Part shown: one piece after another, positions 1 through 64,000 of the stretch
How the letters are laid out: each line of letters opens with the position of its first letter
Numbering within the stretch: position 1 is the first letter of the stretch
Virus record (IMG/VR): IMGVR_UViG_3300024346_000039
Span: 11,587-75,586 of that record
DNA: 64,000 bases
From: a virus
Strand: one strand, 5' to 3'
Translations under genes and position numbers: made by a program
The notes under the pieces: model-generated
What the model was told of the DNA's origin: nothing
What the model saw: the letters and a program-made list of their open reading frames with translations, nothing else
Databases searched by the model: none

Positions 1-3000
1 TGGGAAAAGGCTCAGACAGAGTTCCAGACTGCTATGTCTGATTACGAACAAAAGGCTGCTGACTTTGCTACTGCAAAGGCAATTCAAGATGCTCTTGCTG
101 GAAAGAAAGTTGATTTAGATAAAGTTGTTGCTGATGCAAAGGGTGCTGCAAAGCCAAACCCAGATGGACAGCAAGAATCTGAAAAGAGCGAAGCATCTAC
201 AGAACCAGCAATTATTGACTTTGAAAGTGCTGGAACATACCCACAAGGCAAGATGAAGTTAATGCCTCGTGAATGGGCAGCAGACGATGCAAACACAACA
301 CTACTTCCTCGTGAAGATATTCGTATGAAAGACCTTTTGCCAGGTGACTTTATGACATCTGCTAGCGGCGACCATATGTATCAAATCGTTGCTGTTCGCG
401 CTGGTGAAGACTTTGGTTTCCAAGCAGGAAAAGTTCGTGCATATCGCGCTGACCTTGAAAATGGCGAAACTCATATGATTGAGTATTGGCAAAATACAAG
501 ATTAGATGGCGTTCGTCGTCCTAAGAATCCAGACGACCTACTTCTTCCAGAAGATACAACAGATTCTCCAATTAATGACAGTGCCACTGAAGGCGAGTCA
601 TCTAATCAATACGTTCCAGTTTCTACAGGAAGTGCAACTGTTAAGGTTGAGCCATCAGAAGATGGTAGATACAAGATGGTTGCTACATTCTTTGATGACA
701 ATGGAGACGTTGCTTATCAGGTAGAAGATTCTTACCGCACTCGTGAAGGCGCTGAGGCTGAAGGCAAGGCTCTTATTCAAGACCATGTTCGTTCTACAGA
801 GGCACAGAAAGCCAAGGAGCAAGGCGAAGAAGCCACTAAGCAAGAGGACACTCCTGTATCTCGTGGAACAGTTCCAGCCAACGCTGACAGTGCTCCTCAG
901 CGTGTTGAAATCTCAGACTTGCCTGGTGGATTTACTGGAGACATTCAAATTACTCCATCATCTCCAGATAAAGATAAGCCTGAATACACATCAGACTCTG
1001 CTCTTATAGATTCAGATGGAGATGTCATTGATGTTCAAAAGACAGTCCATACCTCTCGCTCAGAAGCAGAGTCAAGTGGACGCGAGTTTATTAGTCGTTC
1101 AGCAGATGCATATTCTTCAGCAGAAGTTCCTGAAGATTTAGGAAAGAAGTCTTCTAAACCACGCAAGGTTAGCCCAGAGCGTCAAGCAGAGTTGGATGCA
1201 ATTCGTATTAGTAACGATGCTGTTCTTGATTCCACAGGTTTGCTTCCTAATACAGATGCAAAAGACCTACGAGTTGGTGACTTTATTAAGCACAATGTTA
1301 ATAAAGTTTATGAAGAAATTGTTGAGATTTATCAGCATCCAACTGAAAAAGGTAAGTTGCTATTCCGCGTTCGTGACCCACGAGACGGAAACATTTACGA
1401 GCGTAAATTTGACAAGGGCTCTGACATTACAAACCCACGTCGCCCTGGCATTGAAGACCAGACAACAGAGGAAGCAAACAAGAGAGCAACCGCGCCAGAA
1501 GATGCTGAAAAGAGCAAGAGAAAAGGCCGTGGTTATGGAAAGAGAAGTTCTCGTTACAGTGACCGCGTAATTGTTGATGCTGCGGTAAAACTTAATCCAC
1601 AGGCTCGTGCCAATGCTGGTCGTTACGAAGACCGTATGGGTAATCAACTAAAGCCAGCAGATGAAGTTGGATTTGCAGAGGCTACACGAGTAGTTCACGT
1701 TTCTCAGAACTTCCGTGACAAGGTTGGAAACCAGGTTGGAACAGTTATTAACTTCTCTGGCGACCAGAAGCACGGTGGAGATGTTCGTGATGGTGTTGTA
1801 TATCTAGACTTTATCTTTGTTCAATTCCCACCTTCAGAAGAACATCCAAATGGAGTTATTCGTAAGTGGCAAGCAAACAACGTATTCCCTGTTGGCCCTA
1901 ATGGAGAGATTCCAAAGGCATTTGAAGGACCTAGAAATCAAAGACCTCCTAAATTAGAGTACGAAACTCCTGAATCAGGCGAGGAAGTTATTCTTAACCA
2001 AGCCTTCCGCCCTGAAACAAAAGATGATGCTACCCCTGCTCCTACTTCTACATCGAAACCAGAAGCAGAGCCAACTACTGAAAAGCCTAAGTTTGTCAAA
2101 ATGACTCCTGAAGAAAAACTTCAGTATAAAAAAGATAGAGTAGAAGGAATTCAAGCCTCTGTTGTTGACAGAATTTTTGATGACCTAGACAACACTACCG
2201 ACCTTCAGTGGGCAGCAAAGTGGACTGGCATCCTTGGAGACCTTCCATACAATATTTTGACTGGAAATGCGTATAATGGAATTAACCCATTTATTTTGTA
2301 TTTTTCAAAAGAAGATAAAGGATACTCTTCAAATCGTTGGATAGGCAAGAAACAAGCCGAGAAATTCAATGGCGTTCTTAAGCCAGATGAAAAACCAACT
2401 TACATCATTACAGTAACTCCATCAAAAATTGTGTATAAAAAAGATGCTGATGGCAAAGATACTGATGAAATTGCATACAGAACAAGACAAAACTACGGCT
2501 ACGCTGAGGTTTATAACGTAGACCAGTTTGAGACTATTGACCTACCACCTGTCCCAGAAATCCCAAAGATTGAAGCGTCAGAGGCTGAAGAAGAAATTCT
2601 TAAGCGCTACAAAGACCATCCACCAATTGAGTTTGTAAAGATGGCTCCAGGACAAAGCCCTCACTACACGTTTGATAAGGATATAATTAAACTTCCTGAA
2701 AGAGGTCAATATGGTGATGACCAATTAGGATTTATTAAAACCCTTCTTCACGAACTTTCACACAGTTCAGGTCATAAAGACCGCTTAGACCGTTCAGAGT
2801 TATTTGATAGGATTAAGATTGAAGCAGGTCTTCGTATTGATAACGGTCCAAACAGAGCAACAGAAGAACTTATGGCAGAAATTGCTGCTGCAATTATTGG
2901 TGCCAGACTTGGTTTAGAACTAGACACGAAACACACGTCAGCATATATTAAGTCATGGATTCGTGCACTTAATAATAATAGGTCTGCAATTATTGATGCT

Positions 3001-3114
3001 GCTAGCGCTGCTGCTAAAATTGCTGATTACATTCTTGAAGGTAAAAAACCAGGCTCTGGCGTAGGTAGATACGGCAAAACTGGCGATGAAATCGCTCAAG
3101 AAGAAAACGAATAG
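1..3114 (+). CDS. C-terminal part of a giant polyvalent protein with ArdC-N (DUF1738-like) ssDNA-binding and MPTase zincin domains (5' truncated)
   Basis: Frame is open from base 1 (WEKAQTEFQTAM...). ArdC-like W..W....PYN..TG..Y.GIN...L and SNRW...KQA motifs. HELSHSSGH (HExxH), EELMAE and AYIKSW motifs typical of the ArdC/MPTase C-domain. Confidence 0.8.
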   Translation, partial: WEKAQTEFQTAMSDYEQKAADFATAKAIQDALAGKKVDLDKVVADAKGAAKPNPDGQQESEKSEASTEPAIIDFESAGTYPQGKMKLMPREWAADDANTTLLPREDIRMKDLLPGDFMTSASGDHMYQIVAVRAGEDFGFQAGKVRAYRADLENGETHMIEYWQNTRLDGVRRPKNPDDLLLPEDTTDSPINDSATEGESSNQYVPVSTGSATVKVEPSEDGRYKMVATFFDDNGDVAYQVEDSYRTREGAEAEGKALIQDHVRSTEAQKAKEQGEEATKQEDTPVSRGTVPANADSAPQRVEISDLPGGFTGDIQITPSSPDKDKPEYTSDSALIDSDGDVIDVQKTVHTSRSEAESSGREFISRSADAYSSAEVPEDLGKKSSKPRKVSPERQAELDAIRISNDAVLDSTGLLPNTDAKDLRVGDFIKHNVNKVYEEIVEIYQHPTEKGKLLFRVRDPRDGNIYERKFDKGSDITNPRRPGIEDQTTEEANKRATAPEDAEKSKRKGRGYGKRSSRYSDRVIVDAAVKLNPQARANAGRYEDRMGNQLKPADEVGFAEATRVVHVSQNFRDKVGNQVGTVINFSGDQKHGGDVRDGVVYLDFIFVQFPPSEEHPNGVIRKWQANNVFPVGPNGEIPKAFEGPRNQRPPKLEYETPESGEEVILNQAFRPETKDDATPAPTSTSKPEAEPTTEKPKFVKMTPEEKLQYKKDRVEGIQASVVDRIFDDLDNTTDLQWAAKWTGILGDLPYNILTGNAYNGINPFILYFSKEDKGYSSNRWIGKKQAEKFNGVLKPDEKPTYIITVTPSKIVYKKDADGKDTDEIAYRTRQNYGYAEVYNVDQFETIDLPPVPEIPKIEASEAEEEILKRYKDHPPIEFVKMAPGQSPHYTFDKDIIKLPERGQYGDDQLGFIKTLLHELSHSSGHKDRLDRSELFDRIKIEAGLRIDNGPNRATEELMAEIAAAIIGARLGLELDTKHTSAYIKSWIRALNNNRSAIIDAASAAAKIADYILEGKKPGSGVGRYGKTGDEIAQEENE

Positions 3115-3124
3115 GAGAGATAAA

Positions 3125-3307
3125 ATGACAGTAGAGTTCGAAAACCCGTACACAAAAGAGGAGTTAACTCCTGAACTAATAGCAAAACTTGATGAGCCAA
3201 TTGTTTTGGACATCGGGTTTAACGAGTCAGATGCAGAGTTGCTCGATTCTATGGCAGATGAGCCAGAAGAAGAGATAACTGAAGAAGACCTTGAGGAGGT
3301 TAAGTAA
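3125..3307 (+). CDS. Small highly acidic protein (60 aa)
   Basis: AGGAGAG RBS before ATG 3125. 22 of 60 residues are D/E. Stop overlaps the next start (TAATG). Confidence 0.7.
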   Translation: MTVEFENPYTKEELTPELIAKLDEPIVLDIGFNESDAELLDSMADEPEEEITEEDLEEVK

Positions 3308-3597
3308 TGACTTTTACACCAGAAAAGCCAGAATACATTGACTCCCTATGGGCTCAGTTGGACCCTGAACTAGATGAAGTTGTCACTATTTTCTATAGGT
3401 CTGACGAAGGTCTTTTTTATCGTGAAGACGGTAACTGGAATGAGATGACAGGACCGACTCCAGAAGAAGATGAAAACGACGAAATTTATTTTATAGATTC
3501 AAAGTTTATTTCTGTTTATGACGAATCGGAAAAGGCTGGAGATGCCATTGGCATTGATGCTTTAAAAGAATACATAAAAGAATATAAGGTAGGTTAA
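3307..3597 (+). CDS. Small acidic hypothetical protein (96 aa)
   Basis: GAGGAGG RBS, translational coupling, acidic composition, FYREDGNW motif. Confidence 0.75.
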   Translation: MTFTPEKPEYIDSLWAQLDPELDEVVTIFYRSDEGLFYREDGNWNEMTGPTPEEDENDEIYFIDSKFISVYDESEKAGDAIGIDALKEYIKEYKVG

Positions 3598-3599
3598 AA

Positions 3600-6500
3600 A
3601 TGAAGTTCGTAGGTCGCAAAGGCGATGAAGTCTTATTTGTAATTGATAATCAGGCTGTTTTTGTCAATGAAAAGCAGAATGTTGTATCAAACATAGACAG
3701 TGCTTCTACAGTGCTGGCTTCATTCGTCCCAGAAGGGCATCAAGATAAGCCTGACTCTGTGCCTTACGAACTTGCTTTGGCTGCAACAACAGATTTAGAT
3801 ATTAAAGTCTTCTCAAACAATGACCGTATGTACACGATTCCAGACGCTGTTAAGGCTGAAGCAAAGCGTGCAATCGAGTGGCGTAAAGAGCATAACCGTG
3901 GTGGAACACCAGTTGGTATGAATACTGCCCGCACTCTTGCTAAGGGTGGACAAATTGGTATTAGAAAGATTCGCCACATCGCAAAGTATTTCCCACGCCA
4001 CGAAGTGGATAAGAAAGGCACTGGCTACAAACCAGGACAAAAGAACTACCCTTCAAATGGTCGTATTGCTTGGGCACTTTGGGGCGGAGATGCCGCAGAG
4101 CGTTGGGCATCAGCAATTGTTGAACGTGAAAATAAAAAGGCTCAAGCAAATTCAATTACTGCTTCATACCGACACATTATGTCTGAGCAGAATGACCCTA
4201 CAGCAATAGAGTTAAGTGCATTTGAACTCGCTCGAATTCTTCCGCAAGGGCTTGCTCCAGAATTTTTTATTCGTATCCGTTTAGATGGAGCAGGTATTGA
4301 CCGCCTCTATAAAACAGAGCCAACAGGAGAAGTCTCTGTTTGGGATGATGGAATGTGGGAAGACCTTGGAAACATCAACCACGACTTCCTTACCTACGAC
4401 AAGTCATTAGATGATGCTTCAGATACTGTAGAAAAAATTCACCTTCCTGTAGATATTGACTCTGCTATTGCAATCTCTGGAATGTTTGATGTTGACCCAT
4501 ATAAGTATGTGGGAGTTACTCAAGTAAATCCTGAAGAATCAGGGCTTGTCTCCGAAGCAGTGGATTATGTTGACTGGAATGAAATTGATTTAATATCTAT
4601 GGGCGAGAGTCCAGAGTATGCCGATATTGAAATGCTTTCTGATGAAGAGGCTATGTTTGCTGTTGGCGCACCAGTTGCAGCACCTGCACAAGCAGACGCA
4701 CCTACTGGAGAAGTTAAAAAGGGTGATGGACAATACACACCAGCAGAGCGCTCAAAAAACGCTAGCGGACAGGTTCGAAACAAACTAGGTATGTTTGCTA
4801 AGGCTGGTTCACAAGTTGTTATTGGTGGCAAATCTAAATACACAGGCAAGATTGTTGGAATGAATGCTGATACTCAGACTGTTCGTGTTGAGTTGGAAAA
4901 TGGCATCACTGTAGATGTTCCAGGAAACCTTACTCAAGAAGCAGAAGGATTTGTAGAAGCACCAGAAGCATCTGCTCCAACTCCAGAGCAAGCAAAAGCG
5001 CTAACTCGTAATATTCTTGGAGAGCCAAAGCCTCCTGCCGATAAAGCAAGTGCTCGTCTTTCAGAGCGTATGTCAACTATGACACCTCAGCAGACAGCAA
5101 CTGTTGTTAGCGATTACCCTAACTTTGTTGGTGGAGAGCGTTCTGCAAATCTTAAAGCAACTGCTCAAGCACCAGCAGCCCCTGCTGCACCTGCCACACC
5201 TCTTACTGCAAAGACCGCGTATCAAACTCCTAATGCATACAACAATCCATTACTAAGAGCGTTTCTTGAGAAGAAGGTTGTTTCTCCTACAGGTGAAGTA
5301 AGTTACCCGAACGCGATTTGGTATCGTCCTGACCTTGCTGGTATCAATCCTAACGAAGTAGAGTCATACAAAGACAATATTTCTAGCGTTGATAAATTTA
5401 TTAAAAACCAAGAAGCAGCACCTCTTATGACTAGCCCTGCAATGCAGCAGCCAGCAAAGGGATTCTCCAAACCAACTGCTCAGCCAGCCGCTCCAGCAAA
5501 AACTGTATCTACAAATAAAACACTTCCTAATGGCGTAGTCCAAAGTGGTACACCACAGGCTCCAATCTATACAGCAATGATTAATGGTTTCCCTGTAGAA
5601 ACAAATAAAGATGGGGAACCTATTAAGGGTGTCTACCTAGAAGTTCCTGAAGAAGGCGTTAAATATGCTGGTGCTCTAGTTAAACGAGGAGAGTCTTATG
5701 GCGCTCTTAGGGAAACTGGTGAATTAGGAACTCCTAAAGAAAAATACGACAAAAATTATGACGGAATTAGAGAGTATAAGGCTGCTGATGGAACTATTTA
5801 TTACGGACGCAGAGGCGTTGTAGTTCCTCCTGGCAAGATGATGACATCTGCTGGAAGTATTGTTGACAAGCCTAAGACTGCATCAGCAATGATTGCTTCT
5901 GCTGAGAATGTTGAACTCACTCCAGATACATCAGATGTGCCACCAGTCTATATGGCGGTTGTTGCACCAGATGACGCTCAGGCTGTGATGGACCTTATTT
6001 CGCTTGTACCAAAAAGTTCTCAGTCAGAAACTCCTACAACATTTAAGCGTAAAGAAGGTAAGTGGATTAAGGATGAAGCAATTCTTAATGACTTAAATAG
6101 TCCTACACCACCTCCTGTAGTAGTTCTTGACAATACAACTTTGGGAGATGTTTTAGAACAAATTGATGGTCCAGATGCTGCAACTGCTTCAGCAATCGTT
6201 GAGACAATGATGGCTGCTGGCGGTCTTGATAAGAACCGTGGTAATGCAGAAGAACTTCGTCAATACTGGCTTCGCGGAAAAGGTGCAGCAAAGATTCGTT
6301 GGAATACTCCAGGAGACTGGACACGCTGCGTCCGTCAACTTTCTAAATATATGGGTCCTCGTGCCAAAGGCTACTGCGCTCTTCGTCACAAGGAAGCCAC
6401 TGGTATGTGGGCTGGTGATAAAGAAAATCGTCAGATGGGCAAAGTCACTGCAAGTGGAAAACTTTTATATAGTAATGATTTTATTATTCCAAGCAGTTCT

Positions 6501-9302
6501 GTTATTGCATCTGCCGAATGGCGTGCACAGCAGGTAGAGTCTGCTCCTACTGGAGAAAAAGGCGCACCATTCTTTATCCCTCTAGTAATTCCAGAAGGTA
6601 TTGAATCTGGAGATGGACGTAAGTTTGATAAGGGAGTAATCACAATGCGTGAACTTCCTCTTCCTTTAATGTGGCAAATTGCTACTGGCGAGGGACATTC
6701 TGGGTCAGTTGTTGTGGGCAAGATTACCGAAATGGAAAGAACAGAAAACGGTATCGGAAATGCTCGTGGCTGGTTTGATACTGGAGAGCACGGAAAAGAA
6801 GCGGAAAGACTGGTTCGCGGCGGGTTTATCCGTGGCGTCTCCGCTGATATGGATAATTTTGAAGCAGATGAAGAAACAAATGCTTCAGAAACTGACTCTG
6901 ACAAGAAGGTCGGAGCAGGTAAAATGAAGATAACAAAGGCAAGAGTTATGGCTGTAACTATTGTCCCAAAGCCAGCGTTTCAGGAATGCACCATTAAGAT
7001 TGCTGAAGCAAAGGCACCAGAGCAGGAGGAAAAAGCAATGCTATCTGACGGTGTATATGTCGAAGGTGTAAACCCTCTCGACGCATCAGCACTTGTCGCT
7101 TGTGGACTCGTTGCTGGAATGATTCCAGTAACTCCACCAAAAGAGTGGTTCGACAACCCTAAGTTGACAAAGCCAACTGCTCTGACAGTAACTGATGATG
7201 GAAAAGTTTATGGTCACATTGCCGCATGGCACGTTGACCACATTGGAATGGCTTTTGGAACAAAGCCACCTCGTAGCCGTAGTAACTACGCCTACTTCCA
7301 CACAGGAGTTGTAAAGACTGAAGAAGGAACAGATGTTCCTGTTGGTCAACTAACTCTTGCTGGTGGACACGCTTCACTAGAAGCATCTGCATCAGAGGCA
7401 GTTCGTCACTATGACGACACAGCATCTGCTATTGCTGATGTTCATGCTGGTGAAGATGCTTATGGCATCTGGGTTTCAGGAGCACTTCGTCCAGGAACAA
7501 CACCAGAGCAGATTCGCTCACTCCGTGCATCAGCACCATCAGGAGACTGGCGCCCAATTAAGGGTGGACTTGAACTTGTTGCAGTATGCCAAGTAAATGT
7601 TCCAGGATTCCCAATCGCTCGTGCCCGTGTTGCATCAGGTCAGGTAATGGCTTTGGTTGCAGCAGGTGCAAGTGTTCTTGCACAACTAAAGCACGACCCA
7701 CTAGCAGATATCCAGGCTCGCCTAGACCGCGTTGAGTCAGTAACAACTGAACCACTAGTTGCTGCTGCTAATGAAGCAAAGGCTCGTATGGAATCAATGA
7801 CTGCTGCTGTAAAAGCAGGAGAACTTTCAAAGCGCTTTAAGAGTATTAAGGATGCAGATTCTTTTTACATGACTCAGATGCTGGACGACGACACAACTGA
7901 GTTGGCAATAATCCCACGTCGTGAACGTATTAAATTGGCTGAACAAGGAAAGGCACTTAAGGATGGCTCTTTCCCGATTCGTAACGAAAGCGATTTGCGT
8001 AATGCAATTCACGCTTTTGGTCGTGCTAAGCCAGGAAAGCGTGGACTAGTTCGTCGCCATATTGTTAAAATGGCTCGCGCTCTAGACCGTAAGGACCTTG
8101 TTCCTGAAGCATGGAAAGAAGCATCAGACACTACTGTAACTGCAAGTTTGCGTGAAAGAATTGCAATTGTAGAAGCAGTTTTAGCAGCAGGAGATATTAA
8201 AGAACTCCCTTTCGTTGAGGGGGGCCAGGCACCAGTATCAGCAGACTCTGCTGACGCTTGTCCCCCTGCAACGGGAGACATCTCTATCAACCTAGCCAAT
8301 CGCCAGAAGGCAATTGACAATGGTGGATATGGCCCACTAAATCCGCAAGAACCAAACGATGAGTTTTGGCAAGAAAAAGCAACTCGTTGGTCTGTAGATA
8401 TTCAAGAGGCTAAGAAGTCTGTATGTGGTAACTGCGTAATGTTCATCCGCACTCCAAAAATGTTGGACTGCATCTCTGCTGGTTTAGAAGCAGGGGACTC
8501 AAGCAAGAACAATGCTTGGGATGCTATTGATACAGCAGAACTTGGTTACTGCGAAGCATTTGATTTTAAGTGTGCAGCATCTCGCACTTGCGATGCTTGG
8601 GTAGTTGGTGGACCAATTACTGCGGCAGCAGATGAAGCAGAGGCTCCTGCTAAAACTCCTGCACCTATGGGTGTTGAACAGCCAGCAGTTGAAATTACTG
8701 ATAAAGATATTGCAGACTTGTCAGATGAAGAACTTAAGATTCTAAAGCAAGAACTTAAGAAGAAGCGTCTATCAGAGCGCAAAATTGATGGAAAGTATGT
8801 TCCTGGAAAGACTCAGCCAAGAGATACTTCAGGAAAATTCCGCACTGTGCTAGCAAGACTTAAGGCAGACCTAGGACCAAATGGTTCTGCCCAGGCGCTT
8901 GCCAAGATTGAGAAGGCAGAGCAATTAGACAATGCTGGTAATTATCTAGCATCTGCTAAGGCCGCTGGCGACCTTCTTGGAATGGTTGACCGTTTGGACG
9001 CAGGGGCTCTAAATGCTGAATCTCTAGAAAATGTCAGAACTACAGCACAAGCGTTGGGCAAGACCATTGCCAACCTACCTTTTGCCTTCGGAAAAGACGC
9101 TCAAAAAATTCGTTTTTCTGATGTCCCACCCGTTCTTCAAGACTTAATGCGAGATATGATTACCCGCGTAGAAGACAAAATTGGTGATAAGGACGCGGCT
9201 GAGGCTACGCAAGGGCTAAAGACTTTTATGTCTGGTGGAGACTATTTCAACCAGGGAGAGATATCTAGCCAGATGTCTAAACTCCTCCGCTTACTTACCT
9301 AA
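3600..9302 (+). CDS. Multidomain capsid maturation (prohead) protease, 1900 aa
   Basis: Directly upstream of the capsid gene. Protease-like core (EGIESGDGR, LPLPLMWQ...GHSG.VVVG, GVSADMD, TIVPKPAF) plus a second protease-like unit (GHIAAW...SGDWR...VNVPGFP) and several accessory domains. Confidence 0.8.
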   Translation: MKFVGRKGDEVLFVIDNQAVFVNEKQNVVSNIDSASTVLASFVPEGHQDKPDSVPYELALAATTDLDIKVFSNNDRMYTIPDAVKAEAKRAIEWRKEHNRGGTPVGMNTARTLAKGGQIGIRKIRHIAKYFPRHEVDKKGTGYKPGQKNYPSNGRIAWALWGGDAAERWASAIVERENKKAQANSITASYRHIMSEQNDPTAIELSAFELARILPQGLAPEFFIRIRLDGAGIDRLYKTEPTGEVSVWDDGMWEDLGNINHDFLTYDKSLDDASDTVEKIHLPVDIDSAIAISGMFDVDPYKYVGVTQVNPEESGLVSEAVDYVDWNEIDLISMGESPEYADIEMLSDEEAMFAVGAPVAAPAQADAPTGEVKKGDGQYTPAERSKNASGQVRNKLGMFAKAGSQVVIGGKSKYTGKIVGMNADTQTVRVELENGITVDVPGNLTQEAEGFVEAPEASAPTPEQAKALTRNILGEPKPPADKASARLSERMSTMTPQQTATVVSDYPNFVGGERSANLKATAQAPAAPAAPATPLTAKTAYQTPNAYNNPLLRAFLEKKVVSPTGEVSYPNAIWYRPDLAGINPNEVESYKDNISSVDKFIKNQEAAPLMTSPAMQQPAKGFSKPTAQPAAPAKTVSTNKTLPNGVVQSGTPQAPIYTAMINGFPVETNKDGEPIKGVYLEVPEEGVKYAGALVKRGESYGALRETGELGTPKEKYDKNYDGIREYKAADGTIYYGRRGVVVPPGKMMTSAGSIVDKPKTASAMIASAENVELTPDTSDVPPVYMAVVAPDDAQAVMDLISLVPKSSQSETPTTFKRKEGKWIKDEAILNDLNSPTPPPVVVLDNTTLGDVLEQIDGPDAATASAIVETMMAAGGLDKNRGNAEELRQYWLRGKGAAKIRWNTPGDWTRCVRQLSKYMGPRAKGYCALRHKEATGMWAGDKENRQMGKVTASGKLLYSNDFIIPSSSVIASAEWRAQQVESAPTGEKGAPFFIPLVIPEGIESGDGRKFDKGVITMRELPLPLMWQIATGEGHSGSVVVGKITEMERTENGIGNARGWFDTGEHGKEAERLVRGGFIRGVSADMDNFEADEETNASETDSDKKVGAGKMKITKARVMAVTIVPKPAFQECTIKIAEAKAPEQEEKAMLSDGVYVEGVNPLDASALVACGLVAGMIPVTPPKEWFDNPKLTKPTALTVTDDGKVYGHIAAWHVDHIGMAFGTKPPRSRSNYAYFHTGVVKTEEGTDVPVGQLTLAGGHASLEASASEAVRHYDDTASAIADVHAGEDAYGIWVSGALRPGTTPEQIRSLRASAPSGDWRPIKGGLELVAVCQVNVPGFPIARARVASGQVMALVAAGASVLAQLKHDPLADIQARLDRVESVTTEPLVAAANEAKARMESMTAAVKAGELSKRFKSIKDADSFYMTQMLDDDTTELAIIPRRERIKLAEQGKALKDGSFPIRNESDLRNAIHAFGRAKPGKRGLVRRHIVKMARALDRKDLVPEAWKEASDTTVTASLRERIAIVEAVLAAGDIKELPFVEGGQAPVSADSADACPPATGDISINLANRQKAIDNGGYGPLNPQEPNDEFWQEKATRWSVDIQEAKKSVCGNCVMFIRTPKMLDCISAGLEAGDSSKNNAWDAIDTAELGYCEAFDFKCAASRTCDAWVVGGPITAAADEAEAPAKTPAPMGVEQPAVEITDKDIADLSDEELKILKQELKKKRLSERKIDGKYVPGKTQPRDTSGKFRTVLARLKADLGPNGSAQALAKIEKAEQLDNAGNYLASAKAAGDLLGMVDRLDAGALNAESLENVRTTAQALGKTIANLPFAFGKDAQKIRFSDVPPVLQDLMRDMITRVEDKIGDKDAAEATQGLKTFMSGGDYFNQGEISSQMSKLLRLLT

Positions 9303-9367
9303 GTTCTATAAAAATCGTACAAAACTAAAAATCACAGTAATAAAACTAATGTAATATTCAGTATTAG

Positions 9368-9472
9368 GTGGAGTGCCTCCACGCATCTATTGCGTATTGG
9401 AGTCCCTCGGCCTCGACTGACAGCGAGACAGGAATTATTAGCCTGTCGTGACTGGCCCAGAGGAGGGACAGT
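9368..9472 (+). promoter_or_regulatory. Structured 5' leader of the major capsid gene that occludes the RBS
   Basis: Complementary segments GTGGAG/CTCCAC, ACGCA/TGCGT, GTCCCTC/GAGGGAC (overlapping SD AGGAGG 9461-9466), GGCC/GGCC and GACAGG/CCTGTC. AT-rich upstream region with TAATAT -10 candidate. Confidence 0.55.
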
Positions 9473-11545
9473 ATGGACCAAATCAAAACAATGATGGACC
9501 AACTCTCAGACCTCGATGACTCACAAGTCAGCGAACTACAGAGTTCAATCATCAAAGAGTTTGAAGCGGTTGAGAAAGAAGAACCTTCTCTTGCAACAGT
9601 TGACGCGATGACGTCGCTTGCCGATATGCTTGACGGAGTTAGAAACGAAGTCATGCGCCGCGAAACTGCGGCCAAAGAACTCGCACAGCGAGCAGCCGAG
9701 GCCGCTAACCGCGTACACGGACAAGATGGCGAAGCAGCGGATAAGTCAATGGATGAAGAAAATCCTGATGCCGCACCAGCAGATGCAGAAGCACCTGCTG
9801 CTCCAGTAGAAGAAATGCCTAAAGAAGAAGTTGCTGCCGCACCAATGGAAGAAGAAGCACCTGTTGCTGACGCTCCTGTTGCTGAAGAAGCACCTATGGA
9901 TGAAAAAGCAGAAGAAACTGATACTGAAGAAGACACGGAGAAAAAGGACAAGAAGGAATATTCCATGACCGAATCAACAACTAATGCAGAGAAGAACTCA
10001 GAGTTCTCAACTGAAAACGCAGAAGCAGCGCCCGTTGCTGAAGCAACCACTGAAGTAGCAGCAGAAGTTGCCGCTCCAGTAGCAGAAGAAGCACCAGCAG
10101 CAGAAGCACCAGCAGCAGAAGAGGCAGCAGCATCAGATGATGCAGCAGCAGCAGATGCAGCAGTTGCAGATGCAGTTGATGGTTCAGAAGCATCAACCCA
10201 ATCAGAAGCAAGTGAACCAACTTTGGTTCAAGAAACTATGGAGGCACCTGTGACCGCCGCTGCCGAAAATGCAGACAACCTCAACATTGAGGTCCCGGCT
10301 GACCGTCGTCTTATCTCCCAGTCTTCTGCCGCACCTGTGGCAATCACAGCGGGCGCAGATATTCCTGGGTATACAGCCGGCAGCCCAATGAACGACATGA
10401 GCGCTGTTGCTGAAGCAATGTCAAAGCGCCTACACGGCCTACGTCGTGTAAACGGTGGAGATGGAGAGCAGCACATTGTTGCATCTGTCACTACTTCATT
10501 CCCAGAAGAGCGCACCCTTACTCAGGATGCAGAATCAAACTGGGCAAAAATCCAGGCTGTAACTGGCCCAGAAGCACTTGTTGCTTCAGGTGGTCACGCA
10601 GCACCATACACAATCAAGTACGACATCTTTGGTCTTGGTACCACTGCACGTCCAGTACGCGATTCACTTCCAACATTCCAGGCTGACCGTGGCGGTATCC
10701 GCTTCGTAACACCACCAGTTCTTTCATCATATGGAGACGCTGTAGGAATCTGGACAAACGCTAAGGATATTACTCCTGGCACAGACACCAAGACATCACT
10801 TACTGTTTCTGCTGCACAGGAAAACACTGTTGCAACAGATGCTGTAACTCTACAGTTGCAGTTCGGTAACTTGATGACTCGTGCTTACCCAGAACTAATC
10901 GCTCGTCACAACGAGTTGGGTCTTATCCAGCACGCTCGTGAAGCAGAGCAGAACCTTCTTTCAAAGATTGGTGCTGCTTCAACAGCAGTTACAACTACAA
11001 GCCTTATCGGCTTTGGTCGTGACTTCCTAGTCCAGATTGGACGCGCTGCTGCTGCTTACCGCTCACGCCACCGTCTAGAAGCAGATGCACCACTTCGTGC
11101 AATTGTTCCTTCATGGGTTGCTGACGCAATGCAAGCAGACCTTGCTCTAAATATGCCTGGCGACGGCACACTTGCTGTTGCTCAGTCAGAAATCAATGGC
11201 TACGTTAAGGCTCGTGGAGTTAACCTAACTACTTCACTTGACGCAACAGTCTTTGGAGCACAGGGCGCTGCCGCTCTTCTAGAGTTCGCAGATTCATTCA
11301 CATGGTACCTATTCGCAGAAGGTTCATTCTTGTTCCTTGATGGCGGTACTCTTGACCTCGGAATCATCCGCGACTCATCTCTAGTCGGTACAAACGACTA
11401 CAAGATGTTCGTTGAAACATTCGAGAACGTAGCATTTGTTGGTGTCGAGTCTCTCGCCATCACATCAACCATCTCTGTTAACGGTGTGGCTGCTGCCCTC
11501 CGCGACACAACAGGTGGCGCAACTGCTGCGGCTGTTGAGTACTAA
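9473..11545 (+). CDS. Major capsid (hexamer) protein with N-terminal acidic Ala/Glu/Pro-rich scaffold region
   Basis: Strong RBS and highly biased codons. Coiled-coil and low-complexity N-half, then ITAGADIPG, LVASGG, FQADRGG, FLDGGTLDLGIIRDS..NDYKMFVETFE motifs seen in actinophage (Rosebush-like) capsids. Confidence 0.85.
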   Translation: MDQIKTMMDQLSDLDDSQVSELQSSIIKEFEAVEKEEPSLATVDAMTSLADMLDGVRNEVMRRETAAKELAQRAAEAANRVHGQDGEAADKSMDEENPDAAPADAEAPAAPVEEMPKEEVAAAPMEEEAPVADAPVAEEAPMDEKAEETDTEEDTEKKDKKEYSMTESTTNAEKNSEFSTENAEAAPVAEATTEVAAEVAAPVAEEAPAAEAPAAEEAAASDDAAAADAAVADAVDGSEASTQSEASEPTLVQETMEAPVTAAAENADNLNIEVPADRRLISQSSAAPVAITAGADIPGYTAGSPMNDMSAVAEAMSKRLHGLRRVNGGDGEQHIVASVTTSFPEERTLTQDAESNWAKIQAVTGPEALVASGGHAAPYTIKYDIFGLGTTARPVRDSLPTFQADRGGIRFVTPPVLSSYGDAVGIWTNAKDITPGTDTKTSLTVSAAQENTVATDAVTLQLQFGNLMTRAYPELIARHNELGLIQHAREAEQNLLSKIGAASTAVTTTSLIGFGRDFLVQIGRAAAAYRSRHRLEADAPLRAIVPSWVADAMQADLALNMPGDGTLAVAQSEINGYVKARGVNLTTSLDATVFGAQGAAALLEFADSFTWYLFAEGSFLFLDGGTLDLGIIRDSSLVGTNDYKMFVETFENVAFVGVESLAITSTISVNGVAAALRDTTGGATAAAVEY

Positions 11546-11609
11546 GCCGTACCCAATAACTGAATAGTAAATTACCGAGCAGACACTTAGAAGAAAGAGG
11601 AATACAAAG

Positions 11610-12482
11610 ATGGCGTTTAAAGGAATTTATCCAGCATCAGAGTTGACCCCTGCCGCTTGCGGCCTTCTAAGTGTCGCTCGTGTAATGAAACACACGGGTT
11701 CAGATTCCGATGAAACTTGGATTCGTGGATTCTCATATGAGTTTGACTCACAACCAGAAGTTGAAATTTTTACAGTAAACGATGCAGTAACAACTGGTGG
11801 GGTAGTAGGAACATCTAATCTCCCACAGTATTTAGATTACGAGCCTTTCTTTATCCAAGTAACAGACACCCGTTCTGCTTTTGGAGTAACTGGTGAAGAC
11901 CGCTTTGCAATTACACTAAAGCAGTTGGAAGCAGCAACACAGAAGGCGGTAGAGCGCGAACTCTGGGAAGGCGTATCGGCTCTAGCAGAAACCAATTCAA
12001 ATTCATTTTTAAGAAAGAGCGGCTCAGCAACTGTTGTAGATTCAACAGCACTTGCTCCAGCAACTGCTCTTATGCTTTTAGAGCAAGCAATTGCCTCTGC
12101 ACCAACAGGTGAAGCAGGGGTAATTCACATGACCCGCGACGTAGCCTCACTTTTAGGCTCTCGCCTTATCTTTCTTCCATCAGACGGTGGAAAAGCAATG
12201 ACTCGCTTGGGAACCCCAGTAGTCATTGGTTCTGGTTATACAGGTGCTGGTCGCATTGGCGATGCAAACACCGCAGCGTCTGCTTCAAATAAGTGGATGT
12301 TTGCTACAGGTTCACTAGATGTGCACCTAAGCAAGCCAGAAGTTGTTAATGACAACCTAAGTCAGGGATTTACTGTAAGTAGTAACGTAAATACTCTATC
12401 TATCAGAGCAGTGCGCTCTGCTGCGGTATACTTTGACCCAAGTATTAATTTTACAGTTCGACTAGCGCTACCTACAACCTAA
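11610..12482 (+). CDS. Second capsid protein (putative major capsid pentamer protein)
   Basis: Between MCP and tail tube. GLLSVA, AVERELW.G, GVIHM, TRLGTPVVIGSGY and WMFATG motifs match pentamer-type proteins of two-capsid-protein actinophages. Confidence 0.65.
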   Translation: MAFKGIYPASELTPAACGLLSVARVMKHTGSDSDETWIRGFSYEFDSQPEVEIFTVNDAVTTGGVVGTSNLPQYLDYEPFFIQVTDTRSAFGVTGEDRFAITLKQLEAATQKAVERELWEGVSALAETNSNSFLRKSGSATVVDSTALAPATALMLLEQAIASAPTGEAGVIHMTRDVASLLGSRLIFLPSDGGKAMTRLGTPVVIGSGYTGAGRIGDANTAASASNKWMFATGSLDVHLSKPEVVNDNLSQGFTVSSNVNTLSIRAVRSAAVYFDPSINFTVRLALPTT

Positions 12483-12512
12483 TAAAACAAGAAAACACAA
12501 AGGAGATACAGA

Positions 12513-13556
12513 ATGGCCACTCAGGACTACGCGGCTTCCGTCCAAGGTGTGGCGATTCGAGTCACAAGACTCGACGCCTCGGGTAACCTGCTCACTAACG
12601 ATGGTGACAGTTACACAACCTCGGCGTTTCTTCGCGCTTCATTCACCCCAGAATACGAAGAGGGTGACGAAATTGTTGAGAAGTCAGCCGATGGAACAAT
12701 TTGCGTTTCATACAAGGCACCAGACACACTCAAGCGCATCACAATGGAACTCGCAATTTGCGAACCAGACCCAGAATTAACATCACTTCTTTCAGGTGGC
12801 TTGCTACTTCGTAAGAACTTCGGAACACTTAACACACCTGATAATCAGTCAGTCGGTTGGGCCGCACCAGCAGTTGGCGATAATCCAGCAGGAAACGGTG
12901 TTGCTCTAGAAGTTTGGTCATTTGCAGTAAAAGATGGAAAGCGTGCAACAACAAATCCATACTTCTACTGGGTATTCCCATACGTTAAGTTGCGCCAGTC
13001 AGGTGACCGCGTAATTGAAAACGGAATGCTTGCAAACACATTTGAAGGTTACGGCCTTGGAAACCAGTTCTTTGGAACAGGTCCAGATGGTCGTTGGGAA
13101 TTCCCAGTGGCAGCAGAGCGTCCATACTCATACGCTCGCGGAAACTGGGCTCCAACAGGTCTCAAGGGCTTCTATGACTGGTTCGACAACAAGTCAGTAT
13201 CAGTTAGCAACAAGTCTTTGACTTCTAACGTAGCAACTCTTACCACATCAGCCGCACACGGGTTTGAAATTGGTCAGACAGTTGTTGTTGCTGGCGTAGA
13301 TAGCACCTTCAATGGTACTTATCTAATCACTAACAAGACCAACAACACATTCACATATGCGAAGACAGCAACAGATGTTGCTTCAACAGCAGTTTCTCCA
13401 GTAGGAACAGCAGTTCGCCAGCGTGGATATATACCTGTAAGCAACTTTGCATATCAGTCATCAACATCACAATATAACGTTCCTGGTGGAATTACTTATA
13501 ATGCTGATTCACCTGTTGACTTCATCATTGCTTCATCACAGGACCCACAAGCGTAA
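12513..13556 (+). CDS. Major tail (tube) protein with inserted beta-module
   Basis: AIRVTRLD..G, EYEEGDEIVEK.ADG..C, C..DPEL and YWVFP motifs of actinophage tail tube proteins. Strong RBS. Confidence 0.85.
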   Translation: MATQDYAASVQGVAIRVTRLDASGNLLTNDGDSYTTSAFLRASFTPEYEEGDEIVEKSADGTICVSYKAPDTLKRITMELAICEPDPELTSLLSGGLLLRKNFGTLNTPDNQSVGWAAPAVGDNPAGNGVALEVWSFAVKDGKRATTNPYFYWVFPYVKLRQSGDRVIENGMLANTFEGYGLGNQFFGTGPDGRWEFPVAAERPYSYARGNWAPTGLKGFYDWFDNKSVSVSNKSLTSNVATLTTSAAHGFEIGQTVVVAGVDSTFNGTYLITNKTNNTFTYAKTATDVASTAVSPVGTAVRQRGYIPVSNFAYQSSTSQYNVPGGITYNADSPVDFIIASSQDPQA

Positions 13557-13565
13557 TATTACAAA

Positions 13566-13624
13566 AGGAGGGCGGACGACATTCCAGTCGTGTATTTTTA
13601 CACAAGGAAGTCGTCCGCTTTTCT
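13566..13624 (+). terminator. Long hairpin / intrinsic terminator after the major tail gene
   Basis: GCGGACGAC (13572-80) pairs with GTCGTCCGC (13610-18), with inner TTCC/GGAA and GTGTA/TACAC stems, followed by TTTTCT. Confidence 0.65.
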
Positions 13625-13642
13625 CATTAACGTAGGAGAGAC

Positions 13643-14782
13643 ATGAGCCATCTTTGGACTAATGCAGAAGACCTAGGGTCTTATGCTAATTCTGAATACG
13701 CCTATGATGCTGTAAAAACAGCCTCTTACCTTATGTGGGCAATGTCAGGTCGTAAATACTCTGGAACAACTACAGTTACAGAGCGCTACATATCGTCTTT
13801 TTCTCCCTACCTGAGAGTTGGGGCGTCGAGCCTTAATTTCTCTCCGGTACTTGTACAGGGGCAAGTTCAGAACGTTCAGGTGAACGTTTTTGGTAGATAT
13901 AACGATAGCGACTTTGCAGGAGATGGTTCATCTGCTGCAACTCGTGTGCGTTTGCGTGGACGCAAAGTAATTAAAATCCACACAGTGCGAGATATGAAGG
14001 GCAATGTAGTAGACCCTAAAGAATATTATTTAGTTGAGCACTCAACGATGCTTGCAATTCCTGGAGCAAGTTGGACCCCATCTAACGTAGAAATTACATA
14101 TACTTATGGAACAGAACCACCTACAGCAGGTAAAAATGCTGCTCGTATGTTGGCTCTTGAACTAGTTAAGTTATATGAAGGCGATGATACCTGCGCTCTT
14201 CCACAGCGTGTAACTTCAGTATCTCGTCAAGGAGTTTCATACACAATCCTTGACCAACAAGATTTTATTGACCAAGGCAAGACTGGCTTATACGCAGTTG
14301 ACCTATTCTTAAAAACTACCAACCCAGACAATGCTCGTGCTCGTTCACGAGTCTTCTCCCCTGACCAGCCTCGTGCTCGTCGTATGACACCTAAGCCATA
14401 TCTCTTTACCGAGACAGCATTTGACCTAAAGGTTCTTCCTACAGGCGGGGACACAGAAATCTTCCTTGATGAAGTTAGTGGAGATTTTCTACTTAACGAC
14501 AATGCTTGGGTAGTGTCTTTAACAGTTTCAGACTACACAGGCTCTAAGACAGTAAGTGTCCCTGGAGCAGCCACTCTTAATCGTGCTACTGGAAAGATTG
14601 CCTTATCCGTAGATTACAGCGATATCCTTGCTATTCTTGGACCTCGTGAGCCAGGAAGTTTTGATATCTACTGCACTCGACCAAGTCTAGGCAACCCTGC
14701 CGTTGACGAAGTTATCAACCTTCTTACAGCAAACATCTCTATTCAACTCGGAACACGAACAGAGACCATCTATACTTTCTAA
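13643..14782 (+). CDS. Head-to-tail adaptor
   Basis: A..LMWAMSGR.Y, ITYTYG..PP, CALPQRVTSVSRQGVS, TGL..VD.FL...NP motifs. Synteny. Confidence 0.75.
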   Translation: MSHLWTNAEDLGSYANSEYAYDAVKTASYLMWAMSGRKYSGTTTVTERYISSFSPYLRVGASSLNFSPVLVQGQVQNVQVNVFGRYNDSDFAGDGSSAATRVRLRGRKVIKIHTVRDMKGNVVDPKEYYLVEHSTMLAIPGASWTPSNVEITYTYGTEPPTAGKNAARMLALELVKLYEGDDTCALPQRVTSVSRQGVSYTILDQQDFIDQGKTGLYAVDLFLKTTNPDNARARSRVFSPDQPRARRMTPKPYLFTETAFDLKVLPTGGDTEIFLDEVSGDFLLNDNAWVVSLTVSDYTGSKTVSVPGAATLNRATGKIALSVDYSDILAILGPREPGSFDIYCTRPSLGNPAVDEVINLLTANISIQLGTRTETIYTF

Positions 14783-14809
14783 GTATAAGAATTTAAGAAG
14801 GAGAGACAT

Positions 14810-15316
14810 ATGAGCGGGTTACCAGACCTTTCACAGGTAGACGATGATGCAAAACATCTTGCTAACTTTTTACAAGCCGTACTTGATAAAGTTGTTTCGA
14901 CCTACGCTTCTTACGGTATGCCACTTCCAGCGCGACGCTACTGGACTTTAGGCGAGCCTTCAATAGATTGCGAACAACTTGTAGTATCTTTCCTTCAAAT
15001 GTATGTTGGCTCTCCAGGAGATGAAGCAACACAGCCTCGCCGATGTGCTGACCCACGAAGTGCAACAATAAATATTTCTGTTTCTCGTCAAGTTCCTACA
15101 GTAGGACAAAATGGTCGTCCGCCATCAGCCGAAACTATCGAGGCAGGTTCTCGTTTATCTGCGTATGATGCTTGGGTAATGATGGAAGGCGCAGCAAAAT
15201 TTGATGCCTGGGAAGAGACTGGTTTTGGTCTTGGCGTTATCGCTACAGTTGAGGTAAGAACTGCTGAAGGCGGATTTCAGACTGCTGTTCTCACGATGAC
15301 TGCTGGTGTCCCGTAA
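14810..15316 (+). CDS. Putative tail terminator / head-tail joining protein
   Basis: Synteny; DCEQLVV and EGG motifs. Confidence 0.55.
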   Translation: MSGLPDLSQVDDDAKHLANFLQAVLDKVVSTYASYGMPLPARRYWTLGEPSIDCEQLVVSFLQMYVGSPGDEATQPRRCADPRSATINISVSRQVPTVGQNGRPPSAETIEAGSRLSAYDAWVMMEGAAKFDAWEETGFGLGVIATVEVRTAEGGFQTAVLTMTAGVP

Positions 15317-15702
15317 TGGCAACAAAAGTAACATTTCGCAAGGCCGAGTATGAATTTTTCTTTAACGAGCCTTCTGGAAAAGTTGGAAGATATTTGGCTC
15401 TTAGAGGAGGACTTATTGTTCGTGCCGCTAAAGCCCAAGTTGGTGTAAGAACTGGTGCTCTAAGAGCGTCAATTCATATGCGCCACGCCCGTGATATTCG
15501 CGGTCAGTACATTAGAATTGGTTCGGCTATGAACTACGCACTCCTTCATCACGAAGGAAGCAAACCTCATATGATTAAGCCTGATAGGGCTCAAGTCTTG
15601 CGGTTTACGAGTCGTGGAAGAGTCATGTATGCCCATGCGGTCATGCATCCAGGAACCAAGCCTAACCGTTATTTAACAGATAACTTAGGGTTAATAAAAT
15701 AA
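15316..15702 (+). CDS. HK97 gp10-like tail completion protein
   Basis: VRTGALRASI, YALLHHEG, HPGTKPNRYL motifs. Confidence 0.75.
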   Translation: MATKVTFRKAEYEFFFNEPSGKVGRYLALRGGLIVRAAKAQVGVRTGALRASIHMRHARDIRGQYIRIGSAMNYALLHHEGSKPHMIKPDRAQVLRFTSRGRVMYAHAVMHPGTKPNRYLTDNLGLIK

Positions 15703-15754
15703 AAACGTTTACTGCAAAAGCAGAAACAAAAGACACAAGTGAAGGAAGAAAGAT

Positions 15755-16108
15755 ATGACGACAGCACGATTTAAAGATTTTGGTTCGGGTGGAGAAACTA
15801 ACCTTGAACCGTTGTCTTTTAAGATTCATGGAGAAGAGTTCCATTGCTATCCAAATATTCAAGGTAAGACTCTCTTGGATATGGTTTCGCAATCAATGCA
15901 GGAAGATACTGCAATGGCAATAGAAGTCCTTACTACTTTCTTTGATAAGACTCTAAAACCACAAAGTAAAGATGCATTTAATGCACTTATTAATGACCCA
16001 GAACGAATTGTCACGGTTGAAGCCCTTGGTGAAATTGTTACTTGGTTGGTGGAGCAGTATTCCTCGCGCCCTACACAGGGGTCAGAGGACTCACAGAGTG
16101 GGCAGTAG
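15755..16108 (+). CDS. Tail assembly chaperone (G)
   Basis: First of two ORFs before the tape measure gene. Ends in L.EIVTWLVEQYSSRPT. Confidence 0.75.
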   Translation: MTTARFKDFGSGGETNLEPLSFKIHGEEFHCYPNIQGKTLLDMVSQSMQEDTAMAIEVLTTFFDKTLKPQSKDAFNALINDPERIVTVEALGEIVTWLVEQYSSRPTQGSEDSQSGQ

Positions 16109-16497
16109 ACCTCTGGCCCTACGTTAATGGCAAAGCCCTTATGAGTGGCCTACACCTTACTTCAATGGAACTTAGTGAAATGTTAGACGTAATTCATTAT
16201 CTTTTTGAAGAAGACCTTATCCACGCACAAAGCGCTGAGCAAATAGATGCAAAAGAAAAAGTTAGAAGCATCATATATCGAGACTTTTATGGCCAAACTT
16301 ACAAATACGGCACTAAAGGAACAGATTATAATATGTCTAACGAGGTTTTACAAGATGGCCTTGTTGGAGACGAAGAAGACGAACTGAAGCCTTTTGACCC
16401 TACAAAGGCTCCCATTAAGCCTTACTTTGCCCCAACAAATCCTGACGAAAAATCTGCCAAACCTTTTGGTATGAATATTGATGCCCCGCTGGGCTGA
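16042..16497 (+). CDS. Tail assembly chaperone extension (T), in the -1 frame relative to G
   Basis: Overlaps G in the -1 frame, lacks an obvious RBS, and directly precedes the tape measure gene. Confidence 0.6.
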   Translation: MVGGAVFLAPYTGVRGLTEWAVDLWPYVNGKALMSGLHLTSMELSEMLDVIHYLFEEDLIHAQSAEQIDAKEKVRSIIYRDFYGQTYKYGTKGTDYNMSNEVLQDGLVGDEEDELKPFDPTKAPIKPYFAPTNPDEKSAKPFGMNIDAPLG

Positions 16498-16519
16498 GTA
16501 GTAGATTGGTGGTGATGGT

Positions 16520-19500
16520 GTGGCTGTAGTCGGTGATGCATATGTTGTTGTCCACGCCATCACTTCTGGCGTCAAAAAAGATATTGAACAAGGTTTTAAA
16601 GGCGTAGACCGTGTCGGCGAACAAGTTGGCAAAAGAATTGGTAAAAATTTAAATACTGGTCTAGCCCAGGCTATGACAAAAACCAATAGTTTTCTTACCC
16701 CTCAGTTGCAGAGAGAGTCTATTGCTGCTGCCGATGCATTTTCAAGTTTAACTCGTGCTGGATATGTTTTGGCTCCAGCAATTACAGCAGTTGTTGGTGC
16801 TATTGGAGCACTAGGTAACGGTCTTGTTTCATTAGTAGCGGTAACTTTGGCAGCGGGCCCAGCGTTTGCTGTTCTCACTAATGCTATGGCAGGTTTGATT
16901 GGGATATTAGCAACTGTAAAAATTGCTTTTAATGGAGTAGCCCAAGCAATTAGTGCTGGCTTAAAAGCGCAAAAAAGTTCAGTAGCAAACACTAGACAAA
17001 TTGCTAAAGCAGAACTTGCTTTAAAAAGAGCAACAGAGGACCTAGCACGAGCATATAAAGATGCCGCTGCATCTAACCAAAAAGCCCTTCGTGACGAGGA
17101 GCAAGCACAGAAGGCACTTAACAAAGCCCGTGAAGAAGCAATGGAGCAACTGCAACAACTTGCATTTGACTCAGAAGATGCGGCAATTAATGAACAGAAG
17201 GCTGCCCTTGAATTAGAAAAGGCTCGTGAAACTCTTGCTCGTGTTTCAGACCTTCCACCAAACTCTCGTGCTCGTAAAGAAGCAGAACTTGCATTTGCAC
17301 AGGCTGACCTTAATTATCGCCGTGCTATTGATAAAAACAATGACCTTAAAAAGACTGAAGCAAAAAATGCTCAGATGGGTAATGGAACAATACAAGCCCA
17401 AATTGAGGGGCAAGATAGTGTTATTTCTGCTCAAGAGGCTGCGGCAGAGGCATCTAGAAACGTTACACAAACAAGACTAGATAATGAAATAAAACTTACC
17501 CGTGCTACAGAAGATTTAAAACAACAGACAGAGGACTTGGCTAACCTTAAGATGGGGCCAGGTTTTGATGCTTTCCAAGACGCTTTAAATAATCTTCCAA
17601 AATCTGCTCAAGAATTTGTTAAATATATTGTTAGTCTTAAAGGTGCATTTAAAGACCTCCAAGAAGCAATCGGACAAGAACTTTTTCCTAAACTTGAAGA
17701 GGCTATAGACAAACTTGTAACAAAACTTCTTCCACGCCTTAAGCCTCTTTTTGCTGAAACAGGCAGCGTTCTTGGAGATGTAGCAAATAAAATTGCTGAC
17801 GTTCTCACGAGAGCAGACAATATAGAACGTATTGAAAGAATTTGGAAAACCAATAACGAAGCCCTAGGAATCTTTGGCGACACTATTGCCAACCTTATTG
17901 ACTCGTTCTTACTTATTGCAGACGCTGCTCGCCCCCTAGTTATTGAGTTTGCTAAGTGGACAAGAAACATTACTGGTGCGTGGAAGGCAACTCTTGAAGC
18001 AGACACTAAGTCTGGAAAACTTGCTGGAACCCTAGAGACAGCAGCAGAAGTTGTTCGCAGACTTGGAAAACTTTTCCGCGAGACTTTTGGTGCTATTGGA
18101 ACTCTTATCAAGGCAAACGTGGGTCCTGGAAGCGGTGGATTTTTCCTTCTTGACTACCTAACAAATGCTGCAACAAAATTAAAAAACCTTACTGAAGTTG
18201 ATGGTAAACCTCTTAAAGAATTCTTCCTTCAGGGTGCAATTAATGCTAGCAAGTTATTAGATATTCTTGGCGGTCTTTTAGGGGTTATTTTAAAAATTGG
18301 TGCAAGCGAAGGTATGCAAGGATTTCTTGATGCCTTAAAAGGCGCTATGCCTGATGTTGAAGGAATTGGAACGTCTCTAAGTAATTCACTACCAGCATTT
18401 GGAAAGTTTATTGCAGAATTTATTAGATTTGTTAGAACAGTAACAGATAGCGGTTCCATAACAATCTTCTTTAACACTCTTAGAATTGCACTAAAAGGCA
18501 TTACTGACTTCTTAAATACAGATTTTGGACAGGCACTTCTTAAAGGAGCAGCAGTAATATTGCCATTCCTTTTAGCCTTAAAAACAATTACTCAGGCTGG
18601 AAAGTTTTTTGGCGAAGTTATTTATGGAAACTACCTTAAGGTTGCAGGTATTTTAGATAAATTCCCTGGAATACTTACAAAAATGACCACAGCATTTAGA
18701 ACTGCTACAAGTGCTCAAGCGCTGTGGGGAGCAACTATGGCTGCCATCTCAAGCCCTGTAGTTATTGTTGTTGCTGCAATTGCAGCACTAATTGCAATTT
18801 TTGTTATGGCATATAAAGAGAGCGAGATTCTTAGAACAGCAGTTTCTGCTTTTGGTCAAGTTCTAAAAGATATTTTTAAAGGCGCTCTTGAAGAAGTAAA
18901 TACTGCTCTTAAGGCTTTGTTCCCAGGATTAGAGGGCGTCAAAGGTCTCTTTAAGGGCATAGGCGATGTAATTGGTTTGGTAATTATGCCTATCATCTCA
19001 CTGCTTGTTGGACGTTTAGTGGGTGTTTTAGTTGGTGCGCTGACTAGTGTTATTTATAAATTAGCAGCATTTAAAGATGGCTTTATGACTGTATTTAATC
19101 TTATAAAAGGAATTGTACTTTCCGTAACTGCACTCTTTACTGGCGAGTGGGATAAAGCATTTAAAGCCTTTGGAGACTCTGGCCGTAGTTTTGTTAATAT
19201 GTTTAAAAACATAATTAAAAGTATCATTTCACCATTTGTTTCAGCATTAAATGGAATTATTAATGCATGGAACAGTCTTTCTAAAAACTTTAAAGTTAAA
19301 ATTCCTGACTGGGTGCCTGGATTTGGAGGAAAAGAGTTTTCATTTCCTCCTATCCCTGGCCCTATTAACTTAGCAAATTTTGCAAAGGGAGGAATTGCCT
19401 ATCCTCAAGCAGGTGGAATCATTGCTCGTGTAGCAGAAGCAGGTCGCCCAGAACGTATTGAGCCTCTTGACCCAGACGGGCTATCAAAGCGCGATAAAGC

Positions 19501-19636
19501 AATGATTGACTATATGGGCGGTGCTGGTAAGGGTGTAACTATTGTTGTAAATCCTTCTGCTGGTATGGATGAACGTGAACTTGCAGCAATTGTTTCTCGT
19601 CAACTTTCATATGCAATGCGTAAGGGAGCAGCATAA
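16520..19636 (+). CDS. Tape measure protein
   Basis: 1038 aa. MAVVGDAYV start, long coiled-coil and amphipathic helical repeats, C-terminal FAKGG...VAEAGRPE motif. Confidence 0.92.
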   Translation: MAVVGDAYVVVHAITSGVKKDIEQGFKGVDRVGEQVGKRIGKNLNTGLAQAMTKTNSFLTPQLQRESIAAADAFSSLTRAGYVLAPAITAVVGAIGALGNGLVSLVAVTLAAGPAFAVLTNAMAGLIGILATVKIAFNGVAQAISAGLKAQKSSVANTRQIAKAELALKRATEDLARAYKDAAASNQKALRDEEQAQKALNKAREEAMEQLQQLAFDSEDAAINEQKAALELEKARETLARVSDLPPNSRARKEAELAFAQADLNYRRAIDKNNDLKKTEAKNAQMGNGTIQAQIEGQDSVISAQEAAAEASRNVTQTRLDNEIKLTRATEDLKQQTEDLANLKMGPGFDAFQDALNNLPKSAQEFVKYIVSLKGAFKDLQEAIGQELFPKLEEAIDKLVTKLLPRLKPLFAETGSVLGDVANKIADVLTRADNIERIERIWKTNNEALGIFGDTIANLIDSFLLIADAARPLVIEFAKWTRNITGAWKATLEADTKSGKLAGTLETAAEVVRRLGKLFRETFGAIGTLIKANVGPGSGGFFLLDYLTNAATKLKNLTEVDGKPLKEFFLQGAINASKLLDILGGLLGVILKIGASEGMQGFLDALKGAMPDVEGIGTSLSNSLPAFGKFIAEFIRFVRTVTDSGSITIFFNTLRIALKGITDFLNTDFGQALLKGAAVILPFLLALKTITQAGKFFGEVIYGNYLKVAGILDKFPGILTKMTTAFRTATSAQALWGATMAAISSPVVIVVAAIAALIAIFVMAYKESEILRTAVSAFGQVLKDIFKGALEEVNTALKALFPGLEGVKGLFKGIGDVIGLVIMPIISLLVGRLVGVLVGALTSVIYKLAAFKDGFMTVFNLIKGIVLSVTALFTGEWDKAFKAFGDSGRSFVNMFKNIIKSIISPFVSALNGIINAWNSLSKNFKVKIPDWVPGFGGKEFSFPPIPGPINLANFAKGGIAYPQAGGIIARVAEAGRPERIEPLDPDGLSKRDKAMIDYMGGAGKGVTIVVNPSAGMDERELAAIVSRQLSYAMRKGAA

Positions 19637-20781
19637 TGGCACAACTTAATCAAGCACAGAAAAATAGAATTACCCAGCAAGCGCTGACGCCACTTCCAGA
19701 GCCGCACCTAACGGGCATGAAGTTGCAGGAAGACATTATCCTCAACGACTTTGTTTTTAATACAGTTGATGAGTATGGTGTGCTTTGGGTAATTACTGAC
19801 ATTAAAGGTTGGTGGAGCCCTCCAGCACCTGATATGCCAGACATTAAACGTGGTTGGGCTGATGGTTCTTACGATGTAAAAGGTCGCTACAACGCTCGTG
19901 ATTTGACCCTAGAAGGCTCTATTCTGTGTACTGACCCGTCTTTAGCCGCGGAGGCAAGACGACGTTTAGTTGCTCAGATTAACTTAGTAAGGCAAGGAGG
20001 ATGGTTAAAAACAAATGAAAACCCGACTAAAGCATCTTGGGTTCGCCTTAGTGGAGAACCAAACTTTGAGACAGTCAATGCTCGCGGCAGAATTGATTTT
20101 TCCATCGGTCTTCGTTCTTCTGACCCTATAAAGTATTCTTGGAATGAACTTAATGAAGATGGTTACGATGTAGAAGAAATTCTTGCTAAATCAGCAAGTC
20201 CTGCAAGAAGTGGAAAGTCTGTTTTGACAAATCAAGGTGACTATCCTGTTACTGCTTATTTTAGAATTACTGGTCCAATTACTGGCCCTGGAATTATTCT
20301 TAACGAAACTAATGGAGAGTCCATTACTATTGTCGAGCCTTTACGAAGCATTGTTACTGGAACAATTATTTCTAAATCTATTACTGGTGGTGTTGTTACC
20401 CTAACTACATCTGCTCCTCATATACTGCAAGTAGGTGACTCGGTTGAAATGTTTAGCCTTGGAGCAGGAATAGACGGAGATAGATTTATTATTTCAAGAA
20501 CAAGTAATACATTTACTTTTATTGGAACTGCTGGAGACACTCTTAACGTAGTTTCAGTTTCTGGAACATACACTTTTGGACCAGATATTCTTGAGATTGA
20601 CACATACAACCGACAGACTTCACTTAATGGCGAATATTTTGGTGCCCGTATGAAGTTAGAGGTTTACAACGACTGGATTAATCTTGTTCCAGGAGAAAAT
20701 ACTATTAGTTTCTACGACAATGGAAACGCCAACTCGACTGCTAAACTAACTGTGGAATATCGCTCTGGCTGGCTAGCGTAA
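19636..20781 (+). CDS. Distal tail protein (Dit-like minor tail protein)
   Basis: Follows TMP. DEYGVLW..T.IKGWW, R.LTLEG, DPIKYS and W..LVPGEN motifs. Confidence 0.8.
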   Translation: MAQLNQAQKNRITQQALTPLPEPHLTGMKLQEDIILNDFVFNTVDEYGVLWVITDIKGWWSPPAPDMPDIKRGWADGSYDVKGRYNARDLTLEGSILCTDPSLAAEARRRLVAQINLVRQGGWLKTNENPTKASWVRLSGEPNFETVNARGRIDFSIGLRSSDPIKYSWNELNEDGYDVEEILAKSASPARSGKSVLTNQGDYPVTAYFRITGPITGPGIILNETNGESITIVEPLRSIVTGTIISKSITGGVVTLTTSAPHILQVGDSVEMFSLGAGIDGDRFIISRTSNTFTFIGTAGDTLNVVSVSGTYTFGPDILEIDTYNRQTSLNGEYFGARMKLEVYNDWINLVPGENTISFYDNGNANSTAKLTVEYRSGWLA

Positions 20782-20808
20782 AACTAAACGACACGAGGAA
20801 AAGACGAA

Positions 20809-23808
20809 ATGGCAATTAATTACTACGAGGTTACCCCGCCTGAATATCGCTATTACGTTGCCGATTTATTGACCAACGAAGTTATTGCAGAAATCCCTTT
20901 TACAGGTGTATCTTATGAGCGTTCTTTAAGTAAGGCTGGTTCTTTTTCTGGAACTATTCCTCTTATCGAAGCAACAGCGCATTTAGAACTTTATGACAAC
21001 ACAATGCCTGGAAAGACTGCCCTTTATGTTCTTAGAGACGGCGTTTGTGTTTGGGGCGGAATTATCTGGGGACGTCAATATTCTCCAACAAACAAAACTT
21101 TAACTGTGGATGCAAATGAGTTTATAAGTTATTTATATAATCGTGCAGTATGGCAAACCCTTTACTACGGCTCCGAGCAATACTACTGCTCACGCTACGA
21201 AGCAAATGGCTCAGTTGCAACTGTTTATACCGAGGTAGACCACGGTTTTAAAGTAGGAGAAAAAGTAAGAGTTCGTAATTTAAATCCTGCTCTCAACGGG
21301 GATAGAACAATTACAACTGTTCCATCTCCTGCAAGTTTTACTTTTGCTGTAAGCGGCGTAACCCTAGCCTCTAGTCCATCTACAACAGGACTTGCACGAA
21401 CTATTGTTGACACATATGACTTAGCCCGTGACTTAATAGGTTATATGAATGATGACTTTGCTAGCCTTGCTTTTGCTAATGAAGAAGTAAAACCAGCAAA
21501 CGAGTTGCTCTACTCTCTTACCAATAAAGTCATGGCTTCGGGAGTTGCTACGCTCACTACAGCCCTGCCGCACGACCTTCTTCTTGGTCAACAAATACAA
21601 CTAGTTGATGTTGATGCCCTTCTTAACGGGTACCAAGTAATTACAGCAATACCATCAGCAACAACTTTTGTAGTTAAGCCCGCTGGAGTAACTTCAAGTT
21701 TTGCTAGCACTGCCCTAACTGCTTTAAGCACCTACGACATTACTTCTGCTCAGATACAGACAACAACTTTAAAAATTACAACAAAACAAGTTTTGAACAA
21801 TGTTGCAACAATGACGACCTCTGCTGCTCACGGGTTGGCTGTAGGCGATTCAGTAAATATAGATAACATTACAAATGTTATTAGTGTAAGTAAGACTGCT
21901 ACAGCGGGAACTGCGGGGGCATCAACAATTACTATTTCTGGAAGTAACTCTGGAATTTTAGTTGGTATGGGTGTAACTGGTGCAGGGATTGGCGGAAATG
22001 CTACTGTTCAGTCAATTAATGGTCTTACAATTACTTTGGGAGTGCCGAACGCTTCTACAGTAAGTGGAACTCTTACATTTTTTTATGAATCTATTTTAAA
22101 CGGTCCTCAAAAAGTTATTGCTATTCCGTCAGCGACACAGTTTAGTTTTGCTAAAACATCTCGTGACGTAGCCTCGACTACTGTGACTAAAGTTGGTGAG
22201 CAAACTACCTACGCCTTTACAAACAGTAATAATCTTGCTTATGCCTCTACAATTCAAGGAGCCTCTGCCCCGACTAATAACCCAAATCTATACTTTATTC
22301 GTGGAAACACCTACACTCTTACTATCAACTCACCTGGCTACAACTTCTGGATTCAAAATCAAGGAGGAGGATATGCTGCTGGAAAAGTTTACTCCACTGG
22401 AGTAACCAATAACGGAACAGCAAGCGGAACAATTACCTTTACTGTCCCCCTCAGTGCGCCATCAACTCTCTACTACCAGGCACAGCAAACAAACAGTATG
22501 GGCGGAGTAATTAACGTAACAGATTATGGCTCTGTCTCGTACAAGTCTGGAATTATTACTACTGCAAACAACCATGGCCTTACATCAGGTAGAAAAGTTG
22601 TTATTGAAAATGTTGGCGCAGAATACGATGGTGTCCAGACTGTTTCAAGTATTGTTGACACTAGAACTTTTAAATTTAACTCGACTTCAATAGTAAATGC
22701 CGAAGCCGAAGCGGTCTACGGTGGAACTGTTAAATGGGGCGCTAGAGCAGTTGCGGGCACATTCGGAGCATACTCTGGAAACTCTGATATTGGCATTGAA
22801 GTAACCGAAGAGTTAAGCGGTAAATATATTGGAGTATCTCAGCAAATATTTAGAGGCTCTGACTTAAGGTCTTTTGGTGAAATTCTTGAAGAGTTTTCTA
22901 AAGATGTAAACGGTTTTGAATATCGCATTGACTGTGATTTTGATAAAGATATTGGTAAGTTTTCTAGAGTTCTTACTTTTGTTCCATTTATTGCACCTCC
23001 AAATCAAATACCTGTGACTTACAAAGTTCTTGCCTCTAATGTGGCAACTTTGACTACAGCAACTGCTCACGGGCTAACTACTGGGCAAGAAATTGTAGTT
23101 AGTGATGTTGGAACATCTTTTGACGGGACTCAGGTGGTAACTGCCACACCGACTACAACTACATTTAGTTTTAGTGTGGTTAAGCCAGACATTCCTGGAA
23201 GTACTGCCGCTGGGTTTATTGGCTCAGTTCACCCAATTAGTGTTCTTGGTGCAGACCAATATGTGTTTGAGTATCCAGGAAATATTCTTGAGTTTGGTAT
23301 TACTGAAACAGCAGAAAATTCTGCTGTGCGTATGTGGGTTGCTGGAAATAATGACGGTCTTGATAACAGCGCAAGTCAACCTTATGCGGCGGCTTCTTCT
23401 ACAGATTTAATGGACAAGGGTTGGCCACTTCTTGACCAAGTTGAAAGTAAAAATGATACTGAAACTACGGCTTTTGGAGAGAGTGCTCTCTACTCATATG
23501 CTAAAGATTTTGTTGACGAGGCTCGTCCGCCAGAGGGTAACTTTACTATTGCAATTAACGGCTCGATTGGGCCATATGTCGGGGACTTTTTGCCTGGGGA
23601 TTGGTGCTCATTAATTATTGACGATGAGTTTGTTCGTATGCGTCTTGCTAGCGACTTAGAGCCTAGAGGAGATGTTATTGTGCGTAAAATAGTTGGTTAT
23701 AAAGTAAACGTCCCAGATGGAATTGCTTTTCCTGAAAAAGTTGACCTTGAACTTATCAGCGAATGGAAAGAAGACCGTCGAATTTCTGCATTAAAGATTA
23801 CGGTATAG
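20809..23808 (+). CDS. Baseplate hub / Tal-like minor tail protein with multiple inserted beta-modules
   Basis: DLLT..VIAEIP..GVSY.R.L..AG.FSG, RDG.CVWGGIIW, FEYPGNI, GWPLLD and PGDW motifs (ReqiPepy6 gp37-like). Confidence 0.8.
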   Translation: MAINYYEVTPPEYRYYVADLLTNEVIAEIPFTGVSYERSLSKAGSFSGTIPLIEATAHLELYDNTMPGKTALYVLRDGVCVWGGIIWGRQYSPTNKTLTVDANEFISYLYNRAVWQTLYYGSEQYYCSRYEANGSVATVYTEVDHGFKVGEKVRVRNLNPALNGDRTITTVPSPASFTFAVSGVTLASSPSTTGLARTIVDTYDLARDLIGYMNDDFASLAFANEEVKPANELLYSLTNKVMASGVATLTTALPHDLLLGQQIQLVDVDALLNGYQVITAIPSATTFVVKPAGVTSSFASTALTALSTYDITSAQIQTTTLKITTKQVLNNVATMTTSAAHGLAVGDSVNIDNITNVISVSKTATAGTAGASTITISGSNSGILVGMGVTGAGIGGNATVQSINGLTITLGVPNASTVSGTLTFFYESILNGPQKVIAIPSATQFSFAKTSRDVASTTVTKVGEQTTYAFTNSNNLAYASTIQGASAPTNNPNLYFIRGNTYTLTINSPGYNFWIQNQGGGYAAGKVYSTGVTNNGTASGTITFTVPLSAPSTLYYQAQQTNSMGGVINVTDYGSVSYKSGIITTANNHGLTSGRKVVIENVGAEYDGVQTVSSIVDTRTFKFNSTSIVNAEAEAVYGGTVKWGARAVAGTFGAYSGNSDIGIEVTEELSGKYIGVSQQIFRGSDLRSFGEILEEFSKDVNGFEYRIDCDFDKDIGKFSRVLTFVPFIAPPNQIPVTYKVLASNVATLTTATAHGLTTGQEIVVSDVGTSFDGTQVVTATPTTTTFSFSVVKPDIPGSTAAGFIGSVHPISVLGADQYVFEYPGNILEFGITETAENSAVRMWVAGNNDGLDNSASQPYAAASSTDLMDKGWPLLDQVESKNDTETTAFGESALYSYAKDFVDEARPPEGNFTIAINGSIGPYVGDFLPGDWCSLIIDDEFVRMRLASDLEPRGDVIVRKIVGYKVNVPDGIAFPEKVDLELISEWKEDRRISALKITV

Positions 23809-23816
23809 GAGGAATA

Positions 23817-25589
23817 ATGCCAAGTAGACGCCGCAGTGCTAATAAAAATATAGGTAATAATCTTTCTGATGTTCAACGCAGGATGCGAAACCTAGAGCGT
23901 CGTCCTGCTCGCAGCAAATTAGGTGCAAAATCAGTCACTACTGCTGCAATTGGTGCAGAGGTTATTACCCCTGAACAAGTTAACTTTGGAACAGTAGTTG
24001 TTGGTGCTCCTGGAGACATTACAGACCCTAAAGATGGTCAGTTAGTTATTAACCCCAACGATGGTTCAGTTTCGGTTTATAACGGAGACAATCAAGCATT
24101 TATTGATGTAGGAGACCCAGCCGCTTTTGACCTTTCTGTAACAGCCTTTGCTGCTGCTAATGCTGCTGTTCAAACAGCAAATGGTAAAAACAAGGTTACA
24201 TACTCTTTGGCTGTTCCTGGCACAACCGCAAATACTGCTGGAGATATTTGGTGGCAATACAACTCTTCTAACATAATTATTGGCCAGTGGACTGGTCTTG
24301 GCGGGACTTCTTGGCAAGCAAACACTATAGGAAATGCTGTAGTTGCAAACTTAGATGCAGGAAAAATTACTGCTGGTTTCCTCGATGCTGCTCGTATTAA
24401 TACTGGAACTATTACAGCAACAATGATTGCTTCTACAGCACTAGATGCCAAAACAATTACTGGTTCAACTATTAGAACAAGTGCTGGTCCTAACAGTAGA
24501 GTTATTTTTGATACTAGTGGTATTAGAGCAATTAATGCTAGTGGAGTAACAACAGTAAATATTGCTAGCGATGGGTCAGCATCTTTTACTGGTGCTGTTA
24601 GTGCCTCTAGTTTTACCGCAACAGGATTAGTTGACGGAGACGACCTTGCTAATAACTCTATTCTTAATAGACATATTTCTAGCCTAAGTGCAGATAAAAT
24701 TAATGCTGGAACAATTAATGCTAGCACAATTACTGTTACTAATTTAAATGCGTCTAATCTTACGGCTGGAACTATTACTAGCCGTGCTATCAATAATGGA
24801 AACGGAACTTTTTCTGTTACCGCTGGTGGTGCTATGACTTGTACGAGCGCAACTATTACTGGAACTATTAATGCTACTAGTGGCTATGTTGGGTCTGCAA
24901 CAGATGGTTGGAGATTTTCTTCTGGAGGAACTATTGCAAACGTTGGTAATTCAACTATTTTATATCCAAGTAGCGGATTTAGTCCGTATGCAATAATTAC
25001 TGATAGAACAATTGCCGCTAATAGAGGTTTTCAAACAAACGGTTTAGGAATTCAAGGCGGTAACACTACAATAATCTCTCAAGGAAATTTGGGCCCTGGA
25101 TTTATAAATACAGGTTCAGGTCCATCAGGAGTTGATTCAGCCTATGATTTAGGCACCACTAGTAACCGCTGGGGTGTAGCAAGAGCAGGTTCTTTTTTAA
25201 CAACATCAGATGTTAGAACAAAAAATAACATACAAAATGCAAGTTTAGGTTTAAATTTTATTAAAAAACTTAGACCCGTATCTTTTCTTATAGATAGAGG
25301 TAGAGTTGATATTACAGATGCAGTTAAAGATGAAGATGGAAATATAGACCCGGAAACTGTTGTAGTAGTTCCAGGAAGAAGAAGACACTACGGATTTATT
25401 GCTCAGGAAGTCAAAGAAGTTTTAGATGAATTAAGTTCTTCTCCTACTATGGATTTTGCTGGCTGGTCTCTTGCGGAAAAAGATGACCCTGACTCACAGC
25501 AAGCCTTGGCATATGATGAATTTATTGCTCCCTTAGTTAAGGCAGTGCAAGAATTATCCGCTAGACTAGAAGCATTGGAAAACAAATGA
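23817..25589 (+). CDS. Tail fibre/spike with C-terminal peptidase S74 intramolecular chaperone
   Basis: GGAGG RBS before ATG 23817. LDAGKITAG / LSADKINAG repeats. TSDVRTK..I, LRPVSF, HYGFIAQEV, YDEFIAPLVKAVQEL coiled coil. Confidence 0.85.
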   Translation: MPSRRRSANKNIGNNLSDVQRRMRNLERRPARSKLGAKSVTTAAIGAEVITPEQVNFGTVVVGAPGDITDPKDGQLVINPNDGSVSVYNGDNQAFIDVGDPAAFDLSVTAFAAANAAVQTANGKNKVTYSLAVPGTTANTAGDIWWQYNSSNIIIGQWTGLGGTSWQANTIGNAVVANLDAGKITAGFLDAARINTGTITATMIASTALDAKTITGSTIRTSAGPNSRVIFDTSGIRAINASGVTTVNIASDGSASFTGAVSASSFTATGLVDGDDLANNSILNRHISSLSADKINAGTINASTITVTNLNASNLTAGTITSRAINNGNGTFSVTAGGAMTCTSATITGTINATSGYVGSATDGWRFSSGGTIANVGNSTILYPSSGFSPYAIITDRTIAANRGFQTNGLGIQGGNTTIISQGNLGPGFINTGSGPSGVDSAYDLGTTSNRWGVARAGSFLTTSDVRTKNNIQNASLGLNFIKKLRPVSFLIDRGRVDITDAVKDEDGNIDPETVVVVPGRRRHYGFIAQEVKEVLDELSSSPTMDFAGWSLAEKDDPDSQQALAYDEFIAPLVKAVQELSARLEALENK

Positions 25590-25613
25590 CAGTAATGACA
25601 AAAGGAGTTCGTA

Positions 25614-26084
25614 ATGTTTGAAGTTAAAGACGGCTCTAGAACCCTTCAATTTAAAGGTCGCTTACTAGGAGAGTCTTCGTCTTGGCGACGCGGCTCTACA
25701 CGCTGGATTGAGTTTGAACTTTACAGAACAGAAAATGGTTCTTACATTCTTTCTCGTATTGGTGTATCTTTAGTTTTTCATGGTGCTGCTTGCCCCCTAG
25801 TTAAGCGATACGCGCTCACTGAAGAATCCTCTGACGTGCTTTCTAAAGACGCTATTCCTTGCGAAGAGTGTAATCCAGTTAGAACACTTCCAATCGTGTT
25901 CCCTGAAAAGTATCGCCACTGGGCGCAGGTAAGTGAAGACCCTCGTCCTGTTCTAGATGCTCTTTACAAATATGACCAAGGTGGTGCAAGATATCTTACT
26001 AACGTGGCGCAGAGATTGTTAGAGCGTGCAGCAACCCTTGATGAGAGGATAGACTCGCTTTACCGCATTGAAATGATTCCGTAA
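25614..26084 (+). CDS. Hypothetical protein (possible Zn-binding: H..C and CEEC)
   Basis: AAGGAG RBS. RWIEFELYRT...GVS.VFH motif. Confidence 0.7.
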   Translation: MFEVKDGSRTLQFKGRLLGESSSWRRGSTRWIEFELYRTENGSYILSRIGVSLVFHGAACPLVKRYALTEESSDVLSKDAIPCEECNPVRTLPIVFPEKYRHWAQVSEDPRPVLDALYKYDQGGARYLTNVAQRLLERAATLDERIDSLYRIEMIP

Positions 26085-26104
26085 AACCAATAGAAGGAAA
26101 CTAA

Positions 26105-26938
26105 ATGACAAATGACAGTTTTGAAATTACGCAAGAAGACTTAGACTATCTAAGCGAAGTAAAATTACACATAGCAACCCCTTGCTATGGCGGTATGTGC
26201 GGCTCTGACTATGCAATGTCCGTATTTAAATTTATAAGTTTGGCATCTTCTCTTGGGCTGCAAGTTAGCATCCAACAACTCTCTAACGAAAGTTTAATAA
26301 CAAGGGCTAGAAATCTTCTTGCAAACCATTTTTTAAAAGAAACTGATGGAACTCATTTAATGTTTATTGACGCTGATATTTCTTTTGAGCCTTTAGATAT
26401 TATTAAACTTGTTCTTAGAAAAAAAGAAATTATTGGCGGAGCATACCCAATTAAAGAAATTAAATGGGACACTATTTTAAAAAATAAAGATTCAATAAAT
26501 TCTGTTGAAGGTCTTATGCATTCTTCTTCTAGTTATGTTGTAAATATTCCTCAGTCCAGCATTGAAAAGTCTGTTCTGTTTGGAGGAAAAATTGAACTAG
26601 ATAATGGACTGCTTGAGGTAAGCGGTCTTGGGACTGGTTTTATGCTCATTCAAAGAGAAGTTTTTAAAAAAATGAAAAAATACTACGATAATGATTGGTT
26701 TCTCTATAAAGACGAAAAAGTGCATTTATTCTTTGACACTGCTATTGAAGAGCAGAGTAGAGAGTATCTTAGCGAGGACTACTTTTTTACTAGAAGATGG
26801 TTGAATCTGGGTGGATTTACTTGGATAGACCCCACAGTGTCTTTAGTTCATACTGGATATTACAGGTTTAATGGCGGGTCTTTAGCGTTAGATTCTATAG
26901 AATTAGAAAAAAATAAAGAGGAGTCTGTAGATGAGTGA
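26105..26938 (+). CDS. Putative GT-A fold glycosyltransferase
   Basis: IATPCYGG, NESLITRARN, THLMFIDADI (DxD), GTGFMLI.R and YLSEDYFF motifs. Confidence 0.75.
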   Translation: MTNDSFEITQEDLDYLSEVKLHIATPCYGGMCGSDYAMSVFKFISLASSLGLQVSIQQLSNESLITRARNLLANHFLKETDGTHLMFIDADISFEPLDIIKLVLRKKEIIGGAYPIKEIKWDTILKNKDSINSVEGLMHSSSSYVVNIPQSSIEKSVLFGGKIELDNGLLEVSGLGTGFMLIQREVFKKMKKYYDNDWFLYKDEKVHLFFDTAIEEQSREYLSEDYFFTRRWLNLGGFTWIDPTVSLVHTGYYRFNGGSLALDSIELEKNKEESVDE

Positions 26939-28751
26939 GGGTCTTTCAGGTATTGAAGTAACTCTTGTTGACTCTGTAGAAAAAGCCAATCAATTTATTT
27001 CTTGGCTTGGTGAGCGTCGTCCCCACAATGCAATTGCTATTGATACAGAAACTGGCGAGCGTCCTGGTATGCCTCGTGACCATGCACTATCTCCTTGGCA
27101 TGGCGACCTACGCCTTGTTCAAGTTGGCGATGGTATGCACGGCTGGTCTATTCCTTGGGAAGAGTGGAGCGGTGTTTTCTACGAAGCAATGAATAAGTTT
27201 GATGGGCCACTTGTTTGTCACAACATTGCATTTGAAGCACGATGGTTTGCAGTTAAATCCCGTTGGGAAATGCCTTGGCAACGTGCACACGACACAATGA
27301 TTATGGCGCACCTCATTGACCCGCTAGGTCCTGGAGGTTTGAAACCACTATCTGCACTTTTAATTGACCCACAGGCGGCGTATCTACAAGACAAACTTGA
27401 TATTGACCTAACTAAAAATGGTTGGACTTGGGGCACTGTTCCTACAAACTTTGAGCCTTACTGGTCTTATGGTGCACTCGACACAATTTTAACTATGCGT
27501 TTGTGGGAGAAATTTTACGAGAAGTGCGGTCCAGGAAAGCCATATCACAAGGCGTATGAGATTGAAATGGCAGCACGCAAAATTGTTACTCGTATGGAAA
27601 TCAATGGCGCTCGTGTTGACCTTGAGTACTCAAAAAAGAAGTATGAAGAACTTCTTACCTACACAGAGCAAGTTAAAGAGTGGGCTGCAAAGACCTATAA
27701 CGGAACAAGCATTACTAGCAATGTTCAGTTAGTTCGTCTGCTAGAAAATCTTGGAGCAGAGATTACTGAAACAACTCCTTCTGGTCAGAAGTCTGCGTCT
27801 AAAGACCAACTTAAACTACTTACAATTCATGGCTCTGATGAAGTTAAAAATCTTGCCGAAACCGTTTTAAAACAGCGCAAGGCAGACAAACTGGCTAACA
27901 CCTACTTCCTTAACTTTCTTAATAAGAATGTTGATGGAATCTTGCACCCATCTGTTAAGACTCTTGGTGCTCGCACATCTCGTATGTCTATTACAGACCC
28001 AGCGCTACAGACTTTGCCAAAGGGTGATGACACAGTGCGTCGTGCATTTATTCCAAAAGACAAAGACCACGTCATTATTACCTCTGACCTTGACCAGGTT
28101 GAGTTCCGTATGTTTGCATCTTTATCTAAAGACCCAAACCTCATCACTCTATTTAATCGTGCTGATGCAACTGGCTCTGACCCGTTTACTGAAATTGGTC
28201 GTGAGGTTTATCAAGAACCTGATATGACTCGCTCAGATAAGCGCAGAACTCTTATCAAGGGAATGGTCTATGGTCGTCTTTACGGGGCTGGTGTTGCTAA
28301 GCAAGCGCTCACTGCGGGGGTTGCTGAGTCTCAAATGAAGGCTGTATCTGATGCTTTTGACCAGCGATACCCTGGAATGATTAAGTTTCAAAAAGAAATT
28401 GAAAACATTGGTGCTCGCCGTGAACGCGATGAGGGTCAGGGCTACATTCATACATGGACTGGTCGTAAAATTCCTTGCGACGAAAACCGCGTCTACACAC
28501 TTATTAACTACTTAATTCAGGGTGGAGCAGCAGAAGTCTTTAAGAGTAACCTGATTAAGTTAGACCAAGCAGACCTTACTGAAAATCTTATTGTTCCTGT
28601 CCACGATGAAATTGTTTTACAAGCACCTCGTGACCAGGCAGAAGAAATTAAACGCATCGTGCAAGAATGTATGACAACAACTGACGGCTGGGATGTTCCG
28701 CTTACTGCTGGAATTGATGGGCCACTAGAGACTTGGGGCGACAAATATTGA
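26931..28751 (+). CDS. polA: DNA polymerase family A (3'-5' exonuclease + polymerase, no 5'-3' exonuclease)
   Basis: ExoI DTET, ExoIII YGALD, RTSRMS..DPALQ, motif A DLDQVEFR, motif B KGMVYGRLYG, NYLIQG, motif C VHDE. Confidence 0.95.
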   Translation: MSEGLSGIEVTLVDSVEKANQFISWLGERRPHNAIAIDTETGERPGMPRDHALSPWHGDLRLVQVGDGMHGWSIPWEEWSGVFYEAMNKFDGPLVCHNIAFEARWFAVKSRWEMPWQRAHDTMIMAHLIDPLGPGGLKPLSALLIDPQAAYLQDKLDIDLTKNGWTWGTVPTNFEPYWSYGALDTILTMRLWEKFYEKCGPGKPYHKAYEIEMAARKIVTRMEINGARVDLEYSKKKYEELLTYTEQVKEWAAKTYNGTSITSNVQLVRLLENLGAEITETTPSGQKSASKDQLKLLTIHGSDEVKNLAETVLKQRKADKLANTYFLNFLNKNVDGILHPSVKTLGARTSRMSITDPALQTLPKGDDTVRRAFIPKDKDHVIITSDLDQVEFRMFASLSKDPNLITLFNRADATGSDPFTEIGREVYQEPDMTRSDKRRTLIKGMVYGRLYGAGVAKQALTAGVAESQMKAVSDAFDQRYPGMIKFQKEIENIGARRERDEGQGYIHTWTGRKIPCDENRVYTLINYLIQGGAAEVFKSNLIKLDQADLTENLIVPVHDEIVLQAPRDQAEEIKRIVQECMTTTDGWDVPLTAGIDGPLETWGDKY

Positions 28752-29215
28752 TAACTGTTCTTGCTGTAGACCCTGGAAAAGCCAGTGGTATTGCACTTGT
28801 ATCTTGGTCTGGCAATCAAGAAGATTTGCCAAAGTTAGAACTTTCATTTGAGTCGCAACCTGAAAACTTTGCCACTGATGTGACTATCTGCCTTACAAAT
28901 TGGAAGCAATATGAAAAGTTTGCTATTTCTTGTGAGCGATTTACTATCAATGCTCAAACTGTCCGTAACTCTCAGGCGCCTTATTCACTAGAGCAGATAG
29001 GCGTTCTTAAGCATCTATGTCGCACTAACGAATATGGGCCAGACAACATCAGTTTTCAAACCCCTGCTGATGCCAAAGCACTTTTTCCCAACGAGGCACT
29101 TCGTAAGGTAGGAACTTGGCATAAGGGCGGGGAAGGGCACGCTTTAGATGCCATCCGACACGCCCTGCTAAAACTGACTAAGTTAGGCTGGAAGCCAAAA
29201 GTTCTGCTAGAGTAG
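28748..29215 (+). CDS. RuvC-like Holliday junction resolvase
   Basis: TTGA overlap with the polA stop. LAVDPG..SG, CERF, IG.L and HALDAIRH acidic active-site pattern. Confidence 0.7.
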   Translation: MITVLAVDPGKASGIALVSWSGNQEDLPKLELSFESQPENFATDVTICLTNWKQYEKFAISCERFTINAQTVRNSQAPYSLEQIGVLKHLCRTNEYGPDNISFQTPADAKALFPNEALRKVGTWHKGGEGHALDAIRHALLKLTKLGWKPKVLLE

Positions 29216-29217
29216 GT

Positions 29218-29270
29218 TACTAGCAAGAAAAAATAAAAAACTTAAAAATCTCTGCTAGTATATAGACTTA
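29218..29270 (+). promoter_or_regulatory. Putative promoter/operator before the helicase: 8-bp inverted repeat around A-tracts
   Basis: TACTAGCA (29218-25) and TGCTAGTA (29253-60). The right arm overlaps an extended -10-like TGCTAGTAT. Confidence 0.4.
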
Positions 29271-29288
29271 ATGACATTAGGAGTAAAA

Positions 29289-31091
29289 ATGACAGTTTCA
29301 GTAGATATTGACTCCGCTGGAGAGAATATCCTTATTAACGCTGACTGGCGCTATAAAGAACTCTGTAAGAGCCTTCCAGGGGCCTCCTGGAGCCCTAAAG
29401 AGCAGGTCTGGCGTGCTCCTTTAAGTTGGACAACCTGCCTTGCTTTACGCTCTACATTCCGCGATAACTTAGAGATTCAGCCATCTTTAGCAACTTGGGC
29501 TGGAAGCCTTCTAGAAACCCGTATAAACCCTTCTAACGCCCTTAGAGAGTTAGAGTCATATGAAGGTGACCCTGTTCTATTCCCTCATCAAAGGGCTGGA
29601 GTAGCCTTCCTCAGCACAGCAAGACGAGCACTCTTAGCCGATGAACCAGGGCTTGGAAAGACCGCTCAAGCCATCCGTGCCCTCAAAGAGTTGCACGACA
29701 AAGGCGAAGATATTTTTCCTATTTTAATTGTTTGCCCTAATACCCTTAAGAAGAACTGGGCTCGTGAGTTCAACATCTGGTGGCCAGGGGTAATAACTCA
29801 AGTTATCAAAGGGTCAGCAGTTCAACGCAAAAACCAGTTTGAGGAGCCAGCACAGGTATTCATTATCAACTGGGAGTCCTTGCGCTCTCACTCACGACTA
29901 TCAGGATATGGCTCTATCGCTTTGACTCGTTGCAAGGCTTGTGGCGGTCAAGATGAAAAGACAACAGAGGCGCGTTGTGAAGTTCACTTGCGAGAGTTAA
30001 ATGGAATTGATTTTAAGGCTGTAATTGCTGACGAGATTCACCGCTCTAAAGACCCTAAGTCAAAACAAAGTCGTGCTCTTTGGGCTGCTACAGGAGATGC
30101 TGATATTCGTTTTGCACTTACTGGAACGCCTATTGCTAACAATGTTGTTGATTTGTGGGCAATCCTTCACTGGCTTTCACCAAAAGACTGGCCTTCAAAG
30201 ACAAAGTGGATTGACCGAATGGTTGACACGATGCTCAACGCCTTTGGCGGAATGATGGTTCTTGGAGTTAAAGCACATATGCAAGATGAGTTCTATAAGA
30301 GTGTTAATCCTTATATGCGTCGTATGTTGAAAAAAGTTGTGCTTCCACATCTGCCACCAGTTCTTACTGAACGCAGAGATGTTGAGATGTCTACAAAACA
30401 AAAAAAGGCATACGAGCAGATGCGTGACCTAATGATTGCTGAACTTGGCGATGAAGGTGATGTTGTTACTGCACCCAGCGTTTTGACACAGACAATTAGA
30501 TTGTTGCAGTTTGCTAGTTCATACGCTACTTTAGAAGTGGACGAAACAACTGGAGAGCAAAAGACTATCCTAAACGCTCCTTCTTGCAAGATTGATGCGT
30601 TGATGGAAGACATTGAAAACGGAGATTTTGGAGACGACTCTGTTGCTGTTTCGGCTGTATCTAAACAACTTATCAATCTTCTTAGTGCAGAACTTACAAA
30701 GAAGAAGATTGCTCACGGGCTGATTACTGGCGACCAAGATGAAGATGAGCGTCAGCAAGCAGTTGACGATTTCCAAGCAGGAAAGATTAAGTGGATTCTG
30801 TTTACAGCACAGGCAGGTGGTGTTGGTATTACCTTGACTGCTGCTCGTAGATTGATTATGCTTCAACGACCTTGGTCTCTTGTTGATTACAAACAAGTTC
30901 TTGATAGAGTCCATCGTATTGGCAGTGAAGTGCATGACTCAATCGTCATTACTGACTATGTCACAGACGGAACAATCGAGGAGCGAGTTATTCAAGTTCT
31001 TGAAACTAAAGCCGACAACTTTGAGCAAATTGTTAGGGATAAAAACCAACTGCTCAAACTTCTACAAGATGATAAGGCAGGGAAACTATGA
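29289..31091 (+). CDS. SNF2-family (SF2) helicase
   Basis: AGGAG RBS before ATG 29289. LADEPGLGKT, DEIH, LTGTP, GVGITLT and Q..DRVHRIG motifs. Confidence 0.92.
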   Translation: MTVSVDIDSAGENILINADWRYKELCKSLPGASWSPKEQVWRAPLSWTTCLALRSTFRDNLEIQPSLATWAGSLLETRINPSNALRELESYEGDPVLFPHQRAGVAFLSTARRALLADEPGLGKTAQAIRALKELHDKGEDIFPILIVCPNTLKKNWAREFNIWWPGVITQVIKGSAVQRKNQFEEPAQVFIINWESLRSHSRLSGYGSIALTRCKACGGQDEKTTEARCEVHLRELNGIDFKAVIADEIHRSKDPKSKQSRALWAATGDADIRFALTGTPIANNVVDLWAILHWLSPKDWPSKTKWIDRMVDTMLNAFGGMMVLGVKAHMQDEFYKSVNPYMRRMLKKVVLPHLPPVLTERRDVEMSTKQKKAYEQMRDLMIAELGDEGDVVTAPSVLTQTIRLLQFASSYATLEVDETTGEQKTILNAPSCKIDALMEDIENGDFGDDSVAVSAVSKQLINLLSAELTKKKIAHGLITGDQDEDERQQAVDDFQAGKIKWILFTAQAGGVGITLTAARRLIMLQRPWSLVDYKQVLDRVHRIGSEVHDSIVITDYVTDGTIEERVIQVLETKADNFEQIVRDKNQLLKLLQDDKAGKL

Positions 31092-32017
31092 GTGGAATCG
31101 TAAGACTTTCAAACTCAGAACTACAAACATTTAAAGATTGTCGCCGTCGTTGGTGGCTTACTTACTATCGTCGTCTGCGCCCTAAACAACAAGATATGAC
31201 TGGTGCGCTAGCACTCGGTAGTCGCATCCACCAAGCGCTAGATGACCACTATGCAAAAGGTGTTCCACTACTTAAAGCGCACTCGGACCTAGTCGAGATT
31301 GATAAACAACTTCTTCTTGCAGACTTTCGTGATGTTGCAAACCTAGAAACTGAAGCCGAACTTGGTCGCATCATGCTTGAAGGATACGAAGAGTGGGTTG
31401 CAGAGAACGGCATTGACGCTGAACTAGAAATGATTTCAACAGAAGAAACAATTGTTGCCCCGCTATTTAATGGTGAAGTAGAACTTCAAGGCAAGTTGGA
31501 TATGCGTGTTCGTCGCAAGGCTGACGGTGTGCGTATGTTCCGTGACTTTAAGACTGTTGGAGGCTCTCTTGCAGAGTTTTCTAATATGGCTCATATGAAC
31601 GAGCAGGTTATGACTTATATGCTTCTTGAATCAACTAAAGTTGACGAGAAAGAGCGTAGCGATGGTGGAATCTTTACACTACTAAAAAAGGTTCGTCGCA
31701 CTGCTGCTGCAAAGCCACCATTTTATGACCAAGTAGAAATTAGACACAACATCTTTACTATGCGTTCTTTCTGGAATAGAATCCACGGAACGATTGCAGA
31801 TTTAATGAGAGTTCGCACAGGACTAGATGCTGGTGAAGACCACGCATTTCTTGCTTATCCAAAAGCAAGTCGTGACTGCAAATGGAAATGCCAATTTTTC
31901 GCTATATGCCCAATGTTTGACGACGGAAGCGCCGCTGAACAAGCACTTAGCGAAATGTATGAGGAAACAGACCCTTATGCATATTACGGAACAAACGAAA
32001 CAAAAGGAAGCGAGTGA
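31088..32017 (+). CDS. Cas4/RecB-like PD-(D/E)xK exonuclease with Fe-S cysteine staple
   Basis: SNSEL.TF..C.RRW, GSRIH, GKLD...DFKT, Q..TY, C-terminal CKWKC...C. Confidence 0.88.
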   Translation: MSGIVRLSNSELQTFKDCRRRWWLTYYRRLRPKQQDMTGALALGSRIHQALDDHYAKGVPLLKAHSDLVEIDKQLLLADFRDVANLETEAELGRIMLEGYEEWVAENGIDAELEMISTEETIVAPLFNGEVELQGKLDMRVRRKADGVRMFRDFKTVGGSLAEFSNMAHMNEQVMTYMLLESTKVDEKERSDGGIFTLLKKVRRTAAAKPPFYDQVEIRHNIFTMRSFWNRIHGTIADLMRVRTGLDAGEDHAFLAYPKASRDCKWKCQFFAICPMFDDGSAAEQALSEMYEETDPYAYYGTNETKGSE

Positions 32018-32787
32018 CATATATGAGCGAAATTCAACGCTCTTTGACGGTTATGGTTTATGGGGAATCAAAGGTTGGTAAGTCATCCTTTGCTGTAACT
32101 GCACCATACCCACGACTCATGCTTGACGTTGAGGGTGGACACCGCTTCCTCCCTATCGTTGTCAAGTATTGGGACCCTCTGCGAGAGGAACCACCTATTG
32201 CAGATGGAACTTGGGATACTTGTGTAGTCACAGTTCGTGATTACGACACGGTCATTAAGACTTATCAATGGCTACAACTTGGTCGCCATCACTTCAAGAG
32301 TTTGATTATTGACTCAATCTCTGAACTACAAGTGAAGTGTATGGACAGCATCGCAGGTAACGAACAAATGAAGATGCAACAGTGGGGCGAATTACTTCGT
32401 CACATGGGCGGTCTTCTACGCGACTTGCGTGACTTAACAATGCACGCTACAAACCCTCTTGAGGCTGTTGTTCTTACAGCAATGTCTAGAACAGCACAGG
32501 ATGGTCGTCATAAGCCATATTTGCAGGGACAACTTGCAATTCAGGCTCCATATTTTTATGACATTCTCGGCGCACTGACAGTGGAGACGGTTCCAAACCC
32601 AGACCCAATGCAGGGGCCATACAAAGTTCGTCGTATGTATGTCGAACGAACAAATGAATACGAAGCAGGAGAGCGTGTTCAGGGTCGTCTTGGTTCAATT
32701 GTTGAACAAGATAAACTCTCCATCGAGGTTATGCTTAACACTATTTTTGGTGAGAAGCAGACAACAGAAAAAACAACTAAGGAATAG
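32014..32787 (+). CDS. AAA_24 / Sak4-like recombination ATPase
   Basis: Walker A YGESKVGKS, DVEGG, Walker B IIDSISE. Alternative start is ATG 32023. Confidence 0.85.
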   Translation: MTYMSEIQRSLTVMVYGESKVGKSSFAVTAPYPRLMLDVEGGHRFLPIVVKYWDPLREEPPIADGTWDTCVVTVRDYDTVIKTYQWLQLGRHHFKSLIIDSISELQVKCMDSIAGNEQMKMQQWGELLRHMGGLLRDLRDLTMHATNPLEAVVLTAMSRTAQDGRHKPYLQGQLAIQAPYFYDILGALTVETVPNPDPMQGPYKVRRMYVERTNEYEAGERVQGRLGSIVEQDKLSIEVMLNTIFGEKQTTEKTTKE

Positions 32788-32793
32788 GAAGCC

Positions 32794-33324
32794 ATGAGTA
32801 CACTAAATTGGGCGGACTTGGTCCGCGATGCTGGTGAGTCAAGCAGTTATGAACCGCTACCAGACGGCGATTACGACGTCGTTGTAGTTGAAGCAACTGC
32901 AAAAGTTACACAGAGTGGAAAGACTATGTTCTCTGTGAAAACACAGGTCGAAGGTGGGCCACACAATAAGCGCCTTGTTTGGGATAACTTAGTGGTTTCC
33001 CCTGAAAACAATGCAGCAATGGGTATCTTCTTTAAGAAGATGCACGCACTAGGAATCCCTCGTGATTTCTTCTTGCAATCTCCGTCAAACGCTCAGATTG
33101 AGCAAGCCATTAATGGTCGTCGTTTCCGAGCACAGGTCGGAACTCGCACATGGAATGGCACAAAGAAGAACGAAATCAAGAACTACTACCCAGTAGTTTC
33201 TGGTCAGGCACCAGCAGCAACGCCAACAATGGCAGCACCTGCACCTGCACCTGCTCCAGCGCCAGCACCTGCTCCAGCGCCAGCACCTGCCGCAGCCACA
33301 CAGGCTCCAGCAGCACCGTTCTAA
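32794..33324 (+). CDS. DUF669-like single-stranded DNA-binding protein
   Basis: YEPLPDGDY.V.V motif, Ala/Pro-rich tail ending in PF, located after the Sak4-like gene. Confidence 0.8.
   Translation: MSTLNWADLVRDAGESSSYEPLPDGDYDVVVVEATAKVTQSGKTMFSVKTQVEGGPHNKRLVWDNLVVSPENNAAMGIFFKKMHALGIPRDFFLQSPSNAQIEQAINGRRFRAQVGTRTWNGTKKNEIKNYYPVVSGQAPAATPTMAAPAPAPAPAPAPAPAPAPAAATQAPAAPF
33232..33292 (+). repeat. Coding AP dipeptide repeat in the SSB tail
   Basis: gcacct/gctcca/gcgcca repeats encoding APAPAPAP. Confidence 0.8.
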
Positions 33325-33330
33325 TAAAGA

Positions 33331-33373
33331 TGCTAGGAACCGCCCAACGTTTATCGTTGGGTGGTTCTTGGCA
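33331..33373 (+). terminator. 19-bp RNA hairpin after SSB (U-tract-less terminator or processing site)
   Basis: TGCTAGGAACCGCCCAACG / CGTTGGGTGGTTCTTGGCA pair fully with three G-U pairs on the + strand. Confidence 0.6.
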
Positions 33374-33390
33374 ATTAGGAAAGAGGATTA

Positions 33391-34416
33391 ATGAAAGTTT
33401 TTATGACAGGCTGCACATCTCCACAAGCCTCTAAAACTGCAAGCGAGAGTCTTCCTTCTTTTGCTGGAATTGTTTATCTTGCTTTAACTCAATCTGGATG
33501 TGACGTAACTTGGTCAGACCCATCAATTAAGATGGATAAGGATTACTTATCTCAATTTGATGCGGTGCTTGTAGGTATGTCTTCCCCGATGGGACTAACT
33601 TCTCATAGGCTTTACGGTGCATTATCCGTAGTAAACATTGCCTACGAACTTGGAACTTTATCTTTATTTGTTGATGCACCAGAGCCGCACAAAGTGTGGA
33701 ATGGTCTTAGAGGTGTATATAAAAACCCTAAAGACCTTGTAAAAGATTTTTACATTAAGCGTAAAGAGTTTAATGACACGCTTGAACCAGCAAACTTTGA
33801 AAAAGTATTTGCTGGACTTTCAAAACTTTACACAGAGATTTGGCCTAAAACTATAATTCCTGGCTATCCTTGGACAAAGCCAGAATCTATTATCAAATAT
33901 ATTCCTAATGTTGACCCTAATAATGTATTTGCTTTAGTCCCAGACTCAGCGCTGCTTAACATTGAAAGAGGCTCTAGAGGGATTGCTGAAGGCGGATACT
34001 GGTGCATTGATGACCCTAAGACAGACTGGTTTAAGAAAACAGAGAAGCATTTAACCCATAAGACTATGCAATACCGTGATGGTAGAACTGAAACCAATCA
34101 AGATATTCTAGTAAAACTAAATAATGCAACTGGTGCTCTTATTTCGACATACCGTGATGGTGCTTCGTGGTGGCTGCCAAGCCTTGCTCAAGCGCTGTTT
34201 GTTGGCGTTCCTGTAGTTACTGACTGGAGACTCACTGTCGGTATGGGACCAGAGTGGGGAGTTCTTCCTTTTGCTATTGAAGAGATGTCTAGAGAAGAAC
34301 GATTAGTTCACGCTAATACTCAAAAAGAATCATATAAAAATAATATTCCAACCTGGGAAACATTTAAAAATTCTGTGGTTGAAACATTGTTTGAAAAAGA
34401 CTACGCTACTAACTAA
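33391..34416 (+). CDS. Putative GT-B fold glycosyltransferase-like protein (possible DNA modification)
   Basis: MKV.MTG N-terminal strand, FDAVLVG, and C-terminal WW...LAQAL..GVPVVTDW resembling the GT-B C-domain. Located in the replication module. Confidence 0.45.
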   Translation: MKVFMTGCTSPQASKTASESLPSFAGIVYLALTQSGCDVTWSDPSIKMDKDYLSQFDAVLVGMSSPMGLTSHRLYGALSVVNIAYELGTLSLFVDAPEPHKVWNGLRGVYKNPKDLVKDFYIKRKEFNDTLEPANFEKVFAGLSKLYTEIWPKTIIPGYPWTKPESIIKYIPNVDPNNVFALVPDSALLNIERGSRGIAEGGYWCIDDPKTDWFKKTEKHLTHKTMQYRDGRTETNQDILVKLNNATGALISTYRDGASWWLPSLAQALFVGVPVVTDWRLTVGMGPEWGVLPFAIEEMSREERLVHANTQKESYKNNIPTWETFKNSVVETLFEKDYATN

Positions 34417-34435
34417 GCAGATATAGGAGACGAAC

Positions 34436-34855
34436 ATGGCTGAAGTAGACAATGATTGGGTGAGAAGTCAACTCACCGAGAATAAAACAAAAAAAGTTGT
34501 TGGAGATTCGGTTTTAAAACTTCTTGCTACTTGGGAACAATTAAAACAACCAACAGATAAAAATGCTAAAGACATTATTAACATTTTTAGTAAGTTGGCT
34601 TTGGGTCACTCAATAGTGGAAGATAATCCTAATGAAAAATGGATTGTTGCTCAGGCTGGATATATTAAAGTAGCAGACACTGTTCGAGTCCGTAGCAATG
34701 CTTTTGACGGAGAACAAGGTAAGGCATACAACGGACGTAGAGGACGAGTTGTCGGCGTTCGTTATGGAGATGTTATTGTTAAGACAGATGATGGCAAGAC
34801 TCCAGTGCTAGATGGAATCCACTTTAAACCAGAAAACTTGGAAAAGTTGGTATAA
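34436..34855 (+). CDS. Hypothetical protein with C-terminal SH3/KOW-like domain
   Basis: AGGAG RBS. IKVADTVRV...NGRRGRVVGVRYGDVIV. Confidence 0.7.
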   Translation: MAEVDNDWVRSQLTENKTKKVVGDSVLKLLATWEQLKQPTDKNAKDIINIFSKLALGHSIVEDNPNEKWIVAQAGYIKVADTVRVRSNAFDGEQGKAYNGRRGRVVGVRYGDVIVKTDDGKTPVLDGIHFKPENLEKLV

Positions 34856-34857
34856 CA

Positions 34858-35058
34858 ATGCCAACAACTACATATAAGTTTTCTGTAAACGCTAAGAACC
34901 ATAACGAGATTGTCAGTATTGCTGAGGAAAAAATTAATGCATACACTGGCCCAACAACGTCTCATAATCTAACCTACGAGATTATTGTAGAAGATGGCAC
35001 AGACAACAAGACATACACTGCTCAAGTCATAGCGAGGATTAAAGATGAATACAGATAA
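34858..35058 (+). CDS. Hypothetical protein (66 aa)
   Basis: Fills the gap in the operon with tight spacing. Confidence 0.6.
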   Translation: MPTTTYKFSVNAKNHNEIVSIAEEKINAYTGPTTSHNLTYEIIVEDGTDNKTYTAQVIARIKDEYR

Positions 35059-35368
35059 TGAGACAACTCAACAAAACCCTCTTCGTGTCGAAGCGTTAAG
35101 AGAAGCAGCAAAAATTATTTCTGGTGATAGAAACAAACAATATGGCTCTCCTGAAGATAACTTTGAAAGAACTGCTCAGATTTGGTCAGTGATTTTAGGT
35201 GTGCCAATTAGTAATGAAGATGTGGCAATGATGATGGTTGGGCTTAAGGTGGCACGCTATGCCTCTAAATCTGGCTATCAGCCTGACACATGGATTGATA
35301 TTGCGGGATATGCAGGATGCGGGTATGAGGTGGGCTCGCTAGAACATAATAAAAAATCCAACAACTAA
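35045..35368 (+). CDS. DUF6378-like protein (all-alpha, nucleotide pyrophosphatase-related)
   Basis: L.EA..II.GDR..QYG.PEDNF..TA..WS, VAMMM..LKVAR and D.W.DIAGYA motifs. Confidence 0.8.
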   Translation: MNTDNETTQQNPLRVEALREAAKIISGDRNKQYGSPEDNFERTAQIWSVILGVPISNEDVAMMMVGLKVARYASKSGYQPDTWIDIAGYAGCGYEVGSLEHNKKSNN

Positions 35369-35387
35369 CTTTTAAGAAAGGTTTCCC

Positions 35388-35651
35388 GTGTCCCGCAAAC
35401 CTTGGGAATTTGAAAATCCAACCTGTGCAGAAGTTGGACTTGACGTTTTTTATATACAAGATATAGATGAAGACCCAGAAACATCTTCTTATGACCACAA
35501 AGAAGCAAGGAAACTTTGCTCCTCTTGTGTTTATAAGACAGAGTGTGCTGAATGGGGAATTATGCACGAAGCATTTGGAATATGGGGTGGTCTTACCCCC
35601 AGAGAAAGAGTTCAAATAAGACGGGCTAGGCACATCAATATCTCTCTATAG
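35388..35651 (+). CDS. whiB: WhiB family Fe-S transcription factor
   Basis: Four Cys (C...CSSC.....C) and GIWGGLTPRER turn motif. Confidence 0.92.
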   Translation: MSRKPWEFENPTCAEVGLDVFYIQDIDEDPETSSYDHKEARKLCSSCVYKTECAEWGIMHEAFGIWGGLTPRERVQIRRARHINISL

Positions 35652-35710
35652 GATACAAAATAGAGATAGAATTATGCTGTAAACCATACCTCTAGAAAGA
35701 GAGGTTTGAA

Positions 35711-36004
35711 ATGGCAGCAGAGCCTGTACTAAGTCCTATGGCTGTGTGCGAAATATGCTGGCTTCAAGATAACGCTAACTGGGAACCACAGAGCGTTAAC
35801 GAAGAAGGCAACATTATGATGCGCCTTGTCGGGGTAAAAACCCCTGAAATTTTTGAGCCAGGAAATGTTGATGTCTGCTGTATGTGTGGTGCTATAACTA
35901 TTGCAGGGATATACGAACTTAAAGACCCACAAAAAGTTTACTTTCTTACTGACGACTCAGCCAAGGATTTTGAATACGAATTTGATACCATAGACGACGA
36001 GTAG
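35711..36004 (+). CDS. Hypothetical Zn-binding protein
   Basis: CEIC and CCMC motifs, acidic tail, GAGAGG RBS. Confidence 0.65.
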   Translation: MAAEPVLSPMAVCEICWLQDNANWEPQSVNEEGNIMMRLVGVKTPEIFEPGNVDVCCMCGAITIAGIYELKDPQKVYFLTDDSAKDFEYEFDTIDDE

Positions 36005-36019
36005 ATTCGGAGTCTGGTA

Positions 36020-36358
36020 ATGGCAAAAGACACACGACACGGGGAGCACCTGTGGTCTGAGTGGTCAGGTTGTGGGTTGTCTCAGGAAAGAAGCGATTCC
36101 CTTATTTACTTCACTATTGACCACATTGACGTTGAGCATGAACTCATTAGGAAAGCATTAGCCTCCACAATTCAAAGAGATGGAATTGTTGATTCTTTAG
36201 GAGATGCCTTTAAGCGACTTGAACTTTCAAAAGTTGTTTGTGGTTGGATAGGGACATTTGAAGAAGATACCGACCTCTACGCTTGTGATGAGACTGGCGA
36301 AACTGAATATGGTGATATAGTTCAAGATATTCAACCTATTACTTGGGTAGAAATTTAA
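36020..36358 (+). CDS. Hypothetical acidic protein
   Basis: GGAG RBS; operon position. Confidence 0.65.
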   Translation: MAKDTRHGEHLWSEWSGCGLSQERSDSLIYFTIDHIDVEHELIRKALASTIQRDGIVDSLGDAFKRLELSKVVCGWIGTFEEDTDLYACDETGETEYGDIVQDIQPITWVEI

Positions 36359-36418
36359 TAAAATTAGTTTGCTTTAGTTACATAATTTTTAATATGTTTA
36401 GTGTATTATTATTGCATT

Positions 36419-36940
36419 ATGTGGAAGCCAGCAAATAGCCTTGAATGGCAAAGAGAAGCAGTATGTGCACTACCTAAAAATAGGGAGTATATTGACTGGT
36501 TTTTTTCAAAGGACTTCTCAGAAAAATATGCGGCAAAGAATATGTGTTTTACCTGCCCTGTCCGCAAACAATGTCTTCAGTGGGCTTTAGAGCACCGTCA
36601 AATCTGGGGCGTATGGGGCGGAAAAGACGAAGTAGAAATTCGTAGAGCGCTATCTGTATCTTACTTAGGTGAAGAAACACGCAGACGTCGCTACCCAAAC
36701 TGCCCTCATTGCACCGCACGTCCAGGCAAACTAGAAGTGTCTATTGAACAACTTTCCACAACTGGGCGTTGGACTACAGCAAAGATTGTAACTTGCACGG
36801 AGTGTGGCTTTGCTTGGCGTAGCCGAACAAGCGCGAATGCGGTAGAGGCTTATAAGTTAGAGCGTGAAGATAAACTTGCTAAGCAACTAAAAGAAAAAGA
36901 AAAACTACAAAAGAAAAGCAAGCGAGTTAAGAAATCTTAA
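36419..36940 (+). CDS. whiB: WhiB family protein fused to a C-terminal zinc ribbon and basic tail
   Basis: W...A.C...CFTCPV...C, WGVWGG, then CPHC...CTEC and a Lys-rich end. ATG 36419 lies 6 nt after TATTAT (likely leaderless). Confidence 0.85.
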   Translation: MWKPANSLEWQREAVCALPKNREYIDWFFSKDFSEKYAAKNMCFTCPVRKQCLQWALEHRQIWGVWGGKDEVEIRRALSVSYLGEETRRRRYPNCPHCTARPGKLEVSIEQLSTTGRWTTAKIVTCTECGFAWRSRTSANAVEAYKLEREDKLAKQLKEKEKLQKKSKRVKKS

Positions 36941-37511
36941 CTAACCAAACTTGTAGTCCTATCTCCAATACCTTAAAACGATTAGAGTAACAAAGCATTA
37001 TCGCATCAACTGCTGGTCTTGGTCGGTATGCTGGACCTTTTCCTGCATCCCACTGGTAATCATCAAATGCCAAAATACCACCTACTTTAAGAGCCTCTAC
37101 AGCATTCATACCATCTTTTAATACGGGAACTGCTTCATGGTCTCCATCTATATAAATAAAGTCATATAAAGTTTCTGGGTCTTTTGATGCAAAAAACTCG
37201 TCGCTAGTCATTTTCTTTTTGATAAGACGGCCTGCTTCGACATACTGGTTTGTTTGTGCGTCATAGGCTTGCTCTACTTCATTCCAATTAAGAGCATCGT
37301 GAGCAACTTCATTAGAGCCTCCCCAGGTGTCTACATCAGTTAACGTAGATTTTGGATGAAACAGTATGTTTTCCATAAGCCATGAAGAAGCATCACCTTT
37401 ATACGCCCCTACCTGTAAACAATGCATTTCTTCTGTTCTTTTTGATGACAAGTGTCGCTCAAAGATTTCAGGTGCACCTACTGCTAAAAACCAATTAGGT
37501 AGTTCAGTCAT
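36927..37511 (-). CDS. Class I SAM-dependent methyltransferase (Methyltransf_24-like, probable sugar O-methyltransferase)
   Basis: LQVGAYKG.S, VDTW, YDFIYIDGDH and LKVGGILAFDDY motifs. Confidence 0.85.
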   Translation of the reverse strand: MTELPNWFLAVGAPEIFERHLSSKRTEEMHCLQVGAYKGDASSWLMENILFHPKSTLTDVDTWGGSNEVAHDALNWNEVEQAYDAQTNQYVEAGRLIKKKMTSDEFFASKDPETLYDFIYIDGDHEAVPVLKDGMNAVEALKVGGILAFDDYQWDAGKGPAYRPRPAVDAIMLCYSNRFKVLEIGLQVWLVKIS

Positions 37512-38592
37512 TGTTTGCCTCTTTCATCGCTTGTTCGCAAAACTCTAAGTTTTTAAGAAGTCTTTCCATCTCGTTTGGAAGTGCCATTTTCACAGCGTCC
37601 TGTGCGTGAGTTACTGCTTCAGCATACTTGCCTAGTCTGTAGCAAGCAATTGCAGCAAAGTCGTGTGGTAAATAGCCCCAAGCGTCTGCTTCGCAAAGAT
37701 ACTCTTGTGGGCGTTGTTTAATTGCCAATGCGGCCATAGCGTTGTCGTAGCACTGCTCCCATTTAGAGGTGTTGTAATAGTGCTTAGCCAACTCTACATA
37801 CGGCTCACGGCGTCCTGGAGCCTCTTTAATCGCCATATTAAACCAATGCTCGCACTCATCTGGGTTCATAATTCCGATATATCGCATAGATGCGGCTCGT
37901 TCCATATCCCAGGTAGCGGTAGGCATCTCAAGGTGCTTCTTAAAATATTTTGTTGCTTCCTCATATTGACGATAGAAGTAGCATTCTCGTGCATAGTAAA
38001 AAGTATTTCTATCATCATATGGGTCTTCATCAATAGAAAGTTTTAGTAAATCCAAATACTGGGCTCTTGACTTAGTATTATCAGCGTGATGTTCCATCAC
38101 AGCGTTTGTGTGATATTGAATTTCTTGAATGCGGTCAGGCACTAAAATTTCGTGGACAGGGTTCTTCCAACGATATCCGTGTCGAGCATGAAATTTATCT
38201 CCCTTAAAAGTTGTCCCGGGAGTGCCATCTTCATTAAAGTTCCATACATAGTCGTACCGTGGACGTGTGGCATGGTTATCAAAGGCTTTTTGTAGTTCGT
38301 CTTTCCACCCTGGGAGCATAATTTCATCCATATCCAATGGAAGACAGTAGTCAATATCTGTCGGGACAAGAGCAAGCGATGCATTCCTTCCCACATCAAA
38401 ACGCCAAGGTCTAACAGTAATAGATACCACATTGATACCTAAAGACTTTGCAATCTCGATTGTGCGGTCAGTAGAGCCTGTGTCGGCAATTAATAGATAA
38501 TCAGCGTCATCTTTTACTGAGTTATACCAGCGTTCGACGTGCTTCTCTTCATTAAGGGCAATTGTGTATACAGCAACTTTTACTTTAGCCAT
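37504..38592 (-). CDS. GT2 glycosyltransferase with C-terminal TPR repeats
   Basis: VYTIALNEE, DTGSTD.T, WRFD.GRN.SL, LDMDE (DxD), W..PVHE, then a TPR-like helical region. Confidence 0.88.
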   Translation of the reverse strand: MAKVKVAVYTIALNEEKHVERWYNSVKDDADYLLIADTGSTDRTIEIAKSLGINVVSITVRPWRFDVGRNASLALVPTDIDYCLPLDMDEIMLPGWKDELQKAFDNHATRPRYDYVWNFNEDGTPGTTFKGDKFHARHGYRWKNPVHEILVPDRIQEIQYHTNAVMEHHADNTKSRAQYLDLLKLSIDEDPYDDRNTFYYARECYFYRQYEEATKYFKKHLEMPTATWDMERAASMRYIGIMNPDECEHWFNMAIKEAPGRREPYVELAKHYYNTSKWEQCYDNAMAALAIKQRPQEYLCEADAWGYLPHDFAAIACYRLGKYAEAVTHAQDAVKMALPNEMERLLKNLEFCEQAMKEANND

Positions 38593-38607
38593 ATGGGTAG
38601 TCTACCC
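38593..38607 (-). promoter_or_regulatory. Leaderless -10 promoter embedded in a 13-bp palindrome
   Basis: Minus strand reads GGGG-TAGACT-ACCCAT-ATG. GGGTAG-N-CTACCC palindrome at 38595-38607. No SD. Confidence 0.55.
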
Positions 38608-38608
38608 C

Positions 38609-38647
38609 AAACAAAGCAAAAACCCCGCACCAAGAGGCACGGGGTTT
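38609..38647 (-). terminator. Rho-independent terminator of the fibre operon
   Basis: Minus strand AAACCCCGTGCC-TCTT-GGTGCGGGGTTT followed by TTGCTTTGTTT. Confidence 0.8.
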
Positions 38648-38661
38648 AGGCTATTTAATTA

Positions 38662-39048
38662 TTATGCAACGTTTGCAAAACGAACGCGACCATAGATTGA
38701 AGTCCCGCCGTCACGACTATAAAACTCTAGTACAGACTTTCCAGTTGTTGCAAGGGTAGGTGTTCCTCCACCATCCCAAGAAACGTTTGCAAAGTTGACT
38801 GTGTTTGACCCACGGTTAGCAACTTCAACCCACCATGTGTTGGCATAGTTATCAGGCACATTAGAAAATGTGATTGTTGATGTTGCAGTCTGGTTTCTTA
38901 GAACAGTCACAGGGAAGTCAATAACGCTCACAGTAATTGCGCCGTTAGCAGCAGCACCAGTAAATGTTTGTAGACGTGCTGTAACGCCTTGTGTGATGTA
39001 AGCATCAGTTGATGCGGTTAGCACCTGGGGTGACATTGTAATTGGCAT
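38662..39048 (-). CDS. Putative virion structural / fibre-tip beta protein
   Basis: TITFSN.P...W..G.TPTL...GKSVLEFYS.DGG..IYG motif of phage fibre C-terminal domains. Confidence 0.6.
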   Translation of the reverse strand: MPITMSPQVLTASTDAYITQGVTARLQTFTGAAANGAITVSVIDFPVTVLRNQTATSTITFSNVPDNYANTWWVEVANRGSNTVNFANVSWDGGGTPTLATTGKSVLEFYSRDGGTSIYGRVRFANVA

Positions 39049-39051
39049 TAT

Positions 39052-39348
39052 TTATTCCTCCGCAGGGGTTTCATCAGAAGACTTCTTCTTTGAAGAGGTC
39101 TTTGCAGCAGGTGCTGCTTCTTCTGCTGCTGCTGCAACTAGTTCTTCCCATACTGGGAGACCCTTTGGCAGTTCAGGAGCAAATGTTTTGGTCTTCATGT
39201 TGTAAATCCAACCAACTGAAGGAGGCAATACAGAGTCAGTAATGTCTATAGCCGCATACATTATTGCCTCTGGCCCAATTACATCTTCGCTTTCAGCAGC
39301 GACAATGTTTTGAACCTTGCCGCCGCCTACTAGAGCAAATTTTTTCAT
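39052..39348 (-). CDS. Small partner (fibre chaperone-like) of the glycine-rich protein
   Basis: FAL....V.NIV...SVGW.Y...F.P pattern. AGGAG RBS. Confidence 0.55.
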   Translation of the reverse strand: MKKFALVGGGKVQNIVAAESEDVIGPEAIMYAAIDITDSVLPPSVGWIYNMKTKTFAPELPKGLPVWEELVAAAAEEAAPAAKTSSKKKSSDETPAEE

Positions 39349-39365
39349 TATTTATCTCCTATACC

Positions 39366-42300
39366 TTACGCTGTGAACTTCTCAGTGTAACGAATAATAA
39401 CAGTGCCATCAGCACCATTTCCACCGTTAGCAACGTATGGATAATACTGAACTGTGTTGAAGTCAATATCGCAAACGTCACCAGCAGACATATTTAACAG
39501 TTCAACTGCAACTTGGAAGTATGCACAATTTGCTGGAGCAAGTGGTGGCTGCCATGTTGAGATTGTTCCTGCGACTGTATCAGAATATGTTGCTGCAACA
39601 AGTGCTGCGTTAACTGATGGACGGTCTTCACGAATAAGAACCTTGTTGATGTCATACCACTGAATAGTAGGACGAGCAACCTTTGTTCCCAAGTTTGGTG
39701 TTCCTGGGTTTGAACCAGTAGCCAAACGGAATGAGAAGCCTGAGAAGAACAACTGTGTGCGAGGCAAGATTGGGAAATCTGTCCAAGATGTAACTACCTT
39801 AGCATTTCCAGCATCCTGAATTGTTGTACGAAGTGCGTTAGTACCGTACTTAGTAGAACCAGCAAGAAGTGCTGTTGTAGCGTTGTATACAGGAGCCCAG
39901 CGAGCCATATCTGTATTTGGAGCAGTTCCTGCTTCAAATTGAATGAATGTTGATGCTGAGTGTGTAGCAAGTGCCAAAGGTGAGTTAGCACCATTTGAAC
40001 CACCACCGCCACCACCAGAACCTGTATTAGGAGCAGCATCAAGTCCGCGAGAGTAAACGTCTGTAACAAGACCGCCACCCTGACCAGTTAAGTATGCGAT
40101 GTAAGTGTGTCCACCCTTACCGCCACCTGCTTGACCGCGACCTGGGTTATTGTTTGAACCCTGTGCAAAAGCACTCCATCCGCCTCCGCCGCCTCCGCCG
40201 CCGAGTTGTGTAACACCAAGTGTTCCAGTTCCGTTAACAAGAACTCCTGGACCACCATCTCCACCATAAGCAGGGGTAGCAACGTTAGATGCAAGAATTG
40301 CGTATCCGCCTTGGTTACCTTGCTGCTGAACATTCTGAAGCATTGTTGAGCCAGTTGTTGCGTAACCAGCAGTAGTGACACCACCAGTAATCTGAGGGGC
40401 AAAACTCATAGCGTTTCCACCAGGACCACCAGAACCAGCACCGCCACCACCATATGTAGGTGTGTTAGTTGCATTTGTGATTCCGTGTCCACCTGCGTTA
40501 GCGCCTGGAAGACCAAACTGCCAGAAGCGAAGGTTAACGTTGTATGTTCCGCCTCCGCCGCCGCCCTTGGCTAGAAGGAGAGGTGCAGTAATTGTTGCAG
40601 AGTAGTGTGCTTCTCCAGCCCATGTAAAGCCAGAAGAGTTTCCATCTTTGTAGAATGTAACTGAAGCGCCCTGCTCAAGTTGAGCAAATGCTAGGTAGAA
40701 CTCAGGCTCTTGACCACCTGTTGAGTTGTTAGCAGCATTAGCAAAAGTTGCTCCTAAGCGAACATAAAATGCGTTTGCAGGTGCTGTTGCGCTTACTGTA
40801 TAGCGACGACCAGGTGTTGCCTGAAGGTTGCTTGTACCGCTCATTTTAGTGCCAGTTGTGCCTAGAAGAGCAGCAGTTCCTTGTGTGCGTGAGATGGCAT
40901 TGCCATCTACATCGAAGAACTCAAGGTAAGCGCTAGCGTTTCTATACTCTTTCCATGCCCATGCATAGAATGAGCCTGTGTAAACCTGTGCTGGTGTTGC
41001 TTTGATGAAGTCATGTGAAACTTCCATGTTTGCACCAGTTGCAACAGTAGAAATCATCTTAAGAGCCACGCCTGAGTTGTAGGTAGGTGGTCGGTATGCA
41101 GTTGCAGAAGAGCCAACTTCAACCTGAACGTTATCAAACAACATAGTTACGTTAGCAGGAACAAGAAGTCCTACATAAGCCCACTTAGCAGTTAGACCTG
41201 CCGCGTATGCTGGAAGACCAGTAAATGTTGCAGAAACACGGCGCCATGCACCAGAAACAATACCTGTGTGAGCAAATGTTCCAGTTCCGCTTACTGCTGC
41301 TGCGTTGTTAGCAGAAAGAGTAATTGTTGTGCCAGCAATATTTACAACAGTCGCTGCTGCACCAACACCAGTACCAGACACATTCTGTCCGATAAAGATA
41401 CCGTCAGCGCTATCAACAGTAATAAAGTTGTTGCCCTGAAGACCAGAAATTGTCTTAGAAATTGCTCCACCATAACCAGAGAGTGGAGATGTAATTGTAA
41501 CCTGAGTTACGTTATATCCACCAGATGCTGGAGAACCTGAAGAGTAAACAGTTCCTGTACCAGATGAAGTTCCCTGGTTGTTTGTTGGGAAGTTAGTACC
41601 ATCACCAATACGCAACTGAACAACAAGGTTCTGTGGTGTAGGGCTTGTGTGGTAGACGTACATAGAAACTGTGTAGGTTGCGTTAGGGTCATAAGCAAAG
41701 CCAGTTGTTCCGCCAGATAGAGCACCTGCGGCTGAAGTTGAAAGACCTACTAGACGAGCACCAGTTGTTGAGTTAGTACAGATAAGTGCGTTAGCACCTG
41801 AAGATGTACCAATCGCTGCTGGTGAAACCATTTCAGCAAGTTTTGGATAAGGGTTTGAAGATACCTGAGCAGTAATAGAGCCCTGGTTATCAAGTACGAA
41901 GAATGAAGAGCCAGTGAGAGCAACGTCTTCTAACTGAGCATACTGAGCCTGAATTACGTTGTTTGACTGGTTTGTTCCCAAAGATGCGGAAAGCGAAATA
42001 TTATCGTTATAGATAATGCTTGTTGGGGTAATTGTGCAAGACTGTAGAAGGAATGTAATTGTTCCTGAAACAGTACCTGAGTTAGCAACAGATAAAGTAA
42101 TTGTGTTGCTTGCAATTGTAGTAACAACCGCGTTAGCACCAATACCAGTACCTGTTGCTGTCATACCAACATAAATACCAACGTTATCTGGACGAATATC
42201 AATAGTGAAAAGACCACCAGTACCTGTTGCAGTCTTCTGTGCCTGTTGAATATTGTTTGCTTCCCAGAGAGAAGTTCCCTTGTTAAAAGAAGGGTTCATC

Positions 42301-42680
42301 AAAAGGTTTACAGGAGTTGAGCCACCAAATGTTGTGGTTCCGCCTACGCCTCCTGGCATTGTGTTGATGTTGTCAGTAGCACCAGTTGTTGCACCCTGGC
42401 CACCATGTCCACCTGCACCAATTGAAACGTTGTATGTAGTGCCAGCAGTAACAGGAACTTGACGCTGGACAACCTGTCCACCGCCGCCACCGCCACCAGC
42501 AACGACGTCAGCGCCACCTCCGCCACCGCCGCCGCCACCAACAGCAACAACTTCTACTGCTGTGATGCCAGTTGGTACGGTAAATGTGCCGTTCGAGTTG
42601 AACTGGACTTCACGAATCGAGAAGCGTCCAGAGTTGTCATTAGGAAATACAATTAAATCTTTGCTACCTGAAATAGCCAT
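39366..42680 (-). CDS. Large glycine-rich virion protein with carbohydrate-binding-like modules
   Basis: FTVPTG.TAVEV.AVGGGGGGG at the N-terminus and GGNG.DG.VIIRY at the C-terminus. Internal NLL.NPSF, DNVQVE.GS.AT.Y and AQLEQG motifs. Confidence 0.7.
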   Translation of the reverse strand: MAISGSKDLIVFPNDNSGRFSIREVQFNSNGTFTVPTGITAVEVVAVGGGGGGGGGADVVAGGGGGGGQVVQRQVPVTAGTTYNVSIGAGGHGGQGATTGATDNINTMPGGVGGTTTFGGSTPVNLLMNPSFNKGTSLWEANNIQQAQKTATGTGGLFTIDIRPDNVGIYVGMTATGTGIGANAVVTTIASNTITLSVANSGTVSGTITFLLQSCTITPTSIIYNDNISLSASLGTNQSNNVIQAQYAQLEDVALTGSSFFVLDNQGSITAQVSSNPYPKLAEMVSPAAIGTSSGANALICTNSTTGARLVGLSTSAAGALSGGTTGFAYDPNATYTVSMYVYHTSPTPQNLVVQLRIGDGTNFPTNNQGTSSGTGTVYSSGSPASGGYNVTQVTITSPLSGYGGAISKTISGLQGNNFITVDSADGIFIGQNVSGTGVGAAATVVNIAGTTITLSANNAAAVSGTGTFAHTGIVSGAWRRVSATFTGLPAYAAGLTAKWAYVGLLVPANVTMLFDNVQVEVGSSATAYRPPTYNSGVALKMISTVATGANMEVSHDFIKATPAQVYTGSFYAWAWKEYRNASAYLEFFDVDGNAISRTQGTAALLGTTGTKMSGTSNLQATPGRRYTVSATAPANAFYVRLGATFANAANNSTGGQEPEFYLAFAQLEQGASVTFYKDGNSSGFTWAGEAHYSATITAPLLLAKGGGGGGTYNVNLRFWQFGLPGANAGGHGITNATNTPTYGGGGAGSGGPGGNAMSFAPQITGGVTTAGYATTGSTMLQNVQQQGNQGGYAILASNVATPAYGGDGGPGVLVNGTGTLGVTQLGGGGGGGGWSAFAQGSNNNPGRGQAGGGKGGHTYIAYLTGQGGGLVTDVYSRGLDAAPNTGSGGGGGGSNGANSPLALATHSASTFIQFEAGTAPNTDMARWAPVYNATTALLAGSTKYGTNALRTTIQDAGNAKVVTSWTDFPILPRTQLFFSGFSFRLATGSNPGTPNLGTKVARPTIQWYDINKVLIREDRPSVNAALVAATYSDTVAGTISTWQPPLAPANCAYFQVAVELLNMSAGDVCDIDFNTVQYYPYVANGGNGADGTVIIRYTEKFTA

Positions 42681-42708
42681 TGTTCTTTAGCCTCTCGTTT
42701 CTGTTTTA

Positions 42709-43044
42709 TTACGCGGTGACTTCTACGCCTGAAATAAGTACATCAAGCGCATTATTGGATGAAGCACCAACATATACGACATCGTTTGGGTTCATAACCT
42801 GACGAATATCAAAGTTTACAGTTCCGTTGGCTGGAACTTGTAGACCATTGCAAAAATTAAATGCTGTTGCTGAGTTAAAGCCGCCAGTTCCAAACTGTAC
42901 GGTGATTGTAGAAACAGATGATGTCTTGTTTGCTACAACGATGTTTGTGATGATGGTGTTTCCACCTGCTGGCACTTGGTTATAAGCGGTGACGCCAGAA
43001 GTAGTTGCTACACCTGCGAAAAGTTTCTTTGCTGTAGTTGGCAT
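42709..43044 (-). CDS. Small beta-sandwich putative structural protein
   Basis: VPA...TII.NI.VAN...VPAN.T...D....ISGVE pattern; operon coupling. Confidence 0.6.
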   Translation of the reverse strand: MPTTAKKLFAGVATTSGVTAYNQVPAGGNTIITNIVVANKTSSVSTITVQFGTGGFNSATAFNFCNGLQVPANGTVNFDIRQVMNPNDVVYVGASSNNALDVLISGVEVTA

Positions 43045-43382
43045 TATGCTAACACTCCCATGTATGAGTTGATGGTTAAATCATTTGCTGTTGCAGTGAT
43101 TGTTGCGAGTTTTGTGTTTCCTGCTGAGTTCACTGCCGCAACTTGCGTAGTACCAGCCGTGTTGACTGCGTTTACCTGAGTAGTGCCAGCGTTATTCACG
43201 AGGGCAACAGAGGCTGAAGTAGCAGCAACAATATCATTCACTCCTAGGAGTGAGCCTAGAGTCTCTAATGCCTTAGAGATGAACACTAGGTCCTGAGCAG
43301 TATATGTACTAGCAGCGAGGCTAGTGGTAATTTCTGCCTTAACCGCATCAATTTGGGTAGACAGGCTGTCATAACTAGGCAT
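43044..43382 (-). CDS. Hypothetical helical protein with NxAGTTQV repeats
   Basis: GGAG RBS; 11-aa repeats. Confidence 0.65.
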   Translation of the reverse strand: MPSYDSLSTQIDAVKAEITTSLAASTYTAQDLVFISKALETLGSLLGVNDIVAATSASVALVNNAGTTQVNAVNTAGTTQVAAVNSAGNTKLATITATANDLTINSYMGVLA

Positions 43383-43449
43383 TATTTCTCCATTCCTTGA
43401 TTGTAAATTCTAGCAGTTTTTTTGCTATGGGTGTTTTTGTATTTTAGCA

Positions 43450-46400
43450 TTATGCCTGGGCCTCAGTCCATGAGACACGAGCAGAAATGGTGGCCTGGGC
43501 TGCTCCAATATTTGTTGCAGTGATGACTAGAACGTCAGGAGCGTTAGGATAACTTGGGCTAGCAATGTTTCCATTACCACTCAAAATTGAGTTTCCAAGT
43601 TCACGAATTGTTCTCAATTCGTAGTTTGTAATGTTAAATGCGGTACCACCAGCGGCTTCTGTATAGAAGGAGAACACTTCGTCTCCACCTTGAACTGAGC
43701 CAGTAGCAGCAACCTGAACACCACCGATAGGGCCTGTATTATCAAAATAAAGCGCCTGAGCCAGTGAACCAGAACCTACGCGCTCGCGCTCCCAGTCAAA
43801 AGGAAGACCTAGATATGGTCTTACACCAGTGAAGTTGATTACTTGTCCATTAGCAATACCGCCAGCGGCAACAGGTTGAGACAACTGAATTGTTGTTCCA
43901 AAGATACCTGTAATAACGGCACCTGCTACAACCGATGCTGAGGAGCCCGCTGCTCTTACAGACATACCGATTGAAAGGTTCTGAACGCTGCTCATATTAA
44001 CGAATGACTGGAACTGAGTATTTGCGTTTGCATATGGGGCTGCTGCTGCAATTACTGTATACCCAGTTACATCGAAAGAAGAAGAAGCATGGTTGTTATA
44101 CGAGATATTTGTTGGATTTAGGACTCCACGAATGAGGAACTGACCATTAGCAGAAATACCCATTGACACAAGTTTCATCTGCATACGGTTTACAAGTTCA
44201 CGAGCACCAAAGTTCTTTGCTACAGCGTTATCTACTGAAGGAGCCAGACGAACAGCAACAAGAGGACGGTTTACACCGTTAGGCACTGTAAGGTTTTTCT
44301 GCATACCAGCAGTAAAGGTGTAGTTAGAGTCATCATCAAAACGACCATCCATAATTACAGATGAACCCCAGTGGGAAATCATAGGGGCACAGGTCTGAGT
44401 AACTGTTTGAACAACTACCTGACTTGCACCATTTCCACCAAGAGTTTCATCTGGATTAAATGATAGTTCTGTAGAAGCACTACCTGCTGCCAAAACAGTA
44501 ATTGCTCCTGGGAAGAATACAGTGTAGGTTTGACGACGTGCAACAGTTAAAGGATATCCTTTTGCTGTTGGATTCCAAGGACCGATAGCGCTATAAGAAA
44601 TCATTTCGCAAGCGCTACTGCTTTTAATAAATGCGTACCCGCTAGTAGGCCATGCTTCTACGTTATCAACAAAGACTGTAGTGTCGTTTGGCTGCAAAGT
44701 TGAACCAACAGTTCCTGCTGCTCCTGAAGTTAAACGAGCACTCTTTGGCTCGTTATGTACTTCGTAACGAGCAGGTAGGTTACCTGAGCGCTGATATGCA
44801 GCATTGTTAATGTTGTTGTTAGCCATACGATGGCAATAGACCACGTCACCGCGGATTGTCCTAAATCCCCAGCGGATGAATCCTGCGCCATACCATGTGT
44901 AGTCAATGTAGACCATCTGCATTTTCTTAGGGTCTAGAACATATCCTGAAGGACCTGTTCCATCCATCTTGTCAAAGTTCCATGCATCTTGACGAACACG
45001 AATCTCTTGAGTCTTTAAAATGCGGCCATTTGTAATACTTGCACCACGATATGTAGGATTTATATACATTTCTGTATCACTAAAAATGTTATTTACAATG
45101 TAAGTTTGGCCACGAATAACTACTTTATCTCCAACAGTAAGTTGTTTTCTAAATAACGTTCCTACACCAATAATTTGTCCAGAGAATGTGTTTGCACTAA
45201 TACGGCCAGCCAACTCGGTATTTGAAAAACGACGAACAACATACATATATTGACCATCATATTCAACATAAAAACCGTTCTGGTCATCAAACATACCTGT
45301 ACGAGCAACAGCGCCCTTCCATCCAGAAACTGTTACTGCACGGTTTGTTCCTCCTGGAGCAGTATCTGTCAAAGTAAGTGCTGCTGGAAGAGTTATCTGG
45401 TATGTAAATGTGTTGGTATCGCCAATACTTGCAACAATAAAACTTCCATTAAATGGATTGTTTAGTGCTACGGTTTCAACGCCTTCAATAAGAACAGTAG
45501 CACCTGGCTGTAAGCCGTGGTCTTGTAGAGTAACTACAGTAACGTTCTTTGTTCCAGCAGAGAGAACATCGCTTGCAACCAAACTTACAATATCAAAAGA
45601 TGGAGTAAATTTTGCACCAGTCGAAAATTGAATTGACTTACCTGACTGGTAGCGGAAGTAACGACGAGTTTGACGAATAGTTTGAGCACCTACAGCATTA
45701 TTAAGTGTTGTTAGAGAAACTCCACCATCTGTTGGTCGGTGCTGAACATAGCCTTCTGGTTTTGTATAAATCACAGAAGATGATGAGGTAGATACAGAAG
45801 TAACTACAGTGTCAGAAATATCAAAGGTAAGAACTCTAGGTGTAGGAACAGTCTTTACAATCCAGTTACCATTCATACCACTTGTGTTATTGATAACAAT
45901 AGGTGTCCCTGGGAAGAGACCATGAGGCTGATTAAAGGAAAGTGTAATTACTGAAGGATTTCCGCCACTTGTTGTAGCAGCAAAACCATTAAGAGTAGAT
46001 GTGCTTGCAATACCGCCAGGGATATGTGCGTTATCAAAAGTATCTCCACCATATACGGTTGAGTAGTTGGCAATAGCAATTGAGCCAGAAACCAATCCAC
46101 GGGCAAAGTATGTAAATGTTGTTGGAGTTGGAGTTGTGTTTACAAGGAAGGTTCCTTCAGCACGGAAGTTAGTTGTATCCTGAACGCTTACGATGCTTCC
46201 TGGAACTAAGTTGTGAAAAACAGTAGTTGTTACAGTAATAAGAGAACGTGGTCCCTGACCGTTTCCAAGAATATCTACGTTCTCAAAGGAGTTACCACCT
46301 GTGCCCTTTGCAAAGAATGAAGGGTAGTTGTTCATCAAGAAAAGTGCTTCCCATTTAGATGGCTGAACAGAGTATTCAAAGTCTGTATCCATCAAAGACT

Positions 46401-46746
46401 GTGGCGGAGCAGTACGAAGTTTATCTACGGCATCGAGAAGAGTGTCAGAGAAAGTTACTGTCTCATTTAACTCGTCTACAATAATTGATAACTTGTCAGT
46501 AGATGACATCCCTGTAGTTGACATACCAGAGCCAAGAACCACTGTTGTTGACGGGTCCGTTGGGTTATTTGAGTATGTAAATACCGCTCCTGCACTTGCA
46601 GCATCAGCAAAGTTGTAGATAACTACACCCTTTGTGATGTTAGTAATTAAAAGGAGACGCTCTTCTTGAACAACACGAGGGATGACAATGGTCTTTGTTG
46701 ATGGATTAAAGGTATAAGTCGTACCTCTGATTACTCTTCTTGACAT
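43450..46746 (-). CDS. Large putative virion structural protein (1098 aa)
   Basis: N-terminal YTFNP...LLLITN....IYNFAD, SLMDTDFEY..Q.SKWE, QTRRYFRYQSGK, IDYTWYGAG motifs. Three inserted beta-modules. Confidence 0.65.
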   Translation of the reverse strand: MSRRVIRGTTYTFNPSTKTIVIPRVVQEERLLLITNITKGVVIYNFADAASAGAVFTYSNNPTDPSTTVVLGSGMSTTGMSSTDKLSIIVDELNETVTFSDTLLDAVDKLRTAPPQSLMDTDFEYSVQPSKWEALFLMNNYPSFFAKGTGGNSFENVDILGNGQGPRSLITVTTTVFHNLVPGSIVSVQDTTNFRAEGTFLVNTTPTPTTFTYFARGLVSGSIAIANYSTVYGGDTFDNAHIPGGIASTSTLNGFAATTSGGNPSVITLSFNQPHGLFPGTPIVINNTSGMNGNWIVKTVPTPRVLTFDISDTVVTSVSTSSSSVIYTKPEGYVQHRPTDGGVSLTTLNNAVGAQTIRQTRRYFRYQSGKSIQFSTGAKFTPSFDIVSLVASDVLSAGTKNVTVVTLQDHGLQPGATVLIEGVETVALNNPFNGSFIVASIGDTNTFTYQITLPAALTLTDTAPGGTNRAVTVSGWKGAVARTGMFDDQNGFYVEYDGQYMYVVRRFSNTELAGRISANTFSGQIIGVGTLFRKQLTVGDKVVIRGQTYIVNNIFSDTEMYINPTYRGASITNGRILKTQEIRVRQDAWNFDKMDGTGPSGYVLDPKKMQMVYIDYTWYGAGFIRWGFRTIRGDVVYCHRMANNNINNAAYQRSGNLPARYEVHNEPKSARLTSGAAGTVGSTLQPNDTTVFVDNVEAWPTSGYAFIKSSSACEMISYSAIGPWNPTAKGYPLTVARRQTYTVFFPGAITVLAAGSASTELSFNPDETLGGNGASQVVVQTVTQTCAPMISHWGSSVIMDGRFDDDSNYTFTAGMQKNLTVPNGVNRPLVAVRLAPSVDNAVAKNFGARELVNRMQMKLVSMGISANGQFLIRGVLNPTNISYNNHASSSFDVTGYTVIAAAAPYANANTQFQSFVNMSSVQNLSIGMSVRAAGSSASVVAGAVITGIFGTTIQLSQPVAAGGIANGQVINFTGVRPYLGLPFDWERERVGSGSLAQALYFDNTGPIGGVQVAATGSVQGGDEVFSFYTEAAGGTAFNITNYELRTIRELGNSILSGNGNIASPSYPNAPDVLVITATNIGAAQATISARVSWTEAQA

Positions 46747-46768
46747 ATTTTTATATCCTCGCCATCGT

Positions 46769-47305
46769 TTACAGTAGGGCCAGAGCGATTAGGCTGCTGG
46801 ATGTTGCGCCAATATTTGTAATATTTGTAGTTGAACTTACTGCTGTGTCTCCGAAGAGTCCTAGTCCTAGCAATGAATTCATTTCTAACAAACTAATTCT
46901 ATTTGTATCTGCTGTAGTTCCGTTTGCTCCAGCAATACCTTGTGGGCCAACAGCACCAGTAGGACCTGTTGCTCCTGGTGCACCATTTGCTCCTTTAATA
47001 TTGCCTTGCAGCACCCATGTGCTGGTAGACGAACTATACGCATAAAAGTTTCCGTCTGTGGAGTTTAGGTAAACATCTGCTTGTAGAGGACCAGCAATAC
47101 CTGCTGATTCTGGAGCAACTGTATTAACAGTTATTCTACTTCCGCGAGTTCCTGCAACACCTGCTAAACCAGTCGGTCCAGTAATTGATAAACCTTGCGG
47201 TCCAGTCGGTCCTGCGGGACCTGTAGGTCCTGGGGCTCCTTGAGCGCCCGGGCGTGAACCAGCAACAACTACCCATTCGGTACCTGTCCAGCGTTTTAAT
47301 GACAT
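46769..47305 (-). CDS. Short collagen-like protein
   Basis: G-X-Y repeats; N-terminal LKRWTGTEW motif. Confidence 0.75.
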   Translation of the reverse strand: MSLKRWTGTEWVVVAGSRPGAQGAPGPTGPAGPTGPQGLSITGPTGLAGVAGTRGSRITVNTVAPESAGIAGPLQADVYLNSTDGNFYAYSSSTSTWVLQGNIKGANGAPGATGPTGAVGPQGIAGANGTTADTNRISLLEMNSLLGLGLFGDTAVSSTTNITNIGATSSSLIALALL

Positions 47306-47381
47306 TGATTGCTCCTACACTCGTCCACAAGTAGCATCTATATATTATCCTATTTTCTCTTTTACTAGTTTCACATTAGCC

Positions 47382-49070
47382 TTAAAATACCCTGACCCAC
47401 GGGACAAGGTTGGCATATGTGGAAAGTAAAGTTGGTGCTGTTAAAGAGTCTCCTCTAGGGATTGTCCCTGAAATTGTGTTGCCTGGAACTCCTAGTCCGA
47501 TAGTGTTTGCAAACTGAGGCTTTCCTAAGTCCATACCAGCCAAAAGCAACGTAGATGCCGAGGTATCTGTAGAGAAAACAACAGCATATGCCTGACCAGG
47601 AACTAAAGTATAAGATGATGGATACCCGCCAAAAATACTAAATGAGCGGGTATACCAAGCACCTGTCTCGGTCATCAAACTTGTATCACTATTAGTTCGT
47701 GCAACAAGAGCCATCGAGCCAGTTTGTAGATTTATAGTGTAAAGAAGGTATCTAGCGTATGTTGCATCAGGTAAGTCCAAAAAGCCAGAGCCATTAAAAC
47801 AAAACATAGAAATACTATTAATTGTCAGTGCTTTTGGAGATATAAGAATTGCTGCTGGATTTGAACCAAAATCAGGTCTTATATTGATAGCACAGTTAGT
47901 CCCAAGATGCGCTCTTGAAATATTTTCAAGATGACTTCCAAGAATAAAATCAACTTCATTGGTTGCTCCAGGCACACCTTGTGGTCCTGTAGGTCCAGGA
48001 ACAAAACTTTGTCCTGCTGGCCCCTGAGCACCTGTAGGCCCTGTAGGCCCTGTAGGCCCCTGCGGACCTTCTAAAATTTCATCTTGACCACTAGTATCAA
48101 CCCAAAGAACTGTTACATCTTCATCTGGTGCTGTAGGTTGAATAGCAAGATAATCTAAATCAATATCATCTTCATCAATCCACAAATCACCTTCAAAGCG
48201 TGTGCCTGTTGGTGGGTTTGGGTCAGAATAAATAAGTTCTTCAATTACATTTTCTTCAGATGCCCAAAATTGAAACTCTGTTGGGTCTGGTGCTGTTGTT
48301 CCAGAATAAATTGCAGCATTAGCACCAAGGTCATCAATATCAAACCAAATGTCTCCAGATGTTGGGCCTGTAGGTGAACCTAAACCAATATATGTTTCTG
48401 TAGGAATACCAGTTCCATCAGTTGAAACATAGTCTTTACCTTTTGGACCAATATTTCCAGTAGGACCCGTTGGACCAGTTGGACCCGTTGGACCGACAAT
48501 TTGACCAACGCTGCTCCACGCAGTTCCGTTCCATACATACATATCACCGTCTGAGTCAACAACAAATGCATCGTTTCGAGCATTACCTGTTGAGGGAAGA
48601 TTTTGTGGTGTCGCAACACTTCCTCGAACATTGATAGATGTTCCTTGAGGACCAGTACTACCTGTTGGTCCTGTTGGACCTGGAACTGTAGATGTTGGGC
48701 CTGTAGCACCAGTCGCACCTGTAGGACCAAGAATATTTCCAGTATTAAGCCACTGCCCACCTACAGTGTCCCAAACATATAAATCACCTTGAACAAGATA
48801 CGCCTCACCAATGCTTCCAACAGGGTCGGCAGCAATCAGTTGGTTGAGCGTGGCATACGAGCCAAGAAGTGTTAGACCAGCGCCCTGAGCACCTGTTGCA
48901 CCCGTTGGTCCAATAATTCCTTGTGGGCCAACAGCACCTGTAGGACCAGTAGGACCAATTGGAGCAATCTTTACTACTTGCCAAACACTGCCATTCCAAC
49001 GCCAAGTATTTGTTCCAGAACTAAATTCTTGATTTAGGGAAGGCGAATTAGGAAAATCAATCGCTGCCAT
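47382..49070 (-). CDS. Collagen-like fibre protein (562 aa)
   Basis: GPT/GAT triplets interrupted by globular modules; MAAIDFP.SP...WRWNG..W N-terminus. Confidence 0.8.
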   Translation of the reverse strand: MAAIDFPNSPSLNQEFSSGTNTWRWNGSVWQVVKIAPIGPTGPTGAVGPQGIIGPTGATGAQGAGLTLLGSYATLNQLIAADPVGSIGEAYLVQGDLYVWDTVGGQWLNTGNILGPTGATGATGPTSTVPGPTGPTGSTGPQGTSINVRGSVATPQNLPSTGNARNDAFVVDSDGDMYVWNGTAWSSVGQIVGPTGPTGPTGPTGNIGPKGKDYVSTDGTGIPTETYIGLGSPTGPTSGDIWFDIDDLGANAAIYSGTTAPDPTEFQFWASEENVIEELIYSDPNPPTGTRFEGDLWIDEDDIDLDYLAIQPTAPDEDVTVLWVDTSGQDEILEGPQGPTGPTGPTGAQGPAGQSFVPGPTGPQGVPGATNEVDFILGSHLENISRAHLGTNCAINIRPDFGSNPAAILISPKALTINSISMFCFNGSGFLDLPDATYARYLLYTINLQTGSMALVARTNSDTSLMTETGAWYTRSFSIFGGYPSSYTLVPGQAYAVVFSTDTSASTLLLAGMDLGKPQFANTIGLGVPGNTISGTIPRGDSLTAPTLLSTYANLVPWVRVF

Positions 49071-49109
49071 TTACACTCTCCTCAAGAATAGATATTTCTA
49101 ATTGTACGG

Positions 49110-49265
49110 TTAGGAATCAAGACCAAGATTTAATCGGTTTACATATGCGGATGCCCAGTTGATGGCTGAAGCCTCTGACTCCCATGGGCCAGAACTATCA
49201 ACAACTACATCATCTGACTTAACTTCACAGATAAGTTCTCTTGTTATTGTATAAGTATACGCCAT
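49110..49265 (-). CDS. Small hypothetical protein (51 aa; not in the ORF track)
   Basis: AGGAGAG RBS. MAYTYTITRELICEVKSDDVVVDSSGPWESEASAINWASAYVNRLNLGLDS. Confidence 0.7.
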   Translation of the reverse strand: MAYTYTITRELICEVKSDDVVVDSSGPWESEASAINWASAYVNRLNLGLDS

Positions 49266-49274
49266 TTTACTCTC

Positions 49275-50186
49275 CTAGTTAGTAATGAGCGATGTGCCCA
49301 GAAGCCCTAATTGACCTGCTGCAATAAACTTTGGTATTCCTGTTGGAAAGCCATAAGCAATACTATTTATGTTAGAGCCTGAAAAACTAGAATCTCCTGC
49401 TGTCCAACTTATAGCATCTGTTGAATAAATTGCTGTTCCATTCGCACCACCAATAAAAAATGTTGCTGACCCGAAATCTATGTCTCTAAGAGTGAGGGGA
49501 CCTGCTGGCTGCGTGCGTTGGGTCCAAATACTTCCATCTAACGATGTTGCAATTTTTCCATCTCCACCGCAAGCAACATAATAACCAAGCCCATATGAAA
49601 TAGAGTAAATAATGCTTGTAGTAAAACTACTTGTCCGTTGAGTCCAAGAAATTCCATCCGAAGAAGTTGCTAATTTTCCAGCAGCCCCGACTGCAACATA
49701 CAAAGACCCTGAATATGTAACACCATAAATAATTGACGTGCCAAAACTACTTGTTCTTTGAGTCCAGGAAATTCCATCTACTGAGGTTGCTAATTTTCCA
49801 GAGGCTCCTACAGCAACAAAAAGAGAGCCAGAATAAATTACATTAAGAATAATTGTTGTACCAAAACTACTTGTCCGTTGAGTCCAATTAATTCCATCTG
49901 GAGAAGTTGCTAGTTTTCCAGACGCACCGACTGCCACATAAACTCCAGCACCATATGCAACATCCCAGATGGTAGTTGTACCAAAACTACTTGTCCGTTG
50001 AGTCCAAAAAATTGCTTCGGGAGATGTTGCTAATTTTCCTGAGTTTCCAACGGCAATAAATTGACCATTTAAAAATTTTACTGATGATATTTCAGTAGTG
50101 CCAAAACTACTTGTTTGAAGAGTAAATGCTGATGGAGCATTAAGTCGAACACGAGATGACCAAATTCCATGAAGGGCTTTAAGCAT
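49275..50186 (-). CDS. BNR/Ycf48-like beta-propeller repeat protein
   Basis: About seven 40-aa repeats WTQRTSSFGT..I..V.Y....VAVG..GKLATS.DG. Confidence 0.8.
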   Translation of the reverse strand: MLKALHGIWSSRVRLNAPSAFTLQTSSFGTTEISSVKFLNGQFIAVGNSGKLATSPEAIFWTQRTSSFGTTTIWDVAYGAGVYVAVGASGKLATSPDGINWTQRTSSFGTTIILNVIYSGSLFVAVGASGKLATSVDGISWTQRTSSFGTSIIYGVTYSGSLYVAVGAAGKLATSSDGISWTQRTSSFTTSIIYSISYGLGYYVACGGDGKIATSLDGSIWTQRTQPAGPLTLRDIDFGSATFFIGGANGTAIYSTDAISWTAGDSSFSGSNINSIAYGFPTGIPKFIAAGQLGLLGTSLITN

Positions 50187-50189
50187 TAG

Positions 50190-52118
50190 TTAGCCCACCA
50201 AACTTCCAGCAAGTAACCATTCATTAGCAGCAATTTTTAGAAGAGAGCCTGTAGCGTAAGTCTGAGAAAGTTTTCTCTTTCCACCTTCAGAGTTGAGAAT
50301 AACTCCAGCACCAGGAGCAATAGTTGTTTGTCCAGAGTTGTATTGGATAAGAACAATCTGTGTCCCCACAGGGAAGGTGTATCCGCTTTGACCATCTGGA
50401 GGAATTGTCACTGTATGAGCATTAGCAACATTCATTCGAACTAATCTAAATGCATCTGCTGGAGCAAGAGTAATTGGAGTTGTGTATACGTTTCCAGTAA
50501 GTTCATAGAATGGAGTTCCTGTTGGACCAGTTGCCCCGATTCCAGTCGGACCTGTTGCGCCAGCAGGACCTGTAGGACCAGCAACAGTTGATGCAGGACC
50601 AGCAGGTCCCGTTGGTCCTTGCGGTCCAGCAGGGCCAGTGGGTCCGACAGCAGTAGATGCTGCGCCAGTTGCACCAGTAGGACCAGCAGGTCCTGTTACA
50701 GAAGGCCCTGTGGCACCAGTAGCACCAGTTGCACCAGTCGGCCCAGTTGGGCCTGGAACAGTTGAGTCTGCACCCTGCGGTCCAGCAGGTCCAGTAATTG
50801 ATAATCCAGTTGCACCAGTAGGTCCAATTGGACCTGACACACCTTGCGGACCTACAACTGGTCCAGCGTTCTGCCAGTCAGATACAGCAGCATTCCAAAT
50901 CCATAAGTTAGTTCCGACAATGTATCCATCGCCAACAAGGTTTGTTTGACCAGCACGAGCAGCAGCCAAAGCAGGATAACTTGGGTAGAAACCTAAAATC
51001 TTAATACCAATACCAGTTGGGCCTGTAACGCCAATCGGTCCAGTAATGCCCTGTGCACCAGTTGGACCAGTAATTCCTTGTGGCCCAGTTGGACCTTGAA
51101 TACCTGTTGGACCAATATTACCTGTTGCTCCTTGGAAGCCACGAATACCAGTTGGACCAGTAATACCCTGAATACCTTGCGGTCCAGTAATTGATAAACC
51201 AGTTGCTCCTGTTGCACCAGTTGGTCCAGTAATACCCTGAATACCTTGTGCACCAGTAGGTCCTTGAATGACACCTACGTTTGCCCAGACTTCAGATGCG
51301 TTCCACACATATAAAGTTCCTTGAACTAAATAACCTTGTCCAGGCATTGTTGGTCCAAATGGAAGTGCAGCAAGTAATTCTGGAAAAGTATTAAAACTTC
51401 CAGCAATAGTAAGACCAACACCTTGGTCTCCAGTTGGGCCTTGTGTGCCAGTTGGTCCTGTTACTCCTTGTGGCCCCGTAGGTCCTAGTGGACCAGTTAC
51501 ACCTTGAGGCCCTCTAATACTTCCTAAGTTTTCCCAAGAAAAAGATGTTGTTGACCACGAATAAACTTGCCCGTCAACTAAATATGAATGAGTTGGAATT
51601 GTTGGGCCAGTAGGTAGTGCAGCAATGAGAGCAGCAGGGTTTGGATACGTTCCAGCAATTTTTGCTTCATATCCGCGAGGACCAGTCCAACCAGTAGGAC
51701 CAGTTAATCCAATAATTCCTTGAGGTCCAGTAAAACCAGTAGGTCCTGTAGGACCTGTAACTCCTTGTGGTCCAGTTGGCCCAGTTACACCACCAATACT
51801 TGATGCAGATTCAACCCAATAGTTATCATAATAAACATATAACTGCCCAGTTGCAGAATCAAACCAAGCGTCACCAGATGCAGCATTAGATGGTGGTGTT
51901 GAAGATTCTAAAGCAAACTTTCCATAGCGACCAGTCGCACCTGTTGGGCCAGTGACGTTTGATGCAGCACCAGTAGGTCCTACTGCACCAGTTGGACCCG
52001 TTGGTCCAGTAAGTGGACTAACAACAATATTCCATGTTGTTCCATCCCACTTCCATTCTTGCAAACCAAATTGATAAATGTCATTTACTTGAGGGTTTGA
52101 TGGAAAATTAATAGCCAT
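50190..52118 (-). CDS. Collagen-like fibre protein (642 aa)
   Basis: GPT-rich triplets, MAINFP.NP...WKWDG..W N-terminus, C-terminal TVTIP.....FPVGTQI...Q...GQ.TI..GAGV domain. Confidence 0.85.
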
Positions 52119-52121
52119 TTA

Positions 52122-55100
52122 TTACACTGCCCTCTCATACATAAACTCAACAATAATTTCATCATTAGGATTAAATGTAAATGGGTCAGTGTGGCTTGCA
52201 GGTAATCCTTCTGCATAAACTGCCACCTGAGTATGAATGAACAATTCAACTCTTGTTCTATCATCATTGTTAATAGCAACTGTTCCAAAGAAGTTTTTAC
52301 CAGTGCTAATACTTCTCATTGTGACAGTTCCTATTGGTTCAACGTTTCTCATACCGTTCACTGCTGTGAATGGAAGTGTAATTCTATATGTTCCATTTCC
52401 ACGGTTGGTGGTTGAGCCAGCAACAATAAATAGATTTCCTTTAATCAATCTACCCATTTCGACATATTTACCAAAGATAGTTCCATTGCCTAGAGTTGGG
52501 TTAATACTTGTTGCCGTCCACACGGGGGTATATGTGTTCCAACTACCATAATCAAATGCACCAGTCGCACCTGTTGCACCAACCTGCCCTGTTGGTCCAG
52601 TAATTCCTTGTTCACCTTGCGGACCAGTAATTCCTTGCGGACCTGTAGGGCCTTGGAAACGACCAGTGTTGTCCCAGTTAAGATTAATAGCGTCCCATAC
52701 ATAGAGGTCACCACCAACAATATACGCTTCTCCAGCAAAACCTGTAGGACGTTCTTCAATAAAGACTCCGTAAACTCCATAAGAACCAGAAATAAAGAGA
52801 CCCTGACCAGTATCACCCTTAACGCCAGTAGCGCCAGTAGGTCCAATCAAGCCTTGCTGACCAGTCGGTCCAGTAATTCCTTGAATACCTTGAATGCCTT
52901 GTGGACCAGTCGCACCTACTGCACCAGTCGGTCCAGTAATTCCTTGAATACCTTGAATGCCTTGTGGACCAGTAATTGAAAGACCTGTGGCACCCGTAGG
53001 CCCTGTAATACCTTGAATACCTTGTGGACCAGTAATACCTTGAATGCCTTGTGGCCCAGTTGGACCAGTAATTCCTTGTGGTCCAGTTAATCCACGAATA
53101 CCAGTAGGTCCTTGAATACCTTGAATGCCTTGTGGCCCAGTTGGACCAGTAATTCCTTGTGCACCTGTTGGACCAGTAATACCTTGAATACCTTGAATAC
53201 CTTGCGGTCCTGTAGCACCTACCGCACCTGTAGGTCCAGTAATACCTTGAATACCTGTAGCACCAGTCGCACCTGTTGCACCAACCTGCCCTGTTGGTCC
53301 AGTAATACCTTGAATACCTGTAGCACCAGTCGCACCTGTTGCACCAACCTGCCCTGTTGGTCCAGTAATACCTTGAATACCTGTAGCACCAGTTGCACCT
53401 GTAGCACCTACTGGACCTGTAGGTCCAATTGGAGCAGCACCAACTTCTACCCAGTATGAGTCGTAATAAACATAAATTTTTCCATTGGTAGCGTTAAACC
53501 ATGAATCACCATTTTGTGGATTTGCTGGAGGTGTTGTTGCTTCAAGAGCAAAACTTCCATAGCGACCTGTAGGTCCTGTAGCACCTGTTGGGCCAACAAT
53601 TTGTCCAGCATCAACCCAAGAGTCACCATCCCATATATAAATATTTCCGTCAGCATCAACAATGTATGCATCGTTAATATTATTTCCAGATGATGGAAGA
53701 AGTGATGAGGTAGCAACACTTCCCTTAAGAACAATTGATGCTCCTGATTCACCAGTTGCACCTGTAGCACCAGTAGCACCTGTTAAACCAGTTAAACCAG
53801 TTGCACCAGTAGCACCAGTTGCACCAGTTAAACCAGTTGCACCAGTAGCACCTGTAGCACCAGTAGCACCCATAACACCAGTTGCACCTGTTGGACCAGA
53901 AACGTTACCTACGTTTGTCCAAGAATCTCCGTCCCATACATAAAGATTTCCTTGAACTAAATATGAATCACCTTCTGTTGAAGGGCCTGTTGGTAGTGCT
54001 GCAATTAGTTCTGCTGATGTTTGATAAGACCCTGCAATTGCAAGACCTTGCCCCTGAGCACCAGTAGGTCCAGTTGGACCTGGAACAGTTGAGGTAGCGC
54101 CAGTTGCACCAGTAGCACCAGTTGCACCGACTGCACCAGTAGGTCCTTGAATACCAGTAGCACCAGTTGCACCCGTTGGTCCAACTTCACCTTGAATACC
54201 AGTAGGGCCTTGAATACCTTGTGCACCAGTAGCACCAGTTGCACCAGTAGCACCTGTAGGGCCTTGAATACCTTGTGAACCAGTTGCACCAGTGGGACCA
54301 ACAGAGCCTGTAGGTCCTGGAACAGTTGAGTCTGCACCAGTAGCACCTGTAGGTCCTTGAATACCAGTAGCACCAGTAGCACCAGTTGCACCAGTTAAAC
54401 CAGTTGGTCCAACTTCACCTTGAATACCTGTAGGTCCTTGAATACCAGTTGCACCAGTAGGTCCAACTTCACCTTGAATACCTTGAAGACCTGTAGGTCC
54501 TTGAACACCAGTTGCACCCGTTGCGCCAGTCGCACCCTGAACACCTGTAGGTCCTTGAATACCAGTTGCACCAGTAGGTCCAACTTCACCTTGAATACCC
54601 TGCGAACCAGTCGCACCTGTTGGTCCCTGAACACCACTTGCACCAGTAGCACCAGTTGGTCCTGCAACTGTGCTTGCTGCACCAGTTGCTCCAGTTGGTC
54701 CAGTTTCACCGATATCGCCTTTTGCACCTGTAGCACCAGTTGCACCAGTTGCGCCTTGAATACCAGTTGCACCAGTAGGTCCAACATTGCCTTGAATACC
54801 TTGTGCACCTGTTGCACCTTGTGCACCAGTTGGTCCAACTTCACCTTGAATACCTTGAATACCAGTTGCACCTGTAGGGCCTTGAATACCTTGTGCACCA
54901 GTAGCACCAGTTGCACCAGTTGCACCTGTAGCACCAGTTAAACCTGTAGCACCTGTAGGGCCAACTGCACCTGTCGGGCCTTGAATATTTCCAACGCTAT
55001 CCCATTCGGAATTTACTGCGTCCCAGACATAAAGATTTCCTGCAACGATATAACTATCGCCAGGATTTCCTGTTGGTTGTGCTGTTTGTAATGCAACTAA

Positions 55101-55895
55101 TGTTGCATAAGAACCAAGAATTGTTACAGACGTACCAGCAGCACCAGTTGCACCTGTTGGTCCAAGTAAACCAGTTGGCCCTGTTACACCTTGAATACCT
55201 TGAATACCTTGAATACCTTGTGCACCTGTTGCACCAGTTGGCCCTGTTACACCTTGAATACCTTGAATACCTTGTGCACCTGTTGCACCAGTATTTCCTT
55301 GAATACCTTGTGCACCTGTTGGACCAACAGCACCTTGTGGACCTGTAATACCTTGAAGACCTTGTTGTCCTGTTGCTCCCGTAGCACCAGTGGCACCGAC
55401 AAGACCTCTTTGTCCTGTAGGACCAGTTGGTCCACCCGCTGGGCCTGGCATACCTGTCGGACCAGTCGCACCTGTTAAACCTGTAGGACCTGTGGCACCC
55501 TGTGGACCCACTGAACCACGAGGAACAGACACCGCAGCCTGAGATGCAACTGCTCCACTTACTGGGTCAACATTTGTAATATCTACATCGCTACCATCAT
55601 TATCTGGTAAGTAGAAGTCAAAGTTGTATGCTTTTGCTCCGTAAACACGGACGCGAACTGTGTAATACCAACCGACAGGCGACAGCGCTCTGTTATCAGT
55701 TGTAGGTAAATCAATACTGAATGCACCAGTATTATCTAATTCAAGTTGTATAGGCCCTGATAAAATTACTGCATCATTAGTATCTGTAATCTTTCCAGAG
55801 GCAGAGAAAGTGACAGTTCCAGAAGCGGGAAGACCATTTACCTTAGTAAATTGACCCTTGACCGTTCTAGTTGTCACATCTTCTGAATAACTCAT
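52122..55895 (-). CDS. Long collagen-like fibre protein (1257 aa) with N-terminal anchor and C-terminal receptor-binding-like head
   Basis: Hundreds of GPT/GAT/GIQ triplets. N-terminal G.PASG.VTF...LD..G.FS..LP..D domain. C-terminal W.TYTP.W.....LGNGT..G.Y...G head. Confidence 0.88.
53233..53400. repeat. 63-bp near-perfect tandem repeat inside the collagen gene
   Basis: ggtccagtaataccttgaatacctgtagcacc... recurs at 53233, 53296 and 53359. Confidence 0.8.
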
Positions 55896-55952
55896 TAATT
55901 CTCCAGTTACGACAGCAGCCCGGTGAGATACAATATCCCTCTTATCGTTCCT

Positions 55953-56008
55953 ATTTTACGGGGTTTTGCCAACCCTTAGTTTAGGTTTTGGCAACTGTTT
56001 TTAGTTTT
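55953..56008 (-). promoter_or_regulatory. Putative promoter of the collagen operon with paired repeats
   Basis: -10 TAAAAT (55953-58, minus strand). GGTTTTG[C/G]CAAC direct repeats at 55962 and 55984. Confidence 0.45.
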
Positions 56009-56009
56009 A

Positions 56010-57221
56010 TTAATTTCTGCTTGCTCTGATGATACTTATATCTTTTCGTGGGTCCCAGCCTTCGCCAATAACCATACTAAGAATTCCTGCTGGAGACTCC
56101 AGTCCAGTTCGGTCTCTAAACCAAGCCGAGCCTGGGTCCAGGGTCGGGCATTGTGCCCAAAAACGTGGCCCGATATCCATAGTTTTAAAGTGGTGGAAGT
56201 GGCCTGATAGCCAGACATCGCAATTACCAAGTGCAGTTTGTCCCGCTGCTTGACCAGATAAATACTTAACAGGGTCTTTAGATTGATGACCATGAAATAG
56301 ACCAAGCATTGTTCCATTGATATTTACAGCAAGAGTTTGATGGTCACTTTCTGGAAACCTAAACTCAACATGAGCCAGATGCGGGTTTTCTGCACAAGCG
56401 TCTTGAACAGCACTTGCAATTTCTACGTTCCATCCATCTGCTGGGTCTGCTGTTACCTGACGAGTTACTTCATCGTGGTTTCCATTTACAACTGGAACAA
56501 TAATTTTGTCTGAGATTTCAGCAAAGGCTTTAATCTGCGACATCAAAAGACGACGTCCTACTCTAGTCTGTTCAGTAAGTCCTAGGTCAGAACCTGCTTG
56601 ACCTTGTAGTCGCCCATTTTGAGAAACGTTGCCTTCAACATGGTCTCCTAGAAGAGCAATTACTGTGGTTCCAATATTGCGTCCTATCTTTCTCAACTCT
56701 TGAAGGCGATGGACTCCACCTTCAGTGGTTTCCAAGATGCGGGCAACTGAATCAATTGTTCCTCCCCCGCTACCTTTCTTACCAAGTTGCTGGTCGCTAG
56801 GTGCAAAAACAAAAGCCAACTCTCCTGATGTAGTTTTTTGTTTTGCCTTCGGTCTCCACTTAGAAATTTCGTCAACAAGTTTTTCTAAATCTAAATCATT
56901 CTCTTTTAATACACCTACAGGAACAACATTGACACGCATGGACTCAAGCCACTCGCCTTTAAATGTTTGCCACTGCCCTCTTCGCAAAGAAGTAATTGCC
57001 CATGCGGATGGGTCTAACTTAAACTCTGCCAAGATATTTGCTGCATCTGGCATCTCACTTCCAGGCCGTGGCGTTGAAACAACAAAGCCACCTTCTGGTC
57101 CGACATCCATACGAGGACGCCACGCTTCGGGAATATTGAGAGCCTTTAGGTCAGAGCCATTTGGTCCTGGGCTAACAAGCCTTGCTAAACGCTCTGCTAA
57201 TGACTCTGTATCTTCAGCCAC
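56010..57221 (-). CDS. Calcineurin-like metallophosphoesterase (MRE11-like nuclease family)
   Basis: SDQQ, GDHVE, GNHDE, FHGH and SGHFHH motifs. Confidence 0.82.
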   Translation of the reverse strand: MAEDTESLAERLARLVSPGPNGSDLKALNIPEAWRPRMDVGPEGGFVVSTPRPGSEMPDAANILAEFKLDPSAWAITSLRRGQWQTFKGEWLESMRVNVVPVGVLKENDLDLEKLVDEISKWRPKAKQKTTSGELAFVFAPSDQQLGKKGSGGGTIDSVARILETTEGGVHRLQELRKIGRNIGTTVIALLGDHVEGNVSQNGRLQGQAGSDLGLTEQTRVGRRLLMSQIKAFAEISDKIIVPVVNGNHDEVTRQVTADPADGWNVEIASAVQDACAENPHLAHVEFRFPESDHQTLAVNINGTMLGLFHGHQSKDPVKYLSGQAAGQTALGNCDVWLSGHFHHFKTMDIGPRFWAQCPTLDPGSAWFRDRTGLESPAGILSMVIGEGWDPRKDISIIRASRN

Positions 57222-57532
57222 TATTGTTTACCGTCACTTTTTATTTTAGTTTTTTGAATTGCTACACGACGAGCACTGTTCTTACCGATGTAGCATCGGC
57301 ACTGCTGCGAGCGATGTAGACGGATTGATGCAAAAGCAATGTCATAGCCTTCATCAAGAAGGATTTCGTGGACCTGTCTATTAGAAATTCCACCAGGAAC
57401 TGAGCGAACACCCATTACGGTTTCAAGGGCTTTTCTATCTTCTGTTGCAAGACCTGCAAGGATTTTTGCAATTCCGCAAGGAAGACCTGGAGCGGAAGGG
57501 GTTATCTTATTTAACTTCTCTGCCAGACTCAT
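57221..57532 (-). CDS. Small basic HTH-like protein with Cys/His motif
   Basis: C...ISNRQVHEIL..EGY.I....IRLHR..QCRC; GAGAGG RBS. Confidence 0.65.
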   Translation of the reverse strand: MSLAEKLNKITPSAPGLPCGIAKILAGLATEDRKALETVMGVRSVPGGISNRQVHEILLDEGYDIAFASIRLHRSQQCRCYIGKNSARRVAIQKTKIKSDGKQ

Positions 57533-57548
57533 ATTACATACCTCTCTA

Positions 57549-57598
57549 TGTTGTCGGAAACCCTGCTGATAAGTCAGCCAGATTCCACACCCACAACA
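57549..57598 (-). promoter_or_regulatory. Hairpin in the 5' region of the HTH-like gene
   Basis: TGTTGT/ACAACA, GGAA/TTCC and GCTGA/TCAGC nested stems. Confidence 0.4.
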
Positions 57599-57645
57599 AT
57601 AACAGGTAAAGTGCTTTTTTGGGAAGATATGTTAGATTTTTATTT

Positions 57646-57990
57646 TTAAGAGTTTTTTCTTTTTGAGCCTACTGCTCTTACAGCCTTTAACGGCTTTGGC
57701 TCAACCATTGCTATAACTAGGTCTTTCATAATACCGACCTCTGATGCAATTTTTTGATTACTAAGTTCAATCTGCGAAACTTGGTCTGCTAGCGAGGAGC
57801 CCCCATTAGGCCAAAGTTGATGTTCAACTTTATGCATTCTCTCTGATAAAGTGCGACCTTCTTCATCTACGCCAATAGCCATTTCTACCCTTTTTGCAAT
57901 TTTATACATAGAATATAAAAAGCCTATAAGAAGGGATACCCCACCGACGATGGCAACAACAGAAGTGAAGACCATATTTGCTTCAGACAT
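57646..57990 (-). CDS. Single-TM membrane protein (DUF2746-like, lysis-cassette associated in actinophages)
   Basis: N-terminal TM helix, then PNGGSSLAD motif and coiled coil. Confidence 0.6.
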   Translation of the reverse strand: MSEANMVFTSVVAIVGGVSLLIGFLYSMYKIAKRVEMAIGVDEEGRTLSERMHKVEHQLWPNGGSSLADQVSQIELSNQKIASEVGIMKDLVIAMVEPKPLKAVRAVGSKRKNS

Positions 57991-58194
57991 AGGTACACCA
58001 ATACAATAGATAGTAGGTAGTTAACACCCAATTATTTCATAACATTATGTTATCTATTCTCAAATACTGACTAATTTATAGGTTAGAGCCACCTAAAAAG
58101 GCTTAAAGATGTATAGTGGTTCATATTGACGAAATGACACAAATTCGCCAAACTTTGGACCTCAACCGTAAAGCGAAGAAGGGTAAACATATAA

Positions 58195-58419
58195 ATGCTT
58201 CAGACAGGTAAAAGGCTTAGCGTAAGAGCGACTGCTATGAGATACGGAATACCGCCACGAGTAGTTACAAGAGCCATATGGTCTGGAGAGTTATCTGGCA
58301 TTAAAACCACCACAGAAACGGGAAGAGAGCGTGTATACATTCTTGTTAACGATGCGGATGCTTGGTTTAACTCGCTTTCACTAAATCAAGAATCTGTTTC
58401 TATTGGTGGTGCTGAATGA
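58195..58419 (+). CDS. HTH DNA-binding protein (MerR/excisionase-like)
   Basis: LSVR.TA.RYGIP...V.RAI.SGEL...YI...D.DAW; ATGA overlap with primase. Confidence 0.7.
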   Translation: MLQTGKRLSVRATAMRYGIPPRVVTRAIWSGELSGIKTTTETGRERVYILVNDADAWFNSLSLNQESVSIGGAE

Positions 58420-61037
58420 GCCAAGACATTAATAAATTAGCCGCTTCTGCGGAATGGTATGGATACCAAAATTGGAAAATTCTTCCTTGCTATGGAATTA
58501 ATAGCGGAAAATGTACTTGCGGTAATTCGCACCCAGAACCAAAAGACATTGGTAAGCACCCTGCAATAAATCAGTGGAATGCTGCTGCAACATCAGACTT
58601 AACAAAAATTTCTAGTTGGTGGCACTCAGACCCTGACTACAACGTTGGTGTCTACTGTCGTCCATCTGGTTTTCTTGTAATTGATATTGACCCGCGGTCT
58701 GGTGGTGTCGAGTCATTTGAAAAATTCCAATCTTTAGTTGAAGGCGCATTACCGCCAACAGTTGAGGCACTAACTGGTCAATACATGAACAACGGTAAAA
58801 ATGTTCGTGGACGACATTTATATTACAAGTGCAGTCCTGATGAAGAACTTATTGGAAATCTAAATAAGGCTGGACTAAAAGGTATTGATATTAAGCACAA
58901 CGGTTATGTGCTGATTGCTCCTTCACGTCACTTCACTGGCATCAGTTATGAGTGGGTTGAGGGTAAGGGTCCTCACGAGATGGAGATGGCTGAAGCGCCT
59001 GAACAACTTTTAGAGTTTATTCGTAAGCGCAACTCTCGCTCTGGCACAAAGGTAGGGACTGGAGATTGGGAATCAATCTTTGGTGACCTTGAGTTTGATA
59101 AGAAAAAACTTGATGTTGACAAGATGCTTGGAGAAGGTCTTGTTGAAGGAGAGCGTGCTGTAGGTCTTTATCAAATTGCTTGCGCTTTAGCCAATAAGTT
59201 CCCTATTGATACTGAAGCAGGAAAACTTGCTGTAGAGACTTTAATGATTCGCTTTAACCACGAAAAAGTTAAGCCTCCTATGCCACTAGAAGGACCTAAT
59301 AGCGTAACAATGCACACTCGTCGTGCTATTGAGTTTGTTCTTAAAAATCCTAAGAGTGATTTTACTAGTGAGCAGTCTTGGCCTGGATTATTAGACTGGG
59401 CTAATAAAAGCCAAGAAGAGTCTCAGGCAAAGATTATTAAACAAAACTCTGATGACTATTCAGTAAGAACAGAACTTCAGCCAATGACTGGAGTTGTTAG
59501 ACCACCTGCTGTTCCTATGTATCAAGAAAATGATGACGTTGCTTATGGCGAAGTTATTGCAAATACACTGCATGATTTGCCTGGTGATGTGGATGCAGTA
59601 AATCCTCAAGATGGTGGTCAAAAGGGGATGCGTTCATTTACCGATATTGGTAATGGACGTCGCTTAGTTGATACATATGAAGACTCTATTCGTTACACGC
59701 CTGGCATCGGTTGGTTCCACTGGGACGATACATATTGGAAGCCAGACCCTGAAGCGCTAGAGATTAGAGAATTAGCAAAGCGAATTCCTTCTCTTATTGC
59801 AAAACAATCTACTCAGTATGCCGATGCGGATAAACAAAGTGAAGCAATCCGCTGGGCAAACCTAAGCAAGTCAATTGCTCGACTTCGTTCTGGTATTGAT
59901 GCGGCTAACTCTGACCCCCGTGTAACCCTCCCTGTTCAAGACTGGGATAAGGATGAGTATTTACTTGGTGTAAGAAATGGTGTTATTGACCTTCGCACTG
60001 GTGAACTTTTGCGAAATAGACCAGACCTATACATCACAAAGCGTGCACCAGTTGGTTATGTAAAAGGTCAGCGCAATGTTCGTTGGGAACAATTCTTAGA
60101 CTTTGCAACTGACGGCGATAAGGAATATCAAGATTGGCTACAGCGTGCTGCTGGATACTCTCTTACTGGTTCTCGTCGTTACGATGTTATGTTCTTGGTT
60201 TATGGACCTCCAGGCTCTGGTAAAAATACATTTGTAGAAGCCATTGTTAAATGTCTTGGAACAAAAGAATATGCATGGCCACTTGACTCAAGCATTCTTG
60301 CTCAAAATGATGGGCGAGCATCTGGACAAGACCTATACCACTGGGCTGAACTTCGTGGTCGTCGCCTTGTATGGGTTGACGAACTTCCAGACTCAGAGCG
60401 TTTGAAAGAAAACTCTGTTAAGAAGTTAACTGGTTCATCTGAAATTTCTGCTCGTTCTCCTGGAGAAAAGCCGTTTACTTTTGAATCTCGTGCAAAGTTG
60501 TGGGTATCAACTAACCACCGACCAATCATTACTGATGATGCTATGTGGCGTCGTATTCGACCTATTCCATTCTTAAAGGTTCCAGAAAACCCTGACCCTG
60601 AGTTAAAAGAATATATTTTTGACCCAGAGGGTGGGCTTCCTGGTGTTCTTTCTTGGGCTATTGAAGGTGCTATTAAAGTTCTTGGCTCTGGCTCTCGTGA
60701 TGGTCTTGGAACTTGTCGTGTAGTTAGCGAAGCATCTGATGTTTACCGTAAAAACGAAGATAGAATTGGTATCTTTATGGCAGAAGAAACTAATGAAAAT
60801 GAAGGAGTCAATGTTCAACTCAAGACTCTTTACACTGTCTATCGTGCGTGGAGCGATGACCGAGGCGAACGTCCTATGACTCAGATTGCTTTCCACCGCA
60901 GATTGGTAGAGAAGCAGTATCAAGTTGAGGGCGTTGGCTCTAATGCAATAGTTAAAGGCCGTTCTTTAGTTCCTCGTGTTCTACCTAGCGGCACTCCAAT
61001 GGATGTAGATTGGAGCATTGCTGCTCGATTTAGATGA
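58416..61037 (+). CDS. Bifunctional primase-polymerase fused to a D5/P4-type SF3 helicase
   Basis: GKHP, VIDID, GRHLYY, GYVLIAPS.H; TDIGNG.R; NGVIDLRTG; Walker A GPPGSGKNT; TNHRP...DDAMWRR. Confidence 0.92.
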   Translation: MSQDINKLAASAEWYGYQNWKILPCYGINSGKCTCGNSHPEPKDIGKHPAINQWNAAATSDLTKISSWWHSDPDYNVGVYCRPSGFLVIDIDPRSGGVESFEKFQSLVEGALPPTVEALTGQYMNNGKNVRGRHLYYKCSPDEELIGNLNKAGLKGIDIKHNGYVLIAPSRHFTGISYEWVEGKGPHEMEMAEAPEQLLEFIRKRNSRSGTKVGTGDWESIFGDLEFDKKKLDVDKMLGEGLVEGERAVGLYQIACALANKFPIDTEAGKLAVETLMIRFNHEKVKPPMPLEGPNSVTMHTRRAIEFVLKNPKSDFTSEQSWPGLLDWANKSQEESQAKIIKQNSDDYSVRTELQPMTGVVRPPAVPMYQENDDVAYGEVIANTLHDLPGDVDAVNPQDGGQKGMRSFTDIGNGRRLVDTYEDSIRYTPGIGWFHWDDTYWKPDPEALEIRELAKRIPSLIAKQSTQYADADKQSEAIRWANLSKSIARLRSGIDAANSDPRVTLPVQDWDKDEYLLGVRNGVIDLRTGELLRNRPDLYITKRAPVGYVKGQRNVRWEQFLDFATDGDKEYQDWLQRAAGYSLTGSRRYDVMFLVYGPPGSGKNTFVEAIVKCLGTKEYAWPLDSSILAQNDGRASGQDLYHWAELRGRRLVWVDELPDSERLKENSVKKLTGSSEISARSPGEKPFTFESRAKLWVSTNHRPIITDDAMWRRIRPIPFLKVPENPDPELKEYIFDPEGGLPGVLSWAIEGAIKVLGSGSRDGLGTCRVVSEASDVYRKNEDRIGIFMAEETNENEGVNVQLKTLYTVYRAWSDDRGERPMTQIAFHRRLVEKQYQVEGVGSNAIVKGRSLVPRVLPSGTPMDVDWSIAARFR

Positions 61038-61045
61038 TTAAAAAA

Positions 61046-62461
61046 TTAACGAGGTTTAAAAACTCTAGCGCCCCCGTTGCCATAGCCGCCCCTTATACCT
61101 GGGATACGGCGGGCAGCGGGGGATTTTGCTGTTAACTTACCGCCAACAAATCCTTGCGGTGGTTTGATAAGCAATGCAGTCATTGCGTGGACAAGTGCGT
61201 CAACACGGTCAGGAGATTTACTTGTTTCTCCTGGAATCCAAGATGTCATCTGGTCTTCTAACTCTGCAAGATATCCAATGTGATGAACACGTTGTTGTTC
61301 GTATGCAAGAACAATAGGTTCTGCACGAAGAGCCTTACCATGCTTAGAGTGAACTTCAAATACTTTAATGTTTGGGTCAATAGAGTTGATAGCGTTACGC
61401 ACTAGTGCGCCACCTTGGTTTACTTCTGCTACAACTGGGCACCCCCACCGGCGAGCCATTTCAACAACTTTGTTTGCCCACACTTCGGGTGAGCCGTGAA
61501 TAGTTGCATCTTCTAATACCCACGCCTGTCGCTTATATAAATCTCTATCTGCTGTTGAAGCGCATACAACAATTCCACACTCATCTCGTGGGTTCTCAGC
61601 AACTGATGGGTCAACACCAATTACACGCAATGGAGTCTGTCCTGGGTATTGTGCAATACGGGTTGATTCCAGCATTTCTAAAGTCCATAAAGCACCTTCA
61701 ACTGAGTCAAGCATCTCGCCATAAAGTTCTTGAGCAGCAAGACGAGTTCCAGCATAAACGCCAGTAATTGTGTCTAGATAAGTTTCGCTAAGGTTTCCTT
61801 GGTTGTCCATTGTGCTTCCACGACTAACAACAACTTTGCCACCCTTCTTTGCTTCATCAAGAAGCGAATAGAGTAGAGGAACACGCTTTGGTGTTGTAGT
61901 AACCATAATCTGTGGGTTTGCTCCAAGACGAGTTCCAACACGCAAGTTATCAAATGCAGTCATGCCAGCAGCATCAGGTGTTTGACGCCAAGCAGCAACC
62001 TCATCTCCCCAAGCGTGTGTGAATTGGGGACCACGAAGCGAGTCTGGTTCGTCAGCAGTAAAACAAGTTGCGGTGTTTCCGTTAGGCCAAGTTAAGCGAC
62101 GCTTTGATGGTTCATATAGTGGGCGCTCGCTAGGTGGGGTTACATTCATAATCCCCGATTCACCTTCAACAATAACGTCACGCACATCGGCAGCAGTACG
62201 AGCAACAAGAGCAAAACGACGCTGTCCTTCAGTTGTATATTTTGCTTGCTCTCTTACCCATTCAGCAGCGCTACGAGTTTTTCCAGCGCCACGACCAGCA
62301 AGATAAATCCAAATATTCCAATTACCTTCAGGGGCTAATTGTTCAGGACGGCCCCACATACTCCAATCCCATAAAAGTTGGTCCGGGTCTAATCCTGATA
62401 GGGCCATTGCTCTTTCTTCTGGAGGAAGTTTGGCAATAATCTCCATCATTGATTCAGCCAC
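61046..62461 (-). CDS. terL: Terminase large subunit
   Basis: GRGAGKT, LRGPQF..AWGDE, TTTPK, QELYGE, VIGVDP, EVNQGG and SPDRVDA motifs. Confidence 0.93.
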   Translation of the reverse strand: MAESMMEIIAKLPPEERAMALSGLDPDQLLWDWSMWGRPEQLAPEGNWNIWIYLAGRGAGKTRSAAEWVREQAKYTTEGQRRFALVARTAADVRDVIVEGESGIMNVTPPSERPLYEPSKRRLTWPNGNTATCFTADEPDSLRGPQFTHAWGDEVAAWRQTPDAAGMTAFDNLRVGTRLGANPQIMVTTTPKRVPLLYSLLDEAKKGGKVVVSRGSTMDNQGNLSETYLDTITGVYAGTRLAAQELYGEMLDSVEGALWTLEMLESTRIAQYPGQTPLRVIGVDPSVAENPRDECGIVVCASTADRDLYKRQAWVLEDATIHGSPEVWANKVVEMARRWGCPVVAEVNQGGALVRNAINSIDPNIKVFEVHSKHGKALRAEPIVLAYEQQRVHHIGYLAELEDQMTSWIPGETSKSPDRVDALVHAMTALLIKPPQGFVGGKLTAKSPAARRIPGIRGGYGNGGARVFKPR

Positions 62462-62934
62462 GAATTAGTCCTTTGTAGAGCACGCTGTGCGCCATAGTAG
62501 AGAGGTGTTGCAGATTTAAGTCCTAGACCTTTTGCTAAATCTTGAAGTGAAAAACCATTTTGATATTCAATAGCGAGTTGTCTGTGATACTCGGTAGCAC
62601 CAATTTCTTTTGCAGTTTTTACTCTTTCAATTGCTGCTGGAAGTTCTGACCTGTGAGCACGACGCTTTGGTTTAATATCTGAAATTGAAACTGTTTCCAT
62701 AATTACACGACGGCGAAGTCCAGGGTAAGCAACATTAAGAGCCTTGGCTAAAGAAGGAAGACTTCCACCTTTAGATTGGAATTCAATTAATAGTCGTGTA
62801 TATTCTCGACTGGCTTCGTGGGCAGGAGTGTCTTGCGTCCTTGAGCCATATGCTTTTTTAGCCAGCGGAAGTAGTGGCTCGATGAGTGTTTTGTATTGCT
62901 CGGTTAGTTGCTCGTCCATCATCTCTCCATACAT
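62446..62934 (-). CDS. Tandem HTH protein (possible terminase small subunit or regulator)
   Basis: Two repeats EY...L.....G.SL..LAK.L. Overlaps the terL start. Confidence 0.6.
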   Translation of the reverse strand: MYGEMMDEQLTEQYKTLIEPLLPLAKKAYGSRTQDTPAHEASREYTRLLIEFQSKGGSLPSLAKALNVAYPGLRRRVIMETVSISDIKPKRRAHRSELPAAIERVKTAKEIGATEYHRQLAIEYQNGFSLQDLAKGLGLKSATPLYYGAQRALQRTNSWLNQ

Positions 62935-62976
62935 AGTTAATTCACTATATATAGAATAACTTAAAAACAGACGGTA

Positions 62977-63156
62977 TTAGTCCTCGGCGTCGTCTTCTTT
63001 TGGATTTCTTATTGGGTATGTAATAGCCCAGGCAACAAAGGTTCCAAGAATTGCATATCCCACTATGGTCTTTGCTGAGCCGTCAAGAACTACCCAAGCA
63101 ATGAACATACCTAAAAGTGTCCACAGTTGGTCAATCATGTCTCTTATAATTTTCAT
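62977..63156 (-). CDS. Small two-TM membrane protein (59 aa; not in the ORF track)
   Basis: MKIIRDMIDQLWTLLGMFIAWVVLDGSAKTIVGYAILGTFVAWAITYPIRNPKEDDAED. ATGA overlap with the upstream gene and an AAGGAG RBS. Confidence 0.75.
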   Translation of the reverse strand: MKIIRDMIDQLWTLLGMFIAWVVLDGSAKTIVGYAILGTFVAWAITYPIRNPKEDDAED

Positions 63157-64000
63157 GGCTTTGGTCTCCTTCTAACGCCTCTACTATCACCTGATGGGCC
63201 TCCCCCACCAGAACTTCCTCCACCAGAACTTCCTCCAGTAGAACCGCCAGTTGAGCCTGAAGCGGCAGCAGCAACTGCATTCATCGCTGCACCAGCAGCA
63301 ACAACAGTTGCAACAATTGCTTCAGTTGACTCTTGTCGTTCTTCATCTGACATATCTGCACCAATACTGCCTAATGCAAGTAACGCTTGAGCAGGGTCGT
63401 CAAACATAGTAGACAGTAATTCTACAGGATTTGCAAGCACCTCTAGTGCTGCTGCAACCTCGGCGGTAACAACAACTTCATTACCATTTGCATCTTGACG
63501 AACTTCTACAGGGGTTTCTGCTGGTAGGTCTTCGTAGGCAATTCCAGCATCCTGAATCTGCTCTTTTGTAAGTGTCTCGCCTGGAGCAACTGACTCAATA
63601 AGAGCATCTGCAATAAGGTCTTTTTCAGCCTCTGTTAACTTTCCGTCAGCAGAAAGCGCATCTGAAAGATTATTAACTTCTTCAGATGTAATTTCACCAT
63701 CAGCATTTAGCGCATCTAAAATCTCTTCAGCATCTGCTGCTGTAATTTTTCCATCACCAAGTGCATCTTCTACAGCAGTATCAACAACTTCTTCTTGTGT
63801 TGGTTCTGGTTCTGGTTCTGGTTCTGGTGCAGGTGGCTCTTCAGGTTCTACTGGTGGCTCTTCAGGTTCTACTGGTGGCTCTTCAGGTTCTACTGGTGGC
63901 TCTTCAGGTTCTACTGGTGGCTCTTCAGGTTCTACTGGTGGCTCTTCAGGTTCTACTGGTGGCTCTTCAGGTTCTACTGGTGGCTCTTCAGGTTCTACTG
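63153..64000 (-). CDS. C-terminal part of a large acidic, probably membrane-anchored protein (5' truncated)
   Basis: Open frame from the window edge: (PVEPEEP)n, three DG[KE][IL]T EF-hand-like repeats, hydrophobic Ala/Val helix, Gly/Ser linker, basic RRRPKP end. Confidence 0.8.
   Translation of the reverse strand, partial: VEPEEPPVEPEEPPVEPEEPPVEPEEPPVEPEEPPVEPEEPPVEPEEPPVEPEEPPAPEPEPEPEPTQEEVVDTAVEDALGDGKITAADAEEILDALNADGEITSEEVNNLSDALSADGKLTEAEKDLIADALIESVAPGETLTKEQIQDAGIAYEDLPAETPVEVRQDANGNEVVVTAEVAAALEVLANPVELLSTMFDDPAQALLALGSIGADMSDEERQESTEAIVATVVAAGAAMNAVAAAASGSTGGSTGGSSGGGSSGGGGPSGDSRGVRRRPKP
63832..63999. repeat. 21-bp perfect tandem repeat x8 (coding PVEPEEP)
   Basis: ggtggctcttcaggttctact repeated 8 times and running off the window edge. 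Confidence 0.95.

Follow-up and report, generated by a model that had tools for sequence, protein, structure and literature searches.

Collagen-like genes and a putative fibre-modifying glycosyltransferase-methyltransferase pair in a likely phage tail-fibre module

Known glycosylation systems and the layout of the locus

In the collagen modification of Mimivirus (L230) and by the animal collagen galactosyltransferases (GT25), hydroxylysine is glycosylated after lysyl hydroxylation. SunS and ThuS are glycocin S-glycosyltransferases, and GmaR is the flagellin O-GlcNAc transferase of Listeria. In Clostridioides difficile, SgtA (358 aa, a GT-A domain plus four TPR repeats) is encoded next to bclA3 and adds beta-O-GlcNAc to threonine residues of BclA3 collagen-repeat peptides (PMC7157674). 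The BclA glycans of Bacillus anthracis are described, as far as the account of Daubenspeck (2004) in PMC11923368 goes, as a rhamnose oligosaccharide with O-methylated sugars on the GPT repeats, and the mycobacteriophage targets named where PMC12619734 summarizes Freeman et al. (2023) are the C-termini of capsid and tail-tube subunits. Threonine in the Y position of G-X-Y triplets is common in prokaryotic collagens generally (PMC8968730), Thr triplets occur in viral collagens at an anomalously high frequency, and the model peptide (Gly-Pro-Thr)10 folds into a triple helix only if galactosylated on its threonines (PMC11923368).

The window analyzed here, the whole stretch of 64,000 nucleotides, belongs to a viral record of 75.6 kb. 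The initial annotation had pointed to a 19-kb co-oriented block in it, and the features ascribed to that block were all recovered in place. On the minus strand, from 55895 down to 36927, there are 13 genes, all co-oriented, and they include all four collagen genes of the whole record:

52122..55895, minus: collagen-like fibre protein, 1257 aa (PF01391, 2.4e-103)
50190..52118, minus: collagen-like fibre protein, 642 aa (Pfam Collagen and triplet count, 89)
49275..50186, minus: repeat protein, 303 aa, propeller-like (repeats in the translation)
47382..49070, minus: collagen-like fibre protein, 562 aa (Pfam Collagen and triplet count, 36)
46769..47305, minus: short collagen-like protein, 178 aa (PF01391, 6e-8)
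43450..46746, minus: virion structural protein, 1098 aa (phrog_5838, 1.7e-233)
42709..43382, minus: small proteins rich in Thr and Ala, one of 112 aa and one of 111 aa (phrog_1276 for the latter)
39366..42680, minus: glycine-rich fibre-type protein, 1104 aa (PF21722 Gly_rich_2, 9.6e-13; phrog_863, 7e-16)
38662..39348, minus: two small proteins, 98 and 128 aa (weak phrog_9017 tail fiber match, 1e-5)
38620..38647, minus: intrinsic terminator (hairpin and U tract) between the fibre genes and the glycosyltransferase gene
38599..38604, minus: TAGACT, a TANNNT -10-like hexamer (candidate promoter, position conserved)
37504..38592, minus: GT-A (GT2) plus TPR glycosyltransferase (GT), 362 aa (PF00535, 1.7e-9, and TPR families)
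36927..37511, minus: Methyltransf_24 O-methyltransferase (MT), 194 aa (PF13578, 46 bits, cut-off 26)

A whiB gene adjoins the GT-MT unit in the window. The block is likely an accessory module for tail fibres and host adhesion, carried by a freshwater actinophage that has WhiB and a siphovirus-type tail, and it would comprise four trimeric collagen-like fibre proteins, several non-collagen fibre proteins and the terminal enzyme unit.

The fibre proteins and the enzyme pair

The four collagen-like genes had been described as rich in GPT and GAT with threonine in Y, and the counts agree: together they hold 392 G-X-Y triplets, 45% of which are GPT (92) or GAT (83), and threonine occupies 55% of the Y positions. 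Their PF01391 matches range from 6e-8 to 2e-103, and chance cannot explain a collagen periodicity this long. The 1257-aa protein carries 246 triplets in 11 runs (Y is Thr in 140 and Gln in 64), five non-collagen knob inserts of 41-49 aa each, one of which matches within phrog_3904 (tail fiber), and a C-terminal domain of 143 aa. Its residues 1-126 form a tail-fibre anchor domain, the N-terminus matching phrog_14726 (tail fiber, 3.6e-18). The initial annotation had estimated a filament of roughly 200 nm for this protein, and the arithmetic holds (246 x 3 x 0.286 nm, or about 210 nm), but the helix is segmented by the five knobs. The 642-aa protein has four knob inserts and a C-terminus matching phrog_8780 and phrog_18179, of which about 100 aa share 35-44% identity with minor tail proteins of Gordonia phages. 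The 562-aa protein has two knobs and a 192-aa C-terminal domain that gave no family match, PHROG included. The 178-aa protein (21 triplets) matches many tail-fibre PHROGs, and its gene is kept in the same place in six relatives (L005, L009-L013). The BclA C-terminal domain was absent from the phage collagens in Pfam scans, in which the Collagen family alone was matched. Because the non-collagen domains belong to tail-fibre and minor-tail families, we describe a fibre module rather than a demonstrated coat, and the exosporium-like coat of the initial annotation is not retained.

The 303-aa protein shows about seven repeats of the type SFGTT...GKLATS.DG..WTQRTS in its translation and weak Pfam matches; it is 44% identical to a DSL-LC01 gene product annotated as 'photosystem II assembly factor', itself encoded between collagen genes, and it is probably a fibre-associated or receptor-binding component. 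The large Thr/Ser/Gly-rich proteins noted previously are indeed present: the 1098-aa protein (G10, T11, S9 %) is 36-38% identical to proteins annotated 'virion structural protein' in T4-like cyanophages, S-PM2 and S-RSM4 among them, and the 1104-aa protein (G16, T12, S8 %) has a Gly_rich_2 domain that also occurs in small-phage modules (L051). The family of the 111-aa protein likewise appears in small-phage fibre modules (L074/L075, L051), and the 98- and 128-aa genes always precede GT in the window clade (synteny across L002-L013, L076 and L081).

The GT matches phrog_13126 (1e-113), and its closest solved proteins in PDB sequence searches are SunS (5e-6), GmaR (4e-4) and ThuS. The initial annotation had proposed comparing it with SgtA/SunS-like enzymes, and in the structural comparison the AF2 model (pLDDT 93.8) retrieved SunS (1.3e-17) and ThuS (4.6e-17) on top by Foldseek across the whole chain, TPR part included, with the next best match at 5e-8 and wall-glycan GT-A enzymes ten orders of magnitude behind. 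The wall-teichoic-acid enzymes TarP, TarS and RmlT are among the lower-ranking fold matches. The motif D87-x-D89 is invariant, and the SunS equivalog model TIGR04195 scored 29 bits against a cut-off of 350. Judging from sequence and predicted fold, the GT is probably a protein O-glycosyltransferase of the SunS/ThuS/GmaR/SgtA type, proposed to modify fibre threonine.

The last 8 bases of the GT gene overlap the MT start, as previously claimed for the end of the block, which suggests translational coupling. The MT model (pLDDT 93.1) has a predicted cation-dependent O-methyltransferase fold; Foldseek placed the sugar O-methyltransferase MeT1 of M. hassiacum first (1e-9), its lead over other O-methyltransferases being narrow, followed by CCoAOMT-like enzymes. 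At 35 of 80 MT loci a GT gene is the direct neighbor, on either side of MT, and natural MT-GT fusion proteins occur (P0135 and P0132), with P0135 being 41% identical to the window MT over its full length (E = 6e-38). Thus overlapping frames, adjacency in both orders and natural fusion support, at the sequence level, a coupling of MT to GT.

We consider it fairly probable that this pair modifies the Thr-rich collagen-like fibres of the module. Gene content, predicted folds, linkage across the gene family and enzyme fusions are direct observations. We infer the rest, from the acceptor protein, the sugar and the methylated group to the place of the fibres in the virion and their advantage to the phage, and propose the following scheme. 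The TPR domain of GT would bind the fibre polypeptide, and the GT-A domain with its DxD motif would take a sugar from a nucleotide sugar of the host and attach it to threonine in the G-X-Thr repeats, in the manner of SgtA acting on BclA3; the sugar would then be O-methylated by MT. The glycan would likely stabilize a triple helix free of hydroxyproline and alter the fibre surface, either for adhesion or for shielding.

Gene linkage and alternative explanations

Linkage was assessed in 80 viral contigs with GT homologues (41-100% identity) and in the 80 best bacterial homologues (39-53% identity), mostly from Bacillota. Viral adjacency, defined as a same-strand collagen ORF ending at most 700 bp upstream of GT, was counted in the 73 contigs whose upstream flank reaches 1 kb or more. 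The initial annotation had made its reading depend on GT and collagen genes not being distributed independently, and independence is not what the loci show: a collagen gene lies directly upstream of the GT homologue in 36/73 viral contigs and within 1.5 kb of it at 51/80 bacterial loci, although these counts, like the Fisher p below, overstate the evidence because the loci are not phylogenetically independent. Within 1.5 kb of GT the viral contigs hold 0.181 collagen ORFs per kb, versus 0.036 beyond 3 kb (0.259 versus 0.010 per kb in bacteria), and Y is threonine in 80% of the proximal viral collagen triplets. After clustering of the phage GTs, 10/22 clusters at 70% identity and 3/10 at 60% identity show the adjacency. 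Small-phage clade members have a gap of 7-19 bp between the two genes, and in 20 viral contigs the collagen gene and GT flank a GT25 gene (PF01755, 4.8e-15). All ten collagen ORFs tested beside bacterial GTs match Pfam Collagen; one locus (L209) encodes a BclA_C domain (82.8 bits), and Eubacterium coprostanoligenes ATCC 51222 (L213), in a chromosomal ctsR-clpC context, scores 34.1 bits, just below the 38-bit cut-off. Collagen genes are found at 23/35 MT loci with GT versus 6/45 without it (Fisher p = 1.6e-6; the loci again not being phylogenetically independent). These neighborhoods support a tight linkage of the GT family to G-X-Thr collagen genes in phages and Bacillota.

The window itself departs from this pattern, as 8.2 kb and six non-collagen genes separate GT from the nearest collagen gene. 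The terminator has a GC-rich stem of 12 bp and, after it, a U tract (MFE -31.8 kcal/mol, z = -3.2), and hairpin and U tract are kept in nine relatives with differing stem sequences. TAGACT lies at -12 to -7 relative to the GT start codon and may be the promoter of a leaderless GT-MT transcript. Another 12 window-clade loci have a TANNNT hexamer in this place, as does L013 provided that translation begins at its second ATG. Together with this promoter-like element, the terminator sets GT-MT apart from the fibre genes, which counts against a GT-collagen link in the window. There are also exceptions elsewhere: L014-L016 and L023 have the order MPE, cytidylyltransferase, GT, WhiB and no collagen genes in their partial contigs of 54-76 kb, and in the jumbo phage PaBG and Erwinia phage pEa_SNUABM_3 a distant GT homologue stands between DNA ligase and prohead protease genes, 18-40 kb from collagen genes.

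It is unlikely, though worth weighing, that GT-MT targets other virion proteins of the module instead of or besides the collagens, the candidates being the Thr/Ser/Gly-rich 128-, 1104- and 1098-aa proteins. Mycobacteriophages offer a parallel, since the virion proteins they glycosylate, in the portion of Freeman et al. (2023) relayed by PMC12619734, are non-collagen ones, namely capsid and tail-tube termini. Moreover, the window-clade GT always follows the 98-/128-aa genes and the Gly_rich_2 protein and not a collagen gene; one contig (L022) has three tandem GT paralogues before a Peptidase_S74 fibre, and two others (L066, L045) have non-collagen fibre genes between the collagen gene and GT. 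However, the collagen gene is the recurrent immediate neighbor of GT family-wide, including in bacteria without phage fibre genes nearby, and the SgtA precedent is specific for collagen-repeat threonine.

Similarly improbable is an auxiliary or host-takeover role, with GT and MT acting on host wall glycans or teichoic-type polymers (superinfection exclusion) or on phage DNA, and fibre proximity being incidental. The PHROG class ('moron, auxiliary metabolic gene and host takeover', beta-1,4-glycosyltransferase), the proposal that glycosyltransferases of freshwater actinophages protect DNA or exclude superinfecting phages (PMC10202952), the position of GT-MT as its own unit behind a terminator and next to whiB, the TarP, TarS and RmlT fold matches, and locus L016, which lacks a collagen gene in the vicinity and has GT coupled to a cytidylyltransferase-like gene (PF01467, 1.6e-21), would all suit it. 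Nevertheless, the full-length fold and sequence matches are peptide/protein glycosyltransferases with TPR, the tight strand-specific adjacency recurs in many phage and bacterial lineages, the GT gene of small phages sits within the structural module between capsid and adaptor genes, and DNA-hypermodification genes were not seen beside GT. We regard as very unlikely that the collagen fibres are unmodified and that the linkage reflects co-transfer within a hypervariable host-recognition island; Nanopelagicales phages do carry collagen-like genes in such an island (PMC10202952) and many counted loci are close relatives, but the linkage holds between GT clades only 40-50% identical, across very different genome sizes and types and on bacterial chromosomes, and it is kept while gene order varies.

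Comparison with described systems

With SunS and ThuS (PDB 7msn and 7msk) and Listeria GmaR, the phage GT shares a GT-A domain with DxD and a helical TPR-type substrate-binding part, whereas identity is just 13-16%, no glycocin precursor or exporter lies near the phage GT, and the likely acceptor is the hydroxyl of threonine on a fibre protein instead of cysteine on a small peptide. Mimivirus also encodes enzymes that glycosylate its own collagen-like fibres, as proposed here for the phage, and the GT25-family gene of the related phage contigs recalls the Mimivirus and animal enzymes; in contrast, no 2OG oxygenase was found in the phage, threonine is the likely acceptor, and the window has no GT25 gene. 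Mycobacteriophages resemble this actinophage in encoding a glycosyltransferase near structural genes that is proposed to decorate the virion, but the targets named in the available account are capsid and tail-tube C-termini and here would be collagen-like fibres.

B. anthracis BclA shares the GPT-rich collagen and a methyltransferase in the system, whereas the phage collagens gave no BclA_C match in Pfam scans. By its published description, C. difficile SgtA is similar to the phage GT in size (358 versus 362 aa) and in its N-terminal GT-A and C-terminal TPR parts; moreover, both have a Thr-rich G-X-Y collagen as substrate (a candidate in the phage), both belong to enzymes whose genes lie next to collagen genes, some of which carry BclA_C in Bacillota, and both act in the cytoplasm (predicted for the phage GT). 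The differences are the setting (fibre module versus spore coat), phage collagens that have tail-fibre domains and knob inserts in place of the BclA C-terminal domain, the six genes and terminator between GT and collagens, and the partner O-methyltransferase, sometimes fused to GT in relatives. Since the GT-MT pair mostly travels with collagen genes across about 200 related phage and bacterial loci, the phage fibres probably bear a coat of sugar, as do the collagen hairs on Bacillus and Clostridioides spores.

Composition of the predicted fibre block

The co-oriented block of about 19 kb reported in the initial annotation, with four collagen-like genes rich in GPT and GAT triplets and a GT2-TPR glycosyltransferase gene (GT) overlapping a Methyltransf_24 methyltransferase gene (MT), was recovered in full. 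It comprises 13 genes running on the minus strand from 55895 to 36927, with intergenic gaps of -8 to 204 bp.

Features of the fibre block and its flank (window positions)
36401-36940: WhiB gene (PF02467, 1.7e-16)
36927-37511, minus strand: MT, predicted O-methyltransferase, 194 aa
37504-38592, minus strand: GT, predicted GT2-TPR glycosyltransferase, 362 aa
38620-38647, minus strand: strong intrinsic terminator, after a 128-aa gene
43450-46746, minus strand: homologue of virion structural proteins from cyanophages, 1098 aa (phrog_5838, 1.7e-233)
46769-47305, minus strand: collagen-like protein, 178 aa
47382-49070, minus strand: collagen-like protein, 562 aa
50190-52118, minus strand: collagen-like protein, 642 aa
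52122-55895, minus strand: collagen-like protein, 1257 aa

The four collagen-like genes encode 246, 89, 36 and 21 G-X-Y triplets (392 in total), of which GPT (92) and GAT (83) are the commonest and together account for 175, while threonine occupies the Y position in 214. Pfam scans of the four proteins returned the Collagen family as the sole match. Between the collagen runs (46769-55895, minus strand) there recur knobs of 41-51 aa, five of them in the 1257-aa protein, which belong to two or three types, one with the pattern ...GSYATL..L.AA.P.G..GD.YLV.G.LYVWD....W.N.GNI.. and another with ..PP.N...GD.WF...TG..YVYYD.YWVE..., so that the predicted fibre architecture is one of beads on a string. 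The filament of about 200 nm envisaged earlier agrees with the total helix length of about 210 nm, but this length is divided by the knobs. The 562-aa and 642-aa collagens also have the N-terminal motif FP..P....W.W.G..W in common.

A BclA-like coat, as had been proposed for these proteins, was not borne out by their domains. The first 126 aa of the 1257-aa collagen match phrog_14726, a tail-fibre family (3.6e-18), the last 100 aa of the 642-aa collagen match phrog_8780 and phrog_18179, and one of the collagen knobs matches inside the tail-fibre family phrog_3904. The C-terminus of the 642-aa protein is additionally 35-44% identical to Gordonia phage minor tail proteins; in the tblastn search with this protein the repeats were masked by the low-complexity filter, and the matches come from the C-terminal domain only. 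No match to the C-terminal domain of the 1257-aa collagen was found in a PDB sequence search. Moreover, the C-terminal (C1q-like) domain of BclA, PF18573, was absent from the four window collagens in Pfam scans, and the same library detects this domain in collagen neighbours of bacterial GT homologues (loci L209 and L213). Altogether, the predicted domains indicate tail fibres or accessory fibres and not a BclA-like coat.

Other members of the block, located amid or after the collagens, include a propeller-like repeat protein, a Gly_rich_2 protein of 1104 aa and small proteins rich in Thr. The 1098-aa protein is 36-38% identical to proteins of the T4-like cyanomyoviruses S-PM2, S-RSM4 and ACG-2014h, and its gene, a member of the fibre module, is shared across host phyla and types of tail. 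No prolyl-hydroxylase-type oxygenase (PF13640) was detected in the record, which is 49% complete according to CheckV.

The window corresponds to the final 64 kb of this 75.6-kb record. Its plus strand encodes a giant portal/protease protein, the major head and major tail proteins, head-tail connector proteins and a tape-measure-sized gene, as well as Dit, a Tal-like protein of 999 aa and a fibre of 608 aa bearing a Peptidase_S74 chaperone; these principal tail-tip genes lie apart from the collagen block. The giant protein is encoded by a single 1900-aa ORF (3600-9302, plus strand) that matches portal (phrog_859) as well as head-maturation-protease PHROGs and is a fused head protein of unusual size. 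The presence of the WhiB gene identifies the virus as an actinophage, and the nearest named record is Actinomycetia phage DSL-LC01, a metagenome-assembled genome of lake origin.

The predicted glycosyltransferase and its putative methyltransferase partner

Structure prediction was applied to the two enzymes, GT and MT. The N-terminal part of GT is a GT2 (GT-A) domain (PF00535, 1.7e-9) in which the motif D87-x-D89-E90 is invariant, together with other GT-A residues, across 24 homologues, and its C-terminal part matches TPR_14, TPR_2 and TPR_12 and forms helical repeats at residues 176-361 of the model (pLDDT 93.8). The solved relatives nearest by sequence are the glycocin S-glycosyltransferase SunS (5e-6), the Listeria flagellin O-GlcNAc transferase GmaR (4e-4) and the second glycocin S-glycosyltransferase, ThuS. 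A comparison with SgtA/SunS-like enzymes had been proposed in the initial annotation, and the model aligns along its entire length with SunS and ThuS (1e-17), followed by wall-glycan GT-A enzymes (about 1e-7). Despite this SunS-like fold, GT lies outside the SunS family, scoring 29 bits against the SunS equivalog model TIGR04195 (cut-off 350), and neither a glycocin precursor peptide nor an exporter was found beside it, the neighbours being fibre genes, MT and whiB. A role as DNA-glycosyltransferase was set aside given the TPR-bearing, SunS-like fold and the linkage to collagen genes. With 1603 cluster representatives (E <= 1e-30), the GT family is a large one, and it has members in both viruses and Bacillota.

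MT matches PF13578 (Methyltransf_24) with 46.1 bits (cut-off 26.3), and its model (pLDDT 93.1) is a Rossmann SAM-methyltransferase with the fold of cation-dependent class I O-methyltransferases. The best Foldseek match was MeT1 of Mycobacterium hassiacum (1e-9), a sugar 1-O-methyltransferase of methylmannose polysaccharide synthesis, with a narrow lead over CCoAOMT-type O-methyltransferases, many of which match the model at TM 0.6-0.7.

The two genes overlap by 8 bp in the window, and a search with the MT profile yielded 80 viral loci, 35 of which also contain GT, nearly all pairs being directly adjacent, in the order GT-MT within the window clade (the close relatives of the window) and MT-GT, 0-10 bp apart, in another clade. 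Collagen genes occur at 23 of the 35 MT loci with GT, whereas only 6 of the 45 loci without GT carry them (p = 1.6e-6, the loci not being independent). Furthermore, GT2-TPR enzymes are naturally fused, in either order, to Methyltransf_24 or RMNT_CmcI domains in the homologues P0135, P0132, P0128 and P0130; P0135 and P0132 are MT-GT2-TPR fusions, the MT part of P0135 being 41% identical to the window MT over its full length, and P0128 carries the RMNT_CmcI rhamnosyl O-methyltransferase domain; a different Methyltransf_24 domain also occurs among the fusions. Considering the adjacency in both orders, the co-occurrence with collagens and the natural fusions, it is very likely that GT and the putative O-methyltransferase share one pathway. 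The methyl acceptor may be a sugar hydroxyl, for which the MeT1 fold match, the MT-GT fusion and the P0128 domain are indirect evidence. The TPR part of two of the fusions weakly matches TPR_P4H, the domain with which collagen prolyl 4-hydroxylase binds peptides, at 24 bits, which is below the cut-off.

As proposed in the initial annotation, GT and MT are the last two genes of the fibre block and lie on its strand, but a conserved terminator and a promoter-like hexamer separate them from the fibre genes. The hairpin and U tract of the terminator are kept in nine relatives (L004, L005, L009-L013, L076 and L081), with differing stem sequences, and both the window and 12 further loci of its clade have a TANNNT hexamer at positions -12 to -7 relative to the GT start codon; in L013 it has the same position if the second ATG is the true start. 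For actinobacterial promoters, a TANNNT element placed so near the start codon is what one expects of a leaderless transcript. The region 38599-38647 thus looks like a terminator and leaderless-type promoter insulating GT-MT from the fibre genes, and we infer that the pair forms a separate transcription unit, perhaps with other timing or level of expression.

Association of the glycosyltransferase family with collagen genes

Among 80 viral contigs with GT homologues (41-100% identity), collagen ORFs were located almost only upstream and on the GT strand, and in 36 of the 73 contigs with enough flank a collagen ORF ended 700 bp or less from the GT start. The controls for this linkage were internal, namely proximal versus distal collagen density within loci and MT loci with versus without GT. 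A tight arrangement is found in a large clade of small phages, in which 7-19 bp separate GT from the end of a preceding collagen of 230-470 aa whose Y positions are filled by Thr at about 85% (for example, a 283-aa collagen and a 352-aa GT, as in the adjacent pair L051:9140-9991 and L051:10001-11059), and the gene order is capsid (Phage_capsid_3), 96-aa gene, 112-aa gene, collagen, GT and SU10-type adaptor. This position between capsid and adaptor makes a location on the head possible for the small phages. In a separate clade, collagens of 1012-1060 aa lie 221-258 bp upstream of GT, and in the GC-rich phage contig L140 the MT-GT pair is flanked on both sides by collagen genes. Additionally, a GT25 glycosyltransferase gene (PF01755, 4.8e-15) separates the GXT collagen gene from GT in 20 viral contigs (e.g. 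L070:9418-10002), and likewise in L165 and L185. On the GT tree, a quick tree read for clade structure only, loci with and without this gene are intermingled, suggesting that a second glycosylation step was gained or lost repeatedly.

The best 80 bacterial homologues, mostly from gut Bacillota, showed a collagen ORF within 1.5 kb in 51 cases, the collagen ORF density within this distance of GT being 26 times that beyond 3 kb, and all ten of the neighbours tested matched Pfam Collagen. GT homologues at 39-47% identity adjoin BclA_C collagens, the BclA_C domain scoring 82.8 bits in the L209 neighbour, above the Pfam cut-off, and 34.1 bits in that of L213, under the cut-off of 38. In L213 (Eubacterium coprostanoligenes ATCC 51222) the collagen-GT pair lies between ctsR-mcsAB-clpC and a P-type ATPase gene, flanks that indicate a chromosomal and not a prophage location. 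One further homologue is found in Paraclostridium ghonii, a species of the bacterial family that includes C. difficile. These homologues are the nearest available stand-ins for SgtA itself in a sequence comparison. Taken together, the viral and bacterial co-occurrence identifies the GT family as a whole as a collagen-associated glycosyltransferase family, and a spread of GT and MT independent of collagens, which would have contradicted the initial annotation, is not what these loci and the MT loci display.

The linkage has exceptions. No collagen gene was found in the 54-76-kb partial contigs of a clade including L016, where the order is metallophosphoesterase, 270-aa gene, cytidylyltransferase-like gene (PF01467), GT and whiB. 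In this sister clade (L016:8770-11065), the 270-aa and cytidylyltransferase-like genes stand between metallophosphoesterase and GT in place of the entire 19-kb fibre block. The complete 91-kb contig L022 carries, at 10004-13031, three tandem GT paralogues of 349, 313 and 345 aa, which are followed by a Peptidase_S74 fibre gene. Distant GT homologues (26-34% identity) occupy a fixed site between DNA ligase and prohead protease genes in the jumbo phages PaBG of Pseudomonas (NC_022096.1; GT homologue at 178630-179904, collagen-like ORFs at 197-203 kb) and pEa_SNUABM_3 of Erwinia (NC_061445.1; 114-115 kb and 69-77 kb, respectively), and each of these genomes has at least four collagen-like ORFs, at 18-40 kb from the GT homologue. 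In view of these exceptions, it is possible that part of the family modifies different fibre proteins or uses different acceptors. In DSL-LC01 (L001:18436-21080), a Trp halogenase gene (PF04820, 5.5e-50) overlaps the GT start at the end of the collagen block, and this putative halogenase may be another fibre-modifying enzyme.

Implications and relation to known systems

Strong comparative evidence supports the window GT as a putative dedicated glycosyltransferase with a coupled O-methyltransferase, acting on phage GXT collagen fibres. A broader reading, which we advance tentatively and rate as somewhat less than probable, is that of a portable collagen-fibre glycosylation cassette that many phages carry and that moves between them and the exosporium collagen systems of Bacillota. 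Such a cassette would consist of a G-X-Thr collagen gene and an SgtA-like GT-A+TPR enzyme, optionally with GT25 and/or an O-methyltransferase, and its carriers would include abundant freshwater actinophages, small phages (at the capsid-adaptor site) and GC-rich actinophages. O-glycosylation of Thr would let triple helices free of hydroxyproline fold and would put glycans on the surface of phage tail fibres, for which such a modification has yet to be described.

Among the papers searched, none tied phage collagen-like fibres to a dedicated glycosyltransferase. In phages of 'Ca. Nanopelagicales', collagen-like genes have been placed in a hypervariable host-recognition island, and glycosyltransferases have been read as serving DNA protection or superinfection exclusion (PMC10202952). 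Glycosylation of prokaryotic collagens has been reviewed as a rarity of few spore-forming bacteria, with Mimivirus as the viral case (PMC8968730). Besides, Thr triplets are anomalously frequent in viral and bacterial collagens and (GPT)10 folds only if galactosylated, and whether and when Thr-rich collagens are glycosylated is a stated open question (PMC11923368), for which the GT-collagen linkage supplies a concrete and testable enzyme-substrate pair that is small and widespread. If confirmed, tail fibres would join the short list of glycosylated phage parts, the host-recognition islands of abundant lake phages would be read differently, and stable recombinant collagen-like materials could be made in a simple way, with no need for prolyl hydroxylase.

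The closest known counterpart is SgtA (CD3350) of C. difficile, an enzyme of 358 aa with a GT-A domain and four TPR repeats (TPR at 262-358) that is encoded beside bclA3 and attaches beta-O-GlcNAc to threonines in peptides of the collagen repeat (PMC7157674). Judged from this published description, the window GT is of equal build and near-equal size (362 versus 358 aa). The sgtA gene adjoins bclA3, whereas the collagen gene nearest to the window GT lies 8.2 kb upstream with a terminator between them. The proposed phage system is best filed with the BclA/SgtA kind of system.
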